A DNA stretch of 64,000 nucleotides, taken from the NCBI GenBank assembly GCA_008632985.1, contig QPGO01000131.1, forward strand, positions 1-64,000, in the 5' to 3' direction. Of the stretch, positions 1 through 64,000 are shown piece after piece. The notes beneath the pieces were generated by a model, which worked only from the letters and a program-made list of their open reading frames with translations, was not told where the DNA came from and made no database searches. Source of the stretch: Psammoneis japonica. Lineage: Eukaryota. Within the stretch, counting starts at the first letter, position 1, and each line of letters begins with the position of its first letter. Both the position numbers and the translations under genes were made by a program.

Positions 1-203
1 TCATTGTGAATTAGTTTTTGGGTTGACAACAGCAGGTCGAATGGTGTCAACACAAAATTGATGATGTTCATTTTCAGCGGCGACGGCCATTGTTGCAGGT
101 GCTCCGTGTTGATGATGTTTGTGTGTTTGTGGTGGGAGCGAGAAACGGCCGTTTCCACGCAACGTGCAACGTGCGTGTTGCTCACTGCGATGCTGTGCAA
201 GCG

Positions 204-460
204 CCTGTGCTCCTGATGTTGTGAGCACTGGTGCTCGCTGCGCGCTGCGCTCCCAACTGCGCGCTGTGTGTTTTTACACAACACACGTATTCAAGCAAAG
301 ATGAGTCTGGAATCTATGATGACTTTTATATTTTTTTAATCAATTCTGAAAAGGTTGGGTAATGGCACTGTCTTTTGCAATCCTCAGGACAAGATAAATC
401 TGAATGCATGATGACCTGTGCTCCTGATGTGAGCACTGGTGCTGCGCCCAACTGCGCGCT
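204..460. repeat. Imperfect direct repeat (about 60 bp and about 46 bp copies) at the edge of a TpA-poor segment
   Basis: cctgtgctcctgatgttgtgagcactggtgctcgctgcgcgctgcgctcccaactgcgcgct (about 204-265) vs cctgtgctcctgatgtgagcactggtgctgcgcccaactgcgcgct (about 415-460). Confidence 0.8.
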
Positions 461-545
461 CAGCGCGAACCTCGTGACCACTCCTATCACTTCAGCCTTT
501 CAGCTTGGATTTGGCGGAGATTGGTAGCGCAGAAAAGATGGAAAA

Positions 546-3510
546 ATGGCGTCGTCTTGTCATAAGGAGAATTGGCGTGGACACCAACGTTTGATTCGCC
601 CAGTTGCAACGCAGTTCACCATCTTCCTGGTATTAATCTTTGTACTTGTATCATGCTATGGACTAGTAAACTTACCTTCAAGCGAATTGGTAAATCGACG
701 AAAGTCCCCCGCACTCTGGAGAGATGACTTGACCGTGTCGCACACAAAAGATTTTCCCCACCGCAAAGATCGTCCCATGCCAACTCGACCGCCTGAAATC
801 ATGTCACCCGTGGGCGGTTGGCCTCAGTTGCGCGCAGCAGTTGGGAATGGCGCAGATTCTGTTTATTTGGGGTTGAGCTCTTACAGTGCTCGAGCGAGAG
901 CTGCTAATTTCAATCCTTACGACGGAGAACTTCAGGAAGCGGTCGAGTTTGCCCATAGCGCTGGTGTCAAGGTGTACGTAGCACTCAACACTTTGGTATT
1001 TGATCACGAGCTCAAGAGTAGAGTCTTTGATTCACGCTGCAAATGACGCCGGTGTTGACGCTCTCATTATTCAAGACACGGGTATTGCCAGACTTGTTCG
1101 AGAAATTGCTCCAGAACTCGAAGTTCACGCTTCAACGCAGCAAACCATAACGTCAGCCGATGGGGCAGCCTTCGCTGCAGAACAATCTGGAGCAACTAGA
1201 GTCGTCTTGGGAAGAGAATTGTCTGTCAAGGAGATTGAGGCGGTGACGGACGAAATGGACATAGATAATGTAGAGGTGGAAGCCTTTGTTCATGGGGCCT
1301 TGTGCGTTTCATACTCTGGCCAGTGCTTTTCAAGCGAGGCATGGGGTGGACGGAGTGCCAATCGTGGGCAATGTGCACAGGCTTGTCGTCTTCCGTATGG
1401 TTTGATTGTAGATGGGGAATTGCGAGACTTGAAAGATATGCAGTATCTCTTGTCTCCTCAGGATCTCTGTGGCCTCGAGCAAGTTCCTGAATTGGTCCGT
1501 GCTGGAGTTTCTTGTCTCAAGATCGAAGGCCGGCTCAAGGATGAAGCTTATGTTGCAGCAACTACAAGAGCTTATCGAAATGCAGTAGATGAGGCTTGGA
1601 AAGAACTGACAAAGGATGATGTGAACAGTATTTCTGAGAGTACTCGTGCAGCCGCGCTCGAATCTGATGAGGTTGTAACAAAGGCAGAACTTGCACAACT
1701 GTTTTCTCGTGGACAAGATAAAGAACACGATGGACTGTCTCCTGGCTTTTTTGAGGGATCGCAACACCAAAGACTTGTTCGTGGGCGATCTCCGAGGCAT
1801 CGTGGTGTGTTTGTAGGCCGAATTGAAGAAGGTTCCTCTCCAAGAAACGGAATTTTTGTGTCTGGTGACGAAAAGACTCTTAGCAGTTTGAAGCGTGGTG
1901 ATGGCCTGGTCATTGATAGAGGTGAAGCAGAAGAGGTTGAGCTGGGAGGACCGATCTTTGATGTTCAACGCTCATCCAATGGCGTCGTGATTCGTTTTGG
2001 AAAGGAAGTCGAAAGGAAATGGAAGAAGACCGACGAAGCTTCAAGAAAGGGAATGGGAAGTCGCACCTCCCTCGTCCCCGTGGGTGCTTTTGTTTGGAAG
2101 ACAAGTGATGCTGAAGTTGATAAGAAGATGCGTCGACTGAGCGAGGCTGCACCGCCTCGAGCACTTGCCACGGTTAGTGTCTCTGGGAAAGACAAGGAAC
2201 CATTGCTTGTCAAAATAACCGACGTTGCGTCAGGACGAATTGGGGTTGGAACATCAGAAGGCGTACTCACACCCGCAAAAAAGGCAGGTTTAGCGGAAAA
2301 GGCAGTAAAGAAAGCTATCGGCACCCTGGGAAACACACGCTGGGCCATTCATGACGATATTGATATTAGTGGGTTGGAGGAAGGGTTGTGGTGCCCGGTT
2401 TCGTGGATAAAGGAAGCTCGTCGCCATGCCATTGAAGATTTAGAGAGAGGCTGTCACTCAGATTTTTCAGTCTCTACAAGAGAAAGGACCGACCCTGAAT
2501 CAAATGCTTACCTTCGACTGATTGGTGATGCAATAATCCCAGACGACCGAATGGCATCAGAAACACAGGTTTCCGTACTGGCTCGCACTTTCGAGCAAGT
2601 CAACGCTGTATGTTCCATGGTTGAACATGGTGATTCAGTCGATGAAATCATCGTTGATTTTCTAGAGATTGAGGGAATGAGAGAAGCAGTTGACAGAATC
2701 CGAAGAGCTGGTATCAAGGTTGTAGTGGCTAGTCCAAGAATAATCAAACCTGGCGAAGAAGGAATTTGGCGCACTTTACTTCGCCTTGAACCAGATGGAT
2801 TGCTAGTCCGGTCAGCTGGATTGCTCCACAGAATGGTCAAACTTGGTGGTGCTGGTGCATCAGTCGACGTCGGTACCGAAACCGACGTTGCCATCCCGGA
2901 GCTTCTTGGAGATTTTTCCCTGAATGTTGCAAACGCTTTGACGGCCTTGGAATTGCTGGACTCTGGGCTATCACGGGTAACGGCGGGATACGATCTTTCT
3001 GCAGAAGCTATTACGGAGCTTGCAAAATCAATGGGTCCGGGTGGGGCTAGACGATTGGAAGTAGTTGCGCATGCACACCTTCCGATATTCCATACCGAAC
3101 ACTGCGTCTTTGCGCGCTTCCTCTCCAACGGGAACTCATACTTGGATTGTGGCCACGCCTGCACCCGCTGCAATGTTCATTTGCGTGATCAGACTGGCTC
3201 AGACAACTTGGTGCTGGCAGATATGGGCTGCCGCAATACAGTCTTCACGGCTCAGGCGCAATCGGGCATCCATAGCATTGGAGAATGGGCAAAGGCTGGC
3301 GTTGGGAGAATACGTATCGAACTTGTCGATGAAGGACCGGCCGATTCCGAACAAATTGTTGGAGGATATCTTTCCGTTCTGTCTGGAAGTGAGCGACCAA
3401 GCGTTGTGTGGGATTCGCTCAAGCTGGTTAGAGACAGCAACGGCCGTGCAGCTGGGGTTTCTTTGGGGTCTTTGCGAAACGGGGTAGAAAGGAGAGCTGG
3501 TGAAATCTAA
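546..3510 (+). CDS. U32 peptidase-family protein (RlhA/TrhP-like RNA hydroxylation family) with a second C-terminal U32-like region; frameshift near 1015
   Basis: ORF 546-1046 (PEIMSPVG...GADSVYLG...ARARAANF...GVKVYVALNTL) continues in ORF 1000-3510 (HASTQ, RVVLGREL, EAFVHGALCVSYSGQCFSS, GRSANRGQCAQACRLPY, LSPQDL, LKIEGRLK). Restoring two G in 'aagagtagag' at about 1014-1023 gives FDHELKEVESLIH. Hydrophobic N-terminus. Confidence 0.85.
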
Positions 3511-3752
3511 AAAATGACTGCTTCAAAGGCAGACACTCTCCCGCAAATAAATTCGACTGGGACATACGAAACACTGTGATCAGGCACAATGCTCCCAGCT
3601 CCTGACTACATCACACCGAAAACAATAATCCAAAACTGAATTGTAATAAAAATAAAGTGTCATAATTCTATTGCATCCCCTACGTAATGCCAAAATCTAA
3701 CATTTTGCAATCCACGACATGCACACCGACAAAACGAGATCGTTCACGTCCC

Positions 3753-5303
3753 TTAAGCTGTGGGTGCGGCAGCTTTCTCGACGCTAGGAGAAGATTCCTC
3801 CTCAACGACGGCATCAGCAACGGGAGCAACATCACTAGCAACCCAATCCTTCATTGGTTCTGGAATAGATGTCGATGCTCCGTTTGCTGCAACTCGACTC
3901 CAAGCTTCGCTTTGTGAGCGAAGAGGAGTTCGTTCCACTGTGAAGTGGAATTTTGCCTCTGCAAAACGGTAAACGGGAGGGTGTGAGAGGATGCAGCCAG
4001 AAATCGAACCAACATCAACATTTTAAAAAACAAAAGGTTCAAAACATACCATCCAATAATTCTGAAAATTTGGGTCCAGTATTGATACCAGCTTCGGCAG
4101 CCTTCCTTCGCTCTTCTGGAGTCATTTTGGCAACATCATCAAGAGCATCCCAGTAGTCTGGCAATTCGATTTCGGAGGATTCGCTTGTAGTATGCCTTGA
4201 CAGCGAGTGATTGTGTCAGCGTAAATGCATTCGAGGTGAGCCAGTAAATGGTCAAACCGGCAGGCACCTGGAGCGAAAAGTATCCAATCATGAGTGGCAA
4301 AAACTTGAGTATCCGTTGCGACTTTTCAAACTGCTCCTTGTCCTCGTCAGACATGTCATCATCTGCGGTGGCGATAACACACTCATGGTGAAGCTCTGAC
4401 CCAAGACGAGAATAATCGGCATGATTAGGTAAGCAATGGTGGTTTCCCATCCAAGTGGCGGGGTTGGGGGAATGAACCATCCGATACCCACCCACTTGTG
4501 AGCCACTCCATTCCACGATAGGTGGGAGCAGTAACCGGACCTTCTAGAGACGGGATCCACAAGAATGGTTCCTGCAGCTTTCCATCCATAGCCAAGAGAC
4601 GGACACCACGGTACAGTCCAAGGAAAATAGGTAACTGAGCCAGCGATACTAAGCAACCCGACAAAGGATTTTGATTTGCATCCTCGTACAGCTTGGAAAT
4701 GGCCCGATTCTGTGAGTCCTTGTCATCCTTAAACTTTTCTCGAACTTGCTTAATGTACGGGTTGAGGGCCTTTCGATATTCGGCACTCTTGGACTGATTC
4801 ACAGACAGTGGGATCAAAAGAGAACGCATACCTGTTGTGACAGTATATTGCGATACAGCCGTTAGTACGCATACTCAGAAAAACAAAGAAAATCTATGAT
4901 TCCAACTTACCTGCTGTGAAAAGTGCAATCGAAATACCCCACGTTTGTGTAATTCCCACGCTTCTCAGAGGCTCATCAATCGTAGCATGCACAAAGGTCA
5001 GTGTGGCCTTGAAGATACTGAGATACGACTGCCACCATCCTGTTTGTTCCGTAGCGTCGGCGGCCGCGTCGGCTGCGGCATCCGCTAAAAGAGTCGACGA
5101 CGACGACAGAAAATGATGAACTCCATCCATAGCTGTAGCCATACTGTTGATCGCATCCACATGATCTGGTGAAACCACTGCCAAGGAAGTTTGGGGAGTT
5201 GCAGATTTCATTGGTGCGATCAAGGATGGTTTTGCCATGGGAGCAAAGGACGAAGCCAATGGCAGTATAGCTGCCGAGCCAGAAAAGAAGAAAGAACTCT
5301 CAT
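3753..5303 (-). CDS. ALB3: Plastid ALB3/YidC/Oxa1 membrane protein insertase; 3 exons (introns 4832-4910 and about 3959-4049), several apparent indel errors
   Basis: Presequence ...AILPLASSFAP; motifs WGISIALFT, QNRAISKLYEDANQNPLSGC, QLPIFLGLYR, EPFLWIPSLEGP, PPLGWETTIAYL, KFLPLMIGYFSLQVPAGLTIYWLTSN spread over adjacent frames; GT-AG introns visible. Confidence 0.9.
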
Positions 5304-5715
5304 TTTGAAACAAAATCTGCGCTCCTTCTGATTGAAATATCGGTTTGATTCAACTTCTTCTGCGTTCCAAGATTGCAAACGCCCAACACAGAGCAAGAAC
5401 GAGAGGAGACTTTCGACGTGAAGCAGCTGAATGATTCGTCGTTGGCACACAGGTTGTTTGCCAACATCTGAGAGGTTTTCATCACTCATCTCCCTCCAAG
5501 AGTTGATGGATACGTAGAATCTACGTGAAGTTTGTACTATGATTCTCAAGTTGAACTTTTTCAGTCGCCGTTGATTGCCACGAGGAACGGAGAATGGGTA
5601 ATGAGCCGAGAAAGATTCGAGAAGGGTTGAGTCGGACTAGTCAAACTTTCATCGGCTTTTGTGCGCGGTCTGTCATGTTCACACACAAAAAACACACCAA
5701 GCGACAGCCACCACC

Positions 5716-6857
5716 ATGAGCGAAAAAGAGCAAGCGACCGCCGCCGCCAAGACGGAGGAACAGCCACAAGAGGAGGAAAAGGCAGCAGAAGATGATGAGG
5801 AAGATCTAGAAAAGCTGCAAGCCGAGATTGCGCGAATGGAAGCCGAAGCAGCACGTATTGCAAAAGAGACGGAAGAATTGGAAAAAAAGAAGGCAGCAAA
5901 GACGGGGGATACTGCCGCGGCGGCACCAGCTGCGTCAAAGGATGGAAACGGAGCAGCAGCGTCAGCACAGAAACGAGATGGGTAAGGAATGTTGGAAGCG
6001 TTTCAATCAAGAGCGAGATATGTATCGATGCACAAAGCAAGCTCCAGCTGAGCACCGTTCCACGTTCGAGCTCTCCATAAGTTTTCATAATGTCTTTTCC
6101 GGGACTTGACGAGACGCCGAACGCTTTATTGCGGAAGAAGAAAACCGTATGGTTCTCGATTATCCGTTACTCACACCGCTTTGCAATTATGCTGGTTTAT
6201 TTCAGGTTCTCGATCTATGTTGGTCAAGTAGATTATTCAGCTACACCAGAGGAACTTCTTGCTCACTTTGAAGCGTGCGGGACTGTCGAACGGGTAACTA
6301 TTGTATGCGACAAAATGACGGGTCGTCCCAAAGGTGTGTGGATAGATTACCGTATTGTTGTTGAAAAATCTTTTGTGTTTTTTCTAGCGTCCTCTAACAC
6401 CTCAACAATAATCGTCTTATTCTCTGCAGGATATGCTTACCTTGAATTCCAGGTACGATATCAAACACTTTCTTCTGCAGTTCTTTTTGTCTTGTGTACT
6501 TGCGTATTCTGTGAAACAGCATGTCTTGCTAGTTCTTCATATGGACAACACGAGGCATTATGCTGGGGTTTTTGGTCGATACTGATTTGTTTGATCTTCT
6601 ATTTCCTTTTTTGTACTTACGCGCAGACTGAAGAGGCGGTCGAAAATGCTGTCAAGTTGGATGGTTCAACCTTCAAGGATCGACAGCTTAAAGTTACACC
6701 AAAGCGTGTGAATGAGCCTGGCTATTACTACAGCCAAGGAGGCAGGGGAGGCCGCGGACGAGGAGGCCGTGGTGGTCGCTTTGGTCGAGGACGGGGCCGT
6801 GGTTATCGAGGGGGGTATCGAGGAGGTGGACGGGGAGGATACCACCCTTACTACTAG
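5716..6857 (+). CDS. PABPN1: Nuclear poly(A)-binding protein 2 (acidic coiled coil, RRM, RGG tail); about 4 exons
   Basis: [90 protein letters not shown] repeats ending HPYY; introns from about 5982, 6333 and 6453. Confidence 0.9.
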
Positions 6858-7365
6858 ATATGCAGAAGATAAGCGCCAAGAAAGTGGCGCCTTTGTTTCA
6901 ATTATTGGACTGTGCAAGGTCGTCGCGAACCAGCCCTCAAGAACGCATTTCATTTCCTTTGACACCACAAGTTGATGCAAGTAGGTCTAGTTGTAAACTG
7001 ACTACTTAAAAATACTTTGTTGTTTATCTTCTTGAAATCAGCAGCTCACCTTTGACCTGGCTAGAGTCGTCATTGTCTTTACAATCCAGCACCACTCGTG
7101 CTTGAATCTGAAAAAATGAAAGTCGATGTTGTCCATGTTCTCCAATTTTGATAGTAATAACGATATGTAACCGCATCTTAATAAATTCATATAGAATTAT
7201 TGTTATTTAAGTATGTATATGGGTACCTGTCAACGGCCATCCGTTGTGTCATTTTGGAAGCTCGCGTGCGTGGTCGCTATTTTTTACGATTTTTTGACAC
7301 CACTCTTTTATTTTCGAGTCAGTCATTGCAGAGCACACAAACTACCGGCATCACACAGTGTCAAG

Positions 7366-9141
7366 ATGGCGACCGCCAGCGATGACGACGAAGGCAGCTT
7401 GACGCTGGATGAAGCTCTTGAGCCTGTAGCTGAAGAACCTGTGAAGAAAGGATCTAGTTCCAAAGTAGATCCTCCGCCGAAAGTCACCACAGACCCAGAC
7501 ACTGCAATGGCGTACTTTGGACCAAAAGCGGGTGACGTTGTTGGAGAGTACTCGTGCAAGCACCGCGATTTTCAGGGAACCCTCTTTGTCGCTTCTAAAG
7601 CTGTGTGCTTCCGCTCTACTGGTTTCTTTGGCATTGAGCAGTGCAAGATCATTGTGCCTTATGGAGAGGTCACGGGCATTCTCCACGATCACGCGCACGA
7701 TGATGCGATTATAGTCCGTACCGAGAAGAAAAGTGCGTCTGGGGTGAAGGAACGGTTCACCTTTACGTTTGGTGGACTTTGTGATCGCAATACAGTGTAC
7801 AATCTTGTTCTAGCAATCTACGAAAAGGCTGATCCAGTCTACTTTAAATCTATTCGGTTCCAAGACAGCGTATCGGTCCCACCCACTACGTACAATGGAA
7901 GGAGTTTGTCCGATACAGTGAGTGTTCGTAAGTCCATGATGAAACGAAAATCCTTAACCGTGACGTCGCCGATAGAGCTTGATAAAACTGGTAACGAGAT
8001 GGAAGCGTCGGAGCAGGACTATCTCGCGGCGTGCGCAGCCGCCGCAATGGCTGACTTTTCCAAGTCACAGATGATTCTTGTTCAGGAGATGCAGGCAGGA
8101 AAGTTGACGGACGCGGGGGAAGCAGCTGCTGAGAAGTACGGAAAAGAAATACCACAAGATTTAGGCCAGGCTTGGATAAATTGCCGTGACTGCTGTGAGC
8201 CTCCGTTTGAGAACATTGTCTATGAGGTAAGTTTCGTTTTACCAGCTGTTTTGGTCCCTACACAACACGCCAAGCTCATAACTTGCTTCTTCTTTTGATA
8301 CTCGCTGTTTGCGTTATAGAATGTATCTATGCCGTGCAGTCTCGATGAATTCTTTGATTTGTTCTTTTCTGATGGTGCTTCGCACTCCATGGCGGCCTTT
8401 CAGCAGCACGTCCAAGGTGATCTAGAGCTCGAAACTAGCTCTTGGACCCTTTCAGACGATGATGGGTTTTCTTTGTGCCGCAAGATCTCGTATTCACATC
8501 CTGTCAACGCTCCTATGGCTCCACCGTTCGCTCGGGCCACGAAAGAGCAGTGCTTTCGCAGGTATGGAGACAATGGCATTTGTCTCGAAACGCAAACCTA
8601 CGTCAACGACGTCCCCATGACGGATTGTTTCTTTGTGGAGGACCAAGTTTTGGCTGAACCTTCACCTGAGGGAGGAATATCGGTTACATCTCGTTTCGCT
8701 GTACGCTTTGTCAAGAGGACAATGTTTCGGAAGATCATTTTTAACACAGCTTCCTCGGAGTGCAAGTCGTTTTTCAAGCTGCATCATGAATTCATGTCCA
8801 AAGCCTTGTCTGCCGAAGCAACAACTTCAATTAAGAAGGAAATTGCAATCGTAGAAGAGGAGGTTGAAGGAGAAGAAGTCGTGTTGAAAAAAGAACCTCT
8901 TCTGGAGCACCAGACCCCTTCAAAGGTAGCAGAACCGTCCCTGGTTGTCGACATGAAATCCATACTTGTCATGGCTATTGTTGTCGCTGTGGTTTTCATG
9001 CAAGTGGGACTCATGTTGCAGATTCGTGATATGAACCAGACTATCTCACAAATGAACGAGAATCAAAACAAGGTGTTGGAGCTTATTGGCGAAGTGATCA
9101 AGTCAGGGGAAAATGTCCAAACGTGTAAAACCACAGAATAA
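7366..9141 (+). CDS. GRAM + VASt (StART-like) domain protein with C-terminal TM helix; intron 8227-8319
   Basis: GRAM-like YSCKHRDFQGTLFVASKAVCFRS; VASt-like CSLDEFFDLFFSD...HPVNAPMAP...DVPMTDCFFVED; hydrophobic ILVMAIVVAVVFMQVGL. Confidence 0.8.
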
Positions 9142-9441
9142 CTTTTGATGGGAGACTCTTGCTTGCAACGATAGCTAGAAATAGTTTAAAGGAATGAAGC
9201 GACCGAGAGCACTAGCTTTCCTTCAGTTTTAGCATATTTTATAATCGTCAACTTCTTCTCTCTAGTATCAATCGATCAAATAATGATGATGATCCGTGCG
9301 CCCTCGAGATGAACGTAGCCTAGTTCGCCAGTCTTCTCTTTCCATTCCATCTAGAGTGCGGTTTCACTCCTGAAATGCAATCGGACATGGCAACGCAGAT
9401 ACCGGTAGGTGCCAGGGAAGAACAGAACAAAGTGTTCGGCA

Positions 9442-10320
9442 TCATGTTGCTTGTTTACGTCGATTCTTCCATAAACCGCCGTACTGATAATCGGGATGAT
9501 CAGCATCCCCATCGACTACGCCACCACTCGCTACTTTCCAGCATGATCCACACACCATCTCGTACTCTGCCTTGCTACCCGCATGCTTGCAACGAATCAA
9601 CAGATCAACCGACTTTCCACACATGTCACATTCCTTTTGGCCAGCGGTGGGGTCTCCTCGTCCCTCTCGCTGAGCTCGCCGTTCCGCCTTGCGAGCTTTC
9701 TTTGCCGCTTTCCTTTCGGCTTTGCGGCGAGCGACGGGGTCATCTATTTCTATTTCTGTCGCTTCTACCGTACTGCTGTCAATATCTGATACTAGTGTGC
9801 CATCGAAGGTATTCTCGAAGTTAATCTGGTCTCCCATATTCTGAATTGATTGATTATGTTCTTTTGGTACATTGTCCAATGAGTCACTGTTCGGTTTATC
9901 TGCAAACTCTTCTTTCTTGGCTTTTTGTTTCGCTTCTCGTCTTTTACGATTGCAGCTCTTGCTGCACGTGGTCACTTCATCCCAACAGTTCTCCCATTTC
10001 TTTCGCCATGTAAAGGGTCGGCCGCAAGTGACGCAAACCTTCNCGGCAGGTTTCCTTCTTCACCCCTCTCATGGAGCTACCTCCACCGCGTGAAGATTGC
10101 TTTTGTTTCTACCTCTTGCCGCAATGGACGTTGACGAGAACGAAAATAAACCTTTTGAAAGATAGAAACCTACGAGCCTGGAGCTTTGAAGATGCAGCTG
10201 TGGAGGGAATCGCTGATGTGAATACACTTTTTGATGCAGGGAGCAAAACGCTTGGCTTATTCGGATGAAAGAGGAGGCTAAGCGAAATATCAAGAAAGTC
10301 GTCCCTGGGGGAAACCTCAT
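9442..10320 (-). CDS. DUF2256-like Cys-rich protein with a second C-terminal CxxC domain; frameshift and N near 10043-10055
   Basis: Minus strand reads [45 protein letters not shown], then [16 protein letters not shown]...[18 protein letters not shown]...[10 protein letters not shown]. Start either 10072 or 10320. Confidence 0.7.
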
Positions 10321-10790
10321 GGTGACTATCACTCTGCAGAGAATGAGCAGTTTGCCTTGATTCGGATGGAGGATAAATAGGGCCTACTTACTATGTGGTC
10401 CTTGCATTATCGTTGGAGTGAGTCAGTATTTTTTGTACGTGAAGCACACCCATTTTTGAGGTGAGTCAGTCACGATTCAGACAAAAACGTTTGATCGCGG
10501 ATTGTTCAATAGGTGGTCGCGAATTTAGTCGTGTAGCCGATCCAATGATGGTTGGTTTTTGGACAGTTTTTCTGTCGAAAAACATCATTCGGAATCGCAT
10601 TGCATGGCATGGCATAGAAGGATCTAGACTTGCTAGGAGTGTGAATCACATTGTACATTATCATCGTTGGAAACGAGTACCGCCATATTCCATATTCCGA
10701 ACTGAGAAGATCTACGTGTTTTGCTTGTCCCGTTGTCCTTCGCCCTCAATCGTTGTTGCGAGCCGCACTGTTGGTAGAAAAGTTTGTGAC

Positions 10791-11741
10791 ATGAAGGCGG
10801 CACCGACGAAGAAAGCGGCTACACTTGCCGAAACTACTCATGCTCGTGATATAGAAAAGGTCGAAAATCTTTCATGGGTCTTCCATAGCGAGGATTTCCT
10901 TTGCTCCGTAGTTGCCTTCCTTGATTGGAAAGAACTATGCGTGATGGATTTGGTGAGTAAGATGACCGCCGTGTGTGCCAGAAAAGCTTGGCAGTGGCAC
11001 GCGCAAAATCTTTCCTTAGGACGCTTGCAAGAAGAGGACGCAATGACTCCCAAGGATGCCGTTGTTGCGTTTACAAGATCAAAGCTATTGGCAGAGCAAA
11101 CGGAACGTCTTTGGCACACCCACATGCCGTTTCTGATGACGAATCGGAGAGTTCCGCTTGCTCGGGATGCATTCAAATGCCGTCCATGCTTTCCGTAGAC
11201 GCTGTATTCCGTCCGTCACACTACTTGTTCTTTGTTCGAATTGCGCAGCGAACGGAGGACGAAACGCACCATTTGTTCTGGCAAGGATTCTTGCCGTTTC
11301 AAATTGATGACGAGAAGCCGCATCTGATGCCGACATGTCGTCGTTGCATTACTTGTAATGTCCATCAAGTACTCGGCAGCGAGGTTACGACAAGTGGCAA
11401 AGTTTGAATGAGCTTCTTGTAGAGGACTGAGTTACGACGACTTTGCAATTCAAGAGGATTTCTTGTTGTTGGAGAACTTGGCAATAACCGTCACTGTATA
11501 TCCAAAGCGCAATGCACAGGTACCTGTTGGTGGGCCTCGTCTTTTGATTACCGCAGGAGAAGTGATGGAAACTTGCGGTGATTTAGATGAATTCGATGGA
11601 AGAGTCGAGTGGACTCTCAATTTTCAGAATGTCGCAACTCATGACCATTCTGCCCGCGGCATATTTGGCGCAATGTGTCTGTCCTGGTTCACCGAGAATC
11701 GTCAGCTTACAGATTTGGATGTGCTCTATTTTGTCCAGTAG
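10791..11741 (+). CDS. Hypothetical protein, possible F-box-like N-terminus, frameshifted
   Basis: Consecutive ORFs 10791-11198, 10973-11407 and 11463-11741; DFLCSVVAFLDWKELCVMDLVSK resembles an F-box helix. Confidence 0.4.
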
Positions 11742-11865
11742 ACAAGCCTATTTTGCACGTGCTTAGTTTCTATATTCTGCCTCAACATAATTCGGGTTAT
11801 AATTTGAAACTGAGCGTTCAGCCATGTGTAGTACAACGGGAAAGTTCAAACACCATTCTCTTCAC

Positions 11866-12983
11866 CTAATCTACTTGAATTTCTTTCGCATTTACTTTCG
11901 TGGGTAATATCCCTAGCTTGTCTGCTTTGAAGACTGTCGCTAGTACACTCTTTGAAATAGAAACAAAAAGCTTGACGGGAAAACTGAGACGCCAGTGGAA
12001 AAGAAAATGAAGTGCAAAGACAGTTCGATGGCAATAATTTTTTTTTCGCCTGCAGGAGGATCGAATGGATTTATTCGCCGAGATACTTTCCAAGCTCTTC
12101 GCCCATGCCATCCCAATCTTGAAAGCCGTGAAGCTCCTGAAACCACCGACTTGCACTCGCGCTAGTAACGTAACAAACATTAAACTTCACCGATGGCACG
12201 TCTTCGAAAACATCCATGAAAACGATTCCATTTCCCCCATGAGAGTGGATCCATGCCCATGCCCCTGCCATTCTGCGGCAGTTTCAAAGAGTTCAATAGT
12301 CGGGCCAACATTGTCCATTTCGCCGTTTTCGTAGGAGCAGAGAGATTTTGCAATGACCTTGTCACCTTTCTTGAGGGAGAAATGAGTGCCTAACCTGAAG
12401 CCTTCAGCGTCTCCGGTACCGGTACGTTGTATCACTGTTAGGTCGCCATCCTGAGTTATCACATCTTCCTTATCTTCTATGCGGGCAAGAGCAAAGTGCT
12501 CCCCTAGCTTGTCGACTAGTGATGCACCAGGCTCGGAAAGAAAGCGCAGCACAAGCCATCCATTGGCAGTAGCCATCCGGAGAATAGTTTCTTGTCCTTT
12601 CTTCACGTCGAGAGGTTCGTAGTATTTGTCTTCTAAGTATCTCCTTTCTTTTTCATCTTTACCTCCTGATTCTTTGGCATCCTCCTCTCCACTGCTGCAA
12701 TAACTGTCCACGTAGCCATCAGGAGGCACCATGCAGACAAAACCTTCACTTCTTACAATCTTTAAGGCAGTTATCAACGGATACACGTTCTCCTCTGGCC
12801 ACTTCTTTCCTTTTCCTGCAATCACGGTAGTCGGAGGCCCCATAAACGTAACTGCATTCTCCACAGGTTGAGGATCGGTTGGTCCGTTTCTGAGTAACCC
12901 CAATTCAGTTCGAAAGTGGCAGGTGTCGCGGATGTTGGATTTGCCACCCGTTTGGAAGTATCACGAGTCTTTGCAATTCCCAT
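11866..12983 (-). CDS. Hypothetical protein with a GNAT acetyltransferase-like motif A, frameshifted
   Basis: ORF 12187-12903 contains IELFETAAEWQGHGHGSTLM (QGxGxG acetyl-CoA loop); flanking ORFs in other frames extend both ends. Confidence 0.5.
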
Positions 12984-13289
12984 TGCCTCCTGCAAAACAA
13001 AAGGGAAATGACTCATAACTGCAATTGCACAACTGTATTAGAAACAGCGATATAATATCGAGAGAGGTTGAGGCGTTGACGCTCGCTAGCTAGAGGTATT
13101 AGCGAATCAAAAGTCAAAAGCAAACCAAAAAAAAAACGGAGACGCATCGCAGGCGCGCGGCAGATCCCGCAAATCGTTGATCACGAGATGTTTTTATCCC
13201 TGTCTCAGTGCGATCGCGAGCAATTGTTGATGATTTGACATCATGCTTGACTGCCAACTGCGGTGATGCGGGTAGACTAGACTCTAGAG

Positions 13290-15810
13290 TGTTGCAAGTT
13301 GCAAGTCTTTGTAGACACGGTGCTGTCTGTCACATGTCAAAGCTCTGTCAGCTCTAGCCACTGCAGAGACCTTGATCCCGCTGTTCTTGCAGCTGACTTC
13401 CTCCCAACAACATGTTTGCAAATCTGTCCAATGGCCATGCCTTTTTGTCTGAGACTTGACCATCAACAACTTCAACCACCCGCATGGTGCCATCCCGGCA
13501 CACAATTGCATTGACAGAATAAAATGGGGCATCAAGAAGAGAAGCAACTGATTCAACAACACCTGGCACTCTGATTGCTCATCTGGCGCGCACACTTTCT
13601 GGCCAAACACAAAACAGCGTTGCTCGGCATCGGGAACAAAGTCTTCAACCTTGCGCACTGCAATTCCGCCTTCAATGTCACCACAACACTTCGCGATCAG
13701 TTCAACGACTTCTGTGGCTTCGTCGACAGAACCAGCAATTGACCCACATCCACTGGTGTTTGACTTCACATGATCTTTGACAAAGTGCTGGCCCCAATCA
13801 AGCTTGGCTGCATTCTCCTTCAAAGAATTGTCATTGGGAAAGAATGCAGTCTCTGGAGTGTGGTCCTTGCAAAGCTCACACCATCCTGGCAGTGTGACAG
13901 CTGGTGCAGTCTGCGACACTCGTCAGCGCTTTGCCTCCTTTGGGCTCGATCTTTCGCACCATTCCTGCGCAGTCCTTGGGCGAAAGCATCCAACTGCAGT
14001 GCAGAAGCATCTCCACTGGCTGATTCTTGGCTTGGGTTTGAACTCAAAAGCCAATTCATCAAAGTCAAAGAGCAAGGCCTCTGCCCCTGCTTCCTTCAGG
14101 GCTTGGACAGGGACCCATGCAAAAATGCACACACTGGAGATGACAATCAATTTCTTGGCAGCAGGCACAGCAGCAGCTGTTGACACATGTTGGTGCTTTG
14201 GAGACATTCAGCTGACTTTTTGTTTTTGTTGCTGTTTTTGCAGCCCCCCCTTGCCCCTTCTGGCTGGGGTGCTTCAGATCACAAACAAGCACACAAAGTT
14301 CTGTTTCAACTGTTGCCAAGAGCCAAAAGAGATTTGTGATTGTGTGCATCATTGCATGTTCTTGCCCGCTGTGGTGCCTTGACTCTCTTGTGAGTTTCTT
14401 GGTCTTTCAAAAGTGACTTTGTTGTCTGACCACAATTTGACCAAAGGCACATCACAACAACAAGTGAGGGTCAAAGCAAGCAGCAAGTGAAGAACAGCAA
14501 CAACAAAAAATTTTCACTTGTTGCCACCAGCAGTCAAGTTGTTTTCTAAAAAGTTGGACAAACCTCCCATGCTTCTTGACACTGGCAGAGTGTGCTAACA
14601 TCAAATTTGAGAAAGGTGTGGGTTTTTGAGTTCCCTTTGCCTGTTGCCCAGCACCTGAGCAACAAGCTGTCACAGAAATGGAGTCAATTTGGAATTTTGC
14701 TTCATGTCCAACAACCACTCTTTGCTTGCCAATGAGCAGTGCACATGAGCTGCTGCAAAAATGACCTGCTCTTCAGCTGCTTTAGATTTGGAGGGACCTG
14801 GCAGTTTTCCCCTTGTTGGACAACACATGGAATGAAGTTGTTGAAAAGAGCTGCCTCGGAAGCTTTTCAAAAATGAAAAGGTTGGAGTTGACAAATTGTG
14901 AAGTGCACGCCAGTCGCCAGTGGATGTCTTTTCAATTTAATTGACAACAAAGGAAAGATGGCAGTTTGTGAAGGATTTGAAGTGAAACTGGAAATTGACC
15001 CAGATTTTATGTTGAGGCTTGTCAAGGGTCAAGCAGCTGGAACAATTGAAGGCAAGCAACCTGGCAAAGAAGGTGCGACAACCTGCCCAAGCATGTTTTG
15101 GGTGAGGGCATGACAAATTGTTGCAAGACACCTTTGTGTCATTTTGGTGTGGCGGTTCTTCCGCAACACTTGCAAGTTAGGGTCAGTGGCAAATTCATTG
15201 GTTGGGCACACACCAGAGAGCAACAGTCATGCCACGACTCTTGCACAACTTTCATGGCCCAATCTAATTTCAAAATTGGCACACATGCACTTTGGTGCAC
15301 ACAGTTTTGATGGGAAAGCAGAGTCCTCCCCACTGCCTCTGGCACCCAGTTGAAGAAAAAGTGTCCAATGTTGTTTGTGGAAACAAAAGTGGTTGCATGG
15401 AGCAACGTTGATCTTCCAGTGGCAGTGGCATCTGCAAATGAGGGAGAAGACAATGCTTGACCAGCAAGAAGGCTTTTGCCAAAAGTGTTGTGTTGAGCCA
15501 GTGAAAGGATGTTTGCCAGTTTGCTTTGAAAAAGGCTCATTCTTGGTGCATCTCTGGTGCTGTGAACATTTTTCATCTTGCTTGGGGAGCAGGGACCACC
15601 CTTCTTTTACTGCAAGGAGCAGCAGCTGGAATGCCAAGAGAGCTTGCAGAAATGTGCTCCAGATTGAGCCTTGCTCCCTAGCATCCTGTTTGTTCAGACA
15701 CTGGGCAGTGCGTTTTCTGCCGTTCTGGAGTGGAGAAGCAAAACCAGGCAGGAGAAGAACCAGGGCACAATGATCATTCACTGGACTTTTCTCCACCAAA
15801 TCAAACAAGG
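13290..15810. other. TpA-depleted, TpG/CpA-rich island of decayed sequence
   Basis: Only scattered TA dinucleotides over 2.5 kb versus several per line in the flanking genes; CpG is also low in 14000-15800. Confidence 0.85.
13354..14207 (-). pseudogene. Hypermutated pseudogene of a bacterial-type ATP-grasp (DUF4343-like) protein
   Basis: Reads LLHCSWMLSPKDCA...LTSVADCTSCH.LPGWCELCKDHTPET...LDWGQHFVKDHVKS...DIEGGIAVRKVEDFVPDAEQRCFV...FYSVNAIVCRDGTMRVVEVVDGQVSDKKAW. This matches the family pattern YRGWML...HxLPxWY...TPET...KDYVKS...EGG...RxVEDF...ExRYFV...ExGDGQVSD, with Y replaced by H/C. Confidence 0.75.
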
Positions 15811-15963
15811 ACAGAAGGGCTAGTAAAATGTAACAGGAACGGAACTTAATTCAACAAGCTTGTTGACTTAATAACCTGCAGCATTGTTCTCCCGAAAAGA
15901 GGAAGGTTGGTGCGGGGTTACAACATGACCATCATCTAAGCAAGTGCCAACACCCAAGTGCTC

Positions 15964-17307
15964 TTAGAGCGGGGAGTCACCAGCCTTGGTTTGATTGAGG
16001 AGCGCGGTAAGAGAGTCACGATACGCATCACACGCGTGGTCTCCAAGCATTGTCGTTTCCATGTACAATTGACGCATAACCTTCATCCCACCGTGCATGG
16101 CTCGTCCGCCAATGACAGATTTGTGAGCGCAGCTCTCCCATAGCGAGACGACCCGCCCGGGCACAAAAAGCTCGATTTCCTGCAGCTCTTCTTGGTTGTG
16201 CTCGTCTTTATCGATTTCAGCGTCAAGGAAGTCTGTTAGTTCTTCCGGCTCCATCAACAAATGTTCGTCGTACTTCATCAGATCAGCAAAGTAGGTACGA
16301 GCGGCCTTGAAACTGTCTGGGCTAAGGCCTTTTTCGTCGAGCTTGGAATCAATCTTCATGAAGAGTTTGTGCAACATGCGCAGATTCAACAAGGACATGC
16401 GAGGGACACAATCGGTATTGTTCACCACGGATGTAATGTAGGATTGACAATCCATGCTGGCTTGAAACGAGGCACAGGCCGGAGTTGCAAAAGCATAGAC
16501 TTGGAGGTCCAGCTTAGGGAGACGGTCCTTCAGGAAAATACCCAACAGAGATGATACTCCTGCACCCAACGAGTGACCACACACAACCAGCTTGTAATTC
16601 GTCGGAATGAAGAGATTAGTGATCATATGAAGGGTGTCTTCGAGCATCAAGTTTGCTGCATTCCACATTCCTTCGTGACAACGAATGGACGAATCGCACA
16701 GCTCGTGGGGAATGGCCTTACCAATTATATCGGTCAAGACATCACTCACTGTTGAAGTTCCCTTGATGGACAAGACGACCTCTTTGGATTCGTGATGAAC
16801 AGCGATGAAATGGCCGACTCTTCCAGGCTCTGGGAACGTATCGTGGCGAATCAAGAGGTAATCCAAGGGCCGCAACTTGTCACTCAATTCCAAAAGACTG
16901 TCTTCATATGCCCATTTGGCAAAGTTAACGTATTTGCAGAGCTCTTCGAGTTCCTCGACCTTCACTTTTTCACCTTCAGCTTGGAACCTTCTGTCCTTGA
17001 AGTCTGGGTACAGATTATCGATTTCGTTCTCCAAGTGAACCATGCTCATAAAGCTGGCATACAGCTTAAACCATGGCATGTCATCAGGAATTAAGTCTTC
17101 ACTCTTCTCGTAAGACAGTTGAATCATCTCTTTCATCTTGCTCCATATCACCGCGGGCGAGGCCAAATCCTCGGTGCCTTCCTCATCATCTGATCGCCGT
17201 TTCTTGATCCATTTCGGAGATTTCTTCCAAACCTTTCGCAAGATTACAACCGTTGCAATAACAATCACAACGGTTTTTGGTGTCACGGATGCGGAGAGTC
17301 GACTCAT
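15964..17307 (-). CDS. Class-3 lipase (DAG-lipase-like) with N-terminal membrane anchor
   Basis: Intact 447-aa ORF; VVLSIKGTSTVSDVLTD, CHEGM, VCGHSLGAGV (GxSxG), AFATP, VVNNTDCVPR, DHACDAY. Confidence 0.9.
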   Translation of the reverse strand: MSRLSASVTPKTVVIVIATVVILRKVWKKSPKWIKKRRSDDEEGTEDLASPAVIWSKMKEMIQLSYEKSEDLIPDDMPWFKLYASFMSMVHLENEIDNLYPDFKDRRFQAEGEKVKVEELEELCKYVNFAKWAYEDSLLELSDKLRPLDYLLIRHDTFPEPGRVGHFIAVHHESKEVVLSIKGTSTVSDVLTDIIGKAIPHELCDSSIRCHEGMWNAANLMLEDTLHMITNLFIPTNYKLVVCGHSLGAGVSSLLGIFLKDRLPKLDLQVYAFATPACASFQASMDCQSYITSVVNNTDCVPRMSLLNLRMLHKLFMKIDSKLDEKGLSPDSFKAARTYFADLMKYDEHLLMEPEELTDFLDAEIDKDEHNQEELQEIELFVPGRVVSLWESCAHKSVIGGRAMHGGMKVMRQLYMETTMLGDHACDAYRDSLTALLNQTKAGDSPL

Positions 17308-18440
17308 GTTGACACAACAAAGTCAAGTCGCAACAGGCACGATACTATTCTTCGTCGATAGAGAGAATAGAAGGTTCCAAGGTGACGAATGCGTCGATCG
17401 CATTTTTCCGCAGTCGATCGCGATCTTTCCTCGTTGGACGTGCGCGGTCGCCGGATCTTCCGCGCGAGAGCTGCTTGTGGGTCGCGCGAAAAGATTCAAG
17501 ACGTTCGTCGATCGTCGAAGGTACAGTACTTCTATCTCTACTACATAGAGCTAGAGAGAGGAGTCTCTCTTGAAAGCCTTCTTGCCTCATCCTTTATGCA
17601 GAAGCACATTAGAAAATGAATAGGGCGCCTCTACTTTCGAGGAGAGCCGGCTACGGACAAATGATTCTACCTGAGATCTAGCATTGCAGTGTCGTCCAAG
17701 AGGAGATGTGGCTCGTGCATGAAGTGATCACGTGTTTCGGCATTTCTTGATCTTCATCTGTTGCCAGTTTTTTCAACTCACTTTGCGCTCACAGTGGTGA
17801 CTGTACAAGAAGCAAGAGAGCAGGAATTGTCTCTCCGGCATGCTTCTCCTCGCCCTGTCATCAATTCCACAGTTGTGCTGTGCTGGTCGAGTTCTGGGAG
17901 CATTTCCGCCTTTTCGACCGTGGTTGCTAAATAGCTGTCAATAACACAGGCACAACATCTCAGCACGCGCTTTCGTCGCTGCCATCGTCTTTAATTCTGC
18001 CAATCTATGGCTCCATCCTTTCTACCTCGGCAAGCTCATGGAAGAAGGCAGGACGCTTTTCGCATCGGCATTAGATCCTCGCTGAAACAGTTTCCGCCTT
18101 TCAGTAGGTTGCTTCCTCCTTACTTTTATTTGAGCGACACAAGAACCACAAACGACTTACACGTTCCTCAACCTGAACCAGCTCAAAGAAATGCCAGGTC
18201 CCAAACTTCAGTCGCCCTCTTATCTATCCAACAGGACAGGTATCGTGTACTCATGACTGTAAATGAAAACAAGAGGTTTCGAGGGCAGTAGCTTCAAGAT
18301 GCGGTGCATTGCAACGCTGCGTCAAATGCGCTGTAGCAGAGTGTCCAGTTTCCACTAAGCCCTGGTGGGCAGAGGAGTAAATGCCATGGTCGTTGCCCCC
18401 TTTTGTTTTGCGCTCAATATATTGTAATATTGAATACTTC

Positions 18441-19765
18441 TCACGAACAGTGCGTGTTGGAGAATCCAAGGTAGTGTCGAACGCTAACATCCACTGCGTA
18501 GAGCCGGCAAACGTCTTGAATCAATTTATGATGCGCTGTCTTTTCCTCCATTCGGAGGTCGTCCATATCTTGCACAAGCTCCGTAGTCTCGTTGTCATTG
18601 CCCTTGCTCTTCCGTTGATTTTGGCGTATCGGATCGCGCACCCCAAAGGTGGATGCAACACGATTTAAACTGGACAAGTCAAAAACTGCTAATTCGATAT
18701 CGAAATTTCCAAGTGGGCGAGTAAGAAAGACTGCGGATGGAATTAAATGCTCGTTCCAAAACCCGTGTTCCTTCAAAGTTTCAACGATACATTGAACAAC
18801 TGAAGCAGCGATATCTCGTTTGTTTCTATTTCCGAATGCGCCGTAGTAAGGCATGGTTCCAAATACTCGTTGCACCCTTGACATCGACGCGTGCGTCTCA
18901 TGGAAATGAGCTGTCCGAGCGAAGACAGGAAACGGGAAACTGGGTCTCGAATAACAGCATACACAACATCCTTCTTCTGACGAAGGCTTCGCTGCTCCTC
19001 TTGTCGAGATTTCAATTCGCTGAGATAGTCTTGAGTGACCGATCCAACACGTCTCTTTCTATTTCTTGGATTCTTGGGTGGTGTCAAGTAATCTAGAAAG
19101 AGCTGCCATTGGGTTCTCGAGCCAGTCTTGGGAATCGTAAATGCTGTAACACTTTCAACATCTGTCACACGCGAAGTATATGGGAGTTGCAAAGGCGTAG
19201 TGGCATCCGACAACCAATTATTCACTTGCCACGACCAAGAATCAAACTTTACACTTGGATAGTCAGCTGCTATAACTTGCTGAAATTCAAATCCTGGCTG
19301 CTGACTTTGAAAGAACTTTACCGGACGAAAGTACGAGCAACATGAATGGTTGCTAATGTTCGTGCTATCCATAGCGGCTGTTTTCGAATCTATGATTCGA
19401 CAAGATTCAAACACGTTCTCGGATTCGTTGAAAACCATGTCGTGTTGAGTAGAATCAGGCTCGCTTAGCACATTCGTTTCTTCTCGCTCGAGTAACTTCT
19501 GGTGTTTCATGAAATGCAAGGTTTTGAACCACAACAAACTGACAATCAACAAAAAGAAAATCAACCGAGCAATCCAATAGCCTCTCATAGGATGGCTCTC
19601 AGATATATCAGTATCATCACGACTTAAGCTCTCTTGCGCACCTGCTTGCAAAGACAACAATGATTCTTCCTCATCCTTGCGTGAGGAGTCTTGCCCGCGC
19701 CCACCACGCGGTGCATCTGTGTGCTTATTTTCCTTGCGCAAATGGCTAGTTCTTCTACGTTTCAT
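18441..19765 (-). CDS. Type II membrane sulfotransferase-family-2-like protein, frameshift near 18800
   Basis: TM helix LIFFLLIVSLLWF; 5'-PAPS-like IPKTGS and 3'-PB-like VIRDPVSRFLS; continues in ORF 18441-18884 (NEHLIPS...LYAVDV). Confidence 0.6.
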
Positions 19766-20093
19766 GATGTGATCAACAGACACAAGGTTTCAGGCTTATA
19801 GCTTAGAAGGTGGGGAGCGCCAAGGAGTGGTGCTTGTGTGTTGTGGGCAAACGCCATGGTGACAGCGGTGGATTATTTTTTCTGCGATCTCCGGTCTTCG
19901 ATCTTCTCATTCTGTTCTGTTTCCGTTCAGGCTAATGTGCTTTTCCGTCTTCAGCACTTTTCGATTTCGCTCGCTCGCTCGCTCGTTTAAATTTCAAAAA
20001 GAGTTGTACGTTTGTCATTTTCACACAGGGAAAAGCAAAAAAGCAGAAAAGCGCAAGTCAAAGCACACAAAAACAAGAAAACGATTCAGCGCC

Positions 20094-21839
20094 ATGATAC
20101 AGCCGGCTGGGGCCGTCGCACAGAGTGTTGGGAATGGACAAGGAGTAATCGCCTTGTTGGATCTCCCAATCAGGAGCAGTATAAGCCTGAATGGGCATTC
20201 AATAGTTCTCCAACGAGATGATTTTGTTGCTATCGACGAAATACCTTTGCCCTCTTGTGATGGTGGTGGAGATAAAACATCGTGCTTTTACTTGGTCACG
20301 ATTCGTCCGGGGCAGAAAGAGGAGAAGGCTTCATCCATGGGAATAACAACGGGTTTTGTGATTGTAAGAAATGGGTTAACTTTACACAATGGCTATTGCA
20401 TGCTGCTGGCAAGAAGGTTTGATTCGCAAACAGAAGAGGTTTCTTCTCTCCCCCTTGACGACGCGTCCGCATCGAACTTGCTCGAGACCATAGCATCCAA
20501 TCGCATGGAACAGCAGAGAATCGTGTCGTACAATAACATTATGAAGAGCTCAGTACAATCAAATAATTACGATTGGGTACACCAGACCAATTTCGTTTCA
20601 CCAGAGCTGCTAAAGAGCAGAGGGCTTTCATCCGGAGACAAGGTTGTTCCTGGGACATTTGAGATGGACAGTGATACTGAATTGAAATCACCAAAAGAGA
20701 ACAATAACTCAAAGCCACGCGAGGCTACTGTAGTGGATGGAATATCAGTAAACTATCCCCCGGTTCCCGTTTTCTTGGACTCGCATGCTTTGAGAACAAC
20801 TCGGCATGACGGGACCAGACGATACTTGTCGGCACTGGCGCCAAGCGAGAAGACTGCACTCTTTGTCGGCAGCACACCACCCGCCAACCTCGTCTTGGAG
20901 CGTTTGTTAAAGGTCTACTTCAATGACGACTGGAAGAGCATACTGGGAGACCTGCAATTGTCCTTTGTGTTGTTTGTGTACCTGCAGTGTTTGTCTTCGA
21001 TGGAGCATTGGTACGTATCCTGTAGTGACAAGCCTTGTAGATTCAATTTCTGCGGCTTAAAGCTTTACTCATTCGTGCCGTATTCTTCTCTTACGCTGTT
21101 GATAGGAGAGATTTGATAGCCATGCTGTCGTGTGTACAGCTTGATCCTTCGTCAGTCACTGAATGGCAGTTGGCATTGTATGGGGAGCTCCTGGCGTTGT
21201 TGTGTGTTCAAATGTCGTTTATAGAGCAAGACTTATTTGAGGTACGCGCTTAGTATATGGTTGATTTCTCTCGATTAAATGTATGACAAGCTTTGCCTCA
21301 CAGTCCTCCTTCGTTTTTGGTATTCGCTCTGGCAACCATAGGACATTGAATTGTCGGGCGACAACTTCTTCGTGCCCGCATTGCGCCGTTTGATTGATTT
21401 ATGCTCTCGTGTTTCGGACAAGGATGATAAATTGAAAAAGAGTGTTGATGATTTGTCAGTAGCCATATCCAATAAATTTCCAGTCGAGTTGTTACCTGAT
21501 GAGACGCCGTTGTCCGACCCTGACAGTTTGTCAGCATCGAGAAGAATAGACGCGGACACGGAAATGGAGGATGCAGAAGCGTTCTCGGACGACGAGGATG
21601 GGCCAGTCATTGTAGCTAGTGAAGAAGTGGAGGCAGCCATGGCTCGTCCTCAGCCACCAGTTACGAATAAGCTTTTGTATCCTGCAGAACACGTCGAGTC
21701 GTATCCATTGCTTTTTGCATCTCTCGCACCCCGAGAAGATGTCCTCATGGCTTGTGCTCGCATTCTAGACGAAGCTAATGATGTTACGTTGGTACGACAA
21801 GCTGCCGCTTATCTAGAAGAGGTGGAAGCCAATAAGTAA
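20094..21839 (+). CDS. AAR2: AAR2-like U5 snRNP assembly factor; introns about 21011-21105 and 21242-21341
   Basis: LLDLP N-terminus, RRFDSQTEE, ILGDLQLSFVLFVYLQCLSSMEHW, DNFF, DDEDGPVIV; splice sites visible. Confidence 0.7.
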
Positions 21840-21967
21840 ATTGATGAATAATAGAAACTAGAGTTGATGAAAAGAAAGTCTACCGTATGAAAGTAGCCGG
21901 ACATGCCGCTTCCACTTACTGTATTGTTTCGGCCGAGAAGAGACTGGATTTTCAATTTCATCCCATT

Positions 21968-23146
21968 TTATGGCGCTGCACCAAAAATCTCTTGCTTGGT
22001 CCCCTGGATAGCCTCGTTGGCAAGTTCGCTCGTGGCAAGGTCGACAACTTGACGACACGCTTTTTCAAGCCCCTTGGTAGCTTCGTTGCTTTCCGTGGAC
22101 GCCGCGCTCGAGGTTGTCGATGCCTGTTTGACATACATGGGATTGTTGCCGCCTTTGGCAGCCGCCCCAACCTTGGCAGTGGCAGACGTAGCAGTCGCAC
22201 TCGTGAGCCCCCCATACATGGATCCAGGCTTGCTGCTCGCCCAAGCAGACAAGTCCGTGGTTTTGATTTTGGCAGTGGCCTCGGCTAATCCACTGTTCAA
22301 GTCTTGCTCCTTGCCAGAAGCCGAGCCTCCCAAGGTTCGAATCCACAAGTAATCTTGGGTCAGCTGCTCCATGACCATTCGAGCACTGGCACTCATGTAG
22401 TATTCCATACGCAACTCATAATAACGATTCCAACAAGATCCCCACTTTTCGAGTCGCAGCTGTTCCGACGTAACCACGCTGCCATCGGGACACTCGTTTG
22501 CCACGGGCGACGTGTAATCGGGCGGATAAGCCCGAAAGGCCTTGAGATGAGGAGTCGACTTGGCGAGCGATCGGAGCGGATCCATGACAATGGCAACAAA
22601 AGGATTCCCGTGAGGGTCTTCGGCGCGCTGCCACTGAAGTTGCGTGCTCAAATCCGTTTGGGATAAAAAGCAATGAGAATGCTGTCCGACTTCAAAAGGA
22701 TGAGAGTGGTACCATCCCATGAATTTCTCTTTGCGGCTCTTTTCTAGACACTCGCCCAGCGCAATCATGTGATTGACGACATTCTCGTCATCGGCAATGA
22801 CTCGTGTTTCAAACCCTTCGATTGGTAAAGGAAACGCGTCCGTGACGATGAGCGTTTTGGGAGTGTCTGGATCAGGTCGCCCCAACAGCATACCCATGAC
22901 TTCAATGGGATTTCCGTTTCCCTGCTTGATTCCCTTTTCAACGCCAGAGTGGCAGTGCATCATGATTTTCGTCAGAGCCGACGGAGAGAGCGCGACCTTG
23001 TCAAAGTACTTGGCCTCGTTGTTCCACGGGCAGTTCTTGCGCAATTCGTTCAGCTTGGATTCGTCGAATGTGTACCGGGCATTTGCGACATTTTCTGTCT
23101 GCTGAGGCTGTTCACTAGAGGGACCAGAGACTTCTGGGGCTGACAT
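21968..23146 (-). CDS. CSN5: COP9 signalosome subunit 5 (JAMM/MPN+ deneddylase)
   Basis: Intact 392-aa ORF; EVMGML, DAFPLPIEGFETRV, GWYHSHP...LSQTD JAMM motif, AIVMDPLRS, AFRAYP. Confidence 0.92.
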   Translation of the reverse strand: MSAPEVSGPSSEQPQQTENVANARYTFDESKLNELRKNCPWNNEAKYFDKVALSPSALTKIMMHCHSGVEKGIKQGNGNPIEVMGMLLGRPDPDTPKTLIVTDAFPLPIEGFETRVIADDENVVNHMIALGECLEKSRKEKFMGWYHSHPFEVGQHSHCFLSQTDLSTQLQWQRAEDPHGNPFVAIVMDPLRSLAKSTPHLKAFRAYPPDYTSPVANECPDGSVVTSEQLRLEKWGSCWNRYYELRMEYYMSASARMVMEQLTQDYLWIRTLGGSASGKEQDLNSGLAEATAKIKTTDLSAWASSKPGSMYGGLTSATATSATAKVGAAAKGGNNPMYVKQASTTSSAASTESNEATKGLEKACRQVVDLATSELANEAIQGTKQEIFGAAP

Positions 23147-23384
23147 GATGATGATGATACTGTGGTATGGTCGATAGAACTAGCTCAGTGGTTGTCGGCA
23201 ACAGCAGCAACAGCGAGTGAACAATAAAATAACTTCCAACTTCATGAGATATAGCGAGTCCCGAATACGAGTCCCGAATACTTTACCAAAATGTTGGTGG
23301 TTTGGTTCATTCGGGATTCGCTTGAACGAACTGATTTTGACATGACGACACCTGCCTCATTCTCACTGTTGTCAACCGATTGAC

Positions 23385-24621
23385 TCTATGGCTCCAACCT
23401 CCCATAGAAACCATTTATATGAAAATGTTTGGCATTAAAATGTGCACATTTTTTTGAGTTTGCATGGCACGCATGATCTTGCCTTGCTTGGAGCTTGGAC
23501 CATCAACCCTGACGCTGACTTTTTTGTTGCAGGAGCGCTTTGTTGCAACAAAAAACATCAGAGAATGATGGGAAACAATCACGGATCCAGAACCGCTGGA
23601 AGCCTTCAAAAAATAATTTGTGTGCTTGTCATTGACTCACAGATGGACCATCACAAAAAAAAAATTCTCAGCGGGGTGACAACGACGAGATCTGTGGCGC
23701 TCTTTTTGACACATCAAATGACCCCTGCTTGCATGCACAAAAATTAATGGATGGTTGATTGAAACCCACGCAGGATTGAAGGGCACATGGCTTTATGTCA
23801 TCAAAGCATTGAGGTCATCACAGAAGTGAAAACAAAAAATGAGCTGCTGTTGTTGCTGTTTTGTGCAGCTGACCAGCTCACTTCTCTTCTCAGCGTGCCA
23901 TCATTGCTTTGCCAGCACCACTTGAATCTGACTTGGGTCAAAGCACAACTGAGTCAGAAGACAGAGCAAACAGGAGTGTGAGGAGGAGCAATGATGACAC
24001 CGCTGCTTTTGTTCCTGAGCGGCATTTTGGGAATTGGCATGAGTGAGTGCTGCCAACACTGCACTTTTTGTTGAGAGCCCACCATTTGCTGTTGTGTTTG
24101 AAAGAAGAAAACTCACACATTTTGTTCTCACCCACACACTGCATTGCATGGTGGACTCTTGTTTTGTGGACGAGATGAAACAGCCCCACCCCTCCTGTCA
24201 ACCAGCCGGCCTTTTTTGGCACAACAGTCCAAGCGGCGCTGCTGATGGCAAATGAAAAAGACACCCCAACCAAGCTTGGAGTGTTTCAGAGTGGGGTTGG
24301 CAACAAAATGCTCCAGTCGAGTGTCACAAAAGAGGAAACATTCGATGACACACACACAGCAGCACCTCTGCAAAGGGCCCAACAGAGAGGATGCTGTGGC
24401 AAGTGTGGCTGATGTGATCACAAGATTGCAATCAGAGCACTCTCAAGGGGTGCAGATTCTTGATTTCAGGTTTTGGAAAACAGAACTTCAAGGCCTGCAA
24501 GGACACCCTTTGTCTTTTTCAGAAGTGGAGCCAGCGGCAGAGAACATTGGGGTAAAGCAGCGTGCCAAAACATGCTTGCAGATAAAAGAGGATGATTAAT
24601 GGGAGGGTTGGAACCCACAGA
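23385..24621. mobile_element. Putative non-autonomous TIR element with TpA-depleted interior
   Basis: Left tctatggctccaacctcccat (23385-23405) vs reverse complement of right end tctgtgggttccaaccctcccat (24599-24621); interior 23430-24590 nearly TA-free. Confidence 0.45.
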
Positions 24622-24909
24622 CACGTTGTTGATAATCTGACTTTCGTGCATTGACCATGATGCAAGGTGGGATTGTAGCAAGGTTCTGGAGCGCACGTCT
24701 CGGCTTTCTGTCACGTCCCAAGTCCCAAGAATCGCCAGTGGGCATGCGAAGCTTCTTCAATTACTAATCTGGATCGTAGAACGGGCCGATGGACAGCAGA
24801 AACCTATTCCCAAATCATGAAACTAACAAACGAGTAATGATCACTATCTCTTACGCACTACGTGTTCATTGGACGACATTGGACATGCATTTCATACAGT
24901 GCTGTATAC

Positions 24910-25675
24910 TCACTCCGCCTTTTCTTTAGCAATGCGACGTCCTGCCAGACCAAGAGAAAGAAGAGACGAACCCACTGAGATTTGGTGGATTCCAAAAATC
25001 ACGCCGACAATGAATAGGGAATAGACTGCAACATTCAGCAGCACCATCACGCCCGCACCAATGGCAGCAAGGCCACTGAAGAGAACCGACCCCCAACCAG
25101 GCAAGTCACGGTTGCGCCATGCGATAGCAATCCGGTGCAAGCCATCTCCGACGCACATGCAGGCAATGTAGAATGTAACGAAAAGCATCACTTCATCATC
25201 AAAGTACTGTAACAGATAGGCAAAGTAAACTTGCGCGAGACCCAACAAGAAGGATGGGATCTTGAAGCCCTTTTCGGCAAAAAAGAGTCCGACAATGTTG
25301 GCGCACCCGACAAACAGCAACGAAATGCTAATGTACCATTCCACAAACTCGCTAGCCAAAATGGGAGCAGACAGGGACAGGATTCCTCCAAGGAGCTTGA
25401 TGATGCCAAAGGCAAGCAGCCACTTGTAGTTGGTGGTAATCTCTCGATCCGCCTCTTTCACATCAATCAACACGAAAAGCATGCTTTCGGCGCCTTCTTG
25501 GGCGAGACTCGGCCTTTTTGATTCGGTAGTCTGGCACAAAGAAGACAAAACGTGAACAGAAATCCCAGTAAGTAAGTTTACCGAGTCGGGTTTCTCGGAG
25601 AACGGAGAAGTCCACAACACCAGATTTTCCAAATCTGCATGAGCCCGCTTTGGCTGCGCATGTACGTACCGACAT
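24910..25675 (-). CDS. HdeD/DUF308-family multi-pass membrane protein
   Basis: WLLAFGIIKLLGGILSLSAP...GDGLHRIAIAWRNRDLPGWGSVLFSG...VGVIFGIHQISVG; about 6 TM helices; probable short intron about 25531-25581; start uncertain. Confidence 0.7.
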
Positions 25676-25956
25676 TTTTGAGTGATACAAATCTTGAAAG
25701 GAAGGGAAAAGGAGTAACAGCAGCTCTTATTTTTCTCTTAGCGATGCAATGGGCGCCAGTTTTCGTGTTCCTTCTCGTCAATACCGTTTGTTGTCACTTC
25801 ACCAGATGGTCAATAGCAGAAGCGGGGCGAGGAAAAGATTTGGTGCAAGCTGTAACACTTTAGACGCTATCATATGTTCAACCTAAGATCTATAGATAAT
25901 CATAAATAGCGCTATCAATTTTTGTGTACTGGTCGGCGGCATGTTTCTGTCGATTC

Positions 25957-28900
25957 CACTACATGAGTCAGGGGACACTACAGCCGTAGGCCTGGTACAA
26001 AGCAGAGGCGCGTAGAGAAGTGTACCAGACATCCCGTGGGCCTAGCTCATGACCCATCATCACAAATAAAAACGGCCAGCCACATTATTTTTGCTTTTCA
26101 ACGGACCAACGGTGTTGTCGTTATCAACGACATCACCGTTGTAGTTGTCTCTATTCACAACCGCGAGTGTCTCATTTCTTGGCATGTTACAAAGGAAAGG
26201 TAAGTGAGTGTGCTGCAACGGGCTCTTTAGTTTATGTTGCACTGCTGCAGAACTCAATCTTAGCCTTTGTTTCGTCCCCGATGTTTTCATCCTCCAGAAA
26301 GACTCGCTGCCAATCTTCAGGTGCCTTGTTTTCCACCGCAAGGAAATAGATTGGTGCCCAAGACTTTTTGATGACTTCTTCCTCTGCAATGACCACACAC
26401 TCTCCTGATGGGTCAGTCTCCAACAAGACACCAACTCTTTCCGGCCCTTGCTGTTGAACTCGGGCGGCTCTTTTCTTGGCAGCTTTCCGCATGACCTTCC
26501 GCCTCTTCGATTCAATCTTTTGGACAATGGCTTGGACATCAGGCAAGTGGTTCTCTGTGACTCGACGAGCATGGCAATTGACCCTTTGTGCAGTGTCAAC
26601 CATTGAACTTGTTGCACTGCAGGCATCACTCAGGTGCGGACGGCAGTTCTCAAAGCCCCCTTCGTCACATCGCCCTTGCATTTTAAGCCGTTCACTAGCC
26701 TGAGCTCCATGATGTTCATCGCGATGCATGCCTTGACACACACTGGCCCAGTGTTCTCATTTTTGTCTGGAAACTCTTCTCTCCATGCTTTTGAGTGCGC
26801 CGCAGTCGCTTCCCCCATTTTCAGCAAGTCGCCACCCTCGAGCTTCCGCTGAGTTTTCATTGGCTTTGCTTTGGCAAGCAACGGTGTTGCCACCTTTTTT
26901 GTTTTGTCCATCAACTCAACAATGGCAGCATGCACCTCTGGACTCTCATCCTTGTTGTGTGCATTGCATGTTGCTTCGCAGATCTTGTTCCACACGGACA
27001 GAACCTTGATGCCAGCTGCGTTCGACATGTTGCATCCTCCGAACATGGGATGGCAGGTCGCGTTGCCGCACACTTCAATTGACCTTGTGAAAACATGGTG
27101 TGCCGGTCCTTTCGGCTTGTTGTCGGACTTTTCACATGCATTGACAGCTTCAAGGACAGTTGACGCTCCACGCGTGAGCTTCGTCAAGACTCCGAATTCT
27201 GTTTCTTCGGAATGCTTCTTTTTCTCGGCAACCAAACACTCGAGATTTGCTTCGTGCCTTTGCACTGTGGATTCCAAGGGAGTGTCCTTGGCCCTTTCTG
27301 CAGCTGGTGCTGCCTCCACTGACTTGATGTCTTTGTCACAATCCCGGTTGGCTTTCAGGAGTGCGTTGCAGTCCTCGGAGGGCGTCTTCTTTCTTGCACT
27401 CAGCATTGTTTTTAACATCAAGCACATGCTCTCCCCAAGGTGCTTCCTTCTCAATGTTGGCAAGCCGGTCTCGAATGAGTGGACAGAGATGGTGTGAAAA
27501 CGTGCTCATTGTAAAATGCGCGGGAGAGCTGAGGTCCTTGCTTTGATCTTGAACGAGGAAGGCTTCTTTCGTTTGGCTGGCTGAGGTGAGTCTGTCTGAT
27601 CGATCTTGTGTGGCCGTGTGCTTAAAGTCACCGCCGTTTCGATTTTTTGTGCACGCCTCAAAGTTGGCTGTTGGGGAGTTCTCGCCAGATCTTAGAGGAG
27701 CATCGCAGTGCTTCCATTTCCCTTTCTCTTCTGGTTTCTCATGAACTTCCATCCAGCGAGGAAGATGCTTTGAAAAATCTGCAGCTTGCATCGTACATGT
27801 GGGACACGAGCAAAGCACTGAGGCGGTCCCCATGCCGCTCAAAATGTTTTGCTGCTTCCCATCATGAGATTGAAGAGCAAACATCCCTTGGCTTGACATT
27901 CTTGCACTCGCACCGACCGGAACGATGAGCGGTGCAGGGATTGGGAAGCGTGCAGACATGAGCTTGCAGGAAGGTGAGTGAGATTCATCATGCACTTCAA
28001 CGCCAGTGCACACAATCGCATTGTCGGGGGCATTCGATGGCTTCTCGTTTGCATTGGCAAGGACTGGCTTTGCTGCCAGCTTTCTCACAAGATTGACAGC
28101 AGCTTCTGGTGACGCAGCAACGCTCCCTTCCACAGACAATGTAGCTGGCTTCTCTCGGGGTTGGTGTGCTGGTAGATCTGATGCAACATCTTGAGATCGC
28201 TCAAGCAAGATGTCATCGGACAACACCGATTCCTCTGCACTCTTGTCTTGCAGCTCCACAAGCACAGGGATGCAAATCGGCACCTTGCCATCCTTGTCAA
28301 CAATTTCGATCAGCAGCACGGTCACCTTGTCGTCAAGCAGCAGCTGTGGGAAAGCCTGCAAGGGAAGATCCTTTCGGAATGTGTGCTGAGACGAAGATTC
28401 TCCCAGCATTCGCTGGCCTCTTCCACCACGGCAAGACGGGTTCCAGTCCCAGGTGGGACTTTTTGTGACATTGGGCCCGCAGAATTCTACGTGCGAGCTC
28501 CGTGGTAAAATTGTCAAGCAATGAACACATGAATGATCGCCAACAGAAAAAGAGGCAATTTTGCGAACGCATCTCCTCCTCCACACTTGAAGTGCATTCT
28601 TTACAGCATGCCCGGGTGTGTTCTTTAGACATTAAACAGAAAGCCTTTGGCTTCGCAAAACAGGCAGTGTGGAACAATTTTTTACAATAGAACACGCAGA
28701 AATGTACGTGCGAAACATGCGACGGATGATGAAAAATAATTGTGTCACAGTTCAGCAGTGCGAGGTCCCACCAGAGCTGGAACACGTCGCAAGCACCCCA
28801 CAGTGATGGGCTGTGTTGCCGTCCTTGCGGTTGGCAATGCGGATCAACAATGAAGTGAGATCGCCTCCTTTGTCAATGCCAAAGACTGGCACAATCATGG

Positions 28901-30734
28901 ATTTCAATGCGGAGAAAGATTCAGAGGCTTCGAACTCTCCGGTTTCTATGGCTTTGGCTGTCAGCTTCTCAACCACCAAGCACAAGTCACGTGGAAACCA
29001 CATCACGCACGATTTCTTTTTCGATTCCCTCCTGTCGGTGAACAATGGCATTTTCATGATCCTTCTTGGAATGTCCTCTTTCTTGACGCATTCATTCACC
29101 AGATTACGAGCATTCGGAGGGAAGACGCATGACAGGTGCTCGGGTCGAGAATGCGCGAGAAAAATGTTCAAGCGGTGGAGCGCGTTGCAGCTCATGTGGG
29201 GATCAACACATTGCCGCAATGCAACAATCTCTGGAGGAGCAAATGTGATTTTCTCTTGTTCAACAAGGATGAGCTTTCGTTTCTTTGCAACTTGCTGGAG
29301 CACGGCTGGGCTTTGCTCTGGGCGCTCGTCCAATTGCTTTTCAATGGCGGATGCTTTTCGTTTTGTCACACGCTTCTTCAGATCTTTCATGTCTTCAGGA
29401 ATTTTCTTGCTCTGTTGAAGATTTGAATGCTTGGCAGAGAATCCTCCGCCATTCTTCGTGCACTTCAAAGTGACAATTCCCTCATCCGTGGTGCACTGCT
29501 TCAGAACCGAGAATGCAAGGGTTTGAAGTTCTGTGTCGGGCTTGTGCAATGAATCTTTCAACACCGAATCACAAAATGGCTTGCTTGCTTCTGCCACAAG
29601 TGCGTTTGGATCTGGCTCAACTGGATGAGCAATTTCTGACAAAGTGGCAGCAGCAATGTTGTTCAGATTCGTCAGAGAGGTCGACGACTCCTCTGCGGCA
29701 TCTTCCGATTCCTTTTGATTCTTCAACAGTCGACTGGAAGATTCATGAAGAGAAAAGTTTTCCATCAACAGATCACTTGTCAATTCTAGCATCTCTTCCG
29801 GACTGGTGCTCTTGAGATGCTCCTGAATCTTCTGCTGGAGAGTCGCTCGGGTTGGCGGATGCACTGTTCTTGGTGGGCTTGACCCCACCGTGTCTGGAGA
29901 GATGACTCGAGCGGGAGGGGGGGAGGCACTTTCATGGGAGCCAGTTGAAGGAGGGGAGGACATTGACTCACTGGATGACTTAACAGCCTTTGCTTCAGCA
30001 TTTGCCACTTGGCTCCTTGCTCTAGCTCGAGCATCCCTGTCGTCTCGAATCACTTGCTCGTCTCAGAGGCAAGCAAACGGTTTTCCTTTCTCGGCCGTTG
30101 CTGAAACAACTGTTGCAACAGCGGCATTGTAAAGTGCACTCACTTTGAGCTGCTCATGAAGTTGAGTAATCTTCTTTCCATAAAAACGGCCACATGCATC
30201 GATGAGCGAATCTTGGTCGATGCGCACTGCCTTGGCAAAAAGCAAAGCGCCAGGGATTCTTTCTTTGCTTTTGCTGTTGTGTTTGACCACCCAGCACGAA
30301 CATCCGGGGATGACTCCATCCATGCCACCATTTTTGTTGAATTGGTCAATAAATGCACGTACTCTGGCATGTGCTTCGGTCGGAGAGACCTTTGAAACCT
30401 TCGCTTGACTCTGACGGATGGAGGCAACAACAGCGACGATGTGTGAGAAGATGTGAAAGAAGTTGTGTGAAAAAACAGCATCTAAGGAAGTAAATCGAGC
30501 GGCAATCACTATACCACATGCTCCCAATAGGGTTTAAAAAGACTCTCCAGATGCGATTACCGCTCGATTATCAACATTAACGCCGCCGTGAACGATTTGC
30601 GTGCCATGGTCGATGTCATTTTTTCTCTTGCAAAAAGCACGAGGATTGTGAGGTGGCGGACGAACGCGCCAAAAAATATTTTAGTCGAATTATTCAGCTA
30701 TAAGGTCCCTTCACGTAGGCTGACTCATGTAGTG
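25957..30734 (-). mobile_element. 4.8-kb DNA transposon, Chapaev/Transib (RAG1-like) type, with perfect 15-bp TIRs
   Basis: TIR CACTACATGAGTCAG at 25957-25971 and its reverse complement at 30720-30734; flanks ATTC / ATTT; interior encodes a broken DDE transposase. Confidence 0.85.
26232..30527 (-). pseudogene. Decayed Chapaev/Transib/RAG1-core-like transposase
   Basis: Collinear ORF pieces with VFGIDKGG-x-LLIRIAN (about 28864-28886), HDGKQQNILSGMGTASVLCSCPTC (about 27795-27866), SSPAHFTMS, HPMFGGCNMSN (about 27040), GRCDEGGFEN (about 26650-26670); almost no Tyr codons. Confidence 0.7.
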
Positions 30735-30738
30735 ATTT

Positions 30739-31351
30739 CACCGTCCGCGAATTTTTATGAGTTATGTATATTTATATTAATACAACGGAAATTTTTGTCA
30801 ATGATGTTATGTAGTTTTTAACGGCTATCCGTTTCATTTAGTCTTGTTTGGCGAACAACATAATACTGTTTATAAATTATTTATTCATGTGCCTTTCTAT
30901 GTTTTGAGTCGTGAGGGCTGTTGATGACTTATGATGACTTATGATGACTTATGATTACTTATGATGACTTATGATGACTTTTGATGACTTATGATGACTT
31001 TACTTAGGAAGTCGAGTGTGCGGTTCCCGTGCGAAGGACAGCCAACGGGCTGGTATGTATGTCAGTTTGTCTGTGGACACTGTTGTCTTGATGACTTATG
31101 ATGACTTATGATGACTTTTGATTACTTATGATTACTTATGATTACTTATGATGACTTATGATTAGTTTTAACGAGTTTCCGCGACCAACTCTCCATTGAC
31201 ATTTCACGATTAAAAACATTGGCGAGTTTATTTGGCGAGCACAGAATGTGTCTTATCGCTAAAGCAATATGAACCATCATAACATATATATATATATTTG
31301 TCCATTGGATTCTTATAAATAGCATATAGTAATGAAAATTCGCGGACGGTG
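30739..31351. mobile_element. 613-bp AT-rich MITE-like element with CAC-initiated TIRs
   Basis: CACCGTCCGCGAATTTT at 30739-30755 and exact reverse complement at 31335-31351, imperfect match extending to about 50 bp; no matching TSD seen. Confidence 0.8.
30921..31163. repeat. Two blocks of 10-bp tandem repeat (ATGATGACTT, variants ATGATTACTT/TTGATGACTT) separated by a spacer of about 85 bp
   Basis: About 8 units at 30921-31000 and about 7 units at 31088-31163. Confidence 0.95.
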
Positions 31352-31470
31352 CTGCCCCCACAACTTGACATGATCCAAGATCCGCCGCTACTAGAGACTA
31401 TGCGAACGCATCACGTTCGAGTTGCAACCGTTAGAGAGAGAGCTGAGATGATTGCTAACCGTTGCGCAAG

Positions 31471-33094
31471 ATGGCATCAGTAGTAGAAGTGCCGCAGCCT
31501 GATATGCCAACGTCCACCTCGTCCTACAAAGACGTGGCAGATCTCGACGGAAGCTCTCGCACTGCCGAACAGGAGATGGACGCCAAGCTCCGTTCGCATC
31601 TTGCCTCCCTCTCCGTGAGCGGTTCTGAGCTTCCGATGGACATGGGCAACTTTTACGATCGGTACTTCCTGCACAATACCGATGATCTTGATTTGGATGT
31701 TCGCAAAGGGTCCTTCAAATGTGTATCTAAATGGCTGCACGAAATGGAGGGTGATGGATTGGTTTTGCTGAAAAAACACTGGCAGACTGGACGAGCGTAT
31801 CGGAAATAGACTGCCACCAAGAGTGTGGTAGCGGTTGGTCGTGAGCAGGTGGATCTATTTCAACGGCATCAACTGGCTTCGCTTGAGCAGTCATCATCTC
31901 CTTCAAAGGAAGCGGCCGCTGGTGTTTATATCGAGTCTGGATCTGATGGTTCCGACGAGACACAGGGAATATCCATCAAGCCAACCCATCACGCCATAAG
32001 AATGCAAGAGAAGCGCGGCATATCTGATCAAGATCTCAAGCAGGCAATTGCGCAGTCAAAGGCGCCGTTACAACGAAAGCGCGATGGCGTAAAAGTCATA
32101 TCCGCAGACGGTATCACGGCTGTCGTATCGGGAGGACAGAAGCATCGAATTATAACAACGTGGAAAGAATCTTATTCAAGTGGAAACAATTATCTGTCTC
32201 GGTGGACCCATCTTACCTTTGCAGATGACAATACCGAGGGGTTACATTCAGCAGCGTCCCGTGACGGTAGTGGAAATGTATCAGCGGTACAAAAAATCTG
32301 GATGTCGAATCGGCAAGTATGGGCGCAAGGTGCGGTCTAAGTGGGAGGCTGGCGCTAGGGTTCGGAAAAATAAAAAGTATCGCAAAAACGTTTGGGTCGT
32401 AGGATTGAACGAGAAGCTGGTTGAGCCCGTTGCCAAGCAGATCCAAAATCAAATGGGCGTGCATGTTGCGATCGGTACTCTGTGTAAAGAAGAATGGGAA
32501 GCCGCCATCAGCAAGGATGAGCCAACTTTCCCAAATGTGACAGAAGGAAGCAAAACTCTATGCGTTAACTTGCCTGACGAAGATCGTATAATTTCTCAAG
32601 CCCTTTCATACATTGAGGTCGTCGTTCCTCCAAAATATCGGCGTTATCTGAGGGAGCAGATTATTGAGTTAGACGCGGGAGAGGGTGAAATGTCCCCGTG
32701 GCACGTGAAGGATTTGACAGCTGCTGCCAAACTTGAATTTGATCAGCAACAAGCGCAAGAAGTTGAGGCTGTCATTGCAGAGCTGACGGAATTATATACC
32801 TTGTACGCGCCTGAGAAAGTGAACGGTATACCCTCAATGATGAAGAAATATCAGGGGAAAGAGAAGGCATTCCTTCATGCCGCAAAACGCAAGTACGAGA
32901 GGAGCAACTCTAAAGATCAAGATGTTGATGTTACATGTTACCATGCGGATTGTAGGAGCAGCGAACAGAAGATCCATTCACGAGTTAACGCTGAAGATCT
33001 ACTTGGAGAAGACGACACAGACGGTGATACCCCTCACGCAATTCCTAGCAACCAGCTTGCATGGGAGGAAGAAGGCCTATCTACATACTTTTAG
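31471..33094 (+). CDS. Hypothetical multi-domain protein (eIF2D-like segment plus DUF4258-like segment), interrupted reading frame
   Basis: LDVRKGSFKCVSKWLHEMEGDGLVLLK resembles eIF2D/ligatin; THHAIRMQEKRGISDQDLKQAI resembles DUF4258; ELYTLYAPEKVNGIPSMMKKYQGKE helical motif. Three ORFs that need frameshifts or introns. Confidence 0.45.
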
Positions 33095-33589
33095 ACCAAA
33101 GTGTACAGCTCCATGAATGTACTTGCTCTCTTCGTTCGATCTCCACTAGGCTATGAAACAGAAAAAAAAACCAATTGTCTTGAAATTGAAAATGAGCAAA
33201 GATACATATACCTGCATGACTTGGAAAACTCCGGCACTGCTAGCGAAGCAGGAGGGAATCTAGCATCTGATTTTGAAGTCCCAGAGAGAACTGAAAGAAG
33301 CCGCCCTCTGGCATCTCAGTGTGGCGATATTGTAGTACAACATGCTTGACGAGAAGCAGCACCACTGTGCCGTACTCTTTTTTAGCGCTAGAGAGACGCT
33401 TGAACAATCTTCATTAGAAAACGTCTTGCTACTACATGTATAATGAGATTACTTTCGGATTGGCTTCATCCACTCATATCAAATCAATCTATTCCGCCTG
33501 TAGTTCCTGCTAGTTTTTACTGTTCGAGGCGCAGAAATCGCACGAGCACGTCTGGCACTCGGCGTCCACGCAATGCCCCAATTAGCAAC

Positions 33590-35850
33590 GAGGAGGCTTC
33601 TGATGGCCAGCAGTGCAAAGGACATGGTTGGTGGTCATCTCAAAACCAGGACCGGTGTAGTCAGTGTTCTGCTCCATGACCCACTGCCAAAGGAACCAAT
33701 TACCAGAAGACGAACCACTGTGCAGACATGACACTCTCACCTCCCTTGACTCGCTTAACTTGAGGGTGCTTTCAACGGCTCTCTCCATTGCAAGCACTTG
33801 CTCAAATCCAACCTCAATCTCCCATGAAACTCCTCCAGATCCAAAGAAACTGGTCTCAAACCTGGCACTGATAGACTGCAAGAATCTGCAGGACTCTTCC
33901 ATGTTGACTGAAGTGGACCTTGTTGCAGTCATGGACTGAGTGACTGTCATGGACACATGCAGCCCAGACTCACCGGTCCTCCACTCTCCAATGACAGGCA
34001 CAGTTGACACACCACAGTGAAGATTGTCTCAAACCCAAAGTGAAGGCTGTTCCATGATGTGCCATCTTTGTGAATGCCAAAATCTTGGACACTGAGTTGC
34101 ACTCCCTTCACACCACATTTGTCGTCAACAACAGCAGGGCTCTTCCAATCTCCAAAGAGTCCCTTTTCAACTTCTGCCCACTGCGCAGCTCCTGACACAG
34201 GATTCTCACAATGAATCTTCCATCCATTGAGGCAGCGTCATCCTCATGATGGCCGCAAAAGTCATCCAACCTCATTTGAGCTCTGTTGACAAACAAGCTG
34301 TGGGGGCACATCTTTTTCTGCTTCCAGTCACCAAAGAGGCCTTTGTTGATTTTTTTCTCAGTTTGTGTGCACCAATGAAAGAGTGAACAGAATGCAAGCT
34401 CCAGAACATTGGTGGAAGTGTTGTCTTGGTGCTTGCCAAAGTCTTGTTGGAGTTGGGTTTGAGCATCAAAAATCAACCTTTCTCCTCTGCTTGCCGTGGT
34501 CTCCAATCACCAAACACACCAGGCTTGATTGTCTTGTCTCAATGTCTTTTCCCAGGAGAGGTGCTCACTTGTCACCTGCCTCTTGCAGAGGGGATGGTGG
34601 GTGCAGCATCCATGCTGTCACACTGTCCTTTGAGCCAGCACAGAGGCTTCAGGGGTGTCAGCGGCTCTGCCATGAGCAGAGTTTTTTGCAAGGACAAGGA
34701 AGACTGAAGGAGCAGAGGGTTTCATTTTGGATCTTTTTGCATTGTTCATTGCTTGTCATTTTTGGTTCATTGTTCGTTGAATTTGTGAGCAACTTTCGAC
34801 ATGAAAAAAGCAGAGTGCTGGATCAGCAGTGGCTGCAAATTCCATGACTCAACTCAAAACTGCATGTGCACTTCCAGCACCAGCAGCGCACCTCTGTTTC
34901 CACCATGTGACTGAGAAATGTGTTGTGTGTTGTTTTTCATGTGCACATTCAGTGTTTTAAAACATCTTTTTTGTCTGCTTGATGAGTGTTGTCAGCCAAG
35001 TCATTGTCGTTGTTGGTGTGCGCTTCACAAACAAAATTGTGGCTGTGCGGCAGAAAGGGAAAATGACAAGTTGTTGAATCTTGGAAGGTGACATTGATTC
35101 ATGGTTTGTCTGTGTGCCACTGCTGACTTCAGCACCAGAGCCTGGCATTAAAGATGCACAGAAGCAAACTTGCGCAACAAGCGCACGCTGCAAGAAAAAA
35201 GAGGGTGCTGGCAGCGTCCCTTTCTTCTTCTTCTTTGATTTCCACCACTCCCACCATTGGCAGCAAGGCAGCCATTTGCAGTTCAACATGTGCTTTTTTG
35301 ACAGATTCTGGCAGCATCATGTCCCATGTCAAAATTTGTGCTTGCCAGCGAGCGCCCTTTTCTTTTCTTGCTTTTGGTGGAAGCCTTCAACAAGCTCATT
35401 TTTGATCTTACAAATTCTTCCTTTGACATTGATTGCAGCCACCTTGTCATTCTGTTCCACCAGCTTTCCTTCAACTGGGGGTCCTGACACTCACAAATCA
35501 CGTCAAAGCCTTTGCAAGCACCGAACATCACCGCACGCTGGTGGCTTCGTCGACAAACCATCAAAAAATCCCGTTGTCATCACTTCAAGTTCATGCCAAT
35601 GGGCTTTTAACAATGGTGAAAAGTGACACTTGGGTGGTCTCTCATCGGTCTTGTTCATGGAAGATGGTGTCACTCTCTTTGACAGCATCGAGAAAGTGTG
35701 TGCATGCCTGAGCCAAGGAGCGCACCCCCCCGCCTTTGGGGCACAAACAACAAGCAAGAGCAAAGAGCAAAGGAATGAACAGAGGCAACAAGGACTAGAT
35801 TCAAAAGCATTGTGAAGCGCCACACGGCTTACGAGCGACAGTTCAGCTGG
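33590..35850. other. TpA-depleted island of decayed coding-like sequence
   Basis: Very few TA in about 2.3 kb, CpG also low; many overlapping stop-poor spurious ORFs rich in C/H/Q. Confidence 0.8.
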
Positions 35851-36126
35851 AACAATGCTTGTCAAGAAGATCTTTGCCCGCCATCTTCAATCTTCAACTC
35901 GATCGTCCTGCGAGGAAATGCTGGTCCGCGGAATCCGCATCCCGCGCGAAGGTAAGGCACCGTCCGTCCTTCGCATCCGAGCACACAGAGACGAGACACC
36001 GAGACACGTGCGACGATATCGCCATGATGATGGTGTTATTGGTCGCTACCGTACGTCGCGCTGTTCCTTCTTGAGCAGGACCTTAAAGCAGAAGTATCAA
36101 TCTTTTGGTAAATCAGAAAGACAACC

Positions 36127-36696
36127 ATGGGCCGCTCACAAGTAGAGTACAATCGGAAGCATGGTCGACCGGGCGGCAGAGGAAAAAATGCCGCAGGTGC
36201 AGGAGGTCGCGGTGGACGAGGTTCTTCTTCTAACAGAAGGCATGTCGTTGCTGGTGACAATTCCTGGCGATATGCAAAGGACAACGACGGGAGAGAGCAG
36301 CATGACGAGCAATCGAACTTGATGCTTGTGGAGGAACACCACCATGACTTGAACGTGATGAGCGGTGGGAGCTATGTTCACCACACCGAATTTGATTTAG
36401 CAATTGATGGTACCACAACAACAGAGCAAGATTGGGATATTGTTGCCATGTCGGCTGCTCTGAAAACTATTCCTGTACATGAGCGCTTGGGAGTGCCAAT
36501 GTATTTGTTTGATTCACTAAGGGGAGCCATTGTAACAGACGATTCGGGAAAAGAGTATTCTCTCAATCAGACGGATCAAGACGAAGTAGCTGGCTCTACA
36601 ATCTCTGAGAAAGAGGAAACAGAGGGAACAACTAATCAGAGCGACATTGATGATGAAGATGACATGGAGGCGTGGCTCGATAGCGTTATATCTTAG
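36127..36696 (+). CDS. Hypothetical protein (basic RG-rich N-terminus, acidic C-terminus EAWLDSVI)
   Basis: Intact 189-aa ORF, normal composition, accATGG start. Confidence 0.7.
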   Translation: MGRSQVEYNRKHGRPGGRGKNAAGAGGRGGRGSSSNRRHVVAGDNSWRYAKDNDGREQHDEQSNLMLVEEHHHDLNVMSGGSYVHHTEFDLAIDGTTTTEQDWDIVAMSAALKTIPVHERLGVPMYLFDSLRGAIVTDDSGKEYSLNQTDQDEVAGSTISEKEETEGTTNQSDIDDEDDMEAWLDSVIS

Positions 36697-37566
36697 TTAG
36701 CAAGACGAACGTTTGTAGCAATTGAAGACATGTGAAAGACTGGGCATGCTGGGTTGATTGCATTTTCACCGGGAGAGGATCGCTTCTGTATAGCCTACAC
36801 GTTTGGGATTCATTTTTTTCTGCTGCTGTACGAATCAGTTGACATGTTCTTGAAAAGCGAATTCGTGCTAGACAAGACTTCATTTTTGATTTTACGCCAG
36901 ATATAGCCTGACAGAAAAGTTTTGCATTTTTGCGCTTCATCAAGTCTCTTTGTTCCGTTGGTCGTCGTTAATACCAAACTTATTCACTGATGTTGCAACG
37001 ATTTGAAGTTGTAACTGTGGTAGAAGAAAACGGAAGAACACCCATGGATCCTTGTCTGTGCTGTAGCTGCAAACACGAGTTCGATTTGGCATGGAACGAA
37101 ATCCCGAATCCAACACGAGCGATTGACATACCGGTATAATGGAGCTTTGTGGATAAAGATTCGCTTGTAAAAGACACCCAGCCCGTACTGCTTATGATAT
37201 TCTGGTGAATTGGTGCGTCCAACGAAAAAGTGAGGAACCCGTCATCTAGCATCATACATTCCTCCTGACGACCGCTGCAAGGTACAAAAATCTTTGAGCT
37301 CCGAGCTCCAGTATCTTTTCTTCATCGTTTGGAAGGTACACTGCAGACCGCATTGTGTCGACCTACACTGTATGTATGATGCTTTCGATCGTTGTTTGCA
37401 ATTCCTTATTTGTATATCTAATGATTTTTCTACCGGTACAACACTGAGGCATTCATGAAAGGCTTGTAGTCCTGGATTGAGTCACAAAGTTTAAACGCCA
37501 AGAACTATTCACAACGCAGAAAATCAAATTAAGGATTTAGGCGTAGGTATTTACGACAATACTTCA

Positions 37567-38331
37567 ATGATGGTTCGAAGAACTGCAGCAGTGTTGCTGG
37601 CAAACACTCTCCGCCGTACCGTTGAATGGAATCGTTCGGTGGCCAAGGTTCATTCTAGGCTAAACAACGTGTCGCAATTCGTTCTACCCGAATTACCGTC
37701 GGTAATTACGCCCGACTTGGAGGAGCAGTTCTTTGATGCTACAGCCACGCCAGAACGACGAATTCAAACAATTGCAATAGGTCTGTACGAGAATCATAGA
37801 ATTCTACAAGAGAGAATACAAGAGGTAGCGGCCAATGTCGACACGGTACTCATGGTTGGAGGCAATACCAGAAATCACATTTCAATTTACGAAGCCATTC
37901 AGATCGCTCGTGACACTACGCAATCAAATATATGGTGCGTGTCGAATGCAAACAGATACGAGGATACTGAACGACTGTACAAAAAGATCAATGCTGGTGC
38001 AATGGGAGTCATTACACAGCCGCTCTTTTCACTCGACTCGTGGTCGACATTTGAGCAGCACTATTCTGAAATGGACGCCACTATTGTTGTGGGCATGGCA
38101 TTTCCCAAATCAATCAAGTCCATCTTGTTTTGGCTTGATTTATTGGATCAGCCCGAGCTACAGGACGATGCTCTTGTCAAGGAGCATTTGGACTACGTCG
38201 GCAAAGGAAAGTCCTCCTTGGACTGGGTTCAGCGAGAGGTCGACCGGGTGTTGGAGACACGTCGGGCCGATGGTATCCACTACATGGCTTTGGACAATAC
38301 ATCGGACCTGCTCTCCATATTGAAACTCTAA
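37567..38331 (+). CDS. MTHFR-like FAD-linked oxidoreductase fold protein
   Basis: ERLYKKINAGAMGVITQPLF matches the MTHFR motif KxxAGAxxxITQxxF; C-terminal DGIHYMAL. Confidence 0.65.
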   Translation: MMVRRTAAVLLANTLRRTVEWNRSVAKVHSRLNNVSQFVLPELPSVITPDLEEQFFDATATPERRIQTIAIGLYENHRILQERIQEVAANVDTVLMVGGNTRNHISIYEAIQIARDTTQSNIWCVSNANRYEDTERLYKKINAGAMGVITQPLFSLDSWSTFEQHYSEMDATIVVGMAFPKSIKSILFWLDLLDQPELQDDALVKEHLDYVGKGKSSLDWVQREVDRVLETRRADGIHYMALDNTSDLLSILKL

Positions 38332-38789
38332 GGCTTCTGCTGTTACTGGGTGCCATTTGGACATCAAAGATGTTGAAAGATACCAATGCAGTACAATCGG
38401 AATAGGAACGGTACTCAAGCGCTATGTGACGAACATCTCCATTTTGATAGAAAAAGGCTATCCCGAGTATGCCACAGTCCTTGCGTTTGATGTCACGATT
38501 GAGCTCGAGGCCCGAGAACATGCCAATGACATGAGCGTCCGAATTTTCACCGCCAACATTATCTACAACTTGTTTGATCAATTCACCTTTTTTATGGAAG
38601 AACTAGCGGATCGCAGACGGGAAGAGGCAACAGCGTAAGTGGCAACCACGTGCTATGTTGCGTACGAGTAGTTGCAGGTCTGTACTTGATCGACTCACGC
38701 TTGATTTGTCTTCTTTTGCCTCTAATAATGTCACTGTAACAAGATTCTGCTTCACCACATTTTCAACAGAAAGGATCCAATCGTTTTCG

Positions 38790-39110
38790 GTGTGAAGCTA
38801 CGGAAGGTGTTCTCAATGTCGGTACTGCATTGTGTATCCTAGCCTTGGGAGGACTACACGGTGGAAAGTGACCTCCATTGAGAGCAACGGAAAGGAGCAA
38901 GAGACCGCTCACAAGGGATCGTCCGTGTCCATTATAATTGTCAATGAAGAACTCCCAATATTCAAAACGGTCGTCCATTCGATTCGTCTCACAGCCTCTA
39001 CTCGACCCTGACGCGTGCATCAATCGACGCGCTCAAGGCCAGCTTCAAAGACAAGCTCGAGAATTTTGATTGGAGACTTGTTGATCAGCTGAAGATTGTA
39101 TTCGACACTA
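38790..39110 (+). pseudogene. eIF5B C-terminal fragment, copy 1
   Basis: Decodes with frameshifts as ...LGGLHGGKVTSIESNGKEQETAHKGSSVSIIIVNEE...GRPFDSSHSLYSTLTRASIDALKASFKDKLENFDWRLVDQLK. Confidence 0.75.
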
Positions 39111-40214
39111 TATCTAGCCAGGTGATTCTTCACCTCAGAGAGAGGATAAACCGAGCTTGGTACAGTCAGACAAATAGCGTCACGAATTCCGAATCTTTCG
39201 TTCAACTGCCTGGTATTGCCAAGGCCAAGTCGTTTTCGTGCGTTGTCAACACATATCCGTCTCGAGCCTTTCGAGATTGGTATGGTTTTGTCATATGACT
39301 ACAATGGTTGCAGTAGACTATCTGGAGGTACCATGGAGCCCTTTCCCGGTGAAATTCTTTTAAAATTGGGTGATGAACTCGTTAGAGCTGTAAATTGGAG
39401 TGACTGATGCGGCGGAAGATGAAGACGAGTGTTGTGGGATTCTAGGAGCTGTGGAAGCCTGCCTGGGACTATCAACTGTCCATCTGCGCATTCGTGTAGC
39501 ACCGCTCAGGATAAAGGAATGTAAAATGGGCCCTCCATTGACATCAACGTGTCCTCAGTGTCCTCGGATTCTGCAATTGCCTGGAATTGCCACGTGAGTT
39601 AATATTCATGTCTGTATTGTCTGTCCGCATTGACGCCCCTGGCTTCTCTGCTTGGTCTTGATTCTTTGGACCACTCACTACCGTATTATTCATTTCTTGT
39701 AAAGAAATATGATAAGCTGCACTTTAATCCAATCTCAGATTAGAGCAGTCACAAGACATGGCTCAAGAGTCTAACTCGATCCCAAAAAAGAGTGAATCAT
39801 GCCGATGGGTGTCCTCAGAGGCAGCCTCCAAGCGGATGGAAGTGACGCTTCCTTGCATCTCTGACTCGATAGGTTAAGAGACACGTACTTAAAGCGTGCA
39901 GACGTCAGGAATAGCACTCTAGTAAGGGAGAACTATGGGAGATGTTGTGGGCTGGCTACCAGAATCGAATGGCTCTGAAGAAAAGGAGAGAAAGGGTTTG
40001 TGATGGGTTGTCACGGGCAGGCCGCTACACGTACCGGTGCACCATGGGGTGGTTGTCGTTTAGTTTTGAATGACCTTCGCTGGAGGCTTCGTGAGATCAC
40101 TTTGACTTTGGATGGCTTCTACTCGTATCCCCAGTACTGAATGACCTCACAACTTTGACTGTACGATTTCAGTCATCAGGGTTCATCCTAGAAAATGGTT
40201 TGCTATCTATAGAT

Positions 40215-40535
40215 AAGCGTGGAAGTCGAGAGATGGTGCTGGAATGTGTCTCCCAGCCTTGGGAGGACTACTACACGTTGGAAAAGTGACCTCCGTTGAG
40301 AGCAACAGCAAGGAGCAAGAGACCGCTCGCAAGGGTTCGTCCGTGGCCATCATGATTGTCAATGATGAATTGCCAATAGTCAATACTGTCGTACATTCGA
40401 TTCGTCTCACGGCCTCGACTCTACCCTGACGCGTTCATAAGTTAACACGCTCAAGGCCAACTTCTAAGACAAGCTCGAGAATGTTGATCGGGGACTTGCT
40501 GTTCAGCTGAAAAAGGTATTCAACATTATCTACAA
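40215..40535 (+). pseudogene. eIF5B C-terminal fragment, copy 2
   Basis: CLPALGGLLHVGKVTSVESNSKEQETARKGSSVAIMIVNDE...TLKANF*DKLENVDRGLAVQLKKVFNII; clear nucleotide similarity to 38790-39110. Confidence 0.75.
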
Positions 40536-41525
40536 TAGCCAGTGGAGCATGAACGGAGTTTGGTACCGCCACATCAGTAAACTTACAAATTTTGAATCTT
40601 TTTCGTTAATCTCTTGAGAGTATTCTAGCTAGCTACTTCAGAATAGCTAGCTACTTCAATATTGGAATTCTTCTGTTGCTCCGCCAGTTCGGCAGAACAT
40701 TTGTAACTCACTAAGAACAAGTGAACACGACGAATCAATAAAAAACATGCAGGCGATACCAGCGCCGAAAGAATCCAGCACATATCGTCTTGGGGCATAC
40801 CGTAAGGAATACTCCAATCCCATCTGAAAAAAGAGAGCGGTAGGTGTGGTAAAAAAATAGAAATGACAACATCAAAGTACGCAACAACAACGCAAGCGCT
40901 ACGACCGTCATCGTAGTCCATTGACGTACGCACGGAATGAATAACAGGCCAATAAAGATTGCTATATTGCACTTTTAGTATTTCTACTTCTATTGTAAAG
41001 TTTCAAAACGTGTTTCAAAAATTTGAAACACACCAATGTCAAAAGTTGTTAGAAATCGGTCGCGTAGGAGTAATGATGCCTCAAGAGCGCCATCAAAAGA
41101 TAGAGCTCAAGCTTTTACGTATCTTCAGGGTGAAACATCACCCCAAAAAAAGAAAAAGTGGGGACGTAATATGGAGACAACAAGAAAACTTGCAAGTCAA
41201 CCGCTTGCTAAGCCATTTCACTCCCTACGAGTGAAGGCTTACCGTGTTACCGTGTCACCGGTACGGCGAAACCCCGATTCAGCGTTCCATCAACGGTATG
41301 ATCTGCTCGGCGAGCTCTTGCTGCTTTGCAGACGAACACTTGCTGTCTCTTTCAACAGCCGTGGTCTTGACTGACCAAGTGAACGGGCAACTTCCTACGC
41401 TCAAACGCACGAGAGTGACATGGACTCAAGGCCGGAGAGACGCATTCGATTTGCCCCGACCTCCGGACTTAACTGGCAACACCTGCGCTACCATTTGAGA
41501 CAACACGCCATCAAGCTAAATGAGT

Positions 41526-41790
41526 TGTGGAATGCCAAACGAGAGCAAGGTCTCTATTATCCAGAGGAAGGGCGAGCCATCCTTGGCGATTCCGGCATTC
41601 AAGCTTGGCAAACAACAAACACATCGTGCGAGACGACGAGTTGAAAAGAGAGACAACACTTCGCGCAAGCAAAACATGCTGTGGAACACCAAACAAGAGA
41701 AAGCAATTAGAACCAGAGGAAGGGCGAGCCATCCTTGGGTATCGCTGCATTCCGGCTTGGCGAACAACAAACACATCGTGCGAGACGACA
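41526..41790. repeat. Tandem duplication, period about 153 bp
   Basis: ccagaggaagggcgagccatccttgg and aacaacaaacacatcgtgcgagacgac each occur twice (about 41561/41714 and about 41612/41763). Confidence 0.9.
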
Positions 41791-44700
41791 GTTGTGATCG
41801 AAACGAGCGCGAAAGGTCAAAAAGCGTGAGAGTTTTTGTTTGTGTCGTGACCGTTGCTAAATTTCTCAATCACTATCATTTTTGTGTATCCGTGTAGAAT
41901 TCCTACCATGATTTTGTATGTAAAAGATTCGTGGGAACTCGGTACTTTCCAAATTATTACTAATTCTTACGTACGCTTTACGGTAACCGTGGAAAACGCA
42001 AAAAAATGTCGCCAAGGTGACGTCTTCGTTGTCGAGGTCCGAGCTCAAACATCATGCCACAAACACGGCATTCAGCATGACGATGACAAAGCTCCGGATT
42101 GAGATCATCACAGATCACAGTAGTCGACAGGATTCGTTGGCGTGTCGTTTGTGTCAATTGATATTATATTCCAAACGAAGAAAGTGAAAAGGAACCTTTT
42201 CCGTGGTACGCGTTGAGCGTCACAGAAAAGCATTTGATTGCAGCAAAGTATGCGAATGCTTTGCTCTGACGCATGCTTCTACTTTTACCTGTTTTTAATC
42301 ATACCTCCAACCCATCCACTCGTATTGGTTCGTGTACCATGTCGGGTATCGAGTTCCCGGTATTCACTTTTCGGGGAGCATTTCCGCGAAATTTATCAAT
42401 TCGCTTTCTCAACCTTACCTCTGGCCAAGTGCATTTCGTCGACACTTGGAATGATTGCATAACAAGTCCTACTCCAAAAAATCAAAAAGAACTCGCGGTT
42501 TTTCGAATTCAAGTCATCTTGTTGATTTTGCTCGTGATACTCCGTTGCTGTGGGCCTCGTACGTACTCAATCCAGTCGTCCTGGGTCGGTACCTTAACAA
42601 TGGTCTGGCGCTGGATTTGCTGGACTATTATGGAAATGCCAACAACAATACGACTACTGACTGTCCAAACCGTGAATGCTTTTCCATGGCATCAATGGAG
42701 ATTGGTGAAATCCAATTGGGAGGACTCGATACACAGTCCAAAGTCGAATTGATGAGTAATGTGGGAGGTATCTACTACAATTTAAAATGAGGAGCTCAAC
42801 GTGTCGGCGAATGCCAGCCTTGCAGTCAAGTCGATTCCTTGTTGGAAATGTTGGTGCAGACATTAACCGCACTCTATTCATGGATATCATGTCGTCCATT
42901 ATTTCTGCCGTGCAAGATTACAACGACTCTGGTTTGGACTGCCTACTGAAGCCTCTCGAGACTTTGGCCTTGTCCAACACTATGACAGAGCTAAGCTTGT
43001 TGAGTCTGGAGCTCATGCCAGCACGTCAAGAGTGGAATCATCTTCACTAACCAGTGATTCAATCGAGGGCGATGGAGATATGTCCGTCAGCAATGCGTTG
43101 TCTCTCTACACGGCAGAATACGGCCAGGAAAATCGAGGTAGGAAAACCGTGCGGTAGTGAATTTGTTCGAGAGGATGACTGTCGTCTCTCACGTTTTGCG
43201 ACATTTTCTTTTCGGTTACCTGAATCGTCACGTTGATGACAGCGGTCAGCATTCAAGACTGGAAGTATCTGGCATCGTATGAAGGCGACGAGAACTGTAA
43301 AGAAGGCGACTACCAGTACGTGCATTTGACTGGGAATGTTGCGGGTTCTGGGGCATGGTATGTGCTGAAAAAATTAGGGGCAGGTTTGGGTGATTGCCTC
43401 AGTGCTGTGACAGGGGCTCTGGGACAAGGTGTGGAAGATGCAACAGACAGAGTAGGAGCTAAAGCATTGGCGCTTAAGTCGGTAAGTCGTTTGACGCGCC
43501 TCGATGTTCATGATTAGTCGATTAATAATACCTCACACTTCTAACCTTGTCGTTTCTGTAGTTGGAACAGTTAAACCCAGAAGGAACAGTTAAGCCCAGT
43601 ATCACCGAAGTGAGTACTGTGAAGCTCTAGAGACATCAAAAAACTTGGCGTCTCGAGGAGGCAGCCCGACGACTGCAGAAAGACACGATGAAGTCCATTG
43701 GCGTCATCTCGATTCCCTGCCTCGAGACGTGCAACGCCACAAGGCTTTTTTGGAAACCTATCTAGTCGTCCAAGATTTAAAGATAATGCCGCACCAATGA
43801 ACAAGGTAGCTAAGAAACTCAGCAACTCTCCCAGTTCCGACATTGAAGAACAGGTTTGCCCTCTCCGAAGGAAAGTATGGCCAGCACAACGGATGAAGGC
43901 AAAGACTCCGCAGAGGTTTAGATCGCTCAGGGTCGTAGTCCATGATCGTTACTCAGAAGCCAGATGATCCCCAAAAGTAAGAACGCAATATGGAATTGCA
44001 ACAATTCAGTCATTTGATCCAATTTTTGACATGTATGAGGTAGCACTCGACTGGCGGCTTTGTACAGAAAGGACTTTGAACTAGGAAGTGGATATCCAAA
44101 ACTACAAGGAGTCCATCAAAGTGTTAATCAAGGGTGAAGGCTTTTGACTTCTGTTGTCACAGGACTCATGGGCAGAGCTTTTTTTGGTCGGGAGATCCAG
44201 CCAGAAGCTGCGTATCATATTTTCGTCTTTCTTGCCACTCAATTCTTACGATTCCGAAGAAGCTCCTCATAGGACCGCACGCAAATCAGCCGGCAGCCGC
44301 TCCAATTTCTGAAATTTTCCGGAGCAAAATTCAAATTGTCTGCGTCATTTGGAATGCATCCTGGTGAGACGTCAGAATTAGTAGAGTCGGATGGCGGGCA
44401 TGAATCATAATCTCAAGCGTCCAGCCAATGGGCAAGAGACTGTCCGCCAAATCGAATCGCTCCTAAATAGTGGGGAAAGAAGCTTCAGCATTGAAAGAGA
44501 GGCACACTCTACGGTAGCTATGATGTGCTCTCCTGTAGTTTTCTGAGGGCTGCATAACGCCGTGACTTTGCAGTATGCTGTTGAGAATTCGTCGTGTTCA
44601 AAAATCGATTCCACTCTCTTTCCCACGAACACCTACGTACCATACACCAGGGAAGCGTTTATTGCGAGAGAGCTGTGTCCCAGTGGTCGCTGGAGAAAAT

Positions 44701-44929
44701 CAGTTGACGTTCCTCGATTCAGAAAATAAAAAAACACAAGCATCATCTTATACAATTCAAGGAACGCGAGACGAGATTGATGTGAACAGCGGAGGGTGCG
44801 ATAGACGACCACACACTGCGCTAATAGGAGCATACGGTGCATGCAGTCGCATTAAAAATAGCTGCGAGCAGTCGTGCAGAATGTCACGGTGAAGGAAAGT
44901 GACATTGTAAAGCCCATGCCATTGCATCA

Positions 44930-46197
44930 CTGTGCGGTAAATGTGTTAACATTCATGCTAAATTGAAAGCCTGAAAGCATTATAGAACTGCAAATGATCT
45001 GTGCCAATGATCTGATCTTTCTTTACCCTGTCACCCTTTGGACAAAAGGATGCCATCATTCATCTTGTTCTGCTCACCCTGGATTTGCATCCCATCATTT
45101 CATGCCCTTGTGCACAGCAAACATGCTCATGGAGCCGAGACGTGTTTTGTGTAGATTTTGACCTGAGCAGTGACACATTGACAGCTCATGATCTGTGGCA
45201 CTCATCCAAGATGCCACGCAAGCAAGATGTGGCAATTGCTGAACAGCTCAACAGGGAAGCAAATGGAATTTGGTGACCTCAGCCCTCCAGAGTGTGGCTT
45301 TGGACCAACCACAAGGCTTCTGCAGTGGCTCCCCTGCAAGACTGAGAAAGACACAAGCAAAGTCCGTCAACGTCAGAATTTTTGGCCTGAGAAGGTGTGC
45401 AACAAACCACAGGGAACAAGCACCATGTTGCACTTTGTGGCATTCTTTGCTTCAATGCATTCACAATGTGCACATCAACAGTGTGCTGTTTGAGCAATTG
45501 CTCCCCCACAGATGCTGCTGATCATCTCTCAAAAGCAGCGCCAGCTTCGTCTGTGACACCGCTGGCCTCTGGTCTCATGCAGCACACCTCAGTCAAAGCA
45601 GCACACTGTCTTTTGCAGCTCTGATCTGAGTGGCTTGTTCTCCAATGCTTCAGGCGGTGACTGCACAAAAGGAACAAGCACACACTGTGCAAAAGGGGGT
45701 GGGGGAACAAGCAGAGACCAAGCAAAATTTGAGCCCAAATGGGGTGTGCATAAATTCAGCATGGCCCGACAGCACCCAGCACAAAGAGGCAGAGAGTTGC
45801 ACAAGTTAACAACATCCAGGTGCAAGCAATGATGGCCAGCACTTCACCAGCCACAAAACTTTTGTCTTGTTTCCTTTCCATTGAGATCTCGTCGTTGGGT
45901 GCACCTGCTTGCAGTGGTTTCTTCTTGCACAGCATTTTTTGTTCTTGTTGCTTTCCTTGTCCAGAGAACAGTCCATCATGAACACAAGAGATTGCTGTTT
46001 GAAACAACATGAGGTGCTTGCCGTTGTCCATTCCTCATTTCGCTGATGAAAAAGGGGTTGATGCAAATGGCGACATCCAAGTGTGCACCAGCCCTGAACA
46101 GGAAATGCAAGGCACCACAGAGCACCCAGCAAAAAGCTTCCAATTTTCAATTATCTTGAATTCAAGCATGCTAGCTGTGGATCGTTTCACTGCACAG
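44930..46197. mobile_element. TpA-depleted island, possibly a decayed TIR element inserted at TA
   Basis: Left ca|CTGTGCGGTAAA...catgctaaattgaa vs right reverse complement ta|CTGTGCAGTGAA...catgcttgaattcaa; interior almost TA- and CG-free. Confidence 0.45.
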
Positions 46198-46408
46198 TAG
46201 ATGAGAGAAGCCATGTACAATTGGGACCATGTGAAATGGGGGACGCAGCTGGCGATCATGACCACTGCGTAGCCGCGCGCGCGCACACCTCGCTCTGTCG
46301 CTCGCTCGAATTACAGTACAGTAATTAACGGTATTCGCAGAGAGAGAATCCCAGAAATCCGTTGGAATTTCGCGAACCCGCAACAAAAACTTGAAAACTC
46401 AAAGCACC

Positions 46409-46873
46409 ATGGCGTCGGCAACCGGAAAGAGCATTGCGACTACCGCCACATCATCACCACCCAGGGTTTCAAAGACTGAATTTGCTTTCAAGGAAGAGCG
46501 CGTAAGGAATGAATTTGTAGAGGACTTGCTGGAGCAAATGGTATGTTTGCAGACTGACTCGTTGTTGTCTCATGGTCGAAACGGTATGTTGAGAAAGTTC
46601 TCTCAAACCGGAAACCGACAGTGAAGCAGATACCATTATACTGAAGTTCACGTCAAGTGAGGAAGCATGTTCCCTTTCGTTTTCTCAAAATATGTCTTTG
46701 TTATTCCTGACATGTAGCAATCAAAGTTTACCAAGCTAGGAGATTCTCTCATTGGCCGGATGGATGAAATGGGGAACCGCATGGACGAGCTGGAACAAAG
46801 CATTGCTGCACTTATGGACGAGGTTGGACTTGAACCACCCAAGGGAAGCCGCACGACAAGCGACGAGGTATAA
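46409..46873 (+). CDS. HSBP1: Heat shock factor binding protein 1; intron 46541-46717
   Basis: Spliced product ...NEFVEDLLEQM|QSKFTKLGDSLIGRMDEMGNRMDELEQSIAALMDEVG... is the HSBP1 coiled-coil signature; GT-AG intron keeps the frame. Confidence 0.92.
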
Positions 46874-47656
46874 AGAGACAGCTAGAAGGGGGATAAGTTG
46901 GTTTTTGAATCGAGTTCAAGTGGGGTGTTCATATTATTTGTTCTGTTGGGGATTAATTGGGACTGGCAAGAAAGCAGAGAAAGATATAATTGTGGTGTAT
47001 TCCTACTGTAGACGTGGGAGTGGCTGCTTCTTTTAGGATTGATATATTTCAGACGTGCGCCCTACTAGAGTGTTGTTGTAGTTGTGCCGACATACAACTA
47101 CTGTAGGGTCGAACGCATCCCAAAGGACAGCGGGTGAAGCTTGGGTCAGCTTACGTTCACATGCAAGAGCCCCAGGACCCAGGACGACTCTTAATCAGCA
47201 TTTACTTTCATGGAGCGTGCTTTTGTATGAATAAGAGACCATAGGAAATGGTTTTCGATGGAACACGGTTCCAAGAGCTTCTGGCAGCCGGGCAATAGAG
47301 AGTTCTCGGCAGTCACTTCCCCTTCCAAGTGGCTCTTTGTCAAGGACTGAAAGAATTCAGTGAATTTAGTATCCTGCCGAATGACCGAAAAGCCCGTTCC
47401 AGTTTCCAGTGCGACCCCAGAGCTAGTTGCATACGACCAAACTAAACAATACAACCACTTGCCACTGTCGGATGAAAAGCATATACTTATTATATGTATG
47501 AACAAAAACGCAGAAGTCGAATGATGAAGAGAGGCGACTTCGGCAACCTCGATACACCTTCAAATTCAATACTGAAACCCCAGAATGAAACCCAACACAC
47601 GTACCCAAAAGTATGCATCTATTCATACGCAAAACCCAACCCTACCATAATCCAGT

Positions 47657-48469
47657 TTAGACTTCTGCGACGTCTGAAGTCGCGCCATCTGTTGTTTCCT
47701 TGGCTGCTGGCTTTGCCGTCGTGTCCGCTGAAGGTGCGGTAGCCTTGGCAGGCACAGCCGCTACATTGCATTCAAGGTAGCTTTGCTGAAACGGCTGATT
47801 CAGCATACCGCTCGCCAGATTCTGATTTAACATACCGCCACCGGGATTCATCATGGTGGGCACCGATGCAGCTGCCGAGGATGTTGGCATTTGGTTTGCT
47901 GCCAGTTCCTTGTTTTGAAGCATTTGCAGGTACATGCTACTCATGGCTCGTTCTTGCTCCATACGAAGCAAGAGTTGTTGCTGCAACAGCGAATTCTGCG
48001 ACATTCCCATGAGTCCTGGATAAAGCTGTGATAATGAAGGTGGCATCATGGCCATGGAGGATGGATCCTGGAGTGACGGAAGCATCATCGCTGGAGCCGT
48101 TTGACGACGTTGCTGTTTTGTTTTACCCGAGTCACAGGTCATTCTGACACACTTCGCTGGGTCGTCCCGAAGAAAATGCGGGTGGTAATAAGCTCCCATT
48201 TCAGGACCTCGTGCTGTCACCCTTTCAAATCCCCACCTATTCAACTTTCGCGTAAAGGACGTAAACTTTGCCTGCTTAAAGTACTTGGGCATGACTTGAC
48301 TCGAAAACTTCTTTCGGTTAAAGATGAGAAAGCCCTTTCCGTCTGGCAACCACGCCACACAATCGGAGTTCTCTTCATCGTTGAGGACCTCCATCAATTT
48401 TTGCGGAAATGTCATGGCAACATCGTCATGACGAACTTTCGTCTTGGTAGTATCGTCCTCTTTTGGCAT
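47657..48469 (-). CDS. Heat shock transcription factor (HSF DNA-binding domain, Q/M-rich tail)
   Basis: FPQKLMEVL...AWLPDGKGFLIFNRKKF...MPKYFKQAKFTSFTRKLNRWGF...YYHPHFLRD. Confidence 0.92.
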   Translation of the reverse strand: MPKEDDTTKTKVRHDDVAMTFPQKLMEVLNDEENSDCVAWLPDGKGFLIFNRKKFSSQVMPKYFKQAKFTSFTRKLNRWGFERVTARGPEMGAYYHPHFLRDDPAKCVRMTCDSGKTKQQRRQTAPAMMLPSLQDPSSMAMMPPSLSQLYPGLMGMSQNSLLQQQLLLRMEQERAMSSMYLQMLQNKELAANQMPTSSAAASVPTMMNPGGGMLNQNLASGMLNQPFQQSYLECNVAAVPAKATAPSADTTAKPAAKETTDGATSDVAEV

Positions 48470-48958
48470 GCTTGTCGTCGTTCTGCTGAGGCTGTGCAAG
48501 GACTTCTTCGGTAGGGCCCTATGTTGAAAACAATTGTGTCGCTATTCTGTGTGTGACACGAGGAGACACACACAGAAAGCGTCGGAGAAATAAACCCTGC
48601 TTTCGCTGTGAATGAAGTGCGAACGCAAGTGCGAACATGCCGAATTGAAAATAATCAGATTTTAATATTTAATGGTGACGGTAGTTTTTAACGGTCAATG
48701 TCACAGAATTGCTTTGTCATCCGATGGAGCCACGTAGAATCTACAAAGCTTCATAGTATAGAAATATGCCCTATACGTCTTGAATAATTTCAATTCAAGT
48801 TGCTGACGTGGTGCAAAAGGGAGGTACGGTCGACATACAGACATTGGTCGCGCCAAAATCAAACGGCCAAAAAAATCGACGCGCAGACGATGCATCAAAG
48901 CCTATCCCGTCCCATCAGTTCAGCGACAGCAACAAGAACAGGGGCAAACAGCAGCACC

Positions 48959-51583
48959 ATGTCCTCCTCCTCCTCCTCCTCGAAACTCCCATCTCGGTTG
49001 TCACGATATGTCTACGACGACGAATCTGATGATGATGACGAGCTTCTCTCATATCAGCCCTTTTCGTCGCAGCGGGCGAACCGCATCGTCGTACCACCAC
49101 CGGCAGCGGAAACGCAAGAACCCGTGATACAGACGATCGAAAGGACGCCAGAACAAAAAGGTAAGTCGTTAAACGGTGAACCTGCATGTGATTTGAGCAT
49201 GACAATGTCGACATTGAAAACTTACAGTTGTTTCACGATCGTTATTATACCAAACATGCTACACACAGCCGAAACAAAGGTGAAACACTGGGAGGTACCA
49301 TCAGGTATTGCAGGTCCTCAGGATCTCTTTTGGCGTGTGGAAAGGAAGAAGAAAAAGATTATGCTCTACCCGTGTCGAATCTGTCGCCCTTTTGAGGCAA
49401 CTGGCCTGGCTCTGAAGCAGGAGTGGGACAATACAAAAGAGGCCTTGGTTCAGTTTCTGGCTCGGAACGAAAAAGGTCGACGCAAGCACTACAAGCGCTC
49501 CACGCTAGTGCCCTTTTACAACAAGAGCGACGATAAGACAGTATGGTGTCCAGAGTATCTAGAGATGTACGAGAAACAACTCCGTAAGAACAAGAAAAAT
49601 GACGAAATCACGGTCTTGGTCGAGATGAAAATTCTTCAAAAGGTTCTGCAGCACGCCAAGGATCAAGAGCGGAAAGCAGAAGAAGAAGAGAAACAGCGAC
49701 AACAAGAGATGCTAGAAATGCAGCAGCAACAAAAACTGGGCGACGAAAACCACCGTAATCTGATGGATGAGACAGAAGAAGATGACGACAACCAGGAAGA
49801 GTTCCTCAAGCTAGGATTGGAGTCGCGCAAGACTGGTTTTCTTTGTGCCGGGGACGTGATTGAGTACGTGAGTCCTTGCTTTACGGCTGGAAATAAACTG
49901 GGGTATCGTCGTGCCACGATTCTGTCTGTAGATCCGCGACACAAAGATTCAAAACTCGTTTTGGACAATGGGGAGTTCCTTCCACACGACACCAAGGTGA
50001 AGCGTGTTTCTTATAGGTACCGCGGCAACATCAAGAAGAATCCCGACGCATGCTTTAGGGAAATCCAAGGATACAAATTGCGAAAGAGCGGTGGGAATCA
50101 CAATCTTGCGGCAGGGATCCAGCGAGAGGGTGAGCGATACGGAGAAATTCTCAATCGAAGACAAGAAGAGTACGTTGCAAAGGCTCGACAAATTGGAGCG
50201 CCGATTGACACAATGCGCAAATTCAAAGGTACCAAGTCGGCACGTGTGACAGAAGAGGAAAGAGGGGATGGGCCTGAATGTGCCGGGAGTATGGATACGA
50301 CGGCGTTCTCGCGTGGAGACACCGTACCCGGTGCTAAAAAGGCGTCGGTACCAATCGAAGACCTACAGAAACGCAAGTTGGAGGAACGGATTGCCCATCT
50401 CAAGGAAGCGGGCAAGAGACGTGGCGGAGCTTCTCACATGACGTTGGGACAGTTGCAGCTTGCCTTGGACGTCGTAAACACGCTGCTAGCGGAGTACAAA
50501 GGCGTCGATGAATATGAAGCTGGGGTTGAAGCGTTGGCGAAACAGCTTGATATTTCGGAACCAGGTTTGAAGCTCTTTTTGCAGGGTGACGAGAACAAAG
50601 CCGTCGGTAAAGCTCAGCATTCGGAAACGGAGACGGAGCTTGGGAAGTGGATGGAAGCAAAGAGTCGTGAGGTGGTTCAGGATCATGTAGCAATTCCAGT
50701 AACGATCCTTGAGGACGAGGAAGAGGTACCTTGTGTCCAGTTTGACGGCGAGGAACGCAGCGAAGCACGAGCGCGTGGCGCAACAGGTGTGGCGTCCAAG
50801 GCCCAACCTATTGATATTGGGTTGGAATGTACTAGTTGCGACGAGGCTACGGCTGAAGAGGACAATTCAGTGGATGCAGCCGTGAAACCCAAGCCGAAAA
50901 AGGGAAAAGCGAGCGCCAAGCCGAAACTCGGACAATCGAAACGACGAGTGGCTACTTCAAAGGTCGCTTTGAAGGATAAGTTAGGTAGTGTGGGATCAAC
51001 AGCTGGGCCAAGCGAGGATCCCAAACGTCGAATGGAGCAGCGGATATCGCAGCTCAAAAGCCAGAAGCGACAGCGCACTCACATGACGCTGGTGCAGCTG
51101 CAGCTTGCCTTGGAGGTACGCTCCATGCTTGAATTGAAATGGAAGACGGCCGACGACTACCGTGTGGGTATAGATGCATTGGCAGAGGAGCTTGACATAT
51201 CCCTTCGTGGTCTAGAGCTGTTTTTGGACGGGGACGAGAAGAAACAAGTGGGAACAGCTCAGCACGAGGAAACGTTTGAAAAGCTGCAAGAGTGGAAGGC
51301 ATCTCAGCTTGCCTGTTGCAAGCACGACGAATCTGATGAAGAGCCACCATTTGTCACGCAGGAATATGAGGAGAGCAGTGGAGATGAGAATGTGTCTGTT
51401 TCATACGACACTGAACCATCCACCACCATTGTCACCATCAAGGAGGTTTCCCCCGAGTGCAAGTCTCAATCCAAGAGACCTAGGGAAGAATCATCGTTGA
51501 AGAGTAGCGGAAAGAAGCAGCGCAAGAGTAGCAGGAACGAGACATCCTCCTCGGTTGTCAATGATGATTATGATCGTCACTGA
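48959..51583 (+). CDS. Large hypothetical protein: PWWP-like region, beta-barrel-like domain, two about 95-aa internal repeats; probable in-frame intron about 49161-49268
   Basis: Continuous ORF; repeats HMTLGQLQLAL...ALAKQLDISEPGLKLFLQGDE and HMTLVQLQLAL...ALAEELDISLRGLELFLDGDE. Confidence 0.75.
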   Translation: MSSSSSSSKLPSRLSRYVYDDESDDDDELLSYQPFSSQRANRIVVPPPAAETQEPVIQTIERTPEQKGKSLNGEPACDLSMTMSTLKTYSCFTIVIIPNMLHTAETKVKHWEVPSGIAGPQDLFWRVERKKKKIMLYPCRICRPFEATGLALKQEWDNTKEALVQFLARNEKGRRKHYKRSTLVPFYNKSDDKTVWCPEYLEMYEKQLRKNKKNDEITVLVEMKILQKVLQHAKDQERKAEEEEKQRQQEMLEMQQQQKLGDENHRNLMDETEEDDDNQEEFLKLGLESRKTGFLCAGDVIEYVSPCFTAGNKLGYRRATILSVDPRHKDSKLVLDNGEFLPHDTKVKRVSYRYRGNIKKNPDACFREIQGYKLRKSGGNHNLAAGIQREGERYGEILNRRQEEYVAKARQIGAPIDTMRKFKGTKSARVTEEERGDGPECAGSMDTTAFSRGDTVPGAKKASVPIEDLQKRKLEERIAHLKEAGKRRGGASHMTLGQLQLALDVVNTLLAEYKGVDEYEAGVEALAKQLDISEPGLKLFLQGDENKAVGKAQHSETETELGKWMEAKSREVVQDHVAIPVTILEDEEEVPCVQFDGEERSEARARGATGVASKAQPIDIGLECTSCDEATAEEDNSVDAAVKPKPKKGKASAKPKLGQSKRRVATSKVALKDKLGSVGSTAGPSEDPKRRMEQRISQLKSQKRQRTHMTLVQLQLALEVRSMLELKWKTADDYRVGIDALAEELDISLRGLELFLDGDEKKQVGTAQHEETFEKLQEWKASQLACCKHDESDEEPPFVTQEYEESSGDENVSVSYDTEPSTTIVTIKEVSPECKSQSKRPREESSLKSSGKKQRKSSRNETSSSVVNDDYDRH

Positions 51584-52050
51584 ATTCTATGTACCATAGC
51601 TTGAGCATTCAGGATGAGCCGGGACTTGCACATGTCAGCGATTGACAAACGCCGATAGTTTGTACGTTTGCGCTTATGCGCTTTGTAGTAGAACCTGTTT
51701 GAGGAAACAACATGAATTAGCAATTTGTCTGTTCTGCTCTCTAGAGAGAATGAAACAAACATTGAGTACTGAAGTAGTAGTATGGATACGGCTCTAGTAA
51801 GAGAGGAGTCTCTCTACTTCTAGCTATGGTACAGTATCGTCGCAGGTACCGATAGAGCGTCGGCAGCATTAAAAAAACTCAGCGCGCCAAACTGCCTGGT
51901 ACATCTTCTACGCGATTTGACGTAGCGACCTCCGCGCACAACACAACACTACAACAACACCCATTTCAGCCACACAACCGCCGCTTATTTCGCCTGCAAT
52001 AGCTAGCTAGGCCAATCTAATCCCCGCTACCCAAACGATATCAGAATACG

Positions 52051-55000
52051 ATGTCTGATAGTGACGGCGATAATGATCTTCTGTCGTATCAGCCGTTCTC
52101 AGCTACGAGTACACACAAACGAGCAACAGAAACAGCACGTACTGCGCAACAAACTCAGCACCGCGACGACAGCAGCAGCAGCAGCAGTTCAGATGATGAT
52201 TTGGAAGAGCCCTACACACAGAACTTGGATTTTCTGGGAAAGATCGATACTGGTGAGGATGATGACGACGACGATGGTATTTTGCCTCTTGGTCAAGACG
52301 ATGACAGAGCCAAGGAGCCGCTGCGACCGGGAGACGTGATTTCGTATTTCATCCCATGTTTGTAGCCGGAGACCGAAGAGGCGATCGAGAAGCGACAGTC
52401 TTGGCGACGGATCCGAGTGGAAAAGTCAAGATTGTGTTGGATAATGCCGAATGTTTGCCGTCTGATTGGCAGGTGAAGCGAATCAAGGTCAGGACGCGAA
52501 AGAACACTTTGGAAGATCATCCGGGCGTCTACAGACCTATTGATGGTTTCAAGTTGACAAAGCTGAAGCTCTCCGAGAATAGCACATTGAGAGATGCAGT
52601 TGAAAAGGAGAGTGATCGTATGGGAGATATAATGCAGCGAAATTTTACCAAGTGTCAAGCAAAAATCGCGGAGAGTGGCTGTGGACCGATCGATGTCTTT
52701 CAGTCCTTGAAAGGGACGAAACAGAAGAGCTCGAGACGTAACCAGAACGAAACAAGCCGCAACAAGAAAAGAAGGAAAACTGCAGAAACAGTTGATCTGT
52801 CCAAGAGCAGCAGTAGTAGTGATTCAGATGATAGTGAGAATTCAGATTCCTCGTCCTCCATGAATTTTCCCATGATCAACAAGAAACGAAGAGAGCCATG
52901 CCAGAAGAACAAGACTCGCACGGGATCGCAATCGCATGTGGCCAGACTAAGCAAAGAAAGGACAAATGGGACGACGATTCTCTTATTGATAGTCCTCGAG
53001 ACGAAGCCAAGAACGCAAGCTCGGCTCGTCGTGGGTCTCTAAGACGCAAAGAAAGAAAGACCACACGGTCCTCTCGTGATCATCGAGTCGACTTGTCGTC
53101 ATCGAGTTCGTCCTCGGACTCGGAGCGGGATAGAGACGTTGTGCAAAAGAGAAGATTTCCGGAGCAGTCTCGTGCTGGAACTGCGGCCAAGATCAATGAA
53201 TCATCGAGGACGACAAAACCTCGAAATCGATTATATCCTGCTCCGTCGAGCGGCGCTTTTTCCGCCAATTCTTCTGATTCGGAATGCAGTGGAATGTCGT
53301 TTGGTACAACGGATCGCCAAGAACCTGCAAAGAAGGCTCTTAGCCACTTGCCAACGCCTTTGAATATTCAAACGGTCAAGAAGAAGAAGTCTTTACGAAC
53401 TGAAAGGGTTGCTAGTAGTCCCTCCAAAGAAAATCGCTACCGAAACGAACGCTACTCGCATAGACACAAGGCAACGAGTCCTCTCAGTAGTCCCCGACGC
53501 AATGAATTCGAGCCGTATACTTCTTCAACCAGAGCTGCGGGTCCTCGAAATGAACCTAGCCACCGCCGCTCAGAATTCCTGTCGGATTCAGACAGTACGC
53601 TGAGTCCTACGAGAGAACCCCGTCACACTGAGGTCGCTACTACTTCTGCTAAAGAAAGCCGCCGTCACAATGAACGCTACTCGCGTAAAAGCAACCCGAC
53701 AAGTCCTCTCAGTAGTCCCCGCACAATGAACGCGAGTTGCATACTGCTTCAACCAGGGCGGCTGATCCTCGCCGCCGCTTTGAACTCCCATCGGATTTGG
53801 ACAGTACACAGAGTCCTGCGAGGGAATCTCGATGCACGAACGAACAAAAGTCTCTGAAAAATAGGACGCCCAGTCCCACCGTTGAGCGCCTCCGCCGTCG
53901 CAACGAAGTCCAGCTGTTGTCCGACAGCTCGGATAGCTCTTTCAGTAAACCCCGTCGCCTTGACGAACGAAAATCACAAGCAGGCAGGACTGCACGTCGT
54001 CAACTCAGTGAATCCCGTCACGCTGAACTTGACTCACCAACCGCCGAGCCCTCTTCTGCAATGAAAGGTGCGCGTGGCTTGTCGCTTTCCAAAGCTCGTG
54101 TAAAAAAGACATTGAAACGGTCCACGAGATTCCCTCGAGTATCCTTGGGCGATGGTGAAGACGATGAGGACAGGGCCTCAGCTTTTGATGAACAGCGTCC
54201 CTTATCGTGGTTCTCTGACAACGAAGACAGCAAGAAAGCAACAGAATCGCCCAAAAAGTTCTCGATCCGAGGGTCGGACTGGGATAGCGATGAGGAACTG
54301 CCAGCGCGAACTGGCAAAAACTCAGCGCAGGACCGTCAGTCCGCTAGAAATAAGCATGGTAGCAGTAGGCCATCGGATCGTCCAAGCTCGACGACCGTCT
54401 CTTGTGGTGCAAGTAATCATGCTTCGAGTCGCCCACCCACGTCCTCGGCTTCAAATGTTTCTCGCGGGAAGAAGAGTCGTTCAAAGAGTCGTCGGCAGAA
54501 AACATCAACACAGGCGTCAATGCGATTTGAGTCCGACAGCGACGGTGTGGTAGATCTGACTCCCGACAATGAATTCCTGGAAGGCGTAAGCCTTGTGTGA
54601 GTACCAAAATGAGAAACTGAGTGTGGAGGAGAGCCGGGTGGGACGAAGCAAACGCAAGGATCGGGTCGACGTGCCGGGTGTTTCGAAGCAGCGTACTAGA
54701 AAATATTCAGAGGAAGCCAAGGAGAATTATGAGCGTAACATTTCAAAGAACCGGCCCGGGTCTTCTACTCGCAAATGCGGCAAGAAGGGGTCCAAACGAA
54801 GCATCTGTGAGCTCGAAAGCGATGATGAAACCGGCGGCGAGTTGGTCGACTCTGATGTTGGCGAAGATACGGCCAACAAAAAACCGACTCTGAGACTTGG
54901 GAGGAATAGGGGCCCTCCTCACCCGCGGTATCAGCAGGATTCATCCTTTGAGCTAGACCAAGATTGGAAAACTCCCACCCGAGGTGTTGTCGGCGCGACA

Positions 55001-55165
55001 GGTGCGAGATCTGGGTCCAGCAGGAAGAGATCCAGGGTGTATGGACGGCGGTCGAACACTTCGTCGAGCGGCAGCAAGAATTGTACACCCCGGAGTAGAT
55101 GTGGAAAACCAGGCGTCGTTGTTGTTCCTGGCAGTACATTTTGTTTAAACGACAGGAGCAGTTGA
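52051..55165 (+). CDS. Paralog-like protein sharing the LLSYQPFS motif and GDVI domain with the upstream gene; long S/R-rich tail; several frameshifts
   Basis: Abutting ORFs 52051-52365, 52356-53042, 52898-53857, 53737-54600 and 54593-55165; PGDVISY..P.FVAGDRRGDREATVLATDP...LDNAECLPSDWQVKR. Confidence 0.65.
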
Positions 55166-55695
55166 TTGTGAGGACCAAAAGTTGCGTGAAGATGATGTGA
55201 AACAAAAAATGTTGCTTTTTTGGAGATGTATAAAACTTTGTAGCCCTTTATGATGTCAAGTCGTACTTGATAGAAACTATTGTATTTTGTTCGACTAGAT
55301 TGGAAGTTGCCTCTCGACACGTCTACTTTTGTGGATGGTTGTCCGGTAGACGACTCTACTAGGTGAGACTGATCAAACTAAAGTAACTACTGTAGAGCTT
55401 TGGGGGAAAGGAAATGCTTGATGCTTCCGGAACTTTCTCCTCTCACCTCCACCACGTCACGTGAAATGCGGTAGAAATTGTACAACGATGTGAGTTTTAT
55501 ATGGGGGAGACGTATGTAGAGATTGTGTAGGCCTCAGTACAATTGTATCTTGGAGGGAGATCTTTGGCGCGGGAAGGGCGACGTCCACGCCATGATCGAT
55601 GTCTCGCAACACATCTTCTGCCATCCAATCACAAGTCCACTCGTGACAAGGCTTGAGAAAGTTGGAAGTACCAGTAGGTTGCACCCATAGCAACA

Positions 55696-56883
55696 ATGGT
55701 TGGAAAGTCAGTTCTCCTAGTTTGCCTCTTGGCCGGATCGAGCTCTGCCTTCGCTGTGCAGCCACCCACGGCATTTTCTGCCCGGAATACAGCCCTTCGC
55801 ATGTCCGGTGGAGTAAATGGGTCCCCACCGGATTTGAAGGTGTGTTTCTAGATTCTTCGGTGTAGTTGTTTTGAAGATCTTTTTCCCGTGTTTAAACTCA
55901 TTTTTTTTTCTCGCCAAACTTTTGAACGACACAGCCTCCAGCATCTCTTTATGAAGGCGCTGTTGCCGCAGGAGCTGCAAAGGCTGCTGCTCCAGCTTCC
56001 AAGATTTTCAAGCTCGCCGTGGTATCAGGTGCTCACATTGCCTTTGGAGCGTACCTTGCTGTTACCGTCGGAGGTGCGCGTACAAAACGACTTTCTATTT
56101 TTGTTTTCAAGAAATATGCTCACGACGGATTATTTGGCTCTTTCTCGTGATGATGCAGGTGCGTGTCCTGGACTCGCCCAAACCAACCCTGGTTTGCAGA
56201 AGGTACGTCTATTGTAAAAATACGGAATACGCTTATTATGAATCGATCTAATTGATCATATTCTTTTTTTCGTTTACTTACAGATGGTATTTGGTGCCTT
56301 TGGGTTGCCCTTTGGACTTATCATGACGCTTGTTTCTGGAGCTGAACTATTCACGGGTAACACCGCTCTTGTCACTGCTGCCTACATGGAAGGAAAAACT
56401 AGCAAAAAGGACTTGATCAAGAACTGGGTAACTTCCTACACAGGAAACTTTGTTGGCTCCCTTGTCTTGGCGTACCTGGCCTTCAAGAGCGGAACCCTGG
56501 GCTCAGGCCCCGCTTCTGCGGCCATTGCTACCGCCAAGTGCAGTTTGGCTTGGGACGTTGCCTTTGTCCGTGGTATCTTGTGCAATTGGCTCGTGTGCAT
56601 GGCTGTCTATATGGCATCGGGATGCTCCACCATGATTGGAAAGATGACGGCAGTTTGGTTCCCCATTTCGGCATTTGTTGCTCTCGGACTTGACCACTCG
56701 GTTGCCAATATGTTCTTGATTCCGCTTGGGATGCTTCGTGGTGCCGAAATTACAGTTGCGCAAATGTTCACCAAGAATCTCATTCCTGTGACTCTTGGAA
56801 ACATTCTTGGAGGAGCTCTGTGTGTTATGGCCCCCTTTGGATCTAGCTATGGAAAGTGGTTCCAAAAGAAGGAGGACGAGTAA
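55696..56883 (+). CDS. NAR1: Plastid formate/nitrite transporter (NAR1-like); 4 exons
   Basis: Exon 1 MVGKSVLLVCLLAGSSSA-FAVQP (ASAF-type presequence); introns about 55840-55935, 56074-56158 and 56203-56283; FNT motifs GAELFTGN, GILCNWLVCMAV, FVALGLDHSVANMF, NLIPVTLGNILGG. Confidence 0.92.
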
Positions 56884-57239
56884 TGTTCATCCGGGGAAGG
56901 ATACACCAAATGTTTTGCTATGGGTGATCCTTCATACCGACCGGTAGACCGAAACGTTAAAATTATGTAGTTCACTCTCGTTCTTCGAAATCAATTGCAT
57001 TGTGGCTGCTCAGATTCTCGGTCTCCCACCACTGCAGGCTCCGTATTATGGCTAATGCGCGTTACCATCTTGTGACTTTCATGTCTGCATGCATCAGCAC
57101 GTACAGTATCATTACTCTCTGGCACGTAAAGGTCAGTACCGGTACAAGTAGTACGGAGCAGGCACAACGGCGAAATTTCAAATTGTGAGCTTGCGGCGCG
57201 GGTAAATAGTCTAAATCCCGCCCCATGACTCTGGGACAA

Positions 57240-58301
57240 TGATGGGGGTCATTTTGATAAAAGTCTGTGAAGCAGTCATTTTTTGGAGAATTCCAGCCAA
57301 GAGCCAAGTGGGAATGTCGAGCAACTAAAACTACTTCCGGAAAGCGAAAAATCGTCCTTGTGTTGGAGTGAGGGAAGTGTTGAAGTGATTGGATTACGTC
57401 GTCGCACTCATCAGCGCGAGTCTTTTGATCGCAATGTGTCGGATCTTGGCATTTCTGTGGCATCTTCAGCCACAAGACTTCTTTGTATCTCCAGGATACA
57501 CTCACTTTTCTTGGAATGAGCATCTGGTACGACGACATCTCGTTCGCAACACAAAAGATTTCGCTCCTCCTTTTCGAAGGTAATGCTGACTTTCGGGATT
57601 GCTTTCACTCCTTGCAGGCGTATTCAAAGAGGAACGGAAAGGATTTACGGGACCGCTTAACCTCTCGTTTTGCATCATCCATGGTTGTCGTTGCCCTCTT
57701 CATCAACGTGGAATTGGCTCTTTTGTTCTCTCCGTCTGATGTAGGGACGGGAGTGCGGGACGCCATGAGAGAGAATAGAGGTGGCACCGCATCTGCCTTC
57801 AGTATTTTGCTAATCATATCCATCTTTTTCGCCATTCTATGCATCATTGCGACTTTTGGTGCATGGACTGCGTTGTCGGCTGTGAGCGACGAGAATGTGC
57901 ATCTTCTTCTTCGTTGCACCGTTGGTCGATACGTGGTGCAGCTCCCAAAAACACTTTTGCTCTTTTCAATGTACACATTTCTAGCCTGGCTGTGCATGGC
58001 TTTGTTCCTTCTTCTTCCAGACCATTGGGCCGGGCCCATCCTTTGCATATCAGTGGCTATTCTTCTTCTCACCATTGTAATGAATAGTCTCTTTGAACGA
58101 ATGGTTATGGATTCTGGGGCGATGGGAGAGAAACGGATTCTTAACACCAAAGATGTTGACACTTTTAAACATCCAGAGCTTGACGAAGTCATTCTTGAAC
58201 GAGCCAGAGAGAATCGACAGAATCGAGTTTCCGCCCGCAGTTATTATCCTGCCATGTACAAAGAGGAGATGGGGGATCAAACGTTTTCAATGGAAGACTA
58301 A
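57240..58301 (+). CDS. Hypothetical multi-pass membrane protein; N-terminal part frameshifted
   Basis: ORF 57483-58301 with about 4 hydrophobic helices, plus upstream ORF pieces. Confidence 0.6.
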
Positions 58302-58439
58302 TGAACAGATCCACATAGGATTTATGGTTCTTCTACCATAGCTTCTACTACAATTGCTCTATCTAGCAGCAGAAATACGATTGTTCTAGAAACTTGCGTT
58401 GCGGCACAAAAACATACATTCGCCAATGAATTCCGAGTC

Positions 58440-61400
58440 CAACTTGATTCCTGCGGTGGTGCGCAACACCAAGCAGGGCTCGCCCTTGCACACAGAGATC
58501 CATTGAACCAGTGACATGACTGTGTCCGTGTCTAAACAGCCACATTAGAGTCAAAGAGAGTGACAGGTGACAAAGTCTGTGACCTCTTTTTCTGGTTGTG
58601 CACATCGTGTTCACCAGCACTTGTTTGTTTGTGCTGTGAGCAGGTGTGACACCCCTCGTCCCATGAAATCAGCTCTCTGCATTGCCAGTCACAGGGGCAG
58701 CATCCAAAAATCAAATTGGAGACAGGAATCCAGAAAGATTCTGGGAAGTCATTAGCTTCTTGGAAACACTGGCAAAGATGCTGGCACACCAGTTTTCCCC
58801 AAGCAGGTTGTTGGTGCAAAATGCAAAAAAGAAGCTGGCACAGGGAACATGGGGGGATTTCTCTCCAGCTGAAAAACACAGCCAACAGTGGCACACTGAT
58901 GCAGCCAGCCATGTGTGAGAGAGGGAGAACAGTTGCTGCTAAAAACAAACCTGGGCACTTGAAATGTGGGTGTTTTGGGGCTCAGGAGGTGGCATTGTTG
59001 AAGGTGCTGTGCTGGGTGGTCACAAGCTGGTGCTGGCACAAAGCCAACAGAGACAGCAGAACCATCAGCCACTCCCCCCTTCTTCCTGGTGCAGGAGCTG
59101 CCAGAGTGGTGACAGACCTGCAAACCAGGAATGGTGATGACACGTGAGTCTCAAAGAGATCTGCTTGCAGTCTGCTCATCCTGTGCAGTGGTGTGCCTGG
59201 TCAGCCAACACCCTCTCCTGATTTGGCATGTTGAAAATCAACAATTTGGGTCACAAACAGAACAAAAAGTGGGGTGACAATTTGCTGATGAAATACAGAT
59301 CAAACTGGATGACTCTGGGGAGAGGCACGTGCACCAAAACATGCAAAAGAAGGGCTGTTTTGCAGACTCCAGTGAACAGAAATGTTGACTGCATGCAGTG
59401 CCCCATTGCGACATGGGCATGGCAGGCATGCAGTGTTGACAGCCTTGGTGAGGTCATCCCTTGGGTCAATGACATCAGAAATGTTTTCAGCAATGAAGTG
59501 CCCTGCTGCTTCCTTCCAGCCACAGATGACAAACTGCCACGGGATGTTGACATGGCATGAGCACTCAGTTTAGAGTGCAATTTTGTTTGTGATCTCATGG
59601 CTGGTTGATTGTCAACAAACAATGCAGCAGGACTGACTTGGGAAAATCCAAGTTTCTTCTTGAGGATGGAATGGAAACACAAATCATGTGTGTTGTTGTT
59701 TGGTGGTGGCAGCACCAGCAGAATGAAATTTGGCCTCAGTCAATCTGGTTGCCATCATGGATGGCATCTTGCACCAACATGATCTTGCACCAACAGGAGA
59801 CAGCAGCACTGGCTGACTTCTTGCAGCCACACCCAGCAGCAGACTGGTGGTTGGAAAGATCATTGCCATGTGCAGCATCCAAGAATGCAAGCAATTGAGC
59901 GAGGGAGCTGAGGGAGGGAATTGGTGCAAGGGAGCTGCAAGAAGCTGTGGGTGGGGGAGTTGGGCCTGGCTCCTGGCTCAGCAACAGACATTCAAAATGA
60001 CACATGGGCAACATGGAGTCCTTCTTGAAGGACTTCTTGTGTTTGATGTCCCAACACTTTGATCCTTGAAAGCAACTTTCCATTCCCTTTCAAGCTGTGC
60101 AGCATGCCAAGGCAGGTGGTGATGCAAAGTTGGAGGAGGTTGTGATGGCACTCTGCCGACATGAGGGCAAAGCATGCAACAATCTGTCAAGAAGGTTGCA
60201 AGAGCTAGAACCTTGTGTTTCAGCAAGTTCTTTGATTTCCAGGGCCCTCTTCCAAAGGACCAACACAGGAGCGCAGCTTGGAAAGAACTCCATCACTGGC
60301 AGAGAGCCATTTGACAATCTGAGCCAGATTTGTTGGCATCTGATTTGAGTCAACCATGACTCTTGAGTGCCCAATTGACACAGCTGTGACATGACATTAA
60401 AGTGGAGTCATCATGCTGGTGCACACCAATGCCATTAAATTTGGTGCACAGAGACCCAGACACTTGAGCAGCATGACATCTTCACGGGCCACCCCACAAC
60501 CACCTGGGGCAAGCAACAAAAAATGTCCACTTGTTGAAGAGGAAAAGGGTGTGCTTTTGCCCTCAAACACAAGTGCAAATGCACTTGCAATGAATGGTGT
60601 TCCAGAAAAGGAGAGAGCTTGGCATCATTCAAAATCCCATTGATGTGGTTTTCCCAGACAACACTCTGCTTTCAGAAATGGAGAGCAGCAATGCCAGACT
60701 GCATGTCTTTCATCTCATGAGCTCAAGCACATGCTCTTCTTTTCATCTGTGAGTGGTGGGACAAAAATGACATGTTCTGCCACGAAGGCATGCTGGAGCT
60801 GTCAAGTGTCTGGGTGCTGCACTGGACAACAGTTTCAAACTCAGGGTTGGCAGCATGTCATGAAGTTGTCAAAGCCCAGCAGTTGAAACAATTTGTGCAC
60901 CTGCAATCTTGTTGCAAGTGGTGAAAACAGGCACACCAGCACAGAGCCACCACGTGAGACATCTGACGTGCAGGTGCAACTGAACAACTTGGCAGTGGCA
61001 AGCTCCACTCCAAACATTGGATGCAATTAGAGTGTTTCATTCTGCATGAATGAGTCTTGGAAAAGTGGTTGCCAATGAAGCAAAACTTGTCAACTGAAGT
61101 TTCTGTGGATTTGGCCAGGAAAGCTTGCCATTTTGAGCTTGTTGGGGAGATGAACAACCACCCACCAGCCCTTCACAGTGCCAAGCATGCTTGGCAAGCA
61201 ACCTTGACCCAAGATGTGCAGGATGAGCATGGTGGGATGAGCATGCAGAGGCTGGATTTCAGATTGCCAGAGCCACCAGGACCAAGGTCCAGATGAGGGC
61301 CACCAGGGGTCCAATGCTTTTTGAAAAAACTGTCAGCCAGCAGACCTTGAAGTTTTGTTTTTCAAAAAGTGAAAGACCCAGGACTGCTCACAGCCATGTT

Positions 61401-62000
61401 TCAAACCTTGCTCTGCACTCTCCACATTGCAAGTCATGAGGTCTGAGGTCCAGACAAAAACCACTGAAGGTCTGCCACTTGACCCTTCAATCACAGGACT
61501 TGAGCAAATCTCCAAGGGTGGAGATGTGCTCACTTGCATTGCAGATGTGTTAAATGAAATGTTTTCAGACACACATGGGTGACAAAGAATTCTCAACATT
61601 TCTGTTTGGAGTGTGCATTTGCCAAACATCTGGGGAACCATTTTTGCAATTTAGAAAGTTCAATGTTGACTTTTCACACCAGCTTTTTTGCAAGCCACAT
61701 GCATGAACAGAGAGGAGCTAAATCCCAACCTTTGACAATGGCGGCTGTGATGAGTTGCTGTCTCACAAATGGAGCAACAATGCCACACCCTTGGAGCAAA
61801 TCTCTGCTGGTGGAAATTTGTTCCCAACAAGCAAAGGCATCTTGCACACTTTGCACAGATTGTGCATGATGACATTTTCAATGCTGTGTTCATTGTGTTG
61901 TGATGCAAATGTGCGGTGTCACAAGTTCCTCAAGAAGCAAAGTGCTCCGGTGGTCAAAGGATTGAAAAAACAAAACATTTGACCTTGAGGTCTGAGATTC
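58440..62000 (-). mobile_element. Heavily mutated Ty1/copia (CoDi-like) retrotransposon relic, RT/RNase H region
   Basis: Minus strand gives SSCNLLDRLLHA..SCR..AITTSSNFASPPALACCTA*KG...KCWDIKH (about 60030-60210; cf. FSYRxLLGxLLYAYVTCRPDxxYAITTLSKF), FLDAAHGNDL (about 59855-59885; cf. DAAHxNDL) and FHSILKKKLGFSQVSPAALFVDNQPA (about 59600-59690; cf. LRSILxELGFxQxxPTxLYxDN). Limits approximate. Confidence 0.75.
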
Positions 62001-62054
62001 ACACAAAAACCATTGGAGGTCCAACACACACATTTGTGAAAAAAAAATGTTGAA

Positions 62055-62721
62055 CCTTCTGACAGAATTTGAACAAGAATGACTCGCTCTTGCTCTGCCC
62101 CTGTCATTCAAGCATTGGTGGTGTCAGGTGGACATGGCGCAAGCAGAACTCTGGCCCACTGCAAGATCTGGTGCAACACCTTGCTGCTGTCTCCATGGCA
62201 GACAAGTCTCCATGCAGAGACCATCACAGGTGCCCCTGTGAACAATGAGGACATGTGTTCCAGGGTCAGGAACAGTTTCATTTTGGTCTGGCCAGGTGGA
62301 GGTGCCTGGTCTCATGCCTGTGATGACACGCCCAGATGTTCAGACACCCAGACAGCTGAGACACACAGTTGGTGTGACTCGAATCCAAGCCCACTCGCAC
62401 CAGAATGCACCACCATTGTCACCAACAGATCACTCCACTCCCCAACACAAAAACCATTGGAGGTCCAACAGGCATGACACCAGGCACCTCCCCCTGGCCA
62501 AACCAAAAGTTGTTTCTGACCCTGGAACACATGTCCCCATTGTTCACAGGGGCACCTGCAATGGCCTCTGCATGGAGACTTGTCTGCTGTGTAGACAGCA
62601 GTGAGGTGTTGCACCATGTCTGGGCTGGAGCTCTGCTTGCTGTGTCCACCTGAAGTCATTGACACTCAAATGACAGAGACAGAGCAAGAGTGAGTCATTC
62701 TTGTTCAAATTTTGTCAGAGG
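62055..62721. repeat. Long inverted repeat (arms about 62055-62321 and about 62468-62721, spacer about 145 bp)
   Basis: For example caggtgcccctgtgaacaatgaggacatgtgttccagggtcag vs ctgaccctggaacacatgtccccattgttcacaggggcacctg; also direct repeat acacaaaaaccattggaggtccaaca at about 62001 and about 62445. Confidence 0.92.
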
Positions 62722-64000
62722 TCCAGACAAGTGAAAAGGTGTTGGAAGTCCAACACCATTGGAAAAACTGCAGGGTGGACCTCAAGGGTTTTGGCTCAAA
62801 ATGCAAAAGGCCTCAAACTCCTCTTTTTTGATGACAAGCAAGCATTGTGATGATGAAATTTGAGCTGTCTGAAGGCATTGCTTTTGACCCTGTTGCTCCT
62901 GTTGGAAAGAAGTGTCGCTTTGGCATGGGTTCTGTTGTTCTGTTGCCAAGAAACAATCCGCGTCAATCTGGCAGGAAGAATTTGTTCAATCATGAGTGGG
63001 GGGCACTGCCTGTGTTGACACACATGCCAGACCAAGTTGATGGCAAACACCCCATGTCAATGTTGAACAAAACCCATGTGGCAAAGGAGCGCCAAACAAC
63101 AAACCTTCCCATTCAGCAACTCCTGCAGGAAACTGGAGGAGCAAGGAATTCCATTCAAACCCACTGCAACATGTGCAGAACTCAACACTCTGCTGCATCA
63201 AAACAAACAAGCTGTTTCTTTTTGCTGGACTGCAAACAAATCAAAGAGACTTCAGATGGGTTGGATTGCTGGGGTGTCAAACATCTTTCAATCACCTCCC
63301 ATGCCAGTCAATGCCACCCAAGGTTCCCACACAAAATGGCGCAGAGCAAAATTCAAAATCAACATCATCATCAACAACATGGCCTCAAGCTCCATTGCAT
63401 TGACTGCTGGATGAATGAAATGAACAAGGTGTTGTGTGCCAACACATGCCATGCTAGAAGATCTTGAGTGGCAGTCATGAAAAAATGCAGCTGGGGCCAT
63501 CCCCAGCCAAACCACAAGAGAAGACATGCTCAACAACATCAACCGGAGTGCCAGAAACTGACAAACATCAGCAGCAAGAGCTGTGCACACCAGAGATGTC
63601 AACATCAAAAGTGCAACATGTGGCTTGCATCCAACAAGACACCTCTCCACAGCCTGCAAAGAAGGCTGGTGTAAAAAGGAAGGCAGGGCAATGAAAACAT
63701 CAACAATGGCTTGATTTGAGAGCTGCTGGGCCTCACACCATGTCAAGAAGCACCCTGTCAACTGCAGCGCAGATGAGCCCATCAATGCAATGGCAGCTGC
63801 AATTGATGTGGATGGCAAAGTGAAGAATGCTGAAAGAGTGCGATGTCAACAGCCAACACAGCCGTGTCATCACATCCATCTCAGAGAGTGCAGTCTCCAT
63901 GTGAAGTGCACCACTCAAGCTTGAATGTTTTTGTGCATGACAGATGCAGCCATGGACTTGACAAAACCAGCAACAGACCAGAAACACAGTGAGGTGCAAA

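Follow-up and report, generated by a model that had tools for sequence, protein, structure and literature searches.

The window, the 64,000-nucleotide stretch analysed here as a whole, is part of a gene-dense, intron-poor nuclear genome of the diatom type, in which gaps between genes are occupied by islands of 1.2 to more than 5.5 kb that have almost no TpA. Observed/expected (O/E) dinucleotide ratios, computed across the 64 kb from sliding 500-bp windows and from per-island counts, bear out every island listed in an earlier note on this DNA. TpA O/E lies at 0.04–0.12 in six islands and the first ~270 bp, as against 0.58 in the remaining 45.6 kb, with the background expectations drawn mainly from coding sequence. 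The longest run without TA measures 599–1086 bp in the islands versus 204 bp outside, and TG and CA reach O/E values of 1.3–1.95 compared with 1.15 elsewhere, all with an unchanged G+C content of ~48%. Judged from TA positions, the island edges are abrupt (~50–150 bp wide), and both the flanking genes and an adjoining MITE-like repeat retain TA. Per-kb counts in islands versus outside agree with the scarcity of TAA (2.0 versus 8.2) and TAG (1.2 versus 8.8) that had been remarked upon, with TGA at 24.4 versus 19.3.

The islands and their contents

At the window start, where a TpA-poor stretch had been suggested at about 1–300, lies the cut edge of a further island (1–274), with no TA at positions 13–274 (CpG O/E 1.07, TG 1.73, CA 1.76). 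Island 1 (13290–15810; TA O/E 0.06 over 13400–15750) has sub-zones with CpG O/E of 0.54 (13356–13981) and 0.10 (13982–15678), and carries on the minus strand an ATP-grasp C-terminal relic (Pfam R2K_3, PF14243; 13357–13578) that scores 28.1 bits against a cut-off of 26.3, or 22.7 bits when scored in the read-through frame. Island 4 (33590–35850; TA O/E 0.06 over 33700–35800, CG 0.28; a 1086-bp TA-free run) has minus-strand VOMI relics (PF03762; 33950–34506), one at 34111–34506 (33.6 bits, cut-off 25) and one at 33950–34237 (17.5 bits). Pfam domains were sought and none found in island 2 (23430–24590; TA O/E 0.04 over 23500–24550, CG 0.33; a 757-bp TA-free run), island 5 (44950–46190; TA O/E 0.05 over 45000–46150, CG 0.22) and island 6, which is cut by the window end (58440–64000) and shows the most complete conversion (TA O/E 0.04 over 58500–64000, CG 0.10, TG 1.95, CA 1.80).

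In public run X1, a contig of 22,169 bases with a word depth of ~61.6 covers 12500–26522 with one differing letter and 10 gaps. Since it spans islands 1 and 2 together with the flanking genes, these two islands are real and contiguous with the genes. Both are at single-copy word depth in this run. Run X1 is possibly the assembly's own source sample and is therefore not independent support. Compared with the run X1 and X2 contigs, the window has small indels at 17768 and 17994; thus, either the assembly carries some errors or another strain is represented.

Island 3 (26220–30480; TA O/E 0.12 over 26300–30400, CpG 0.70) is traversed on the minus strand by a chain of five long open frames (26063–30533; 189, 291, 365, 421 and 156 aa with an insertion removed), and its minus-strand frames far exceed chance length (P ~2e-5 per start for 431 codons). 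The chain has 4 Tyr in 1422 aa (0.28%) where 38.5 are expected (P = 1e-12), all 4 in the outermost two frames, which run across the island edges, and His (+18) and Cys (+13) are in excess. This island is multi-copy, with at least one genomic paralogue of ~87% identity. The insertion is a very high-copy 362-bp sequence (28436–28797; word depth ~75,000 versus 61.6), which is missing from a paralogous contig and partially depleted of TA (O/E 0.36, with 0.08 in the island on either side). All seven of its listed variable sites exchange TA or CG with TG or CA, and at sites 28504 and 28731, where the window copy reads TG, TA makes up 99% and 95% of the depth. Outside the island, the MITE-like repeat (30739–31351), with 51-nt terminal inverted repeats and (TGATGACTTA)n arrays, serves as a contrast element without depletion (TA O/E 0.91 over 30600–31400). 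A PIF/Harbinger identity for island 3 was rejected, with DDE_Tnp_4 scoring 16.7 bits, below its cut-off of 24.8; the DDE_Tnp_4-like frame had 0 matches among 1.84 billion representative proteins, and terminal inverted repeats were sought at the island ends and none found.

The earlier note had regarded at least two islands as recognisable transposons. This could not be upheld: no transposon or viral Pfam domain scored above cut-off in 194 frames and the read-through frames, and the frames searched held no reverse transcriptase or integrase relic. The only island domains above cut-off are VOMI and R2K_3, both of cellular type. No homologues of the island frames were retrieved, and a search of IMG/VR gave no relatives of the islands. 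The best explanation is that the islands are decaying intergenic DNA in which remnants of cellular-type genes and of one or more multi-copy elements persist.

Mutational origin and strand symmetry

The islands are not a native composition but bear the marks of mutation. The change proposed earlier, an island-restricted conversion of TA to TG or CA on both strands, is supported by several features of the sequence. In terms of mass balance, the 577 TA and 577 CG that are missing (1154) compare with a gain of 1127 in TG plus CA, an agreement seen again when the six islands are taken one by one. The loss of Tyr from the island 3 frames points the same way, as does an inverted repeat in island 6 (62058–62719), whose arms (62058–62321 and 62468–62719) are 82% identical: 28 of their 37 mismatches are transitions, and seven of the 57 aligned YpR steps are TG-versus-CA double transitions, with ~0.67 expected (P ~7e-6). 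Variation between the window and the run X1 contigs was assessed at the best-supported 40 of 446 places, many of which lie in two small repeats and not in island DNA proper; 32 are transitions, and 28 of these swap TA or CG with TG or CA (47% expected, P = 2.7e-6), TA being involved in 17 and CG in 11. The islands hold 1672 TG and 1774 CA (P = 0.085), and this near-equality means that both strands have been affected. Searches for unmutated relatives of the islands retrieved none, and polarity is therefore read from composition, from the inverted repeat and, at a few sites, from the majority depth of the repeat family, and not from a full substitution spectrum. Excerpts of a mutation-accumulation study of Phaeodactylum tricornutum describe a GC-to-AT bias without a hypermutable region (PMC6604790), which counts against a targeted process; all the same, targeted TpA mutation very probably produced the islands.

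The TA that remains also shows a preference in its flanks. Among 61 residual TA in the islands, 35 are Y-TA-R (10 expected; P = 3e-17) and three R-TA-Y (19 expected), and at mixed flanks the gain in R-CA-R/Y-TG-Y (+377) exceeds that in R-TG-R/Y-CA-Y (+126). Taken together, these survivors and products suggest that the edited A would lie within 5'-TAY-3'. The tally at variant sites opposes this compositional result: of 11 TA-type variants with mixed flanks, eight agree with a purine at the second base ahead of the A, and three with a pyrimidine following it. The flank rule is tentative.

CpG loss, the proposed process and its rivals

In five of the six islands CpG has also been depleted (O/E 0.10–0.33), with a gain in TpG/CpA, a decay that the earlier note missed and that runs alongside the TA loss while being separable from it. 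Three segments (13–274, 13356–13981 and 26348–30349) have lost TA and retained CpG; therefore, two processes are involved, and the TA loss is partly independent of the CpG loss. The CpG depletion resembles the decay caused by deamination of 5-methylcytosine, which cannot remove TpA, and it is most simply attributed to such deamination. According to excerpts of the P. tricornutum study, cytosine methylation affects about 6% of that genome, CpG methylation included (PMC6604790).

The explanation that we consider probable as a whole combines the two. A region-targeted process would turn nearly every TpA into TpG or CpA through A:T to G:C transitions that hit this step on both strands of the DNA, so that Tyr codons (TAY) would become His (CAY) or Cys (TGY); as it would create no stop codons, frames would stay open. 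A second, slower process would convert CpG to TpG or CpA and add TGA stops, and the two fluxes would offset each other in G+C content. Silent chromatin would presumably direct the process, which may have a role in genome defence by disabling unwanted DNA. As the agent, a DNA adenine deaminase (TadA/ADAT-like) is a tentative candidate. More speculative still, and doubtful in its full extent, is the wider proposal that an editing system targeted to chromatin domains in diatoms changes A to G in 5'-TAY-3' on either strand of whatever DNA is silenced, dead cellular genes as well as viruses, in a fast and saturating manner that precedes CpG decay and is independent of it. Shared by a diatom and a chlorarachniophyte, it would be an old and widespread defence of the SAR supergroup, RIP-like but reversed in direction, that perhaps uses a TadA-like enzyme.

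The same outcome might be reached via thymine without adenine deamination, through a modified T in R-T-A or biased T:G repair, because sequence cannot separate A to G on one strand from T to C on the other, and the flank rule is equally readable as T to C in 5'-RTA-3'. In one variant, a TET/JBP-type dioxygenase would generate 5-hydroxymethyluracil (5hmU) that mispairs with G, and in dinoflagellate DNA 5hmU is found preferentially at TpA; in another, T:G mismatches in silent chromatin would be repaired preferentially to C:G, and in E. coli VSP repair drives the loss of CTAG. We nevertheless consider this route unlikely: nothing here points to a thymine modification of this sort in diatoms, a repair bias from T:G to C:G in general would reach beyond TpA, and the sole experimental precedent, a preprint on Bigelowiella natans, hypothesises adenine deamination in its main text (Mettrop et al., bioRxiv 10.64898/2026.01.13.699255, 2026).

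Rather improbable, too, is a single machinery stripping both self-complementary YpR steps, e.g., an ADAT2-like enzyme with DNA deaminase activity on A as well as C; activity of this kind is cited in the preprint's text for ADAT2 of amphioxus and Trypanosoma (10.64898/2026.01.13.699255). It would accommodate the equal losses of TA and CG and the boundaries that the two share in five of six islands. However, the CpG methylation documented in the excerpts on P. tricornutum suffices for the CpG decay (PMC6604790). The three segments that lost TA yet kept CpG also speak against a single machinery, as do the weak flank bias of residual CG, which is the reverse of that of residual TA, and a log-survival ratio that runs from ~1.15 in island 6 to ~9 in island 3 where a joint start predicts a constant.

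ADAR-like A-to-I editing of retroelement RNA, fixed via reverse transcription and re-insertion, has little probability, ADARs being, to our knowledge, metazoan enzymes. Editing of one strand predicts TG without CA, whereas the islands have the two in near-equal numbers; moreover, reverse transcriptase and integrase relics are absent from the frames searched, islands 1 and 2 each have the depth of a single copy, and the domain relics are of cellular type. What fits this route is the preference for U before the edited A that the preprint's text mentions (10.64898/2026.01.13.699255). A similarly slight chance attaches to a foreign origin, i.e., an integrated virus or horizontally acquired element natively avoiding TA and CG, in which the host mutated nothing. 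Exotic DNA would indeed have frames without homologues and sharp boundaries, but a Tyr content of 0.28% cannot belong to a working proteome, the double changes separate the inverted-repeat arms, and at positions where the island copy reads TG most of the repeat family reads TA. Furthermore, the mass balance matches conversion from a host-like composition, the insertion within island 3 is only half depleted, and IMG/VR yields no relative. An artefact of sequencing or assembly (e.g., miscalls at modified bases) or contamination has the least standing. The small indels at 17768 and 17994 speak for it, but the contig from run X1, possibly the source sample, reproduces 14 kb with one substitution, islands 1 and 2 and their flanking genes among them, and the frameshifts, relic domains and insertion in the islands are typical of truly decayed DNA.

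Defence by targeted hypermutation has long been fungal (RIP) and animal (APOBEC/ADAR), and its TpA-specific, GC-ward form has newly been seen in one rhizarian alga only. A saturated footprint in a diatom-type genome would suggest that targeted TpA hypermutation is widespread across major marine phytoplankton, and it would account for one class of intergenic DNA in diatoms that has no homologues and resists annotation. Annotators would then have to treat long open frames lacking Tyr, where they occur in islands of this kind, as dead DNA and not as genes. The proposed process predicts the TAY flank rule, no creation of stops, Tyr-to-His/Cys scars and a loss of TA before that of CpG. Some diatoms are amenable to transformation and gene editing, and knock-outs could therefore lead to the enzyme and to the signal that targets it; a natural DNA adenine editor, if true, would be relevant to the base-editing field.

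Comparison with known systems

In fungal RIP, CpA becomes TpA, A+T goes up and new stop codons appear. The islands share with it region-restricted, dinucleotide-specific transitions, missense-riddled silent or duplicated DNA and sharp compositional boundaries; they differ in that TpA is destroyed at constant G+C and that the change at TA generates no stops. RIP is indicated by a TpA/ApT of at least about 0.89 and a (CpA+TpG)/(ApC+GpT) of at most about 1.03, whereas the islands give 0.083 (background 0.63) and 1.88 (background 1.24). With its indices inverted and G+C unchanged, RIP was rejected, in keeping with the earlier judgement that it does not fit. RIP also acts on duplicated sequence, while islands 1 and 2 are at single-copy depth and island 3 has a paralogue; old island copies may have diverged past recognition. 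ADARs act A-to-I on dsRNA and AID/APOBECs C-to-U on ssDNA. The likeness to these lies in clustered, context-specific transitions against selfish nucleic acids, and the difference in that both strands of resident chromosomal DNA are affected here, not the single strand of a replication intermediate; by dinucleotide counts, the islands also differ from the APOBEC-type TpC/CpC signature.

The islands are a real further case of the TpA-to-TpG/CpA hypermutation recently described for integrated viruses in B. natans (10.64898/2026.01.13.699255). According to the preprint's main text, of the 231 mutations that mutation-accumulation lines acquired in two integrated viral regions, 230 were A to G or T to C, the GC-biased mutations all fell on TpA, the local mutation rate was ~1000-fold over background, and 124 TpA-poor, CpA+TpG-rich clusters exist, many of them unannotated; its authors compare the process with RIP and deaminase immunity (10.64898/2026.01.13.699255). 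As the preprint contains the same process, the RIP analogy and the adenine-deaminase idea, the idea is not new, although no diatom report of TpA-targeted hypermutation was found in the literature searched.

B. natans is a rhizarian chlorarachniophyte and the present genome a stramenopile-type diatom, with mutations directly measured in the former and known from sequence composition and variants in the latter. TA depletion is near saturation here (O/E 0.04–0.12), as against a rho of 0.45 in the B. natans NCLDV region given in the preprint's text; the islands are also small, filling gaps between genes, and the domain relics found in them are of cellular type, with no viral or transposon domain above cut-off, whereas the B. 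natans targets are integrated viral DNA. In most islands CpG decay to TpG/CpA accompanies the TA loss, while the preprint's main text never mentions CpG; similarly, no counterpart to the Y-TA-R survivor bias is apparent in its Results and Discussion. What the two lineages have in common is the change of TA to both TG and CA on both strands, its restriction to discrete regions beside ordinary DNA, and the lasting TpA-poor, CpA+TpG-rich footprint that it leaves.

Composition, setting and identity of the TA-erased islands

The six islands, numbered 1 to 6 in order (13290–15810, 23430–24590, 26220–30480, 33590–35850, 44950–46190 and 58440–64000, the last meeting the window end), have TA observed/expected ratios (O/E) of 0.04–0.12, as against 0.58 in the other 45.6 kb of the window. 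In a sliding-window count many 500-bp windows within them hold no TA at all, and the longest TA-free runs reach 599–1086 bp, compared with at most 204 bp elsewhere in the window. Their borders are sharp, falling within ~50–150 bp, and a further stretch, 13–274, is a seventh island cut off by the window start. TAA and TAG are 4–7 times rarer inside than outside, TGA is slightly commoner, the O/E of TG and CA rises to 1.3–1.95, and G+C is the same as outside. Thus, TA-poor islands with rare TAA and TAG, as the earlier note had reported, are confirmed. CpG is also depleted in five of the six (O/E 0.10–0.33), a feature to which that note had given too little weight.

Chimeric assembly does not account for these islands: a single contig of 22,169 bases (word depth ~61.6), assembled from the public sequencing run X1, spans 12500–26522 with one substitution and thereby reproduces islands 1 and 2 along with the adjoining genes. 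X1 is possibly the assembly's own source sample, and hence this agreement is no independent proof. The long frames outside the islands code for domains typical of eukaryotes—Peptidase_U32, RRM, GRAM/VASt, Lipase_3, AAR2, JAB, the HSF DNA-binding domain and a formate/nitrite transporter—and the closest named relatives of the U32 protein are from diatoms only, i.e., Chaetoceros tenuissimus and Cylindrotheca closterium (62% each), followed by Nitzschia inconspicua and Seminavis robusta (60% each) and Thalassiosirales (50–55%). These domains and relatives place the window in the nuclear genome of a diatom or of something very closely related to one; its G+C content is 48%, it has many genes and few introns, and tRNA and Rfam scans of its whole length gave no match. 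Its sole ambiguous base (N) is 10043, at the edge of a DUF2256-domain frame (9445–10059, minus strand). Relative to contigs of X1 and of a second public run, X2, which are concordant, the window differs by one-base indels at 17768 and 17994, between the lipase and sulfotransferase-like genes; these are either leftover assembly errors or strain differences. An X2 contig omits 139 bases (25531–25669), whose CT..AC ends correspond to a minus-strand GT..AG intron in a DUF308-domain gene (24913–25737); this makes it likely that X2, whose record reads 'DNA?', derives from transcripts. No X2 contig covers an island, but missing contig coverage counts as no evidence and is given no weight here.

The earlier note had recognized transposons in at least two of the islands, an identification that the searches do not support. 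Pfam was searched with 22 island frames of at least 100 aa, 18 read-through six-frame translations from islands 1, 4 and 6, and 115 plus 79 frames of at least 55 aa; neither the frames of either size class (194 in the latter) nor the read-through translations contained a transposon or viral domain above cut-off. A DDE_Tnp_4 match of 16.7 bits was dropped, as phmmer returned 0 hits in 1.84 billion representatives. The only above-cut-off domains are two relics of cellular types, namely VOMI (34111–34506, minus strand, with a second Pfam fragment at 33950–34237 on the same strand) and R2K_3 ATP-grasp, the latter reduced to its C-terminal end (13357–13578, minus strand). The minus-strand frames 13287–13922 and 27339–28631 had no homologues among near-length proteins of a large protein collection, and four island frames had no relatives in IMG/VR, where two loci sharing one 8-residue pattern within a phage-like ORF were dismissed as chance. 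A PDB sequence search with the frames of the VOMI and ATP-grasp relics gave no usable match, a RecA match at ~3 bits per domain being spurious. Neither blastn nor matching in a purine/pyrimidine alphabet detected paralogy among the islands, apart from an inverted repeat at 62058–62719. By X1 depth, islands 1 and 2 are single-copy; island 3 has at least two copies in the genome. Given these mixed domain, copy-number and homology results, the targets are best regarded as DNA in decay, of mixed and for the most part unassigned origin, that occupies entire intergenic intervals. Island 1 is itself composite: the part with the ATP-grasp relic (13356–13981) has a CpG O/E of 0.54 and the remainder (13982–15678) 0.10, both being TA-free, which suggests that the two parts differ in age or methylation state.

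Evidence for a mutational origin

The island composition is a mutational scar and no native property. Measured against the dinucleotide content of the background, the islands fall short by 577 TA and by 577 CG and carry a surplus of 1127 TG+CA, a balance that is true of each island. The minus strand of island 3 bears a chain of open frames whose lengths well exceed those that chance would allow at the island's stop-codon density. In their 1422 codons Tyr occurs 4 times, as against the 38.5 predicted by the genes of the window (P = 1e-12), and each of the 4 sits in one of the two end frames that span the island borders. Loss of Tyr with gain of His and Cys is what conversion of TAY to CAY or TGY predicts, and His and Cys exceed expectation by 18 and 13, making the Tyr-poor frame set of island 3 unlike any working protein set. 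The Tyr-to-His/Cys comparison with family members that the earlier note gave is itself not supported. As TA→TG/CA creates no new stop (TAA becomes TGA or CAA; TAG becomes TGG or CAG), it would leave frames that are long and open yet free of Tyr.

The arms of the island 6 inverted repeat (62058–62321 and 62468–62719) are 82% identical, with 28 transitions among 37 mismatches. At 7 aligned steps one arm has TG and the other CA, double changes of which only ~0.67 would be expected under independent site change (P ~7e-6), and which would result if an ancestral TA or CG had been resolved separately in each arm. Comparison of the window with X1 contigs that are paralogues (~87% identity) or small-repeat copies likewise gave a preponderance of transitions (A>G 99, C>T 93, G>A 69, T>C 83), each transversion type numbering 5–19. 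Among the best-supported 40 of the 446 variant places, 32 are transitions, 28 of them being exchanges of TA or CG with TG/CA (47% expected; P = 2.7e-6) and 17 involving TA. Together, the mass balance, Tyr loss, inverted repeat, X1 variants and near-equality of TG and CA sustain the core proposal of the earlier note, that of an island-restricted TA→TG/CA change on both strands.

The process might still be seen at work in a 362-bp insertion inside island 3 (28436–28797), which has a word depth of ~75,000 in X1, as against ~61.6 for unique sequence, and hence copies on the order of a thousand. Its TA O/E is 0.36, compared with 0.08 in the surrounding island, and in a paralogous contig lacking it 28435 is joined to 28798; this partial depletion and absence from the paralogue fit a late arrival now undergoing conversion. 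All 7 of its listed variable sites are of the TA/CG↔TG/CA type, and at two sites the family has TA in 99% and 95% of its depth where the island copy has TG. The insertion has no tRNA or Rfam match, and a metagenome scan with an exact 28-base piece of it gave 0 matches. Just outside island 3 lies a MITE-like element (30739–31351) whose terminal inverted repeats, 51 nt long and 75% complementary, flank two arrays of the 10-bp unit TGATGACTTA, in ~8 and 7 copies; it keeps its TA and has an elevated X1 depth.

Properties and possible agent of the process

The outcome is a TA→TG/CA change that affects both strands, is confined to particular regions and precedes CpG decay. TG and CA number 1672 and 1774 in the islands, so that both strands are affected about equally, a result that disfavors editing at the stage of a single-stranded intermediate, whether RNA or cDNA. 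The loss of TA is separable from that of CpG, since CpG is kept in the TA-free segments 13–274 (O/E 1.07), 13356–13981 (0.54) and 26348–30349 (0.66–0.72); in island 6 both are lost. By our own arithmetic, the log-survival ratio is ~1.15 in island 6 and ~9 in island 3 and would be constant had both losses started together at steady rates; thus, TA conversion was fast and saturating, and CpG decay slow and later.

The 61 TAs surviving in the islands are strongly biased in their flanks, with 35 in Y-TA-R (10 expected) and 3 in R-TA-Y (19 expected; P = 3e-17), and the remaining CpGs have a weak bias of the opposite sense. Mixed-flank gains of +377 for R-CA-R/Y-TG-Y vs +126 for R-TG-R/Y-CA-Y point to a 5'-TAY-3' rule, in which the edited A would have a pyrimidine after it; this amounts to a changed T with a purine before it. 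However, of the listed TA variant sites 11 are mixed-flank, and 8 of these fit a contrary rule, with a purine two bases 5' of the A. The two flank rules thus conflict, whereas the bias among the survivors is solid. TTAA holds 14 of the 61 surviving TAs (23%, vs 4% in the background), an excess that could reflect an enzyme's flank preference or later insertions duplicating TTAA or TA targets.

The leading candidate for the agent would be a TadA/ADAT-type enzyme deaminating adenine to hypoxanthine in DNA. Bacterial TadA naturally acts on U-A-C of the anticodon loop of tRNA-Arg, which would make a closer match to a TAY rule than the majority of eukaryotic ADAT2/3 substrates do. A route from the thymine side, for instance through mispairing of a modified T or a bias in T:G repair, may act instead and is compatible with the sequence taken alone. 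Returning to adenine deamination, the process might be targeted via silent chromatin and serve in defense, and the CpG decay would be most simply accounted for by 5mC deamination. Cytosine methylation (PMC6604790) and histone marks on transposable elements (PMC4504042) are documented in Phaeodactylum tricornutum. GC-biased gene conversion is ruled out, G+C being unaltered and TA alone affected, as is codon-usage selection, by the loss of Tyr and by a depletion that is equal between the strands and across all frames. Nor are low-complexity or tandem repeats the cause, TRF finding in the islands only two 2–3-copy arrays (44989–45014, 26 bp; 30438–30470, 33 bp).

Comparison with known systems

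ADAR-type and APOBEC-type footprints are ruled out by island composition and strand symmetry. Fungal RIP operates in the opposite direction and its indices are inverted in the islands, which excludes it as the identity of the process. A full-text search of open-access PMC and bioRxiv found no description of TpA-erased islands in diatoms; a mutation-accumulation study of P. tricornutum (PMC6604790) reports mutation biased toward GC→AT, without any hypermutable region, and TpA, TpG, deamination and RIP do not occur in the retrotransposon paper of Maumus 2009.

The nearest match is the TpA hypermutation that Mettrop et al. describe in a 2026 preprint (bioRxiv 10.64898/2026.01.13.699255) on Bigelowiella natans, and in view of it the novelty suggested by the earlier note is not supported. 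As given in the main text of the preprint, two integrated viral regions received 231 of the 302 new nuclear single-nucleotide mutations; of these 231, 230 were A→G or T→C, every GC-biased one lay at TpA, and the genome contains 124 clusters poor in TpA and rich in CpA+TpG; its authors likewise propose adenine deamination, naming an ADAT2 homologue. That main text makes no mention of diatoms, stramenopiles or CpG. The two systems are alike in dinucleotide, two-strand symmetry and island form; in contrast, they differ in lineage, and the islands here are small, nearly saturated and without viral signature, with accompanying CpG decay and a flank bias as features of their own relative to that text. 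Thus, the feature is real and striking, of a kind described once before, and very recently, in what is now a new lineage.

Follow-up and report, generated by a model that had tools for sequence, protein, structure and literature searches.

An R2K.3 ATP-grasp pseudogene of Psammoneis japonica that has lost nearly all of its TpA dinucleotides and tyrosine codons

The stretch of Psammoneis japonica DNA analysed here (the first 64,000 nucleotides of contig C131, hereafter the window) contains, between two genes of normal composition, a short block that is strongly depleted in the dinucleotide TpA (Table 1). An ATP-grasp pseudogene sits in the TA-poor rim of this block, while the core, which is also poor in CpG and contains 387 TG and CA dinucleotides where 225 are expected, holds the decayed copy of a multi-copy gene. 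A better-kept relative of this relic, P0314, has a frame of 290 codons with a single Tyr and a PD...ExK-like motif; it has no match in Pfam, and its apparent resemblance to restriction-endonuclease-like (N-terminal) domains, judged by Atlas features only, is a weak lead. Pfam searches with 14 of the 30 stop-free fragments from 14.1-15.85 kb, and with 4 of the 71 from two related loci, gave no match above the cut-off. No viral protein was seen in the block, the victims examined being a cellular-type gene of a bacterial family, the multi-copy relic and a MITE. Operons that combine R2K.3 and GNAT genes are known (PMC4431377, available in part); a co-transfer of the ATP-grasp gene with its GNAT-like neighbour nevertheless found no support, the neighbour having a Pfam E-value of 0.077, no usable Atlas match and no real match at four bacterial loci.

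Table 1. Features of the TpA-depleted block and its surroundings (positions in the window).
Feature	Position	Strand	Remarks
Flanking gene, normal composition	12187..12960	minus	TA 30 vs 50 expected; weak GNAT match below cut-off
Empty TA site; contig C158 carries a 527-base TA-rich MITE here	13100..13101		Unmutated; about 225 bases outside the block
TpA-depleted block between two normal genes	13326..15800		11 TA in 2475 bases
Block rim	13326..13990		TA 2 vs 40.7 expected, CG 22 vs 41.1
Block core	13991..15800		TA 9 vs 129.7 expected, CG 11 vs 97.4
R2K_3 (PF14243) ATP-grasp pseudogene, recognisable part	13404..14105	minus	Basis: Pfam, HMM
Gly of the R2K.3 ExGD motif changed to Val	13465..13467	minus	Gly in 120/120 close homologues
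Conserved Asp changed to Asn	13510..13512	minus	CpG-type transition across a codon boundary; Asp in 120/120 close homologues
Only surviving Tyr codon, also the sole TpA in the gene	13519..13521	minus	Basis: sequence
Nine former Tyr codons	13590..14001	minus	His: codons starting 14001, 13787, 13772; Cys: 13971, 13908, 13880, 13688, 13616, 13592
In-frame stretch up to the ATG at 14207	14106..14207	minus	Non-homologous to the family N-terminus, a weak 9-residue resemblance excepted
Decayed copy of a multi-copy gene family	14732..15536	plus	68-69% DNA identity to loci on C206 and C126 (L041, L042)
Flanking class 3 lipase gene, normal composition	15964..17322	minus	TA 39 vs 91, CG 72 vs 78

The preliminary description had assigned the gene to an ATP-grasp family on the strength of four motifs (LLHCSWML and EQRCFV...KVCAP among them), all of which are indeed found, in two frames of the minus strand, within 13354-14207. 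This assignment is borne out by a match of the C-terminal piece to R2K_3 (PF14243; E-value 2.7e-6; score 28.1 bits, cut-off 26.3) and by an E-value of 1.6e-71 for the pieces, joined with X at three breaks, against an HMM built from 113 full-length homologues out of the 151 fetched; taken alone, three of the four submitted gene pieces have no Pfam match. We take PF14243 to be the family formerly named DUF4343. In the available part of PMC4431377, DUF4343 is tied to the R2K clade. No solved structure of a relative was found, the one match having an E-value of 0.62, and no intron is seen across the 702 recognisable bases.

The ATG at 14207, where the gene had been thought to start, is not the homologous start, since homology begins only at about 14105. 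The in-register resemblance of nine residues upstream of this point is weak, was picked post hoc and is equalled by 5 of 400 controls. The true 5' end of the pseudogene is lost or unrecognisable, and residues 1-69 of the closest intact protein, P0202, are without a match in the genome; a micro-inversion as the cause of the lost 5' motif was rejected, as 79 of 400 control stretches score equally well. At the opposite end the homologues terminate at 13389-13401 (minus strand), and the window continues via CAG and CAA codons to a stop at 13356-13354. Among these codons there may be a former stop that a TA>CA change erased.

Several hallmarks of the family are kept. Lys codons at 13778 and 13766 are found in columns with Lys in 113/113 and 112/113 homologues, and probably correspond, by alignment column, to the two conserved lysines of the RAGNYA fold described in the same source (PMC4431377); Glu 13625 and Arg 13619 of the ExR motif are also retained. 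In contrast, two residues that are invariant among close homologues are changed (Table 1). The Asp at 13512, judged by its place, would be the catalytic acidic residue of strand 4 in the ATP-grasp template (PMC4431377), while the Gly>Val change at 13467 is a transversion and thus of neither the TpA nor the CpG type. To judge from these two changes, the gene is a dead descendant of R2K.3 and not a working member, and it is a pseudogene on both haplotypes.

The second haplotype is represented by contig C158, which is collinear with C131 at 99.5-99.8% over 27 kb. Two breaks of the reading frame, near 14017 and 13570, are present in the window, in the C158 haplotype and in sequencing run X1. The third, at 13891-13893, is an assembly error, because it is absent both from C158 and from the X1 contig, which agrees with the window at all other bases of the gene and was treated as independent, yet may come from the assembly's own sample. 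A further run, X2, covers both flanking genes and leaves 13087-15874 uncovered; it was not counted as evidence. Single-base gaps of the window relative to X1 are found at 12218, 12886, 13891, 13893, 15141, 15150, 15304 and 15314, so indel errors are frequent in the assembly, and frameshifts in other parts of the genome need checking.

Within this assembly, the protein and the DNA of the pseudogene and the protein P0202, used as queries, matched the gene on C131 and C158 only, so the check for an intact paralogue that had been suggested disclosed no second locus at either the protein or the DNA level; a lost or unassembled duplicate is possible. Two other PF14243 matches, L003 (C41:269342-269890) and L004 (C6:167271-167516), were rejected as paralogues, as they belong to distant R2K branches and are missed by the searches with the pseudogene and P0202. 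Both are intact ATP-grasp genes of the R2K clade with normal Tyr content, and L004 adjoins DNA that looks TA-poor.

Between C131 and C158 there are 5 differences in 5923 depleted bases (one of them an alignment artefact) versus 26 in 21526 other bases. No excess of haplotype differences is therefore seen in depleted DNA, and present activity of a mutator is without support from this comparison. At 13998 C158 keeps an Arg codon where the window has Cys, and at 14596 the window reads TA and C158 reads CA.

The composition of the gene is extreme. One TA is present in 702 bases where 43.4 are expected (Poisson P of about 9e-9 even at half this expectation), none of the 227 codon junctions is T|A, and CG is found 21 times against an expected 43.3. 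In the genes of four bacterial homologues there are 31-51 TA and 10-11 Tyr each. Aligned with P0202, whose 10 Tyr read as six Cys, three His and one Tyr in the window, the gene has kept Phe at 10 of 11 and Trp at 4 of 4 positions (14/15 together). The same three His, six Cys and one Tyr are found at the ten columns of the aligned core that have at least 25% Tyr in 113 homologues, four more Tyr-rich columns having been set aside (three from the first 34 codons, where homology is lacking, and one from the site of a frame break). All nine altered codons are CAY or TGY, a single transition from TAY, as had been proposed for one-step loss through TA>CA or TA>TG, and Phe, Ser, Asn and Asp, which are likewise a single step from Tyr, never take its place. 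Columns with Tyr in 120/120 and 118/120 close homologues have His or Cys in the window. The accompanying change of RG to CS, attributed to CG>TG/CA, fits two CpG transitions, with the Arg codon retained in C158.

Single sites are less informative than the pattern. By itself, the His of the KDxVKS site has no diagnostic value, being shared with 6 of 113 distant homologues and with P0004, but it is found in none of 120 closer homologues; at two other former Tyr sites His occurs in 3-12 homologues (up to 12/109). Intact homologues that already have His or Cys thus exist for individual positions and were not found for the pattern as a whole. The gene differs from P0202 at 83 positions, 35 of which are judged to be derived in the window (50% or more of 147 homologues have the P0202 residue, or it is shared with P0283 while the form in the window is rare). 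These comprise 13 single changes of the TpA type, which include Thr>Ala and Val>Ala, 6 single changes of the CpG type, 4 other transitions, 8 transversions and 4 multi-step changes. The mutator may have killed the gene or may have acted after its death, the loss of TpA being accompanied by 12 single substitutions of other kinds and by two breaks of the frame.

The direction of change is also recorded at the DNA level, in a MITE family with at least 27 matches in the genome. One haplotype-specific insertion (G000:C158:153805-154331) corresponds to the empty TA site of the window. The copies carry terminal inverted repeats and TA duplications, and we take them to be of the Tc1/mariner type. Twenty long copies were aligned and 7 partial ones left out, and sites were scored where the consensus and the second subfamily agree (a slightly wider span gives 41 TA sites). 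In 18 copies, which form two subfamilies, the sequence is TA-rich, with 0-6 differences from the consensus at about 104 TpA bases. In copy L030, 32 of 40 TA have become CA (14) or TG (18), and the flanking TA target-site duplications now read CA and TG; CG is changed at 3 of 15 sites (p 7e-5 for TA versus CG), and T>C changes are found at 30/78 T in TpA versus 9/180 in other T contexts. In copy L033, 33/40 TA have become CA or TG and 12/15 CG are changed. Because the TA-rich state is common to both subfamilies and two copies have lost it, TA is the ancestral state, with both strands affected; furthermore, the loss of TA with little loss of CG in L030 indicates that TpA loss can precede CpG loss and that the two are separate processes. 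The claim that TpA was ancestral and then removed is accordingly upheld on three counts: the codons compared with intact homologues, the MITE family and the differences between haplotypes. Young copies (L012, L028 and L029) adjoin depleted DNA yet are untouched. With copies in fresh, TA-only-mutated and TA+CG-mutated states, the family is a good natural time series.

The gene's block is one of eight depleted runs in the 64-kb window, the further ones lying within 23426-24625, 26251-30475, 33726-35950, 45001-46200 and 58426-63975. Much CpG is retained in the runs at 26.3-30.5 kb, which also contain long Tyr-free frames; three long frames in depleted runs other than the gene's have no Tyr in 291-436 codons. 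Across the eight runs, the surviving TA is in the context YTAR in 39/72 cases, compared with 318/1880 outside (odds ratio 5.8), and TA followed by a pyrimidine, on either strand, is thus the preferred target. In the MITE copies alone a preference for TAY is not significant (21/48 versus 11/34, p 0.36; 24/42 versus 10/28, p 0.09). Short pieces at 28432-28502, 28705-28792 and L042:759-1156 are shared with a repeat that has >1000 first-look candidates in the genome, and a 1.2-kb repeat with internal tandem units (40789-42003, 82% identical to C158:135122-136326) has normal TA in the window.

All homologues with a named source are bacterial. The closest intact protein is P0202, with 62% identity over 235 residues, compared with a best identity of 54% to a bacterial-type protein of 260 residues. 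P0202 and P0283, the two nearest relatives, are extended at the N-terminus by 30-45 residues, and the hydrophobic leader of P0202 resembles what we take to be a diatom plastid-targeting peptide. In a quick tree (56 rows, midpoint root, the composition of the pseudogene flagged as unusual), the pseudogene forms a clade with P0202 and P0283 (98% SH-aLRT) inside bacterial diversity, with end branches of 0.46 for the pseudogene and 0.10 for P0202. The N-terminal extensions, one of which is like an algal targeting peptide, make an old bacterial origin likelier than a fresh one, and the gene is probably an old transfer into algae that was a resident algal gene before its death in this lineage. The bacterial origin put forward in the preliminary description therefore holds for the family, whose named members are bacterial, and does not extend to a fresh transfer, against which the extensions and the clade in the quick tree both speak. 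A second set of R2K_3 proteins (P0026, P0287 and P0299) has signal-peptide-like leaders; the position of P0026 in the tree, apart from the P0202 clade, hints at a second transfer into algae.

Together, these comparisons show that the gene derives from an ordinary sequence that contained Tyr, that nearly all of its TpA was converted to TpG or CpA, which are one kind of A:T>G:C change viewed on either strand, and that CpG decayed too, less and separately. The reading that we favour, with a probability of about 0.6, is that a dead R2K.3 ATP-grasp gene lies in a small silenced block and was overwritten, as a bystander, by a local context-specific mutator. Silencing would be centred on the multi-copy relic (14.7-15.5 kb), and it may have extended from there across the gene or have set in after the damage to the gene's 5' end. 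TpA would be removed by an adenine deaminase that has DNA as its substrate and is guided by chromatin or RNA; it would convert A to inosine, which is read as G, and the candidate enzyme would share the preference of TadA/ADAT-like deaminases for a 5' T; CpG in the block core would be removed by deamination of 5-methyl-C. The gene would be hit as a neighbour and not as a repeat recognised by pairing with its own copy. Of the earlier idea that non-transposon genes are also targeted, what stands is that such a gene was hit, at one locus; instead of a target it may be a bystander, as it lies in the rim of a block centred on a multi-copy relic. Slow or episodic action of the mutator fits both the untouched young MITE copies and the lack of an excess of haplotype differences. 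Ten PF00383 matches in the genome, including TadA-like and ADAT2-like ones, look on reading like housekeeping types. Genes of these two kinds occur in most eukaryotes, so their presence is no evidence for a role here. A deaminase-like match below the cut-off (L082, C151:67565-67717) has a Tyr-free and Cys-rich translation, and is possibly a TpA-mutated pseudogene itself.

It is unlikely that no deaminase is involved and that TpA is lost as a side effect of the methylation and repair of DNA, for example where T:G or thymine-directed repair is too active, where a mutagenic polymerase is at work, or where modified adenine at TpA biases T>C in methylated chromatin. Losses of TpA and CpG do coincide in the block core, both yielding TG/CA, and no special enzyme was found among the PF00383 matches; however, both L030 and the rim that holds the gene have lost TpA ahead of CpG, T in other contexts has hardly changed in L030 (9/180 versus 30/78), and hypermutation in Bigelowiella natans is TpA-only and switches on in some lines (10.64898/2026.01.13.699255, available in part).

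Rather doubtful is the possibility that the same mutator responds to a RIP-like homology trigger, the gene having once been duplicated or carried in a mobile segment and its partner having been lost or left unassembled. Neither protein nor DNA searches found a second locus, 18 MITE copies of ~520 bases that are almost identical to one another are unmutated despite their many partners, and a single-copy region is affected in B. natans (10.64898/2026.01.13.699255). These observations weigh against a homology trigger even though the block core is a member of a multi-copy family, most other depleted DNA examined is repeated, and the 5' end of the gene is missing, as in captured fragments.

Recognition of the gene as foreign, i.e. 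the silencing and hypermutation of a recent bacterial insertion in defence against incoming DNA, is very improbable in view of the N-terminal extensions of P0202 and P0283, their clade with the pseudogene in the quick tree (98% SH-aLRT) and the lower identity to the bacterial-type protein (54% versus 62%), although the named homologues are all bacterial, the 702 recognisable bases contain no intron, and foreign-looking domains are reported to be enriched in the TpA-poor genes of B. natans (10.64898/2026.01.13.699255). Ordinary pseudogene drift or an inherited composition (due to a donor poor in TA or to selection that disfavours TA), with His and Cys already ancestral, can be dismissed despite the occurrence of His at one site in 6/113 distant homologues and at others in up to 12/109, and the 12/35 derived changes that are ordinary single substitutions, given the His or Cys in near-invariant Tyr columns (120/120, 118/120), the 31-51 TA and 10-11 Tyr of four bacterial homologue genes, the absence of Tyr>Phe/Ser/Asn/Asp changes and the polarity of the MITE copies.

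Compared with known systems, the process at this locus has both familiar and unfamiliar traits. RIP of ascomycetes changes C to T, mostly CpA to TpA, thereby raises TpA, and needs a paired duplicate. Both processes act within limited regions through transitions in a specific sequence context, ruining repeats and spilling over into adjoining genes, but here TpA is lost rather than gained, the reverse in base and product, and the duplicate that RIP requires was not found as a second locus of the gene in this assembly, although a copy may have been lost. Deamination of 5-methylcytosine at CpG in silenced DNA gives CG>TG/CA, and accounts here for the loss of CG in the core and for the Arg>Cys, Gly>Ser and Asp>Asn changes; it cannot yield TA>CA/TG, which is stronger and further-reaching at this locus. 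With R2K.3 proteins the pseudogene shares the RAGNYA lysines, the ExR motif and the match to the family HMM, and it is unlike them in its lost 5' part, two frame breaks and changed Asp and ExGD Gly. The family is listed for bacteria and, rarely, archaea in the available part of PMC4431377, whereas the nearest relatives of the pseudogene look algal.

The closest parallel is the hypermutation of TpA to TpG/CpA, at about 1000-fold over background, described in B. natans by Mettrop et al., who propose an ADAT-like candidate enzyme and report as targets two integrated viral regions (NCLDV and virophage DNA), one of them single-copy (10.64898/2026.01.13.699255). So far as the accessible part of that preprint goes, the shared traits are changes of TpA to TpG/CpA on both strands, regional action, clusters rich in TpG/CpA and poor in TpA, and an effect on single-copy DNA. 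The present case differs in its diatom-like genome, its near saturation (1 of about 43 TA left), the small sharp blocks between normal genes, the added decay of CpG, the YTAR bias of survivors, and its victims, a cellular enzyme gene and a MITE instead of viral DNA; in B. natans, the same spectrum was measured directly. No report of TpA hypermutation in diatoms was found in the literature searched, and the B. natans preprint, seen in part, could bear on cellular genes.

As a gene, the pseudogene is ordinary; it is of value because it cleanly records a mutation process that has seldom been described, and because it is a one-locus victim, the Tyr>His/Cys changes showing both the direction of mutation and its reach to ordinary one-locus genes. 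Natural, regulated A-to-G mutation of a genome has one direct report in the literature searched (the 2026 preprint, in a chlorarachniophyte), and the occurrence of this signature in a second lineage, at saturation and with a readable preference, provides a fingerprint by which the enzyme could be traced; such an enzyme would be a natural adenine base editor. The overwriting of a one-locus enzyme gene would also separate the process from pairing-based RIP, and bears on the loss of horizontally acquired genes from algae. Since TAA and TAG are removed, such pseudogenes keep long stop-poor frames and are at risk of mis-annotation as Cys/His-rich proteins. More tentatively, and with the odds against it, it may be supposed that diatoms share with Rhizaria a chromatin-guided DNA adenine-editing defence that is independent of pairing and foreignness, spreads from silenced repeats, precedes CpG damage and can irreversibly kill single-locus resident genes. 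If true, this would be a built-in route of gene loss across SAR, with the present locus an example of a domesticated, once-bacterial gene destroyed in this way.

Follow-up and report, generated by a model that had tools for sequence, protein, structure and literature searches.

What removes the dinucleotide TA so thoroughly from parts of the first 64,000 nucleotides of Psammoneis japonica contig QPGO01000131.1 (hereafter the window), and why do the few remaining TAs share a sequence context? The first-pass annotation had described the survivors as mostly YTAR, with ATAT, GTAC and ATAC sites nearly gone, and had proposed an enzyme targeting TAY or RTA rather than compositional drift. All 18 TAs that it listed are in YTAR context once each is shifted 1-2 bases to the right. 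Islands called by a dinucleotide HMM in the window total 12,465 bp and retain 41 TAs, of which 27 are YTAR, against 329 of 1,909 outside; ATAT (0 inside, 130 outside), GTAC (0 and 164) and ATAC (1 and 129) are nearly absent from them. Using a non-circular definition, with islands called from CpG loss alone and TA content unused, YTAR makes up 34 of 60 TAs inside and 307 of 1,851 outside in the window (Fisher P=8e-12), and 144 of 273 surviving TAs inside against 1,088 of 6,418 outside (P=4e-39) in a larger sample comprising the window and four 50-kb blocks elsewhere in the genome. The YTAR majority therefore holds, at 53-66% of island TAs depending on the island set. Composition-corrected retention in the CpG-loss islands of the larger sample is 0.025 for RTAY, 0.071 for YTAY, 0.085 for RTAR and 0.323 for YTAR, so that the unequal depletion of NTAN classes on which the enzymatic reading depended persists after correction, and YTAR itself is depleted about 3-fold.

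Table 1. Islands, younger block and MITE copies in the window.
Feature	Position	Strand	Description
TA-erased island	13356..15820	.	CpG-poor core from about 13982; YTAR 7/10 surviving TAs
TA-erased island	23437..24552	.	3 TAs remain
Younger block	26262..30482	.	TA lost (rho 0.11), CpG mostly retained (rho 0.71)
MITE family 2 copy, partly mutated	28434..28789	-	396-bp element, terminal inverted repeats, 4-bp target duplication
TA-erased island	33519..36016	.	Right side: TA loss outreaches CpG loss by about 500 bp
TA-erased island	45025..46151	.	3 TAs remain
Largest, oldest island	58416..64000	.	rho TA 0.04, rho CG 0.11; YTAR 13/16 surviving TAs
MITE family 1 copy	61483..61961	+	About 500 bp; TTAA target duplication, CCC..GGG ends

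Island GC (0.47-0.50) is similar to that of the remaining window. TA loss both precedes and surrounds CpG loss (Table 1); in the larger sample 43 kb have lost TA and kept CpG and only 0.9 kb shows the opposite. The island at 13356..15820 has faint 68-69% matches on two further contigs, the largest terminates a little past the window end, and the younger block, in which only 10 of 29 surviving TAs are YTAR, has a paralogue on contig C4 at 80-84% identity with numerous CA/TG swaps.

Comparison of unmutated with mutated copies in two MITE families, with a Copia family concordant, establishes that TA turns into TG or CA in place after insertion, and rarely into CG; copies within one family are not independent. 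Family 1 is presumably piggyBac-like, judging by its TTAA duplication and CCC..GGG ends. Its copy in the window (right end placed by eye) keeps 3 TAs from about 40, and both of its target duplications read TTGA today. Three unmutated copies have TTAA at both sides, while left and right duplications are unlike in 17 of 23 copies. Across 1,864 site-copies we counted 743 TG, 676 CA, 338 TA, 16 CG and 91 other; the reversed polarity (ancestral CG decaying via TG/CA to TA) was ruled out by this scarcity of CG and by the asymmetric target duplications. For family 2, with six nearly unmutated copies elsewhere in the genome as reference, A>G changes affect 457 of 1,291 TA adenines versus 26 of 3,383 other adenines, and CpG C>T changes 41 of 712 sites. 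The Copia counts, which cover 20 of 40 matches plus the query, give 914 of 1,383 TA site-copies lost, a non-TA rate of at most 0.0095, and C>T at 182 of 8,526 CpG and 54 of 20,832 non-CpG sites, making TA loss about 15-fold faster than CpG deamination per dinucleotide. L020, L032, L084, L088, L099 and L117 were excluded as probable haplotig duplicates. That a targeted TpA mutator process is real we regard as almost certain.

Former RTAR sites have become mainly CA (290, against 89 TG) and YTAY sites mainly TG (368, against 109 CA), indicating that the base pair that mutates is the one holding the A of TAY, equivalent to the T of RTA on the opposite strand. The context proposed in the first-pass annotation was thus correct and its ambiguity is resolved, the preference being 3.7-3.9-fold and not absolute. 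A competing-risk fit gives +1 base rates relative to A of 3.7x for C, 3.9x for T and 1.2x for G (two family 1 sites of doubtful ancestral state were omitted here and from the flank analysis), and family 2 A>G counts by context are 155/314 for TAC, 200/435 for TAT, 57/312 for TAA and 45/230 for TAG. Arithmetic on the retention values, using island depletion alone, yields a TAY preference of 3.3x and predicts 0.09 for the mixed classes, for which 0.07-0.085 was observed. YTAR sites are the longest-lived because the survival of a site follows the summed rates of its two strands and TAR is slower than TAY. A-tract flanks protect TA from mutation, which matches the long base-pair lifetimes of A-tracts (PMC5393899). 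Mutations are single, scattered and strand-symmetric: strand coordination was absent by permutation (P 0.93, 0.68 and, in Copia, 0.92), though repeated rounds could blur clusters, and at limited power neither processive patches, adjacent double hits nor dependence on CpG distance were detected. There was likewise no hairpin effect: across 69 sites, and at low power, mutation was not associated with the predicted unpairing.

The targets are DNA transposons (MITEs), Copia retrotransposons, duplicated host genes and low-copy border DNA, whereas single-copy genes are unaffected and rDNA is spared. On homology between copies as a trigger the picture is mixed: duplicated genes are mutated but 8 of 8 near-identical dispersed rDNA loci are not, and low-copy border DNA is mutated but its 75% paralogue has escaped. 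Over 726 bp of border DNA from the allele pair C41/C317, TA losses account for 12 of 20 differences, all on one allele, which has lost 14 of its 15 TAs. We propose a TpA-specific mutator of genomic DNA that works within repeat-associated, probably silenced, chromatin, and to which CpG methylation or heterochromatin, as a chromatin mark, may give guidance in place of homology pairing. The lesion would be adenine deaminated to hypoxanthine, which replication would read as G, and the agent would be a zinc-dependent deaminase that acts distributively on duplex DNA as it transiently opens, with candidate enzymes including ADAT2 and a single-copy APOBEC-fold gene. Chromatin-guided adenine deamination is, on balance, the best mechanism; the enzyme is a candidate only.

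Counting in favour of deamination are the likeness to the context of TadA-derived editors, the lack of an AAG/MPG glycosylase match in a family search of the genome, the A-tract protection and the same dinucleotide rule in Bigelowiella natans (see below). Counting against it are a TadA/ADAT gene set that resembles housekeeping enzymes, including a TadA-like gene with D retained at the D108-equivalent position, the presence of an Endonuclease V gene, and the membership of the APOBEC-fold candidate (G000:C2:247035-247994; Pfam E 7e-10, Foldseek E 1e-8 to APOBEC3C) in a cytosine-deaminase family. A second APOBEC_N match was dismissed as located in an unrelated ORF. The ADAT2 of this genome has N at the N113-equivalent residue, a feature common to eukaryotic ADAT2s. 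The family search found no MT-A70 match, but its control was likewise without a match. Spliced contigs are visible in run X2, although contigs cannot order genes by expression.

TadA-derived editors favour T before and C after the target base, are least active after A (PMC8989541), and yield genome-wide A>G at TA (PMC13225742). The diatom process resembles them in making A>G changes in DNA, with a preceding T best, a following C raised and a following A lowered. These editors are, however, engineered enzymes acting on ssDNA in R-loops with much weaker TA selectivity, whereas the diatom process is natural and locus-targeted and treats TAT and TAC alike. Of the T-A-C preference ascribed to TadA-type enzymes in the first-pass annotation, the preceding T and the following pyrimidine hold, but TAT is as hot as TAC and TACG is not among the hottest contexts. 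More generally, the context expected of TadA/ADAT enzymes (5' T, 3' pyrimidine, A neighbours disfavoured) is seen here and a hairpin-loop or UACG-like substrate is not. Composition drift is excluded; a TadA-type agent may be suggested by its contextual likeness. Amphioxus ADAT2 performs A-to-I on DNA in addition to editing C, with a preference for GAA, TCG and hairpin loops (PMC10354150); it demonstrates that natural A-to-I on DNA is possible and shares the N113-equivalent residue, but the diatom process lacks the GAA, TCG and hairpin preferences and the C editing, with GAA changed at 0 of 377 family 2 sites. Also against a deaminase, TA selectivity is far stricter than in engineered editors, and strand clusters are missing, unlike with ssDNA deaminases.

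Since A>G and T>C are indistinguishable from sequence, the lesion could instead lie on the thymine: an enzyme, perhaps connected with the expanded RID/DNMT4-like methyltransferases, would modify the T of RTA and make it pair with G. We consider this unlikely. Three or more DNMT1/4-type genes are intact in this genome and have relatives in diatoms (L065, L066 and L072, the last adjoining a chromodomain exon); TA-erased copies are present as well, and TpA>CpA exactly reverses the CpA>TpA of RIP, at the same dinucleotide. Against this, we know of no chemistry by which a C5-methyltransferase converts T to C, the distance to CpG is without influence, the DNMT4 identity is putative, and TET/JBP had no match in the family search (a weak negative). 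DNMT4 of diatoms is described as a relative of RID whose function is not known (PMC9998398).

Misinsertion of G opposite T by a Y-family (pol eta-like) polymerase, in repair gaps or during replication of silenced DNA, is quite unlikely. Five IMS-family loci, the scattered strand-symmetric hits and the co-located CpG decay agree with it, but the WA motif of pol eta includes AA, and AA sites are changed at only 7 of 1,565 in family 2, 20 of 21 copies of which have no TA transversion; nor does CpG proximity have an effect, and TA and CpG loss are separable over the 43 kb noted above. Passive chemistry, in which replication errors or lesions arising spontaneously at readily opened TA steps would escape repair in closed chromatin, would fit A-tract protection, through duplex breathing, and the lack of an AAG match, but is improbable. 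Spontaneous adenine deamination is slower than 5mC deamination, against the 15-fold excess of TA loss in Copia, and loss of mismatch repair predicts homopolymer indels, yet only 1 of 167 run-copies in family 2 varies although most TAs are lost; in B. natans, moreover, the activity is about 1000-fold and line-specific. Editing of RNA, or of reverse-transcription intermediates before integration, is very improbable despite two A_deamin-family genes and the 5' U preference of ADAR, as both strands carry the mutations in DNA MITEs, in the target duplications flanking these and in copies of host genes, one allele was altered in place, Copia has no sense-strand excess (residual -0.03 +/- 0.19, limited power), and the asymmetric target duplications contradict it. 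A negligible chance is left for compositional drift, for an assembly artefact or for selection against TA as a target site, TA being somewhat low genome-wide (rho about 0.55) but GC unchanged, the changes polarised and unmutated young copies present inside erased islands, while the family 2 specificity counts and the CpG-loss-island retention values refute it, and run X1 contigs reproduce DNA of the largest island, 6 differences being counted over 3,836 bp (possibly the same sample, hence an assembly check only). A TA photoproduct was considered and dropped as not repeat-specific.

Known mutagenic genome defences (RIP, APOBEC) target cytosine, RIP through strand-coordinated clusters of CpA>TpA, and AID/APOBEC through clustered C>T/G>A changes on one strand of reverse-transcription intermediates of retroelements. 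The diatom process works as an inverse RIP, yet is not RIP. Like fungal RIP it leaves closely spaced transitions at one dinucleotide, which inactivate repeats and duplicated genes, with flank leakage and putatively RID-related genes present; unlike RIP it destroys TpA where RIP creates it, forms no strand-coordinated patches, leaves near-identical dispersed rDNA untouched and hits low-copy DNA. A deaminase defence with 5'-T preference would resemble AID/APOBEC, and an APOBEC-fold gene is encoded, but the changes are A>G, on both strands and in place, with C>T single-strand clusters not found.

A literature search, with most subscription papers outside its scope, found no diatom report of a TpA-erasing signature and a single match, a B. 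natans preprint describing TpA-only A>G hypermutation of integrated viral DNA, at a de novo rate of about 1000-fold measured directly in clonal lines and in some lines only, which proposes ADAT2 without identifying the enzyme and gives no flanking context in its main text (bioRxiv 10.64898/2026.01.13.699255). In both organisms A>G / T>C is restricted to TpA, the activity is regional and directed at foreign or mobile DNA, clusters are TpA-poor and CpA+TpG-rich, and a single-copy region can be affected. B. natans (Rhizaria) differs in having two viral regions at rho TpA 0.45, whereas in the diatom transposons and duplicated genes are hit at rho TpA 0.04-0.11 across about 45% of 200 kb sampled; the diatom further shows a 3'-pyrimidine preference, A-tract protection, creeping borders and sparing of rDNA. 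Among the accounts available, adenine-directed mutagenic defence is observed directly only in that preprint, to which the diatom adds context and near-saturation across a large share of a genome. In other diatoms, no 500-bp window had rho TA <0.18 at 21 metagenome loci of at least 2 kb (of 34 around CSN5), which are short gene-rich contigs and uninformative.

Tentatively, and with some doubt, diatoms and chlorarachniophytes may share a natural adenine base-editing defence, in which silent chromatin would guide a dedicated deaminase to T-A-Y sites in duplex DNA; that this deaminase is the APOBEC-fold protein of the diatom, which would then be an APOBEC that has exchanged cytosine for adenine as its target, is a long shot. 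Any candidate enzyme must reproduce the fingerprint of T-A-Y context, A-tract protection and distributive action on both strands, which is directly comparable with 231 B. natans mutations, and a natural DNA adenine deaminase, if true, would matter for base editing. TA erasure also converts Tyr codons to His/Cys and deletes stops, which in genomes of this kind will lead both gene prediction and the dating of transposons astray. The one OTT_1508 match in this genome lies within TA-erased DNA.

The window, which spans the first 64 kb of contig C131, is gene-dense and eukaryotic, as indicated by Pfam matches and spliced contigs, and six of its blocks have lost TA (rho 0.04-0.11) with unaltered GC and elevated CA and TG. 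The first-pass annotation held that TAs surviving in these islands are mostly YTAR, and all 18 of its listed positions are YTAR, with coordinates shifted by 1-2 bases. As picking islands by low TA would bias this test, we called islands a second time by CpG loss only, and the enrichment was confirmed: YTAR comprises 34/60 surviving TAs inside versus 307/1,851 outside islands in the window, and 144/273 versus 1,088/6,418 in an extended sample that joins the window to four blocks of 50 kb each, taken from the three longest contigs of the Psammoneis japonica assembly (91.4 Mb in 597 contigs). Composition-corrected TA retention in the extended sample was 0.025 for RTAY, 0.071 for YTAY, 0.085 for RTAR and 0.323 for YTAR. 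A two-rate model, in which each strand mutates at rate a if a pyrimidine lies 3' of the A and otherwise at rate b, gives a/b = 3.3 from RTAY and YTAR retention (our own arithmetic) and predicts 0.09 for the mixed classes, near the values observed. TA-low DNA makes up 90.7 kb of the 200 kb in the four blocks, which were picked by coordinate and are a non-random genome sample; 43 kb is TA-low with CpG retained, and the opposite state covers just 0.9 kb. Island DNA was recovered in contigs of sequencing run X1 with 6 differences in 3,836 bp, which excludes an assembly artefact as the source of the islands and bears on assembly only, because the run may derive from the same sample. Contig C158 terminates in a haplotig of window positions 1-27799 (99.5-99.8% identity), whose 4 substitutions relative to 13100-27798 all lie within the first island.

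The direction of change was read from two transposon families using their unmutated copies as the polarity reference. MITE1 (500 bp) sits in the largest island and has related copies across the assembly, four with 30-47 TAs and the remainder with 1-12; MITE2 (window copy 28434-28789) has six near-unmutated copies with 29-36 TAs and a graded series beneath. Across 71 ancestral TA sites, the 1,864 site-copies scored are now TG (743), CA (676), TA (338), CG (16) or other (91). Each site goes to one product only, TG or CA, and that product is almost immune to further change. The TTAA target duplications of piggyBac-type elements are identical when inserted. They are intact at both ends of three unmutated MITE1 copies and differ between left and right in 17/23 MITE1 copies, a count in which a few right ends of deleted copies were possibly misread; the mismatch indicates that TA change arises in place after insertion. 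Fully erased islands nevertheless contain young copies that are still unmutated, so compared with transposition the process is slow or episodic.

The annotation had also proposed a target of approximately TAY or RTA, which product bias upholds and refines to a single base pair. RTAR yields CA over TG (290 vs 89) and YTAY yields TG over CA (368 vs 109), so the mutated base pair is the one holding the A of TAY, which on the opposite strand reads as the T of RTA. In MITE2, A>G at TA affects 155/314 TAC, 200/435 TAT, 57/312 TAA and 45/230 TAG, compared with 26/3,383 adenines outside TA and C>T at 41/712 CpG. A competing-risk fit to 1,749 site-copies is dominated by the base 3' of the A (C 3.7x, T 3.9x and G 1.2x relative to A), more distant flanking bases having weaker effects. 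Retention is far higher with A-tract flanks than without (0.40 vs 0.05, 9/38 sites; 0.64 vs 0.19, 7/31 sites). An independent test was provided by a young, GC-rich (57%) Copia-like family of at least 40 copies with 96-98% identity, in which 914/1,383 TA site-copies are lost and C>T affects 182/8,526 CpG and 54/20,832 other cytosines. Applied to this family, the MITE-trained context model forecasts which strand is hit (Spearman 0.29, P 0.027, 57 sites) and how far TA is retained (Spearman -0.36, P 0.003, 66 sites). Site-copy counts in the MITE and Copia families are not fully independent, as family copies have common ancestry. Read along the sense strand, the 66 Copia TA sites include no RTAR, which may reflect prolonged mutator exposure.

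No strand coordination, sense-strand bias or patchiness of hits was detected in the repeat copies examined, no influence of CpG distance or predicted hairpins was found at MITE sites, and homopolymer slippage is low (1/167 in MITE2, and 12/298). Duplicated host genes are also affected: three methyltransferase copies and one deaminase copy are TA-erased, their Tyr codons switching to His or Cys. The 18S rDNA is untouched at 8/8 dispersed, near-identical loci, an escape to which selection or homogenisation could contribute; rDNA units spared by the mutator (L120-L127) are scattered over at least seven contigs with no single array. At an island border, a 726-bp stretch of the apparent alleles C41 and C317 has 15 TAs in one and 1 in the other, the 20 substitutions including 12 TA losses and 3 CpG losses, all in one allele. 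This stretch is low-copy, adjoins a multi-copy repeat and has an unmutated 75% paralogue, which suggests that the mutator is guided by a chromatin domain that spreads, and not by pairing of homologous copies. The single-copy target in Bigelowiella natans points the same way.

TpA-hypermutation as a type of process is already in print for B. natans, in which ~1000-fold TpA-only A>G/T>C mutation of two viral insertions was ascribed to ADAT2 as a proposal (bioRxiv 10.64898/2026.01.13.699255). Flanking context and diatoms are absent from that preprint's main text, although its supplements may hold context, and our literature search found no published report of a TpA mutation signature in diatoms. 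The process resembles an inverse of RIP, differing in RIP's defining substitution. Beyond the preprint, the present data add another SAR lineage, in which TA loss is near saturation, transposons and duplicated host genes are the targets, and T-A-Y and A-tract context form a fingerprint. They also add distributive action on two strands, borders that advance, rDNA that is spared and a candidate enzyme with an APOBEC fold.

We favour adenine deamination as the cause of TA loss, whereby a deaminase would catch transiently open duplex and convert the A of TAY. TadA-derived editors are reported to be most active where a T precedes the target A and least active where an A does, with activity raised by a following C and lowered by a following A (PMC8989541), and their guide-independent genomic changes are A>G at TA (PMC13225742). 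A-tract base pairs are slow to open (PMC5393899), which fits an enzyme acting on transiently open duplex. Endonuclease V is encoded, and a family search of the assembly gave no AAG/MPG match. Counting against deamination, the deaminases found are mostly a housekeeping set. A rival is a thymine-side lesion linked to RID-related methyltransferases, which occur in diatoms without an established role there (PMC9998398). The C5 DNA methyltransferase set is expanded (27 matches, L064-L073), with several intact DNMT1/4-type genes, one adjoining a chromodomain exon; amplified copies on C297 and C301 are wrecked by the mutator, and the named eukaryotic relatives of one of the methyltransferases are diatoms. 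Passive damage plus exclusion of repair is a further rival. An error-prone polymerase could be drawn from five IMS loci, but AA sites are cold.

Among candidate deaminases, the P. japonica ADAT2 has the N needed for DNA activity, but the preference of amphioxus ADAT2 for GAA and hairpins (PMC10354150) is absent from the pattern seen here. The APOBEC-fold protein has helical extensions at both termini, ten unnamed relatives (E <1e-16) and mammalian APOBEC3 as nearest named matches, and its structure model (pLDDT 78) resembles APOBEC3/AID. It may be considered a lead only, because the family targets cytosine and the repeats examined have no non-CpG C>T signature. Its start codon seems to be shifted out of frame by a single base within a homopolymer, probably through an error of assembly. 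A TA-erased copy (L079) is related to the deaminase of the dioxygenase fusion, and L033/L036 together carry two tandem dCMP-deaminase domains, apparently of a single gene.

Locations of candidate deaminase genes and repeat elements in P. japonica
Feature	Location	Strand	Remarks
APOBEC-fold deaminase gene	C2:247035-247994 (= L193:7035-7994)	-	single-copy, TA-normal
Zinc deaminase + 2OG-Fe(II) dioxygenase (DIOX_N + 2OG-FeII_Oxy) fusion	L037:313-1785	-	one 491-aa frame
Second A_deamin (ADAT1/ADAR-like) gene, beside that on C40	L063:6171-7887	+	family match; no RNA-binding domain in listed frames
Copia-like family	L192:880-3447; also L201-L220	- (L192)	
High-copy element downstream of MITE1	window 62060-62680		inverted arms; X1 summed depth >1,200; opposite-strand joint 62171/62618
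~4.8-kb element	window 25953-30734		long stop-free frames; no Pfam match; paralogue on C4

Follow-up and report, generated by a model that had tools for sequence, protein, structure and literature searches.

A probable inactivated DNA transposon with a Chapaev-like transposase of the RAG1 clan in a probable diatom

Introduction

RAG1, the enzyme by which antibody and T-cell-receptor genes are assembled, has its origin in Transib-type transposases, and the age and spread of its enzyme architecture are still under discussion. The clan to which the transposase described here would belong, the "CMCT clade", takes in the Chapaev, Transib, EnSpm/CACTA and Mirage transposons together with the RAG1 recombinase. 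The features given for this clade are the motifs C(2)C and H(3-4)H, CA..TG termini and target site duplications (TSDs) of 2-5 bp (PMC12730594). The hallmarks described for Chapaev are a 3-4-bp TSD, invariable 5'-CAC/GTG-3' termini and the motifs C(2)C, LH and H(4)H (Zhang 2014, PMC4079192), while the Pfam family DUF1280 (PF06918) has been equated with Chapaev transposases and grouped with RAG1 (Majorek et al. 2014, PMC3985635).

The window analysed here is a stretch of 64,000 nucleotides. Its region 25957-30734 is, with a probability of about 0.85, a complete, inactivated cut-and-paste DNA transposon of a probable diatom, with a transposase of the CMCT clade and Chapaev as its closest named lineage. 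A preliminary description had already proposed a diatom host and a RAG-related transposase; as a lead on the former, the nearest ESM Atlas clusters of a neighbouring CSN5-like gene are mostly from Bacillariophyta, and the latter is upheld by family homology, by the structural match of a homolog to RAG1 and by DUF1280 as the only Pfam match.

Boundaries and ends of the element

The element spans 4778 bp and is closed by two copies of a 15-bp terminal inverted repeat (TIR), CACTACATGAGTCAG, at 25957-25971 (+) and 30720-30734 (-), which are complementary at 15/15 positions with 0 mismatches, as the preliminary description had it. By chance, 0.12 matches would be expected at up to 2 mismatches, and two or more matches occurred in 0/100 shuffles; a repeat search recovered the same pair (15 nt, 100% complementary, 4748 nt apart). 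The termini, CACTACATG...CATGTAGTG, are of the 5'-CA...TG-3' type found in the CMCT clade, the left one starting with CAC and the right one ending in GTG-3'. The window holds 0 further copies of the element.

The flanks read ATTC on the left (25953-25956) and ATTT on the right (30735-30738), 3/4 identical, and other lengths fit worse (TTC/ATT at 3 bp; GATTC/ATTTC, 3/5, at 5 bp). Since random 4-mer pairs from the window reach at least 3/4 identity in 5.4% of 200,000 draws, the near 4-bp duplication noted earlier is present as a candidate TSD, but it is weak evidence (chance about 0.05, from the single insertion of the window copy) and a 4-bp TSD is not established.

These ends bear on the question of which branch of the clade is involved. 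The first bases read CACTA exactly, as would be expected if this were a standard CACTA element, its transposase strongly diverged, placed on the EnSpm/CACTA branch rather than on the Chapaev/Transib side; C(2)C and H(3-4)H motifs and CAC..GTG ends are common to EnSpm as well (PMC12730594), and EnSpm/CMC elements figure in some repeat annotations of stramenopile genomes. This placement has against it the differing 3-bp flanks of this single insertion and the lack of a second, TNPA-like ORF in the element. A Transib proper, of the lineage ancestral to RAG1, would also have CAC termini, but the 5-bp flanks agree at 3/5 positions only and the 15-bp TIR has no recognisable second box. TSD length is reported to vary even within Transib (10.64898/2026.08.26.747230), so that the TSD alone decides little.

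The transposase gene and its lesions

The element is filled by one minus-strand gene, which would once have encoded a DDE transposase of roughly 1300 amino acids. All the motifs listed in the preliminary description (GIDKGG, DGK-x8-G-x2-S-x4-CPTC, PAH, FGG and DEGGFE) are present on this strand in the order given there, and they are spread over more than one reading frame owing to five interruptions of the gene. The observation that no RAG2-like ORF is recognisable was also sustained, since that one gene takes up the element and neither of the two longest ORFs of the opposite strand (208 and 201 aa) gave a Kelch or PHD match.

Judging by its position, the stretch 30534-30719 (-) would be the non-coding 5' end, with the presumed promoter and leader. 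It is followed by an N-terminal coding region (30066-30533, -), an open frame of uncertain start codon and without zinc-finger pattern, for which no profile match was obtained (hhalign E 0.14). A resemblance of this region to the N-terminus of the homolog P0003 was noticed by eye only. An in-frame TGA (30063-30065, -), with the same frame open on either side, separates it from the block 28794-30062 (-), which covers the pre-RNase H region and the putative first catalytic Asp (GIDKGG, 28863-28880).

Over the interval from about 29132 to 26247, the pieces of the gene are each homologous to one and the same protein family. The block just mentioned aligns to positions 12-120 of the family HMM (hmmsearch i-E 1.5e-31; hhalign 1.5e-20), and a short piece in a third register (28385-28435, -; LAVVEEASECWENL...) aligns to positions 106-140, the part of the family that follows the first Asp. 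The next block (27396-28382, -; HMM 135-438, i-E 1.6e-52; phmmer down to 3.5e-14) carries the putative second catalytic Asp (SHDGKQ, 27852-27869), the C-x2-C (CSCPTC, 27795-27812), at the spacing DGK-x8-G-x2-S-x4-CPTC claimed earlier, and the [M/L]H position (SPAHF, 27513-27527). The PAH motif recurs in the following block (26759-27394, -; HMM 435-643, i-E 4.4e-48; hhalign 6.2e-29) as GPAHHVF (27089-27109), together with FGGCNMSN (27020-27043) and part of a coiled-coil insertion. Finally, the C-terminal block (26235-26735, -; HMM 646-807, i-E 8e-25; hhalign 1.2e-16) contains, ahead of the E block (CDEGGFE, 26649-26669), an H-x4-H motif (MHRDEHH, 26709-26729) that was absent from the preliminary description. 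The last frame ends at 26235 and the family C-terminus aligns to 26247, which leaves 25972-26234 (-) as the non-coding 3' end beyond the stop codon.

In addition to the TGA, the gene is interrupted by a 353-bp high-copy MITE-like insertion and by three frameshifts. The insertion (28436-28788) has inverted ends and is flanked by a 5-bp duplication, GCAAG (28431-28435 and 28789-28793); read depth over it is 6e4-1.3e5 as against 60-190 nearby, and a diverged copy skips from 28435 to 28798. The gap between the first two motif blocks is this insertion, which that copy lacks, rather than an intron. The first frameshift (28382-28384, -) consists of two extra bases, at 28382 and 28384, relative to a diverged paralogous copy (about 85% identical) in which they are left out. 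The second (27395, -) is one extra base in a short A/G-rich stretch, the removal of which joins the two frames; it is polymorphic in the source reads, being missing from one contig (depth 68), while another (depth 73) equals the window exactly. The third lies in a zone (26736-26758, -) which adjoins a few residues that the family lacks and on either side of which the HMM matches are in different frames. Moreover, where the second Glu of S-E-E-G stands in 11/11 of the homologs covering the site, the window copy has a Gly, both catalytic Asp being kept.

The window copy cannot make a transposase and is non-functional; as its ends are intact, movement would be possible only if an autonomous relative supplied the enzyme. 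That it is instead a decayed, non-mobile host gene flanked by an inverted repeat by chance is highly improbable: the single copy in the window and the imperfect TSD would suit such a gene, but the TIR pair is well outside what chance would give and closely encloses the gene, the lesions are many, the protein has the fold and motifs of a transposase, and the source reads contain diverged copies, about 85-87% identical to that of the window, one of them without the MITE.

Relatives and sequence-level searches

Relatives of the gene are few: 14 matches at E<=1e-3 among 1.84 billion representatives, all of them unnamed environmental proteins, some with intact ORFs of 1190-1478 aa. Conserved throughout are a D, D-x-K, C(2)C, [M/L]H, H(4)H and an E. 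The D of the first block is found in 10/10 homologs covering it; the D-x-K, both Cys of C-x2-C and the H of [M/L]H in 18/18 homologs and in the window; and, among the 11 homologs extending over these sites, the H-x4-H and the second Glu in every one. The family order C-x2-C, P-[M/L]-H, [L/F/M/I]-H-x4-H is read in the window as CPTC, PAH and MHRDEHH.

The only Pfam family matched was DUF1280, in 8 of the 21 proteins scanned (18 homologs and 3 window fragments), with a best E of 2e-12 and with scores above the curated 25-bit cut-off in four (P0036, P0030, P0006 and P0037). At the curated level the window's own ORFs matched neither DUF1280 nor any other Pfam family, and they gave no DUF1280 match at E<=1, so that the link to DUF1280 holds through the homologs only. 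The preliminary description had named a better match to EnSpm/CACTA as the outcome that would overturn its reading, and no such match appeared: Transposase_21 (PF02992, EnSpm) and DUF1258 (Mirage) were found in 0/21 proteins at E<=10, nor in extra scans, as against 8/21 for DUF1280. With this result, a place on the EnSpm/CACTA branch seems unlikely. The Pfam models of RAG1 domains likewise gave no match at E<=10 in the proteins scanned and the Pfam signal is that which stands for Chapaev, both of which count against a Transib proper.

Against the PDB, searches by sequence with the window pieces found no transposase, the family profile gave coiled-coil noise with no RAG1 or Transib, and a 35-column profile of the D-x-K...C-x2-C block gave nothing at E<=10. 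As a lead, the ESM Atlas clusters lying nearest comprise hypothetical proteins of cnidarians, one cluster of DUF1280 and others of RAG1_RNase_H. Overall, among the databases compared, the transposase family would be a rare, unnamed branch of the RAG1 clan in marine protists.

As regards the N-terminus, six regions (98-613 aa) hold 0-2 [C/H]xx[C/H] pairs and no zinc-finger Pfam domain was matched in the family, a very divergent domain being possible in this part, where the structural model is of low confidence. With no Chapa-type zinc finger detected, the family is not a canonical Chapaev.

Predicted structure

The comparison by AlphaFold and Foldseek proposed in the preliminary description was made with the homolog P0003, which is 21-34% identical to the window piece, and gave RAG1 as the best structural match. 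In this model the core (residues 321-1100) has a pLDDT of about 80-95. All 44 of the 44 Foldseek hits at E<=1e-3 are RAG1 or RAG-like chains (best 3.1e-8), with HzTransib next (E 1.5e-2). With VIA-align, residues 320-1098 are superposed on RAG1 459-1008 (Z 21.4, rmsd 4.2, 468 residues aligned), the other Z values being 19.6 for BbRAGL, 18.8 for HzTransib, 8.7 for the next unrelated structure and 7.4 for the hAT transposase Hermes. The P0003 model has the predicted core fold of RAG1, comprising DDBD, pre-RNase H, RNase H, ZnC2, ZnH2 and CTD. D441 belongs to strand 433-443, D654 comes directly after strand 639-651, and helix 1047-1063 has E1046/1047 at its start; from their spacing and secondary-structure position, these residues would be equivalent to a DDE triad on an RNase H-like fold. 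By contrast, when the largest intact piece of the window gene was modelled by itself, the result was poor (mean pLDDT 59.9) and no structure matched it significantly, RAG1 chains appearing at ranks 4, 5 and 25 (E 0.3-1.0).

To our knowledge, no CMC transposase structure is present in the PDB, so that RAG1 would be expected as the best match for any member of the CMCT clade, an EnSpm enzyme among them, and such a match does not discriminate between Chapaev, Transib and EnSpm. The Z values of 18.8-21.4 over the whole core would suit a Transib proper also, as would the arthropod RAG1_RNase_H clusters among the Atlas neighbours and the lack of a Chapa domain, a lack shared with Transib (10.64898/2026.01.24.700457); weighed with the Pfam results, the flanks and the TIR, this assignment is improbable, slightly more so than the EnSpm/CACTA one.

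For the Chapaev-like transposon favoured here, and by analogy with RAG1 and HzTransib, the transposase may bind the CAC...GTG inverted ends and nick the DNA with an RNase H-fold active site formed by the Asp of G-x-D-K-G-G, the Asp of D-x-K and the Glu of S-E-E-G. This site would be braced by a split zinc site, made of the C-x2-C after the second Asp and the H-x4-H before the Glu. The element would then be released through hairpins on the flanking DNA and reinserted by a short staggered cut, with duplication of a few bp.

Significance of the family

A predicted RAG1-type core, including the split zinc site and the same Asp-to-Cys spacing, would thus be found in an unnamed family from a probable diatom and from marine environmental assemblies. 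Tentatively, the window copy and its environmental relatives may form a distinct, Chapa-less lineage, sister to animal Chapaev inside the RAG1/Transib/CMC clan, in diatoms and other marine protists, and still active, as the intact ORFs of 1190-1478 aa would suggest. If this is so, a core of the RAG1 type, with the zinc site split into C2 and H2, either predates the animals or has moved horizontally, between marine invertebrates (the nearest Atlas neighbours being cnidarian) and microalgae. For the rooting of the Chapaev/Transib/RAG1 tree, the family supplies a data point from outside the animals, and its intact homologs are open to biochemical testing. Furthermore, as it is invisible to Pfam save for the partial DUF1280 match, repeat annotations of diatoms are likely to miss it.

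Comparison with known systems

The element resembles EnSpm/CACTA and Mirage in that its TIR opens with CACTA, its transposase has motifs of the C(2)C and H(3-4)H kinds, and a short candidate TSD is present; it differs from them in its single ORF, in its unlike 3-bp flanks and in the lack of a Transposase_21 or DUF1258 match.

The likeness to RAG1, RAG1-like proteins and Transib (solved structures 6XNY, 4WWX, 6B40 and 6PQX) extends to the predicted whole-core fold of P0003, to Asp/Asp/Glu on RNase H elements, to the H-x4-H before the Glu and to the CAC termini. The two Cys stand at +19 and +22 from the second Asp in window and family alike, the spacing of D708/C727/C730 in mouse RAG1, where H937/H942 form the H-x4-H (PMC4914335). 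On the other hand, identity is about 12%, with no match at the level of sequence or of Pfam RAG1 models; the two Asp are 213 residues apart in P0003 as against 108 in RAG1, and the second Asp and the Glu about 392 as against 254. Moreover, no heptamer/nonamer-type TIR is seen, the flanks are not a canonical 5-bp TSD, and the element lacks the RAG2-like partner gene present in TransibSU and in RAG-like transposons.

From Chapaev, the family differs in having no detectable N-terminal Chapa zinc finger or RING, and in its size, about 1200-1480 aa as against the 556 aa of silkworm Chapaev3 (PMC4079192). Between its two Asp, at about residues 504-640, the P0003 model carries an additional insertion rich in beta structure, and residues 772-897 form a coiled-coil hairpin some 125 aa long. 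The window's own ORFs fall short of a DUF1280 match. A probable diatom is the host here, whereas the Chapaev literature consulted deals chiefly with animals and yielded no diatom case. At this single insertion the candidate TSD is imperfect at 4 bp and without a match at 3 bp, although its length falls within the 3-4-bp range of Chapaev. The likeness lies in the 5'-CAC...GTG-3' termini, in a predicted DDE core with C(2)C, [M/L]H and H(4)H in the same order, in the match of the family region around the first Asp to DUF1280, and in the nearest Atlas clusters, which come from cnidarians, a host group rich in Chapaev.

Termini and genomic context

The element (25957-30734) is bounded by a 15-base terminal inverted repeat, CACTACATGAGTCAG, which lies at 25957-25971 on the forward strand and at 30720-30734 on the reverse strand without a single mismatch, as the preliminary description had claimed. 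Chance would supply 0.12 matches at up to two mismatches, two matches were found in none of 100 shuffled sequences (0/100), and a repeat search also returned the pair, as 100% complementary arms 4748 nt apart. A TIR-like 11-mer at 22392-22402 (one mismatch) was discarded as being at chance level, with 1.09 such matches expected. The near 4-bp target site duplication proposed earlier is real insofar as three of the four flanking bases agree (ATTC and ATTT), but it is weak evidence, because 5.4% of random 4-mer pairs from the window agree at three positions or better. In this single insertion, the flanks fit a duplication of 3 bp or 5 bp worse than one of 4 bp. No joint skipping the whole element, that is, no empty site, occurs among those listed in the source run, the public DNA sequencing run that contains the locus; two sister runs are listed with it, and no RNA run is listed for the locus.

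The element is intergenic. The neighbouring ORFs match, in Pfam, a peptidase U32/collagenase (1000-3510) and three eukaryotic genes, namely a class 3 lipase (15964-17307), an AAR2-like protein (19935-21116) and a CSN5-like JAB/MPN protein (21968-23146), and on account of these matches the surroundings are ordinary eukaryotic gene space. The Atlas clusters nearest to the JAB protein, taken as a lead only, are CSN5 families, with known members mostly from Bacillariophyta.

Gene organisation and inactivating lesions

Reading of the three minus-strand frames, combined with an HMM made of 18 homologs, resolved one minus-strand gene, from about 30533 to 26235, with five interruptions. All the peptide motifs noticed at first sight lie on this strand and in the order originally given. 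The gene leaves no room for a second one and the element has no RAG2-like ORF, in agreement with the earlier remark that none is recognisable, and no further fragments of the transposase family were found elsewhere in the 64-kb window.

The first lesion in the minus-strand reading is an in-frame TGA (30063-30065), and the second a 353-bp insertion (28436-28788) flanked on both sides by a 5-bp duplication, GCAAG. The third consists of two extra minus-strand bases near 28382-28384, absent from a paralogous copy about 85% identical, and the fourth of one extra base at 27395 on the same strand, which is polymorphic in the source run. Finally, a minus-strand frameshift lies between 26759 and 26735. 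At 27395, one contig (depth about 68, single-copy) lacks the extra base and another (about 73) agrees with the window, so that two almost identical alleles or copies coexist, one of them with its frame intact at that site.

The block that reads S-E-E-G in the family reads D-E-G-G in the window, so that the second Glu, present in 11 of the 11 homologs covering it, is replaced by Gly. The H-x4-H motif is kept (MHRDEHH, 26709-26729); its loss, suggested by the residues KACIAMN of the D frame, was ruled out by hhalign, which places the motif in another frame.

The inserted sequence and features nearby

The insertion at 28436-28788 is MITE-like, with imperfect inverted ends (ACGGGTTCCAG... and ...CTGGAACACGT) and the GCAAG copies at 28431-28435 and 28789-28793. 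Taking out the insert together with one GCAAG connects the upstream frame with a piece of 17 codons (LAVVEEASECWENL...), which matches the family block following the first Asp. An alternative 3-bp duplication, ACG, was dropped in favour of GCAAG, with which gene and paralog differ by no indel and the family HMM is matched better, with a score of 120.8 (positions 13-140) rather than 116.9 (positions 13-160). The gap at 28436-28793 could also be read as an intron; this was ruled out because the paralogous copy lacks the stretch, joining 28435 to 28798 through four other bases, and because the stretch itself is repeated at high copy number. Summed contig depth in the source run amounts to 6e4-1.3e5 over 28310-28831, against 60-190 on either side, so that the MITE probably exists in a very large number of copies. 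The rest of the 64-kb window contains no second copy.

Two further features were observed nearby. A 613-bp element (30739-31351), which begins 4 bp beyond the main transposon on its right side, has an inverted repeat of 17 bp, perfect and likewise beginning with CAC (51 nt at 75%), together with two blocks of a 10-bp tandem repeat whose unit is about TTATGATGAC. Sequenced to a depth of about 430 (single copy, about 60) and lacking matching flanks (ATTT and CTGC), it may represent a non-autonomous element of the CAC type. Moreover, depth rises to 510-660 over roughly the last 340 bp at the right of the main transposon (30398-30745), several times that elsewhere, against about 90-250 in the rest of the element and about 80 at the left end, possibly reflecting deleted derivatives with only that end, or a repeat unit reaching into the 613-bp element.

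Relatives of the transposase

Pfam gave no credible match for the window ORFs, phmmer with three of them against the PDB returned no transposase, and a homolog search with the 416-aa ORF, at near lengths, returned no protein. A HMMER search with the 431-aa ORF against 1.84 billion representatives yielded 14 proteins at E<=1e-3, two of these at E<=1e-10, all unnamed or 'hypothetical' and from ENA, JGI/IMG or Logan assemblies, on contigs mostly of 1.9-6.7 kb (the longest 14 kb). Follow-up searches added the relatives P0034-P0039. With the environmental homologs P0003 (residues 380-1190) and P0036 as queries, 5 and 4 proteins were obtained, close family members only, with no named or animal bridge sequence.

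The window pieces match the family HMM with i-E values of 1.5e-31, 1.6e-52, 4.4e-48 and 8e-25 (hmmsearch), and the family with E values of 1.5e-20, 6.2e-29 and 1.2e-16 (hhalign); the first 156 codons of the gene have no profile match in hhalign. The family blocks are F-G-x-D-[KR]-G, G-F-P-S-x-D-x-K ... C-x-C-x2-C, P-[ML]-H, K-[LFMI]-H-x4-H and G-R-x-S-E-E-G-F-E-x-x-H.

Several relatives have uninterrupted ORFs (1190, 1192, 1222, 1347 and 1478 aa), and intact members of the family thus do exist somewhere. Metagenome contigs supplied two loci of relatives, both incomplete and without element ends; viral contigs and genome contigs supplied none. In one of the two (L001, 2601 bp) the ORF is split into a 648-aa frame, which ends immediately ahead of the H-x4-H block, and one of 158 aa that carries on from there; environmental assemblies therefore contain decayed copies too.

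Predicted fold

The homolog P0003 was modelled with AlphaFold2 from a 21-row alignment, with a pLDDT of about 80-95 over residues 321-1100. The comparison with the RAG1 core and HzTransib that had been proposed at the outset favoured the RAG1 fold: Foldseek gave 44 matches in the PDB at E<=1e-3, every one to a RAG1 or RAG-like chain (the best at 3.1e-8), with HzTransib next (1.5e-2). In VIA-align, RAG1 (6XNY_A) reached Z 21.4 with an rmsd of 4.2 A over 468 residues (model 320-1098 against RAG1 459-1008), followed by BbRAGL (Z 19.6) and HzTransib (Z 18.8); Hermes gave Z 7.4 and the best unrelated row, a coiled coil, Z 8.7. The model places D441 within a strand, D654 immediately after one and E1046/1047 where a helix starts, a predicted arrangement that follows the RNase H pattern. 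Furthermore, Cys residues stand at +19 and +22 from the second Asp in the family and the window alike; mouse RAG1 has D708, C727 and C730, with H937/H942 of the H-x4-H motif as the second half-site (PMC4914335).

The family profile gave 38 PDB matches at E<=10, all coiled-coil-type noise, and a 35-column profile of D-x-K...C-x2-C gave none at that threshold. The largest intact window piece (27396-28382), folded alone, had a mean pLDDT of 59.9, too poor for a query, and Foldseek found no match for it at E<=1e-3.

Proposed transposition mechanism

Intact inverted ends, the homology and fold of the enzyme family, the conservation of acidic and zinc-binding residues and the inactivating lesions have been demonstrated. 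By analogy with RAG1 and HzTransib, the transposase would bind the CAC ends, nick the DNA and then form hairpins on the flanking DNA, staggered integration would leave a short duplication, and the dead window copy would depend on an autonomous relative.

Lineage and comparison with known systems

Among the papers listed in the literature searches, none was found to describe diatom elements of Chapaev or Transib type; one diatom paper names Transib, in its reference list alone. Chapaev and Chapaev3 have been treated as clades of a wider Transib superfamily (Kapitonov and Koonin 2015, PMC4411706). Lanisha is a moss lineage.

DUF1280 (PF06918) is the only Pfam family matched by the relatives, in 8 of the 21 proteins scanned (18 homologs and three window fragments), with a best value of 2e-12 and four matches above the curated cut-off. 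The match covers the sequence that precedes the first Asp, together with that residue itself. DUF1280 has been assigned to Chapaev transposases, in one clade with RAG1 (Majorek et al. 2014, PMC3985635). Transposase_21, DUF1258 and RAG1-domain models gave no match at E<=10, and the better match to EnSpm/CACTA that would have spoken against a RAG-related assignment did not appear. In the ESM Atlas the nearest entries, again a lead only, are cnidarian hypothetical proteins, a DUF1280 cluster and RAG1_RNase_H clusters.

The hallmarks listed for Chapaev are a 3-4-bp duplication, CAC/GTG termini and the motifs C(2)C, LH and H(4)H (Zhang et al. 2014, PMC4079192), and the element agrees with them in termini and motifs. 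Two parts of the P0003 model are additions relative to RAG1, namely a beta-rich insertion that separates its two Asp residues and, at about 772-897, a long hairpin of coiled coil. Compared with Chapaev, whose transposases are described with a Chapa domain (PMC4411706; preprint 10.64898/2026.01.24.700457), the N-terminal regions of the family show no zinc-finger pattern. The RAG1/Transib/Chapaev-like reading put forward initially is thus supported, by fold, motifs and DUF1280, as membership of the CMCT clade (Chapaev, Transib, EnSpm/CACTA and Mirage transposons with RAG1); since DUF1280, termini and motifs fit and no N-terminal zinc-finger pattern is seen, the element is filed in that clade as closest to Chapaev without being a canonical member.
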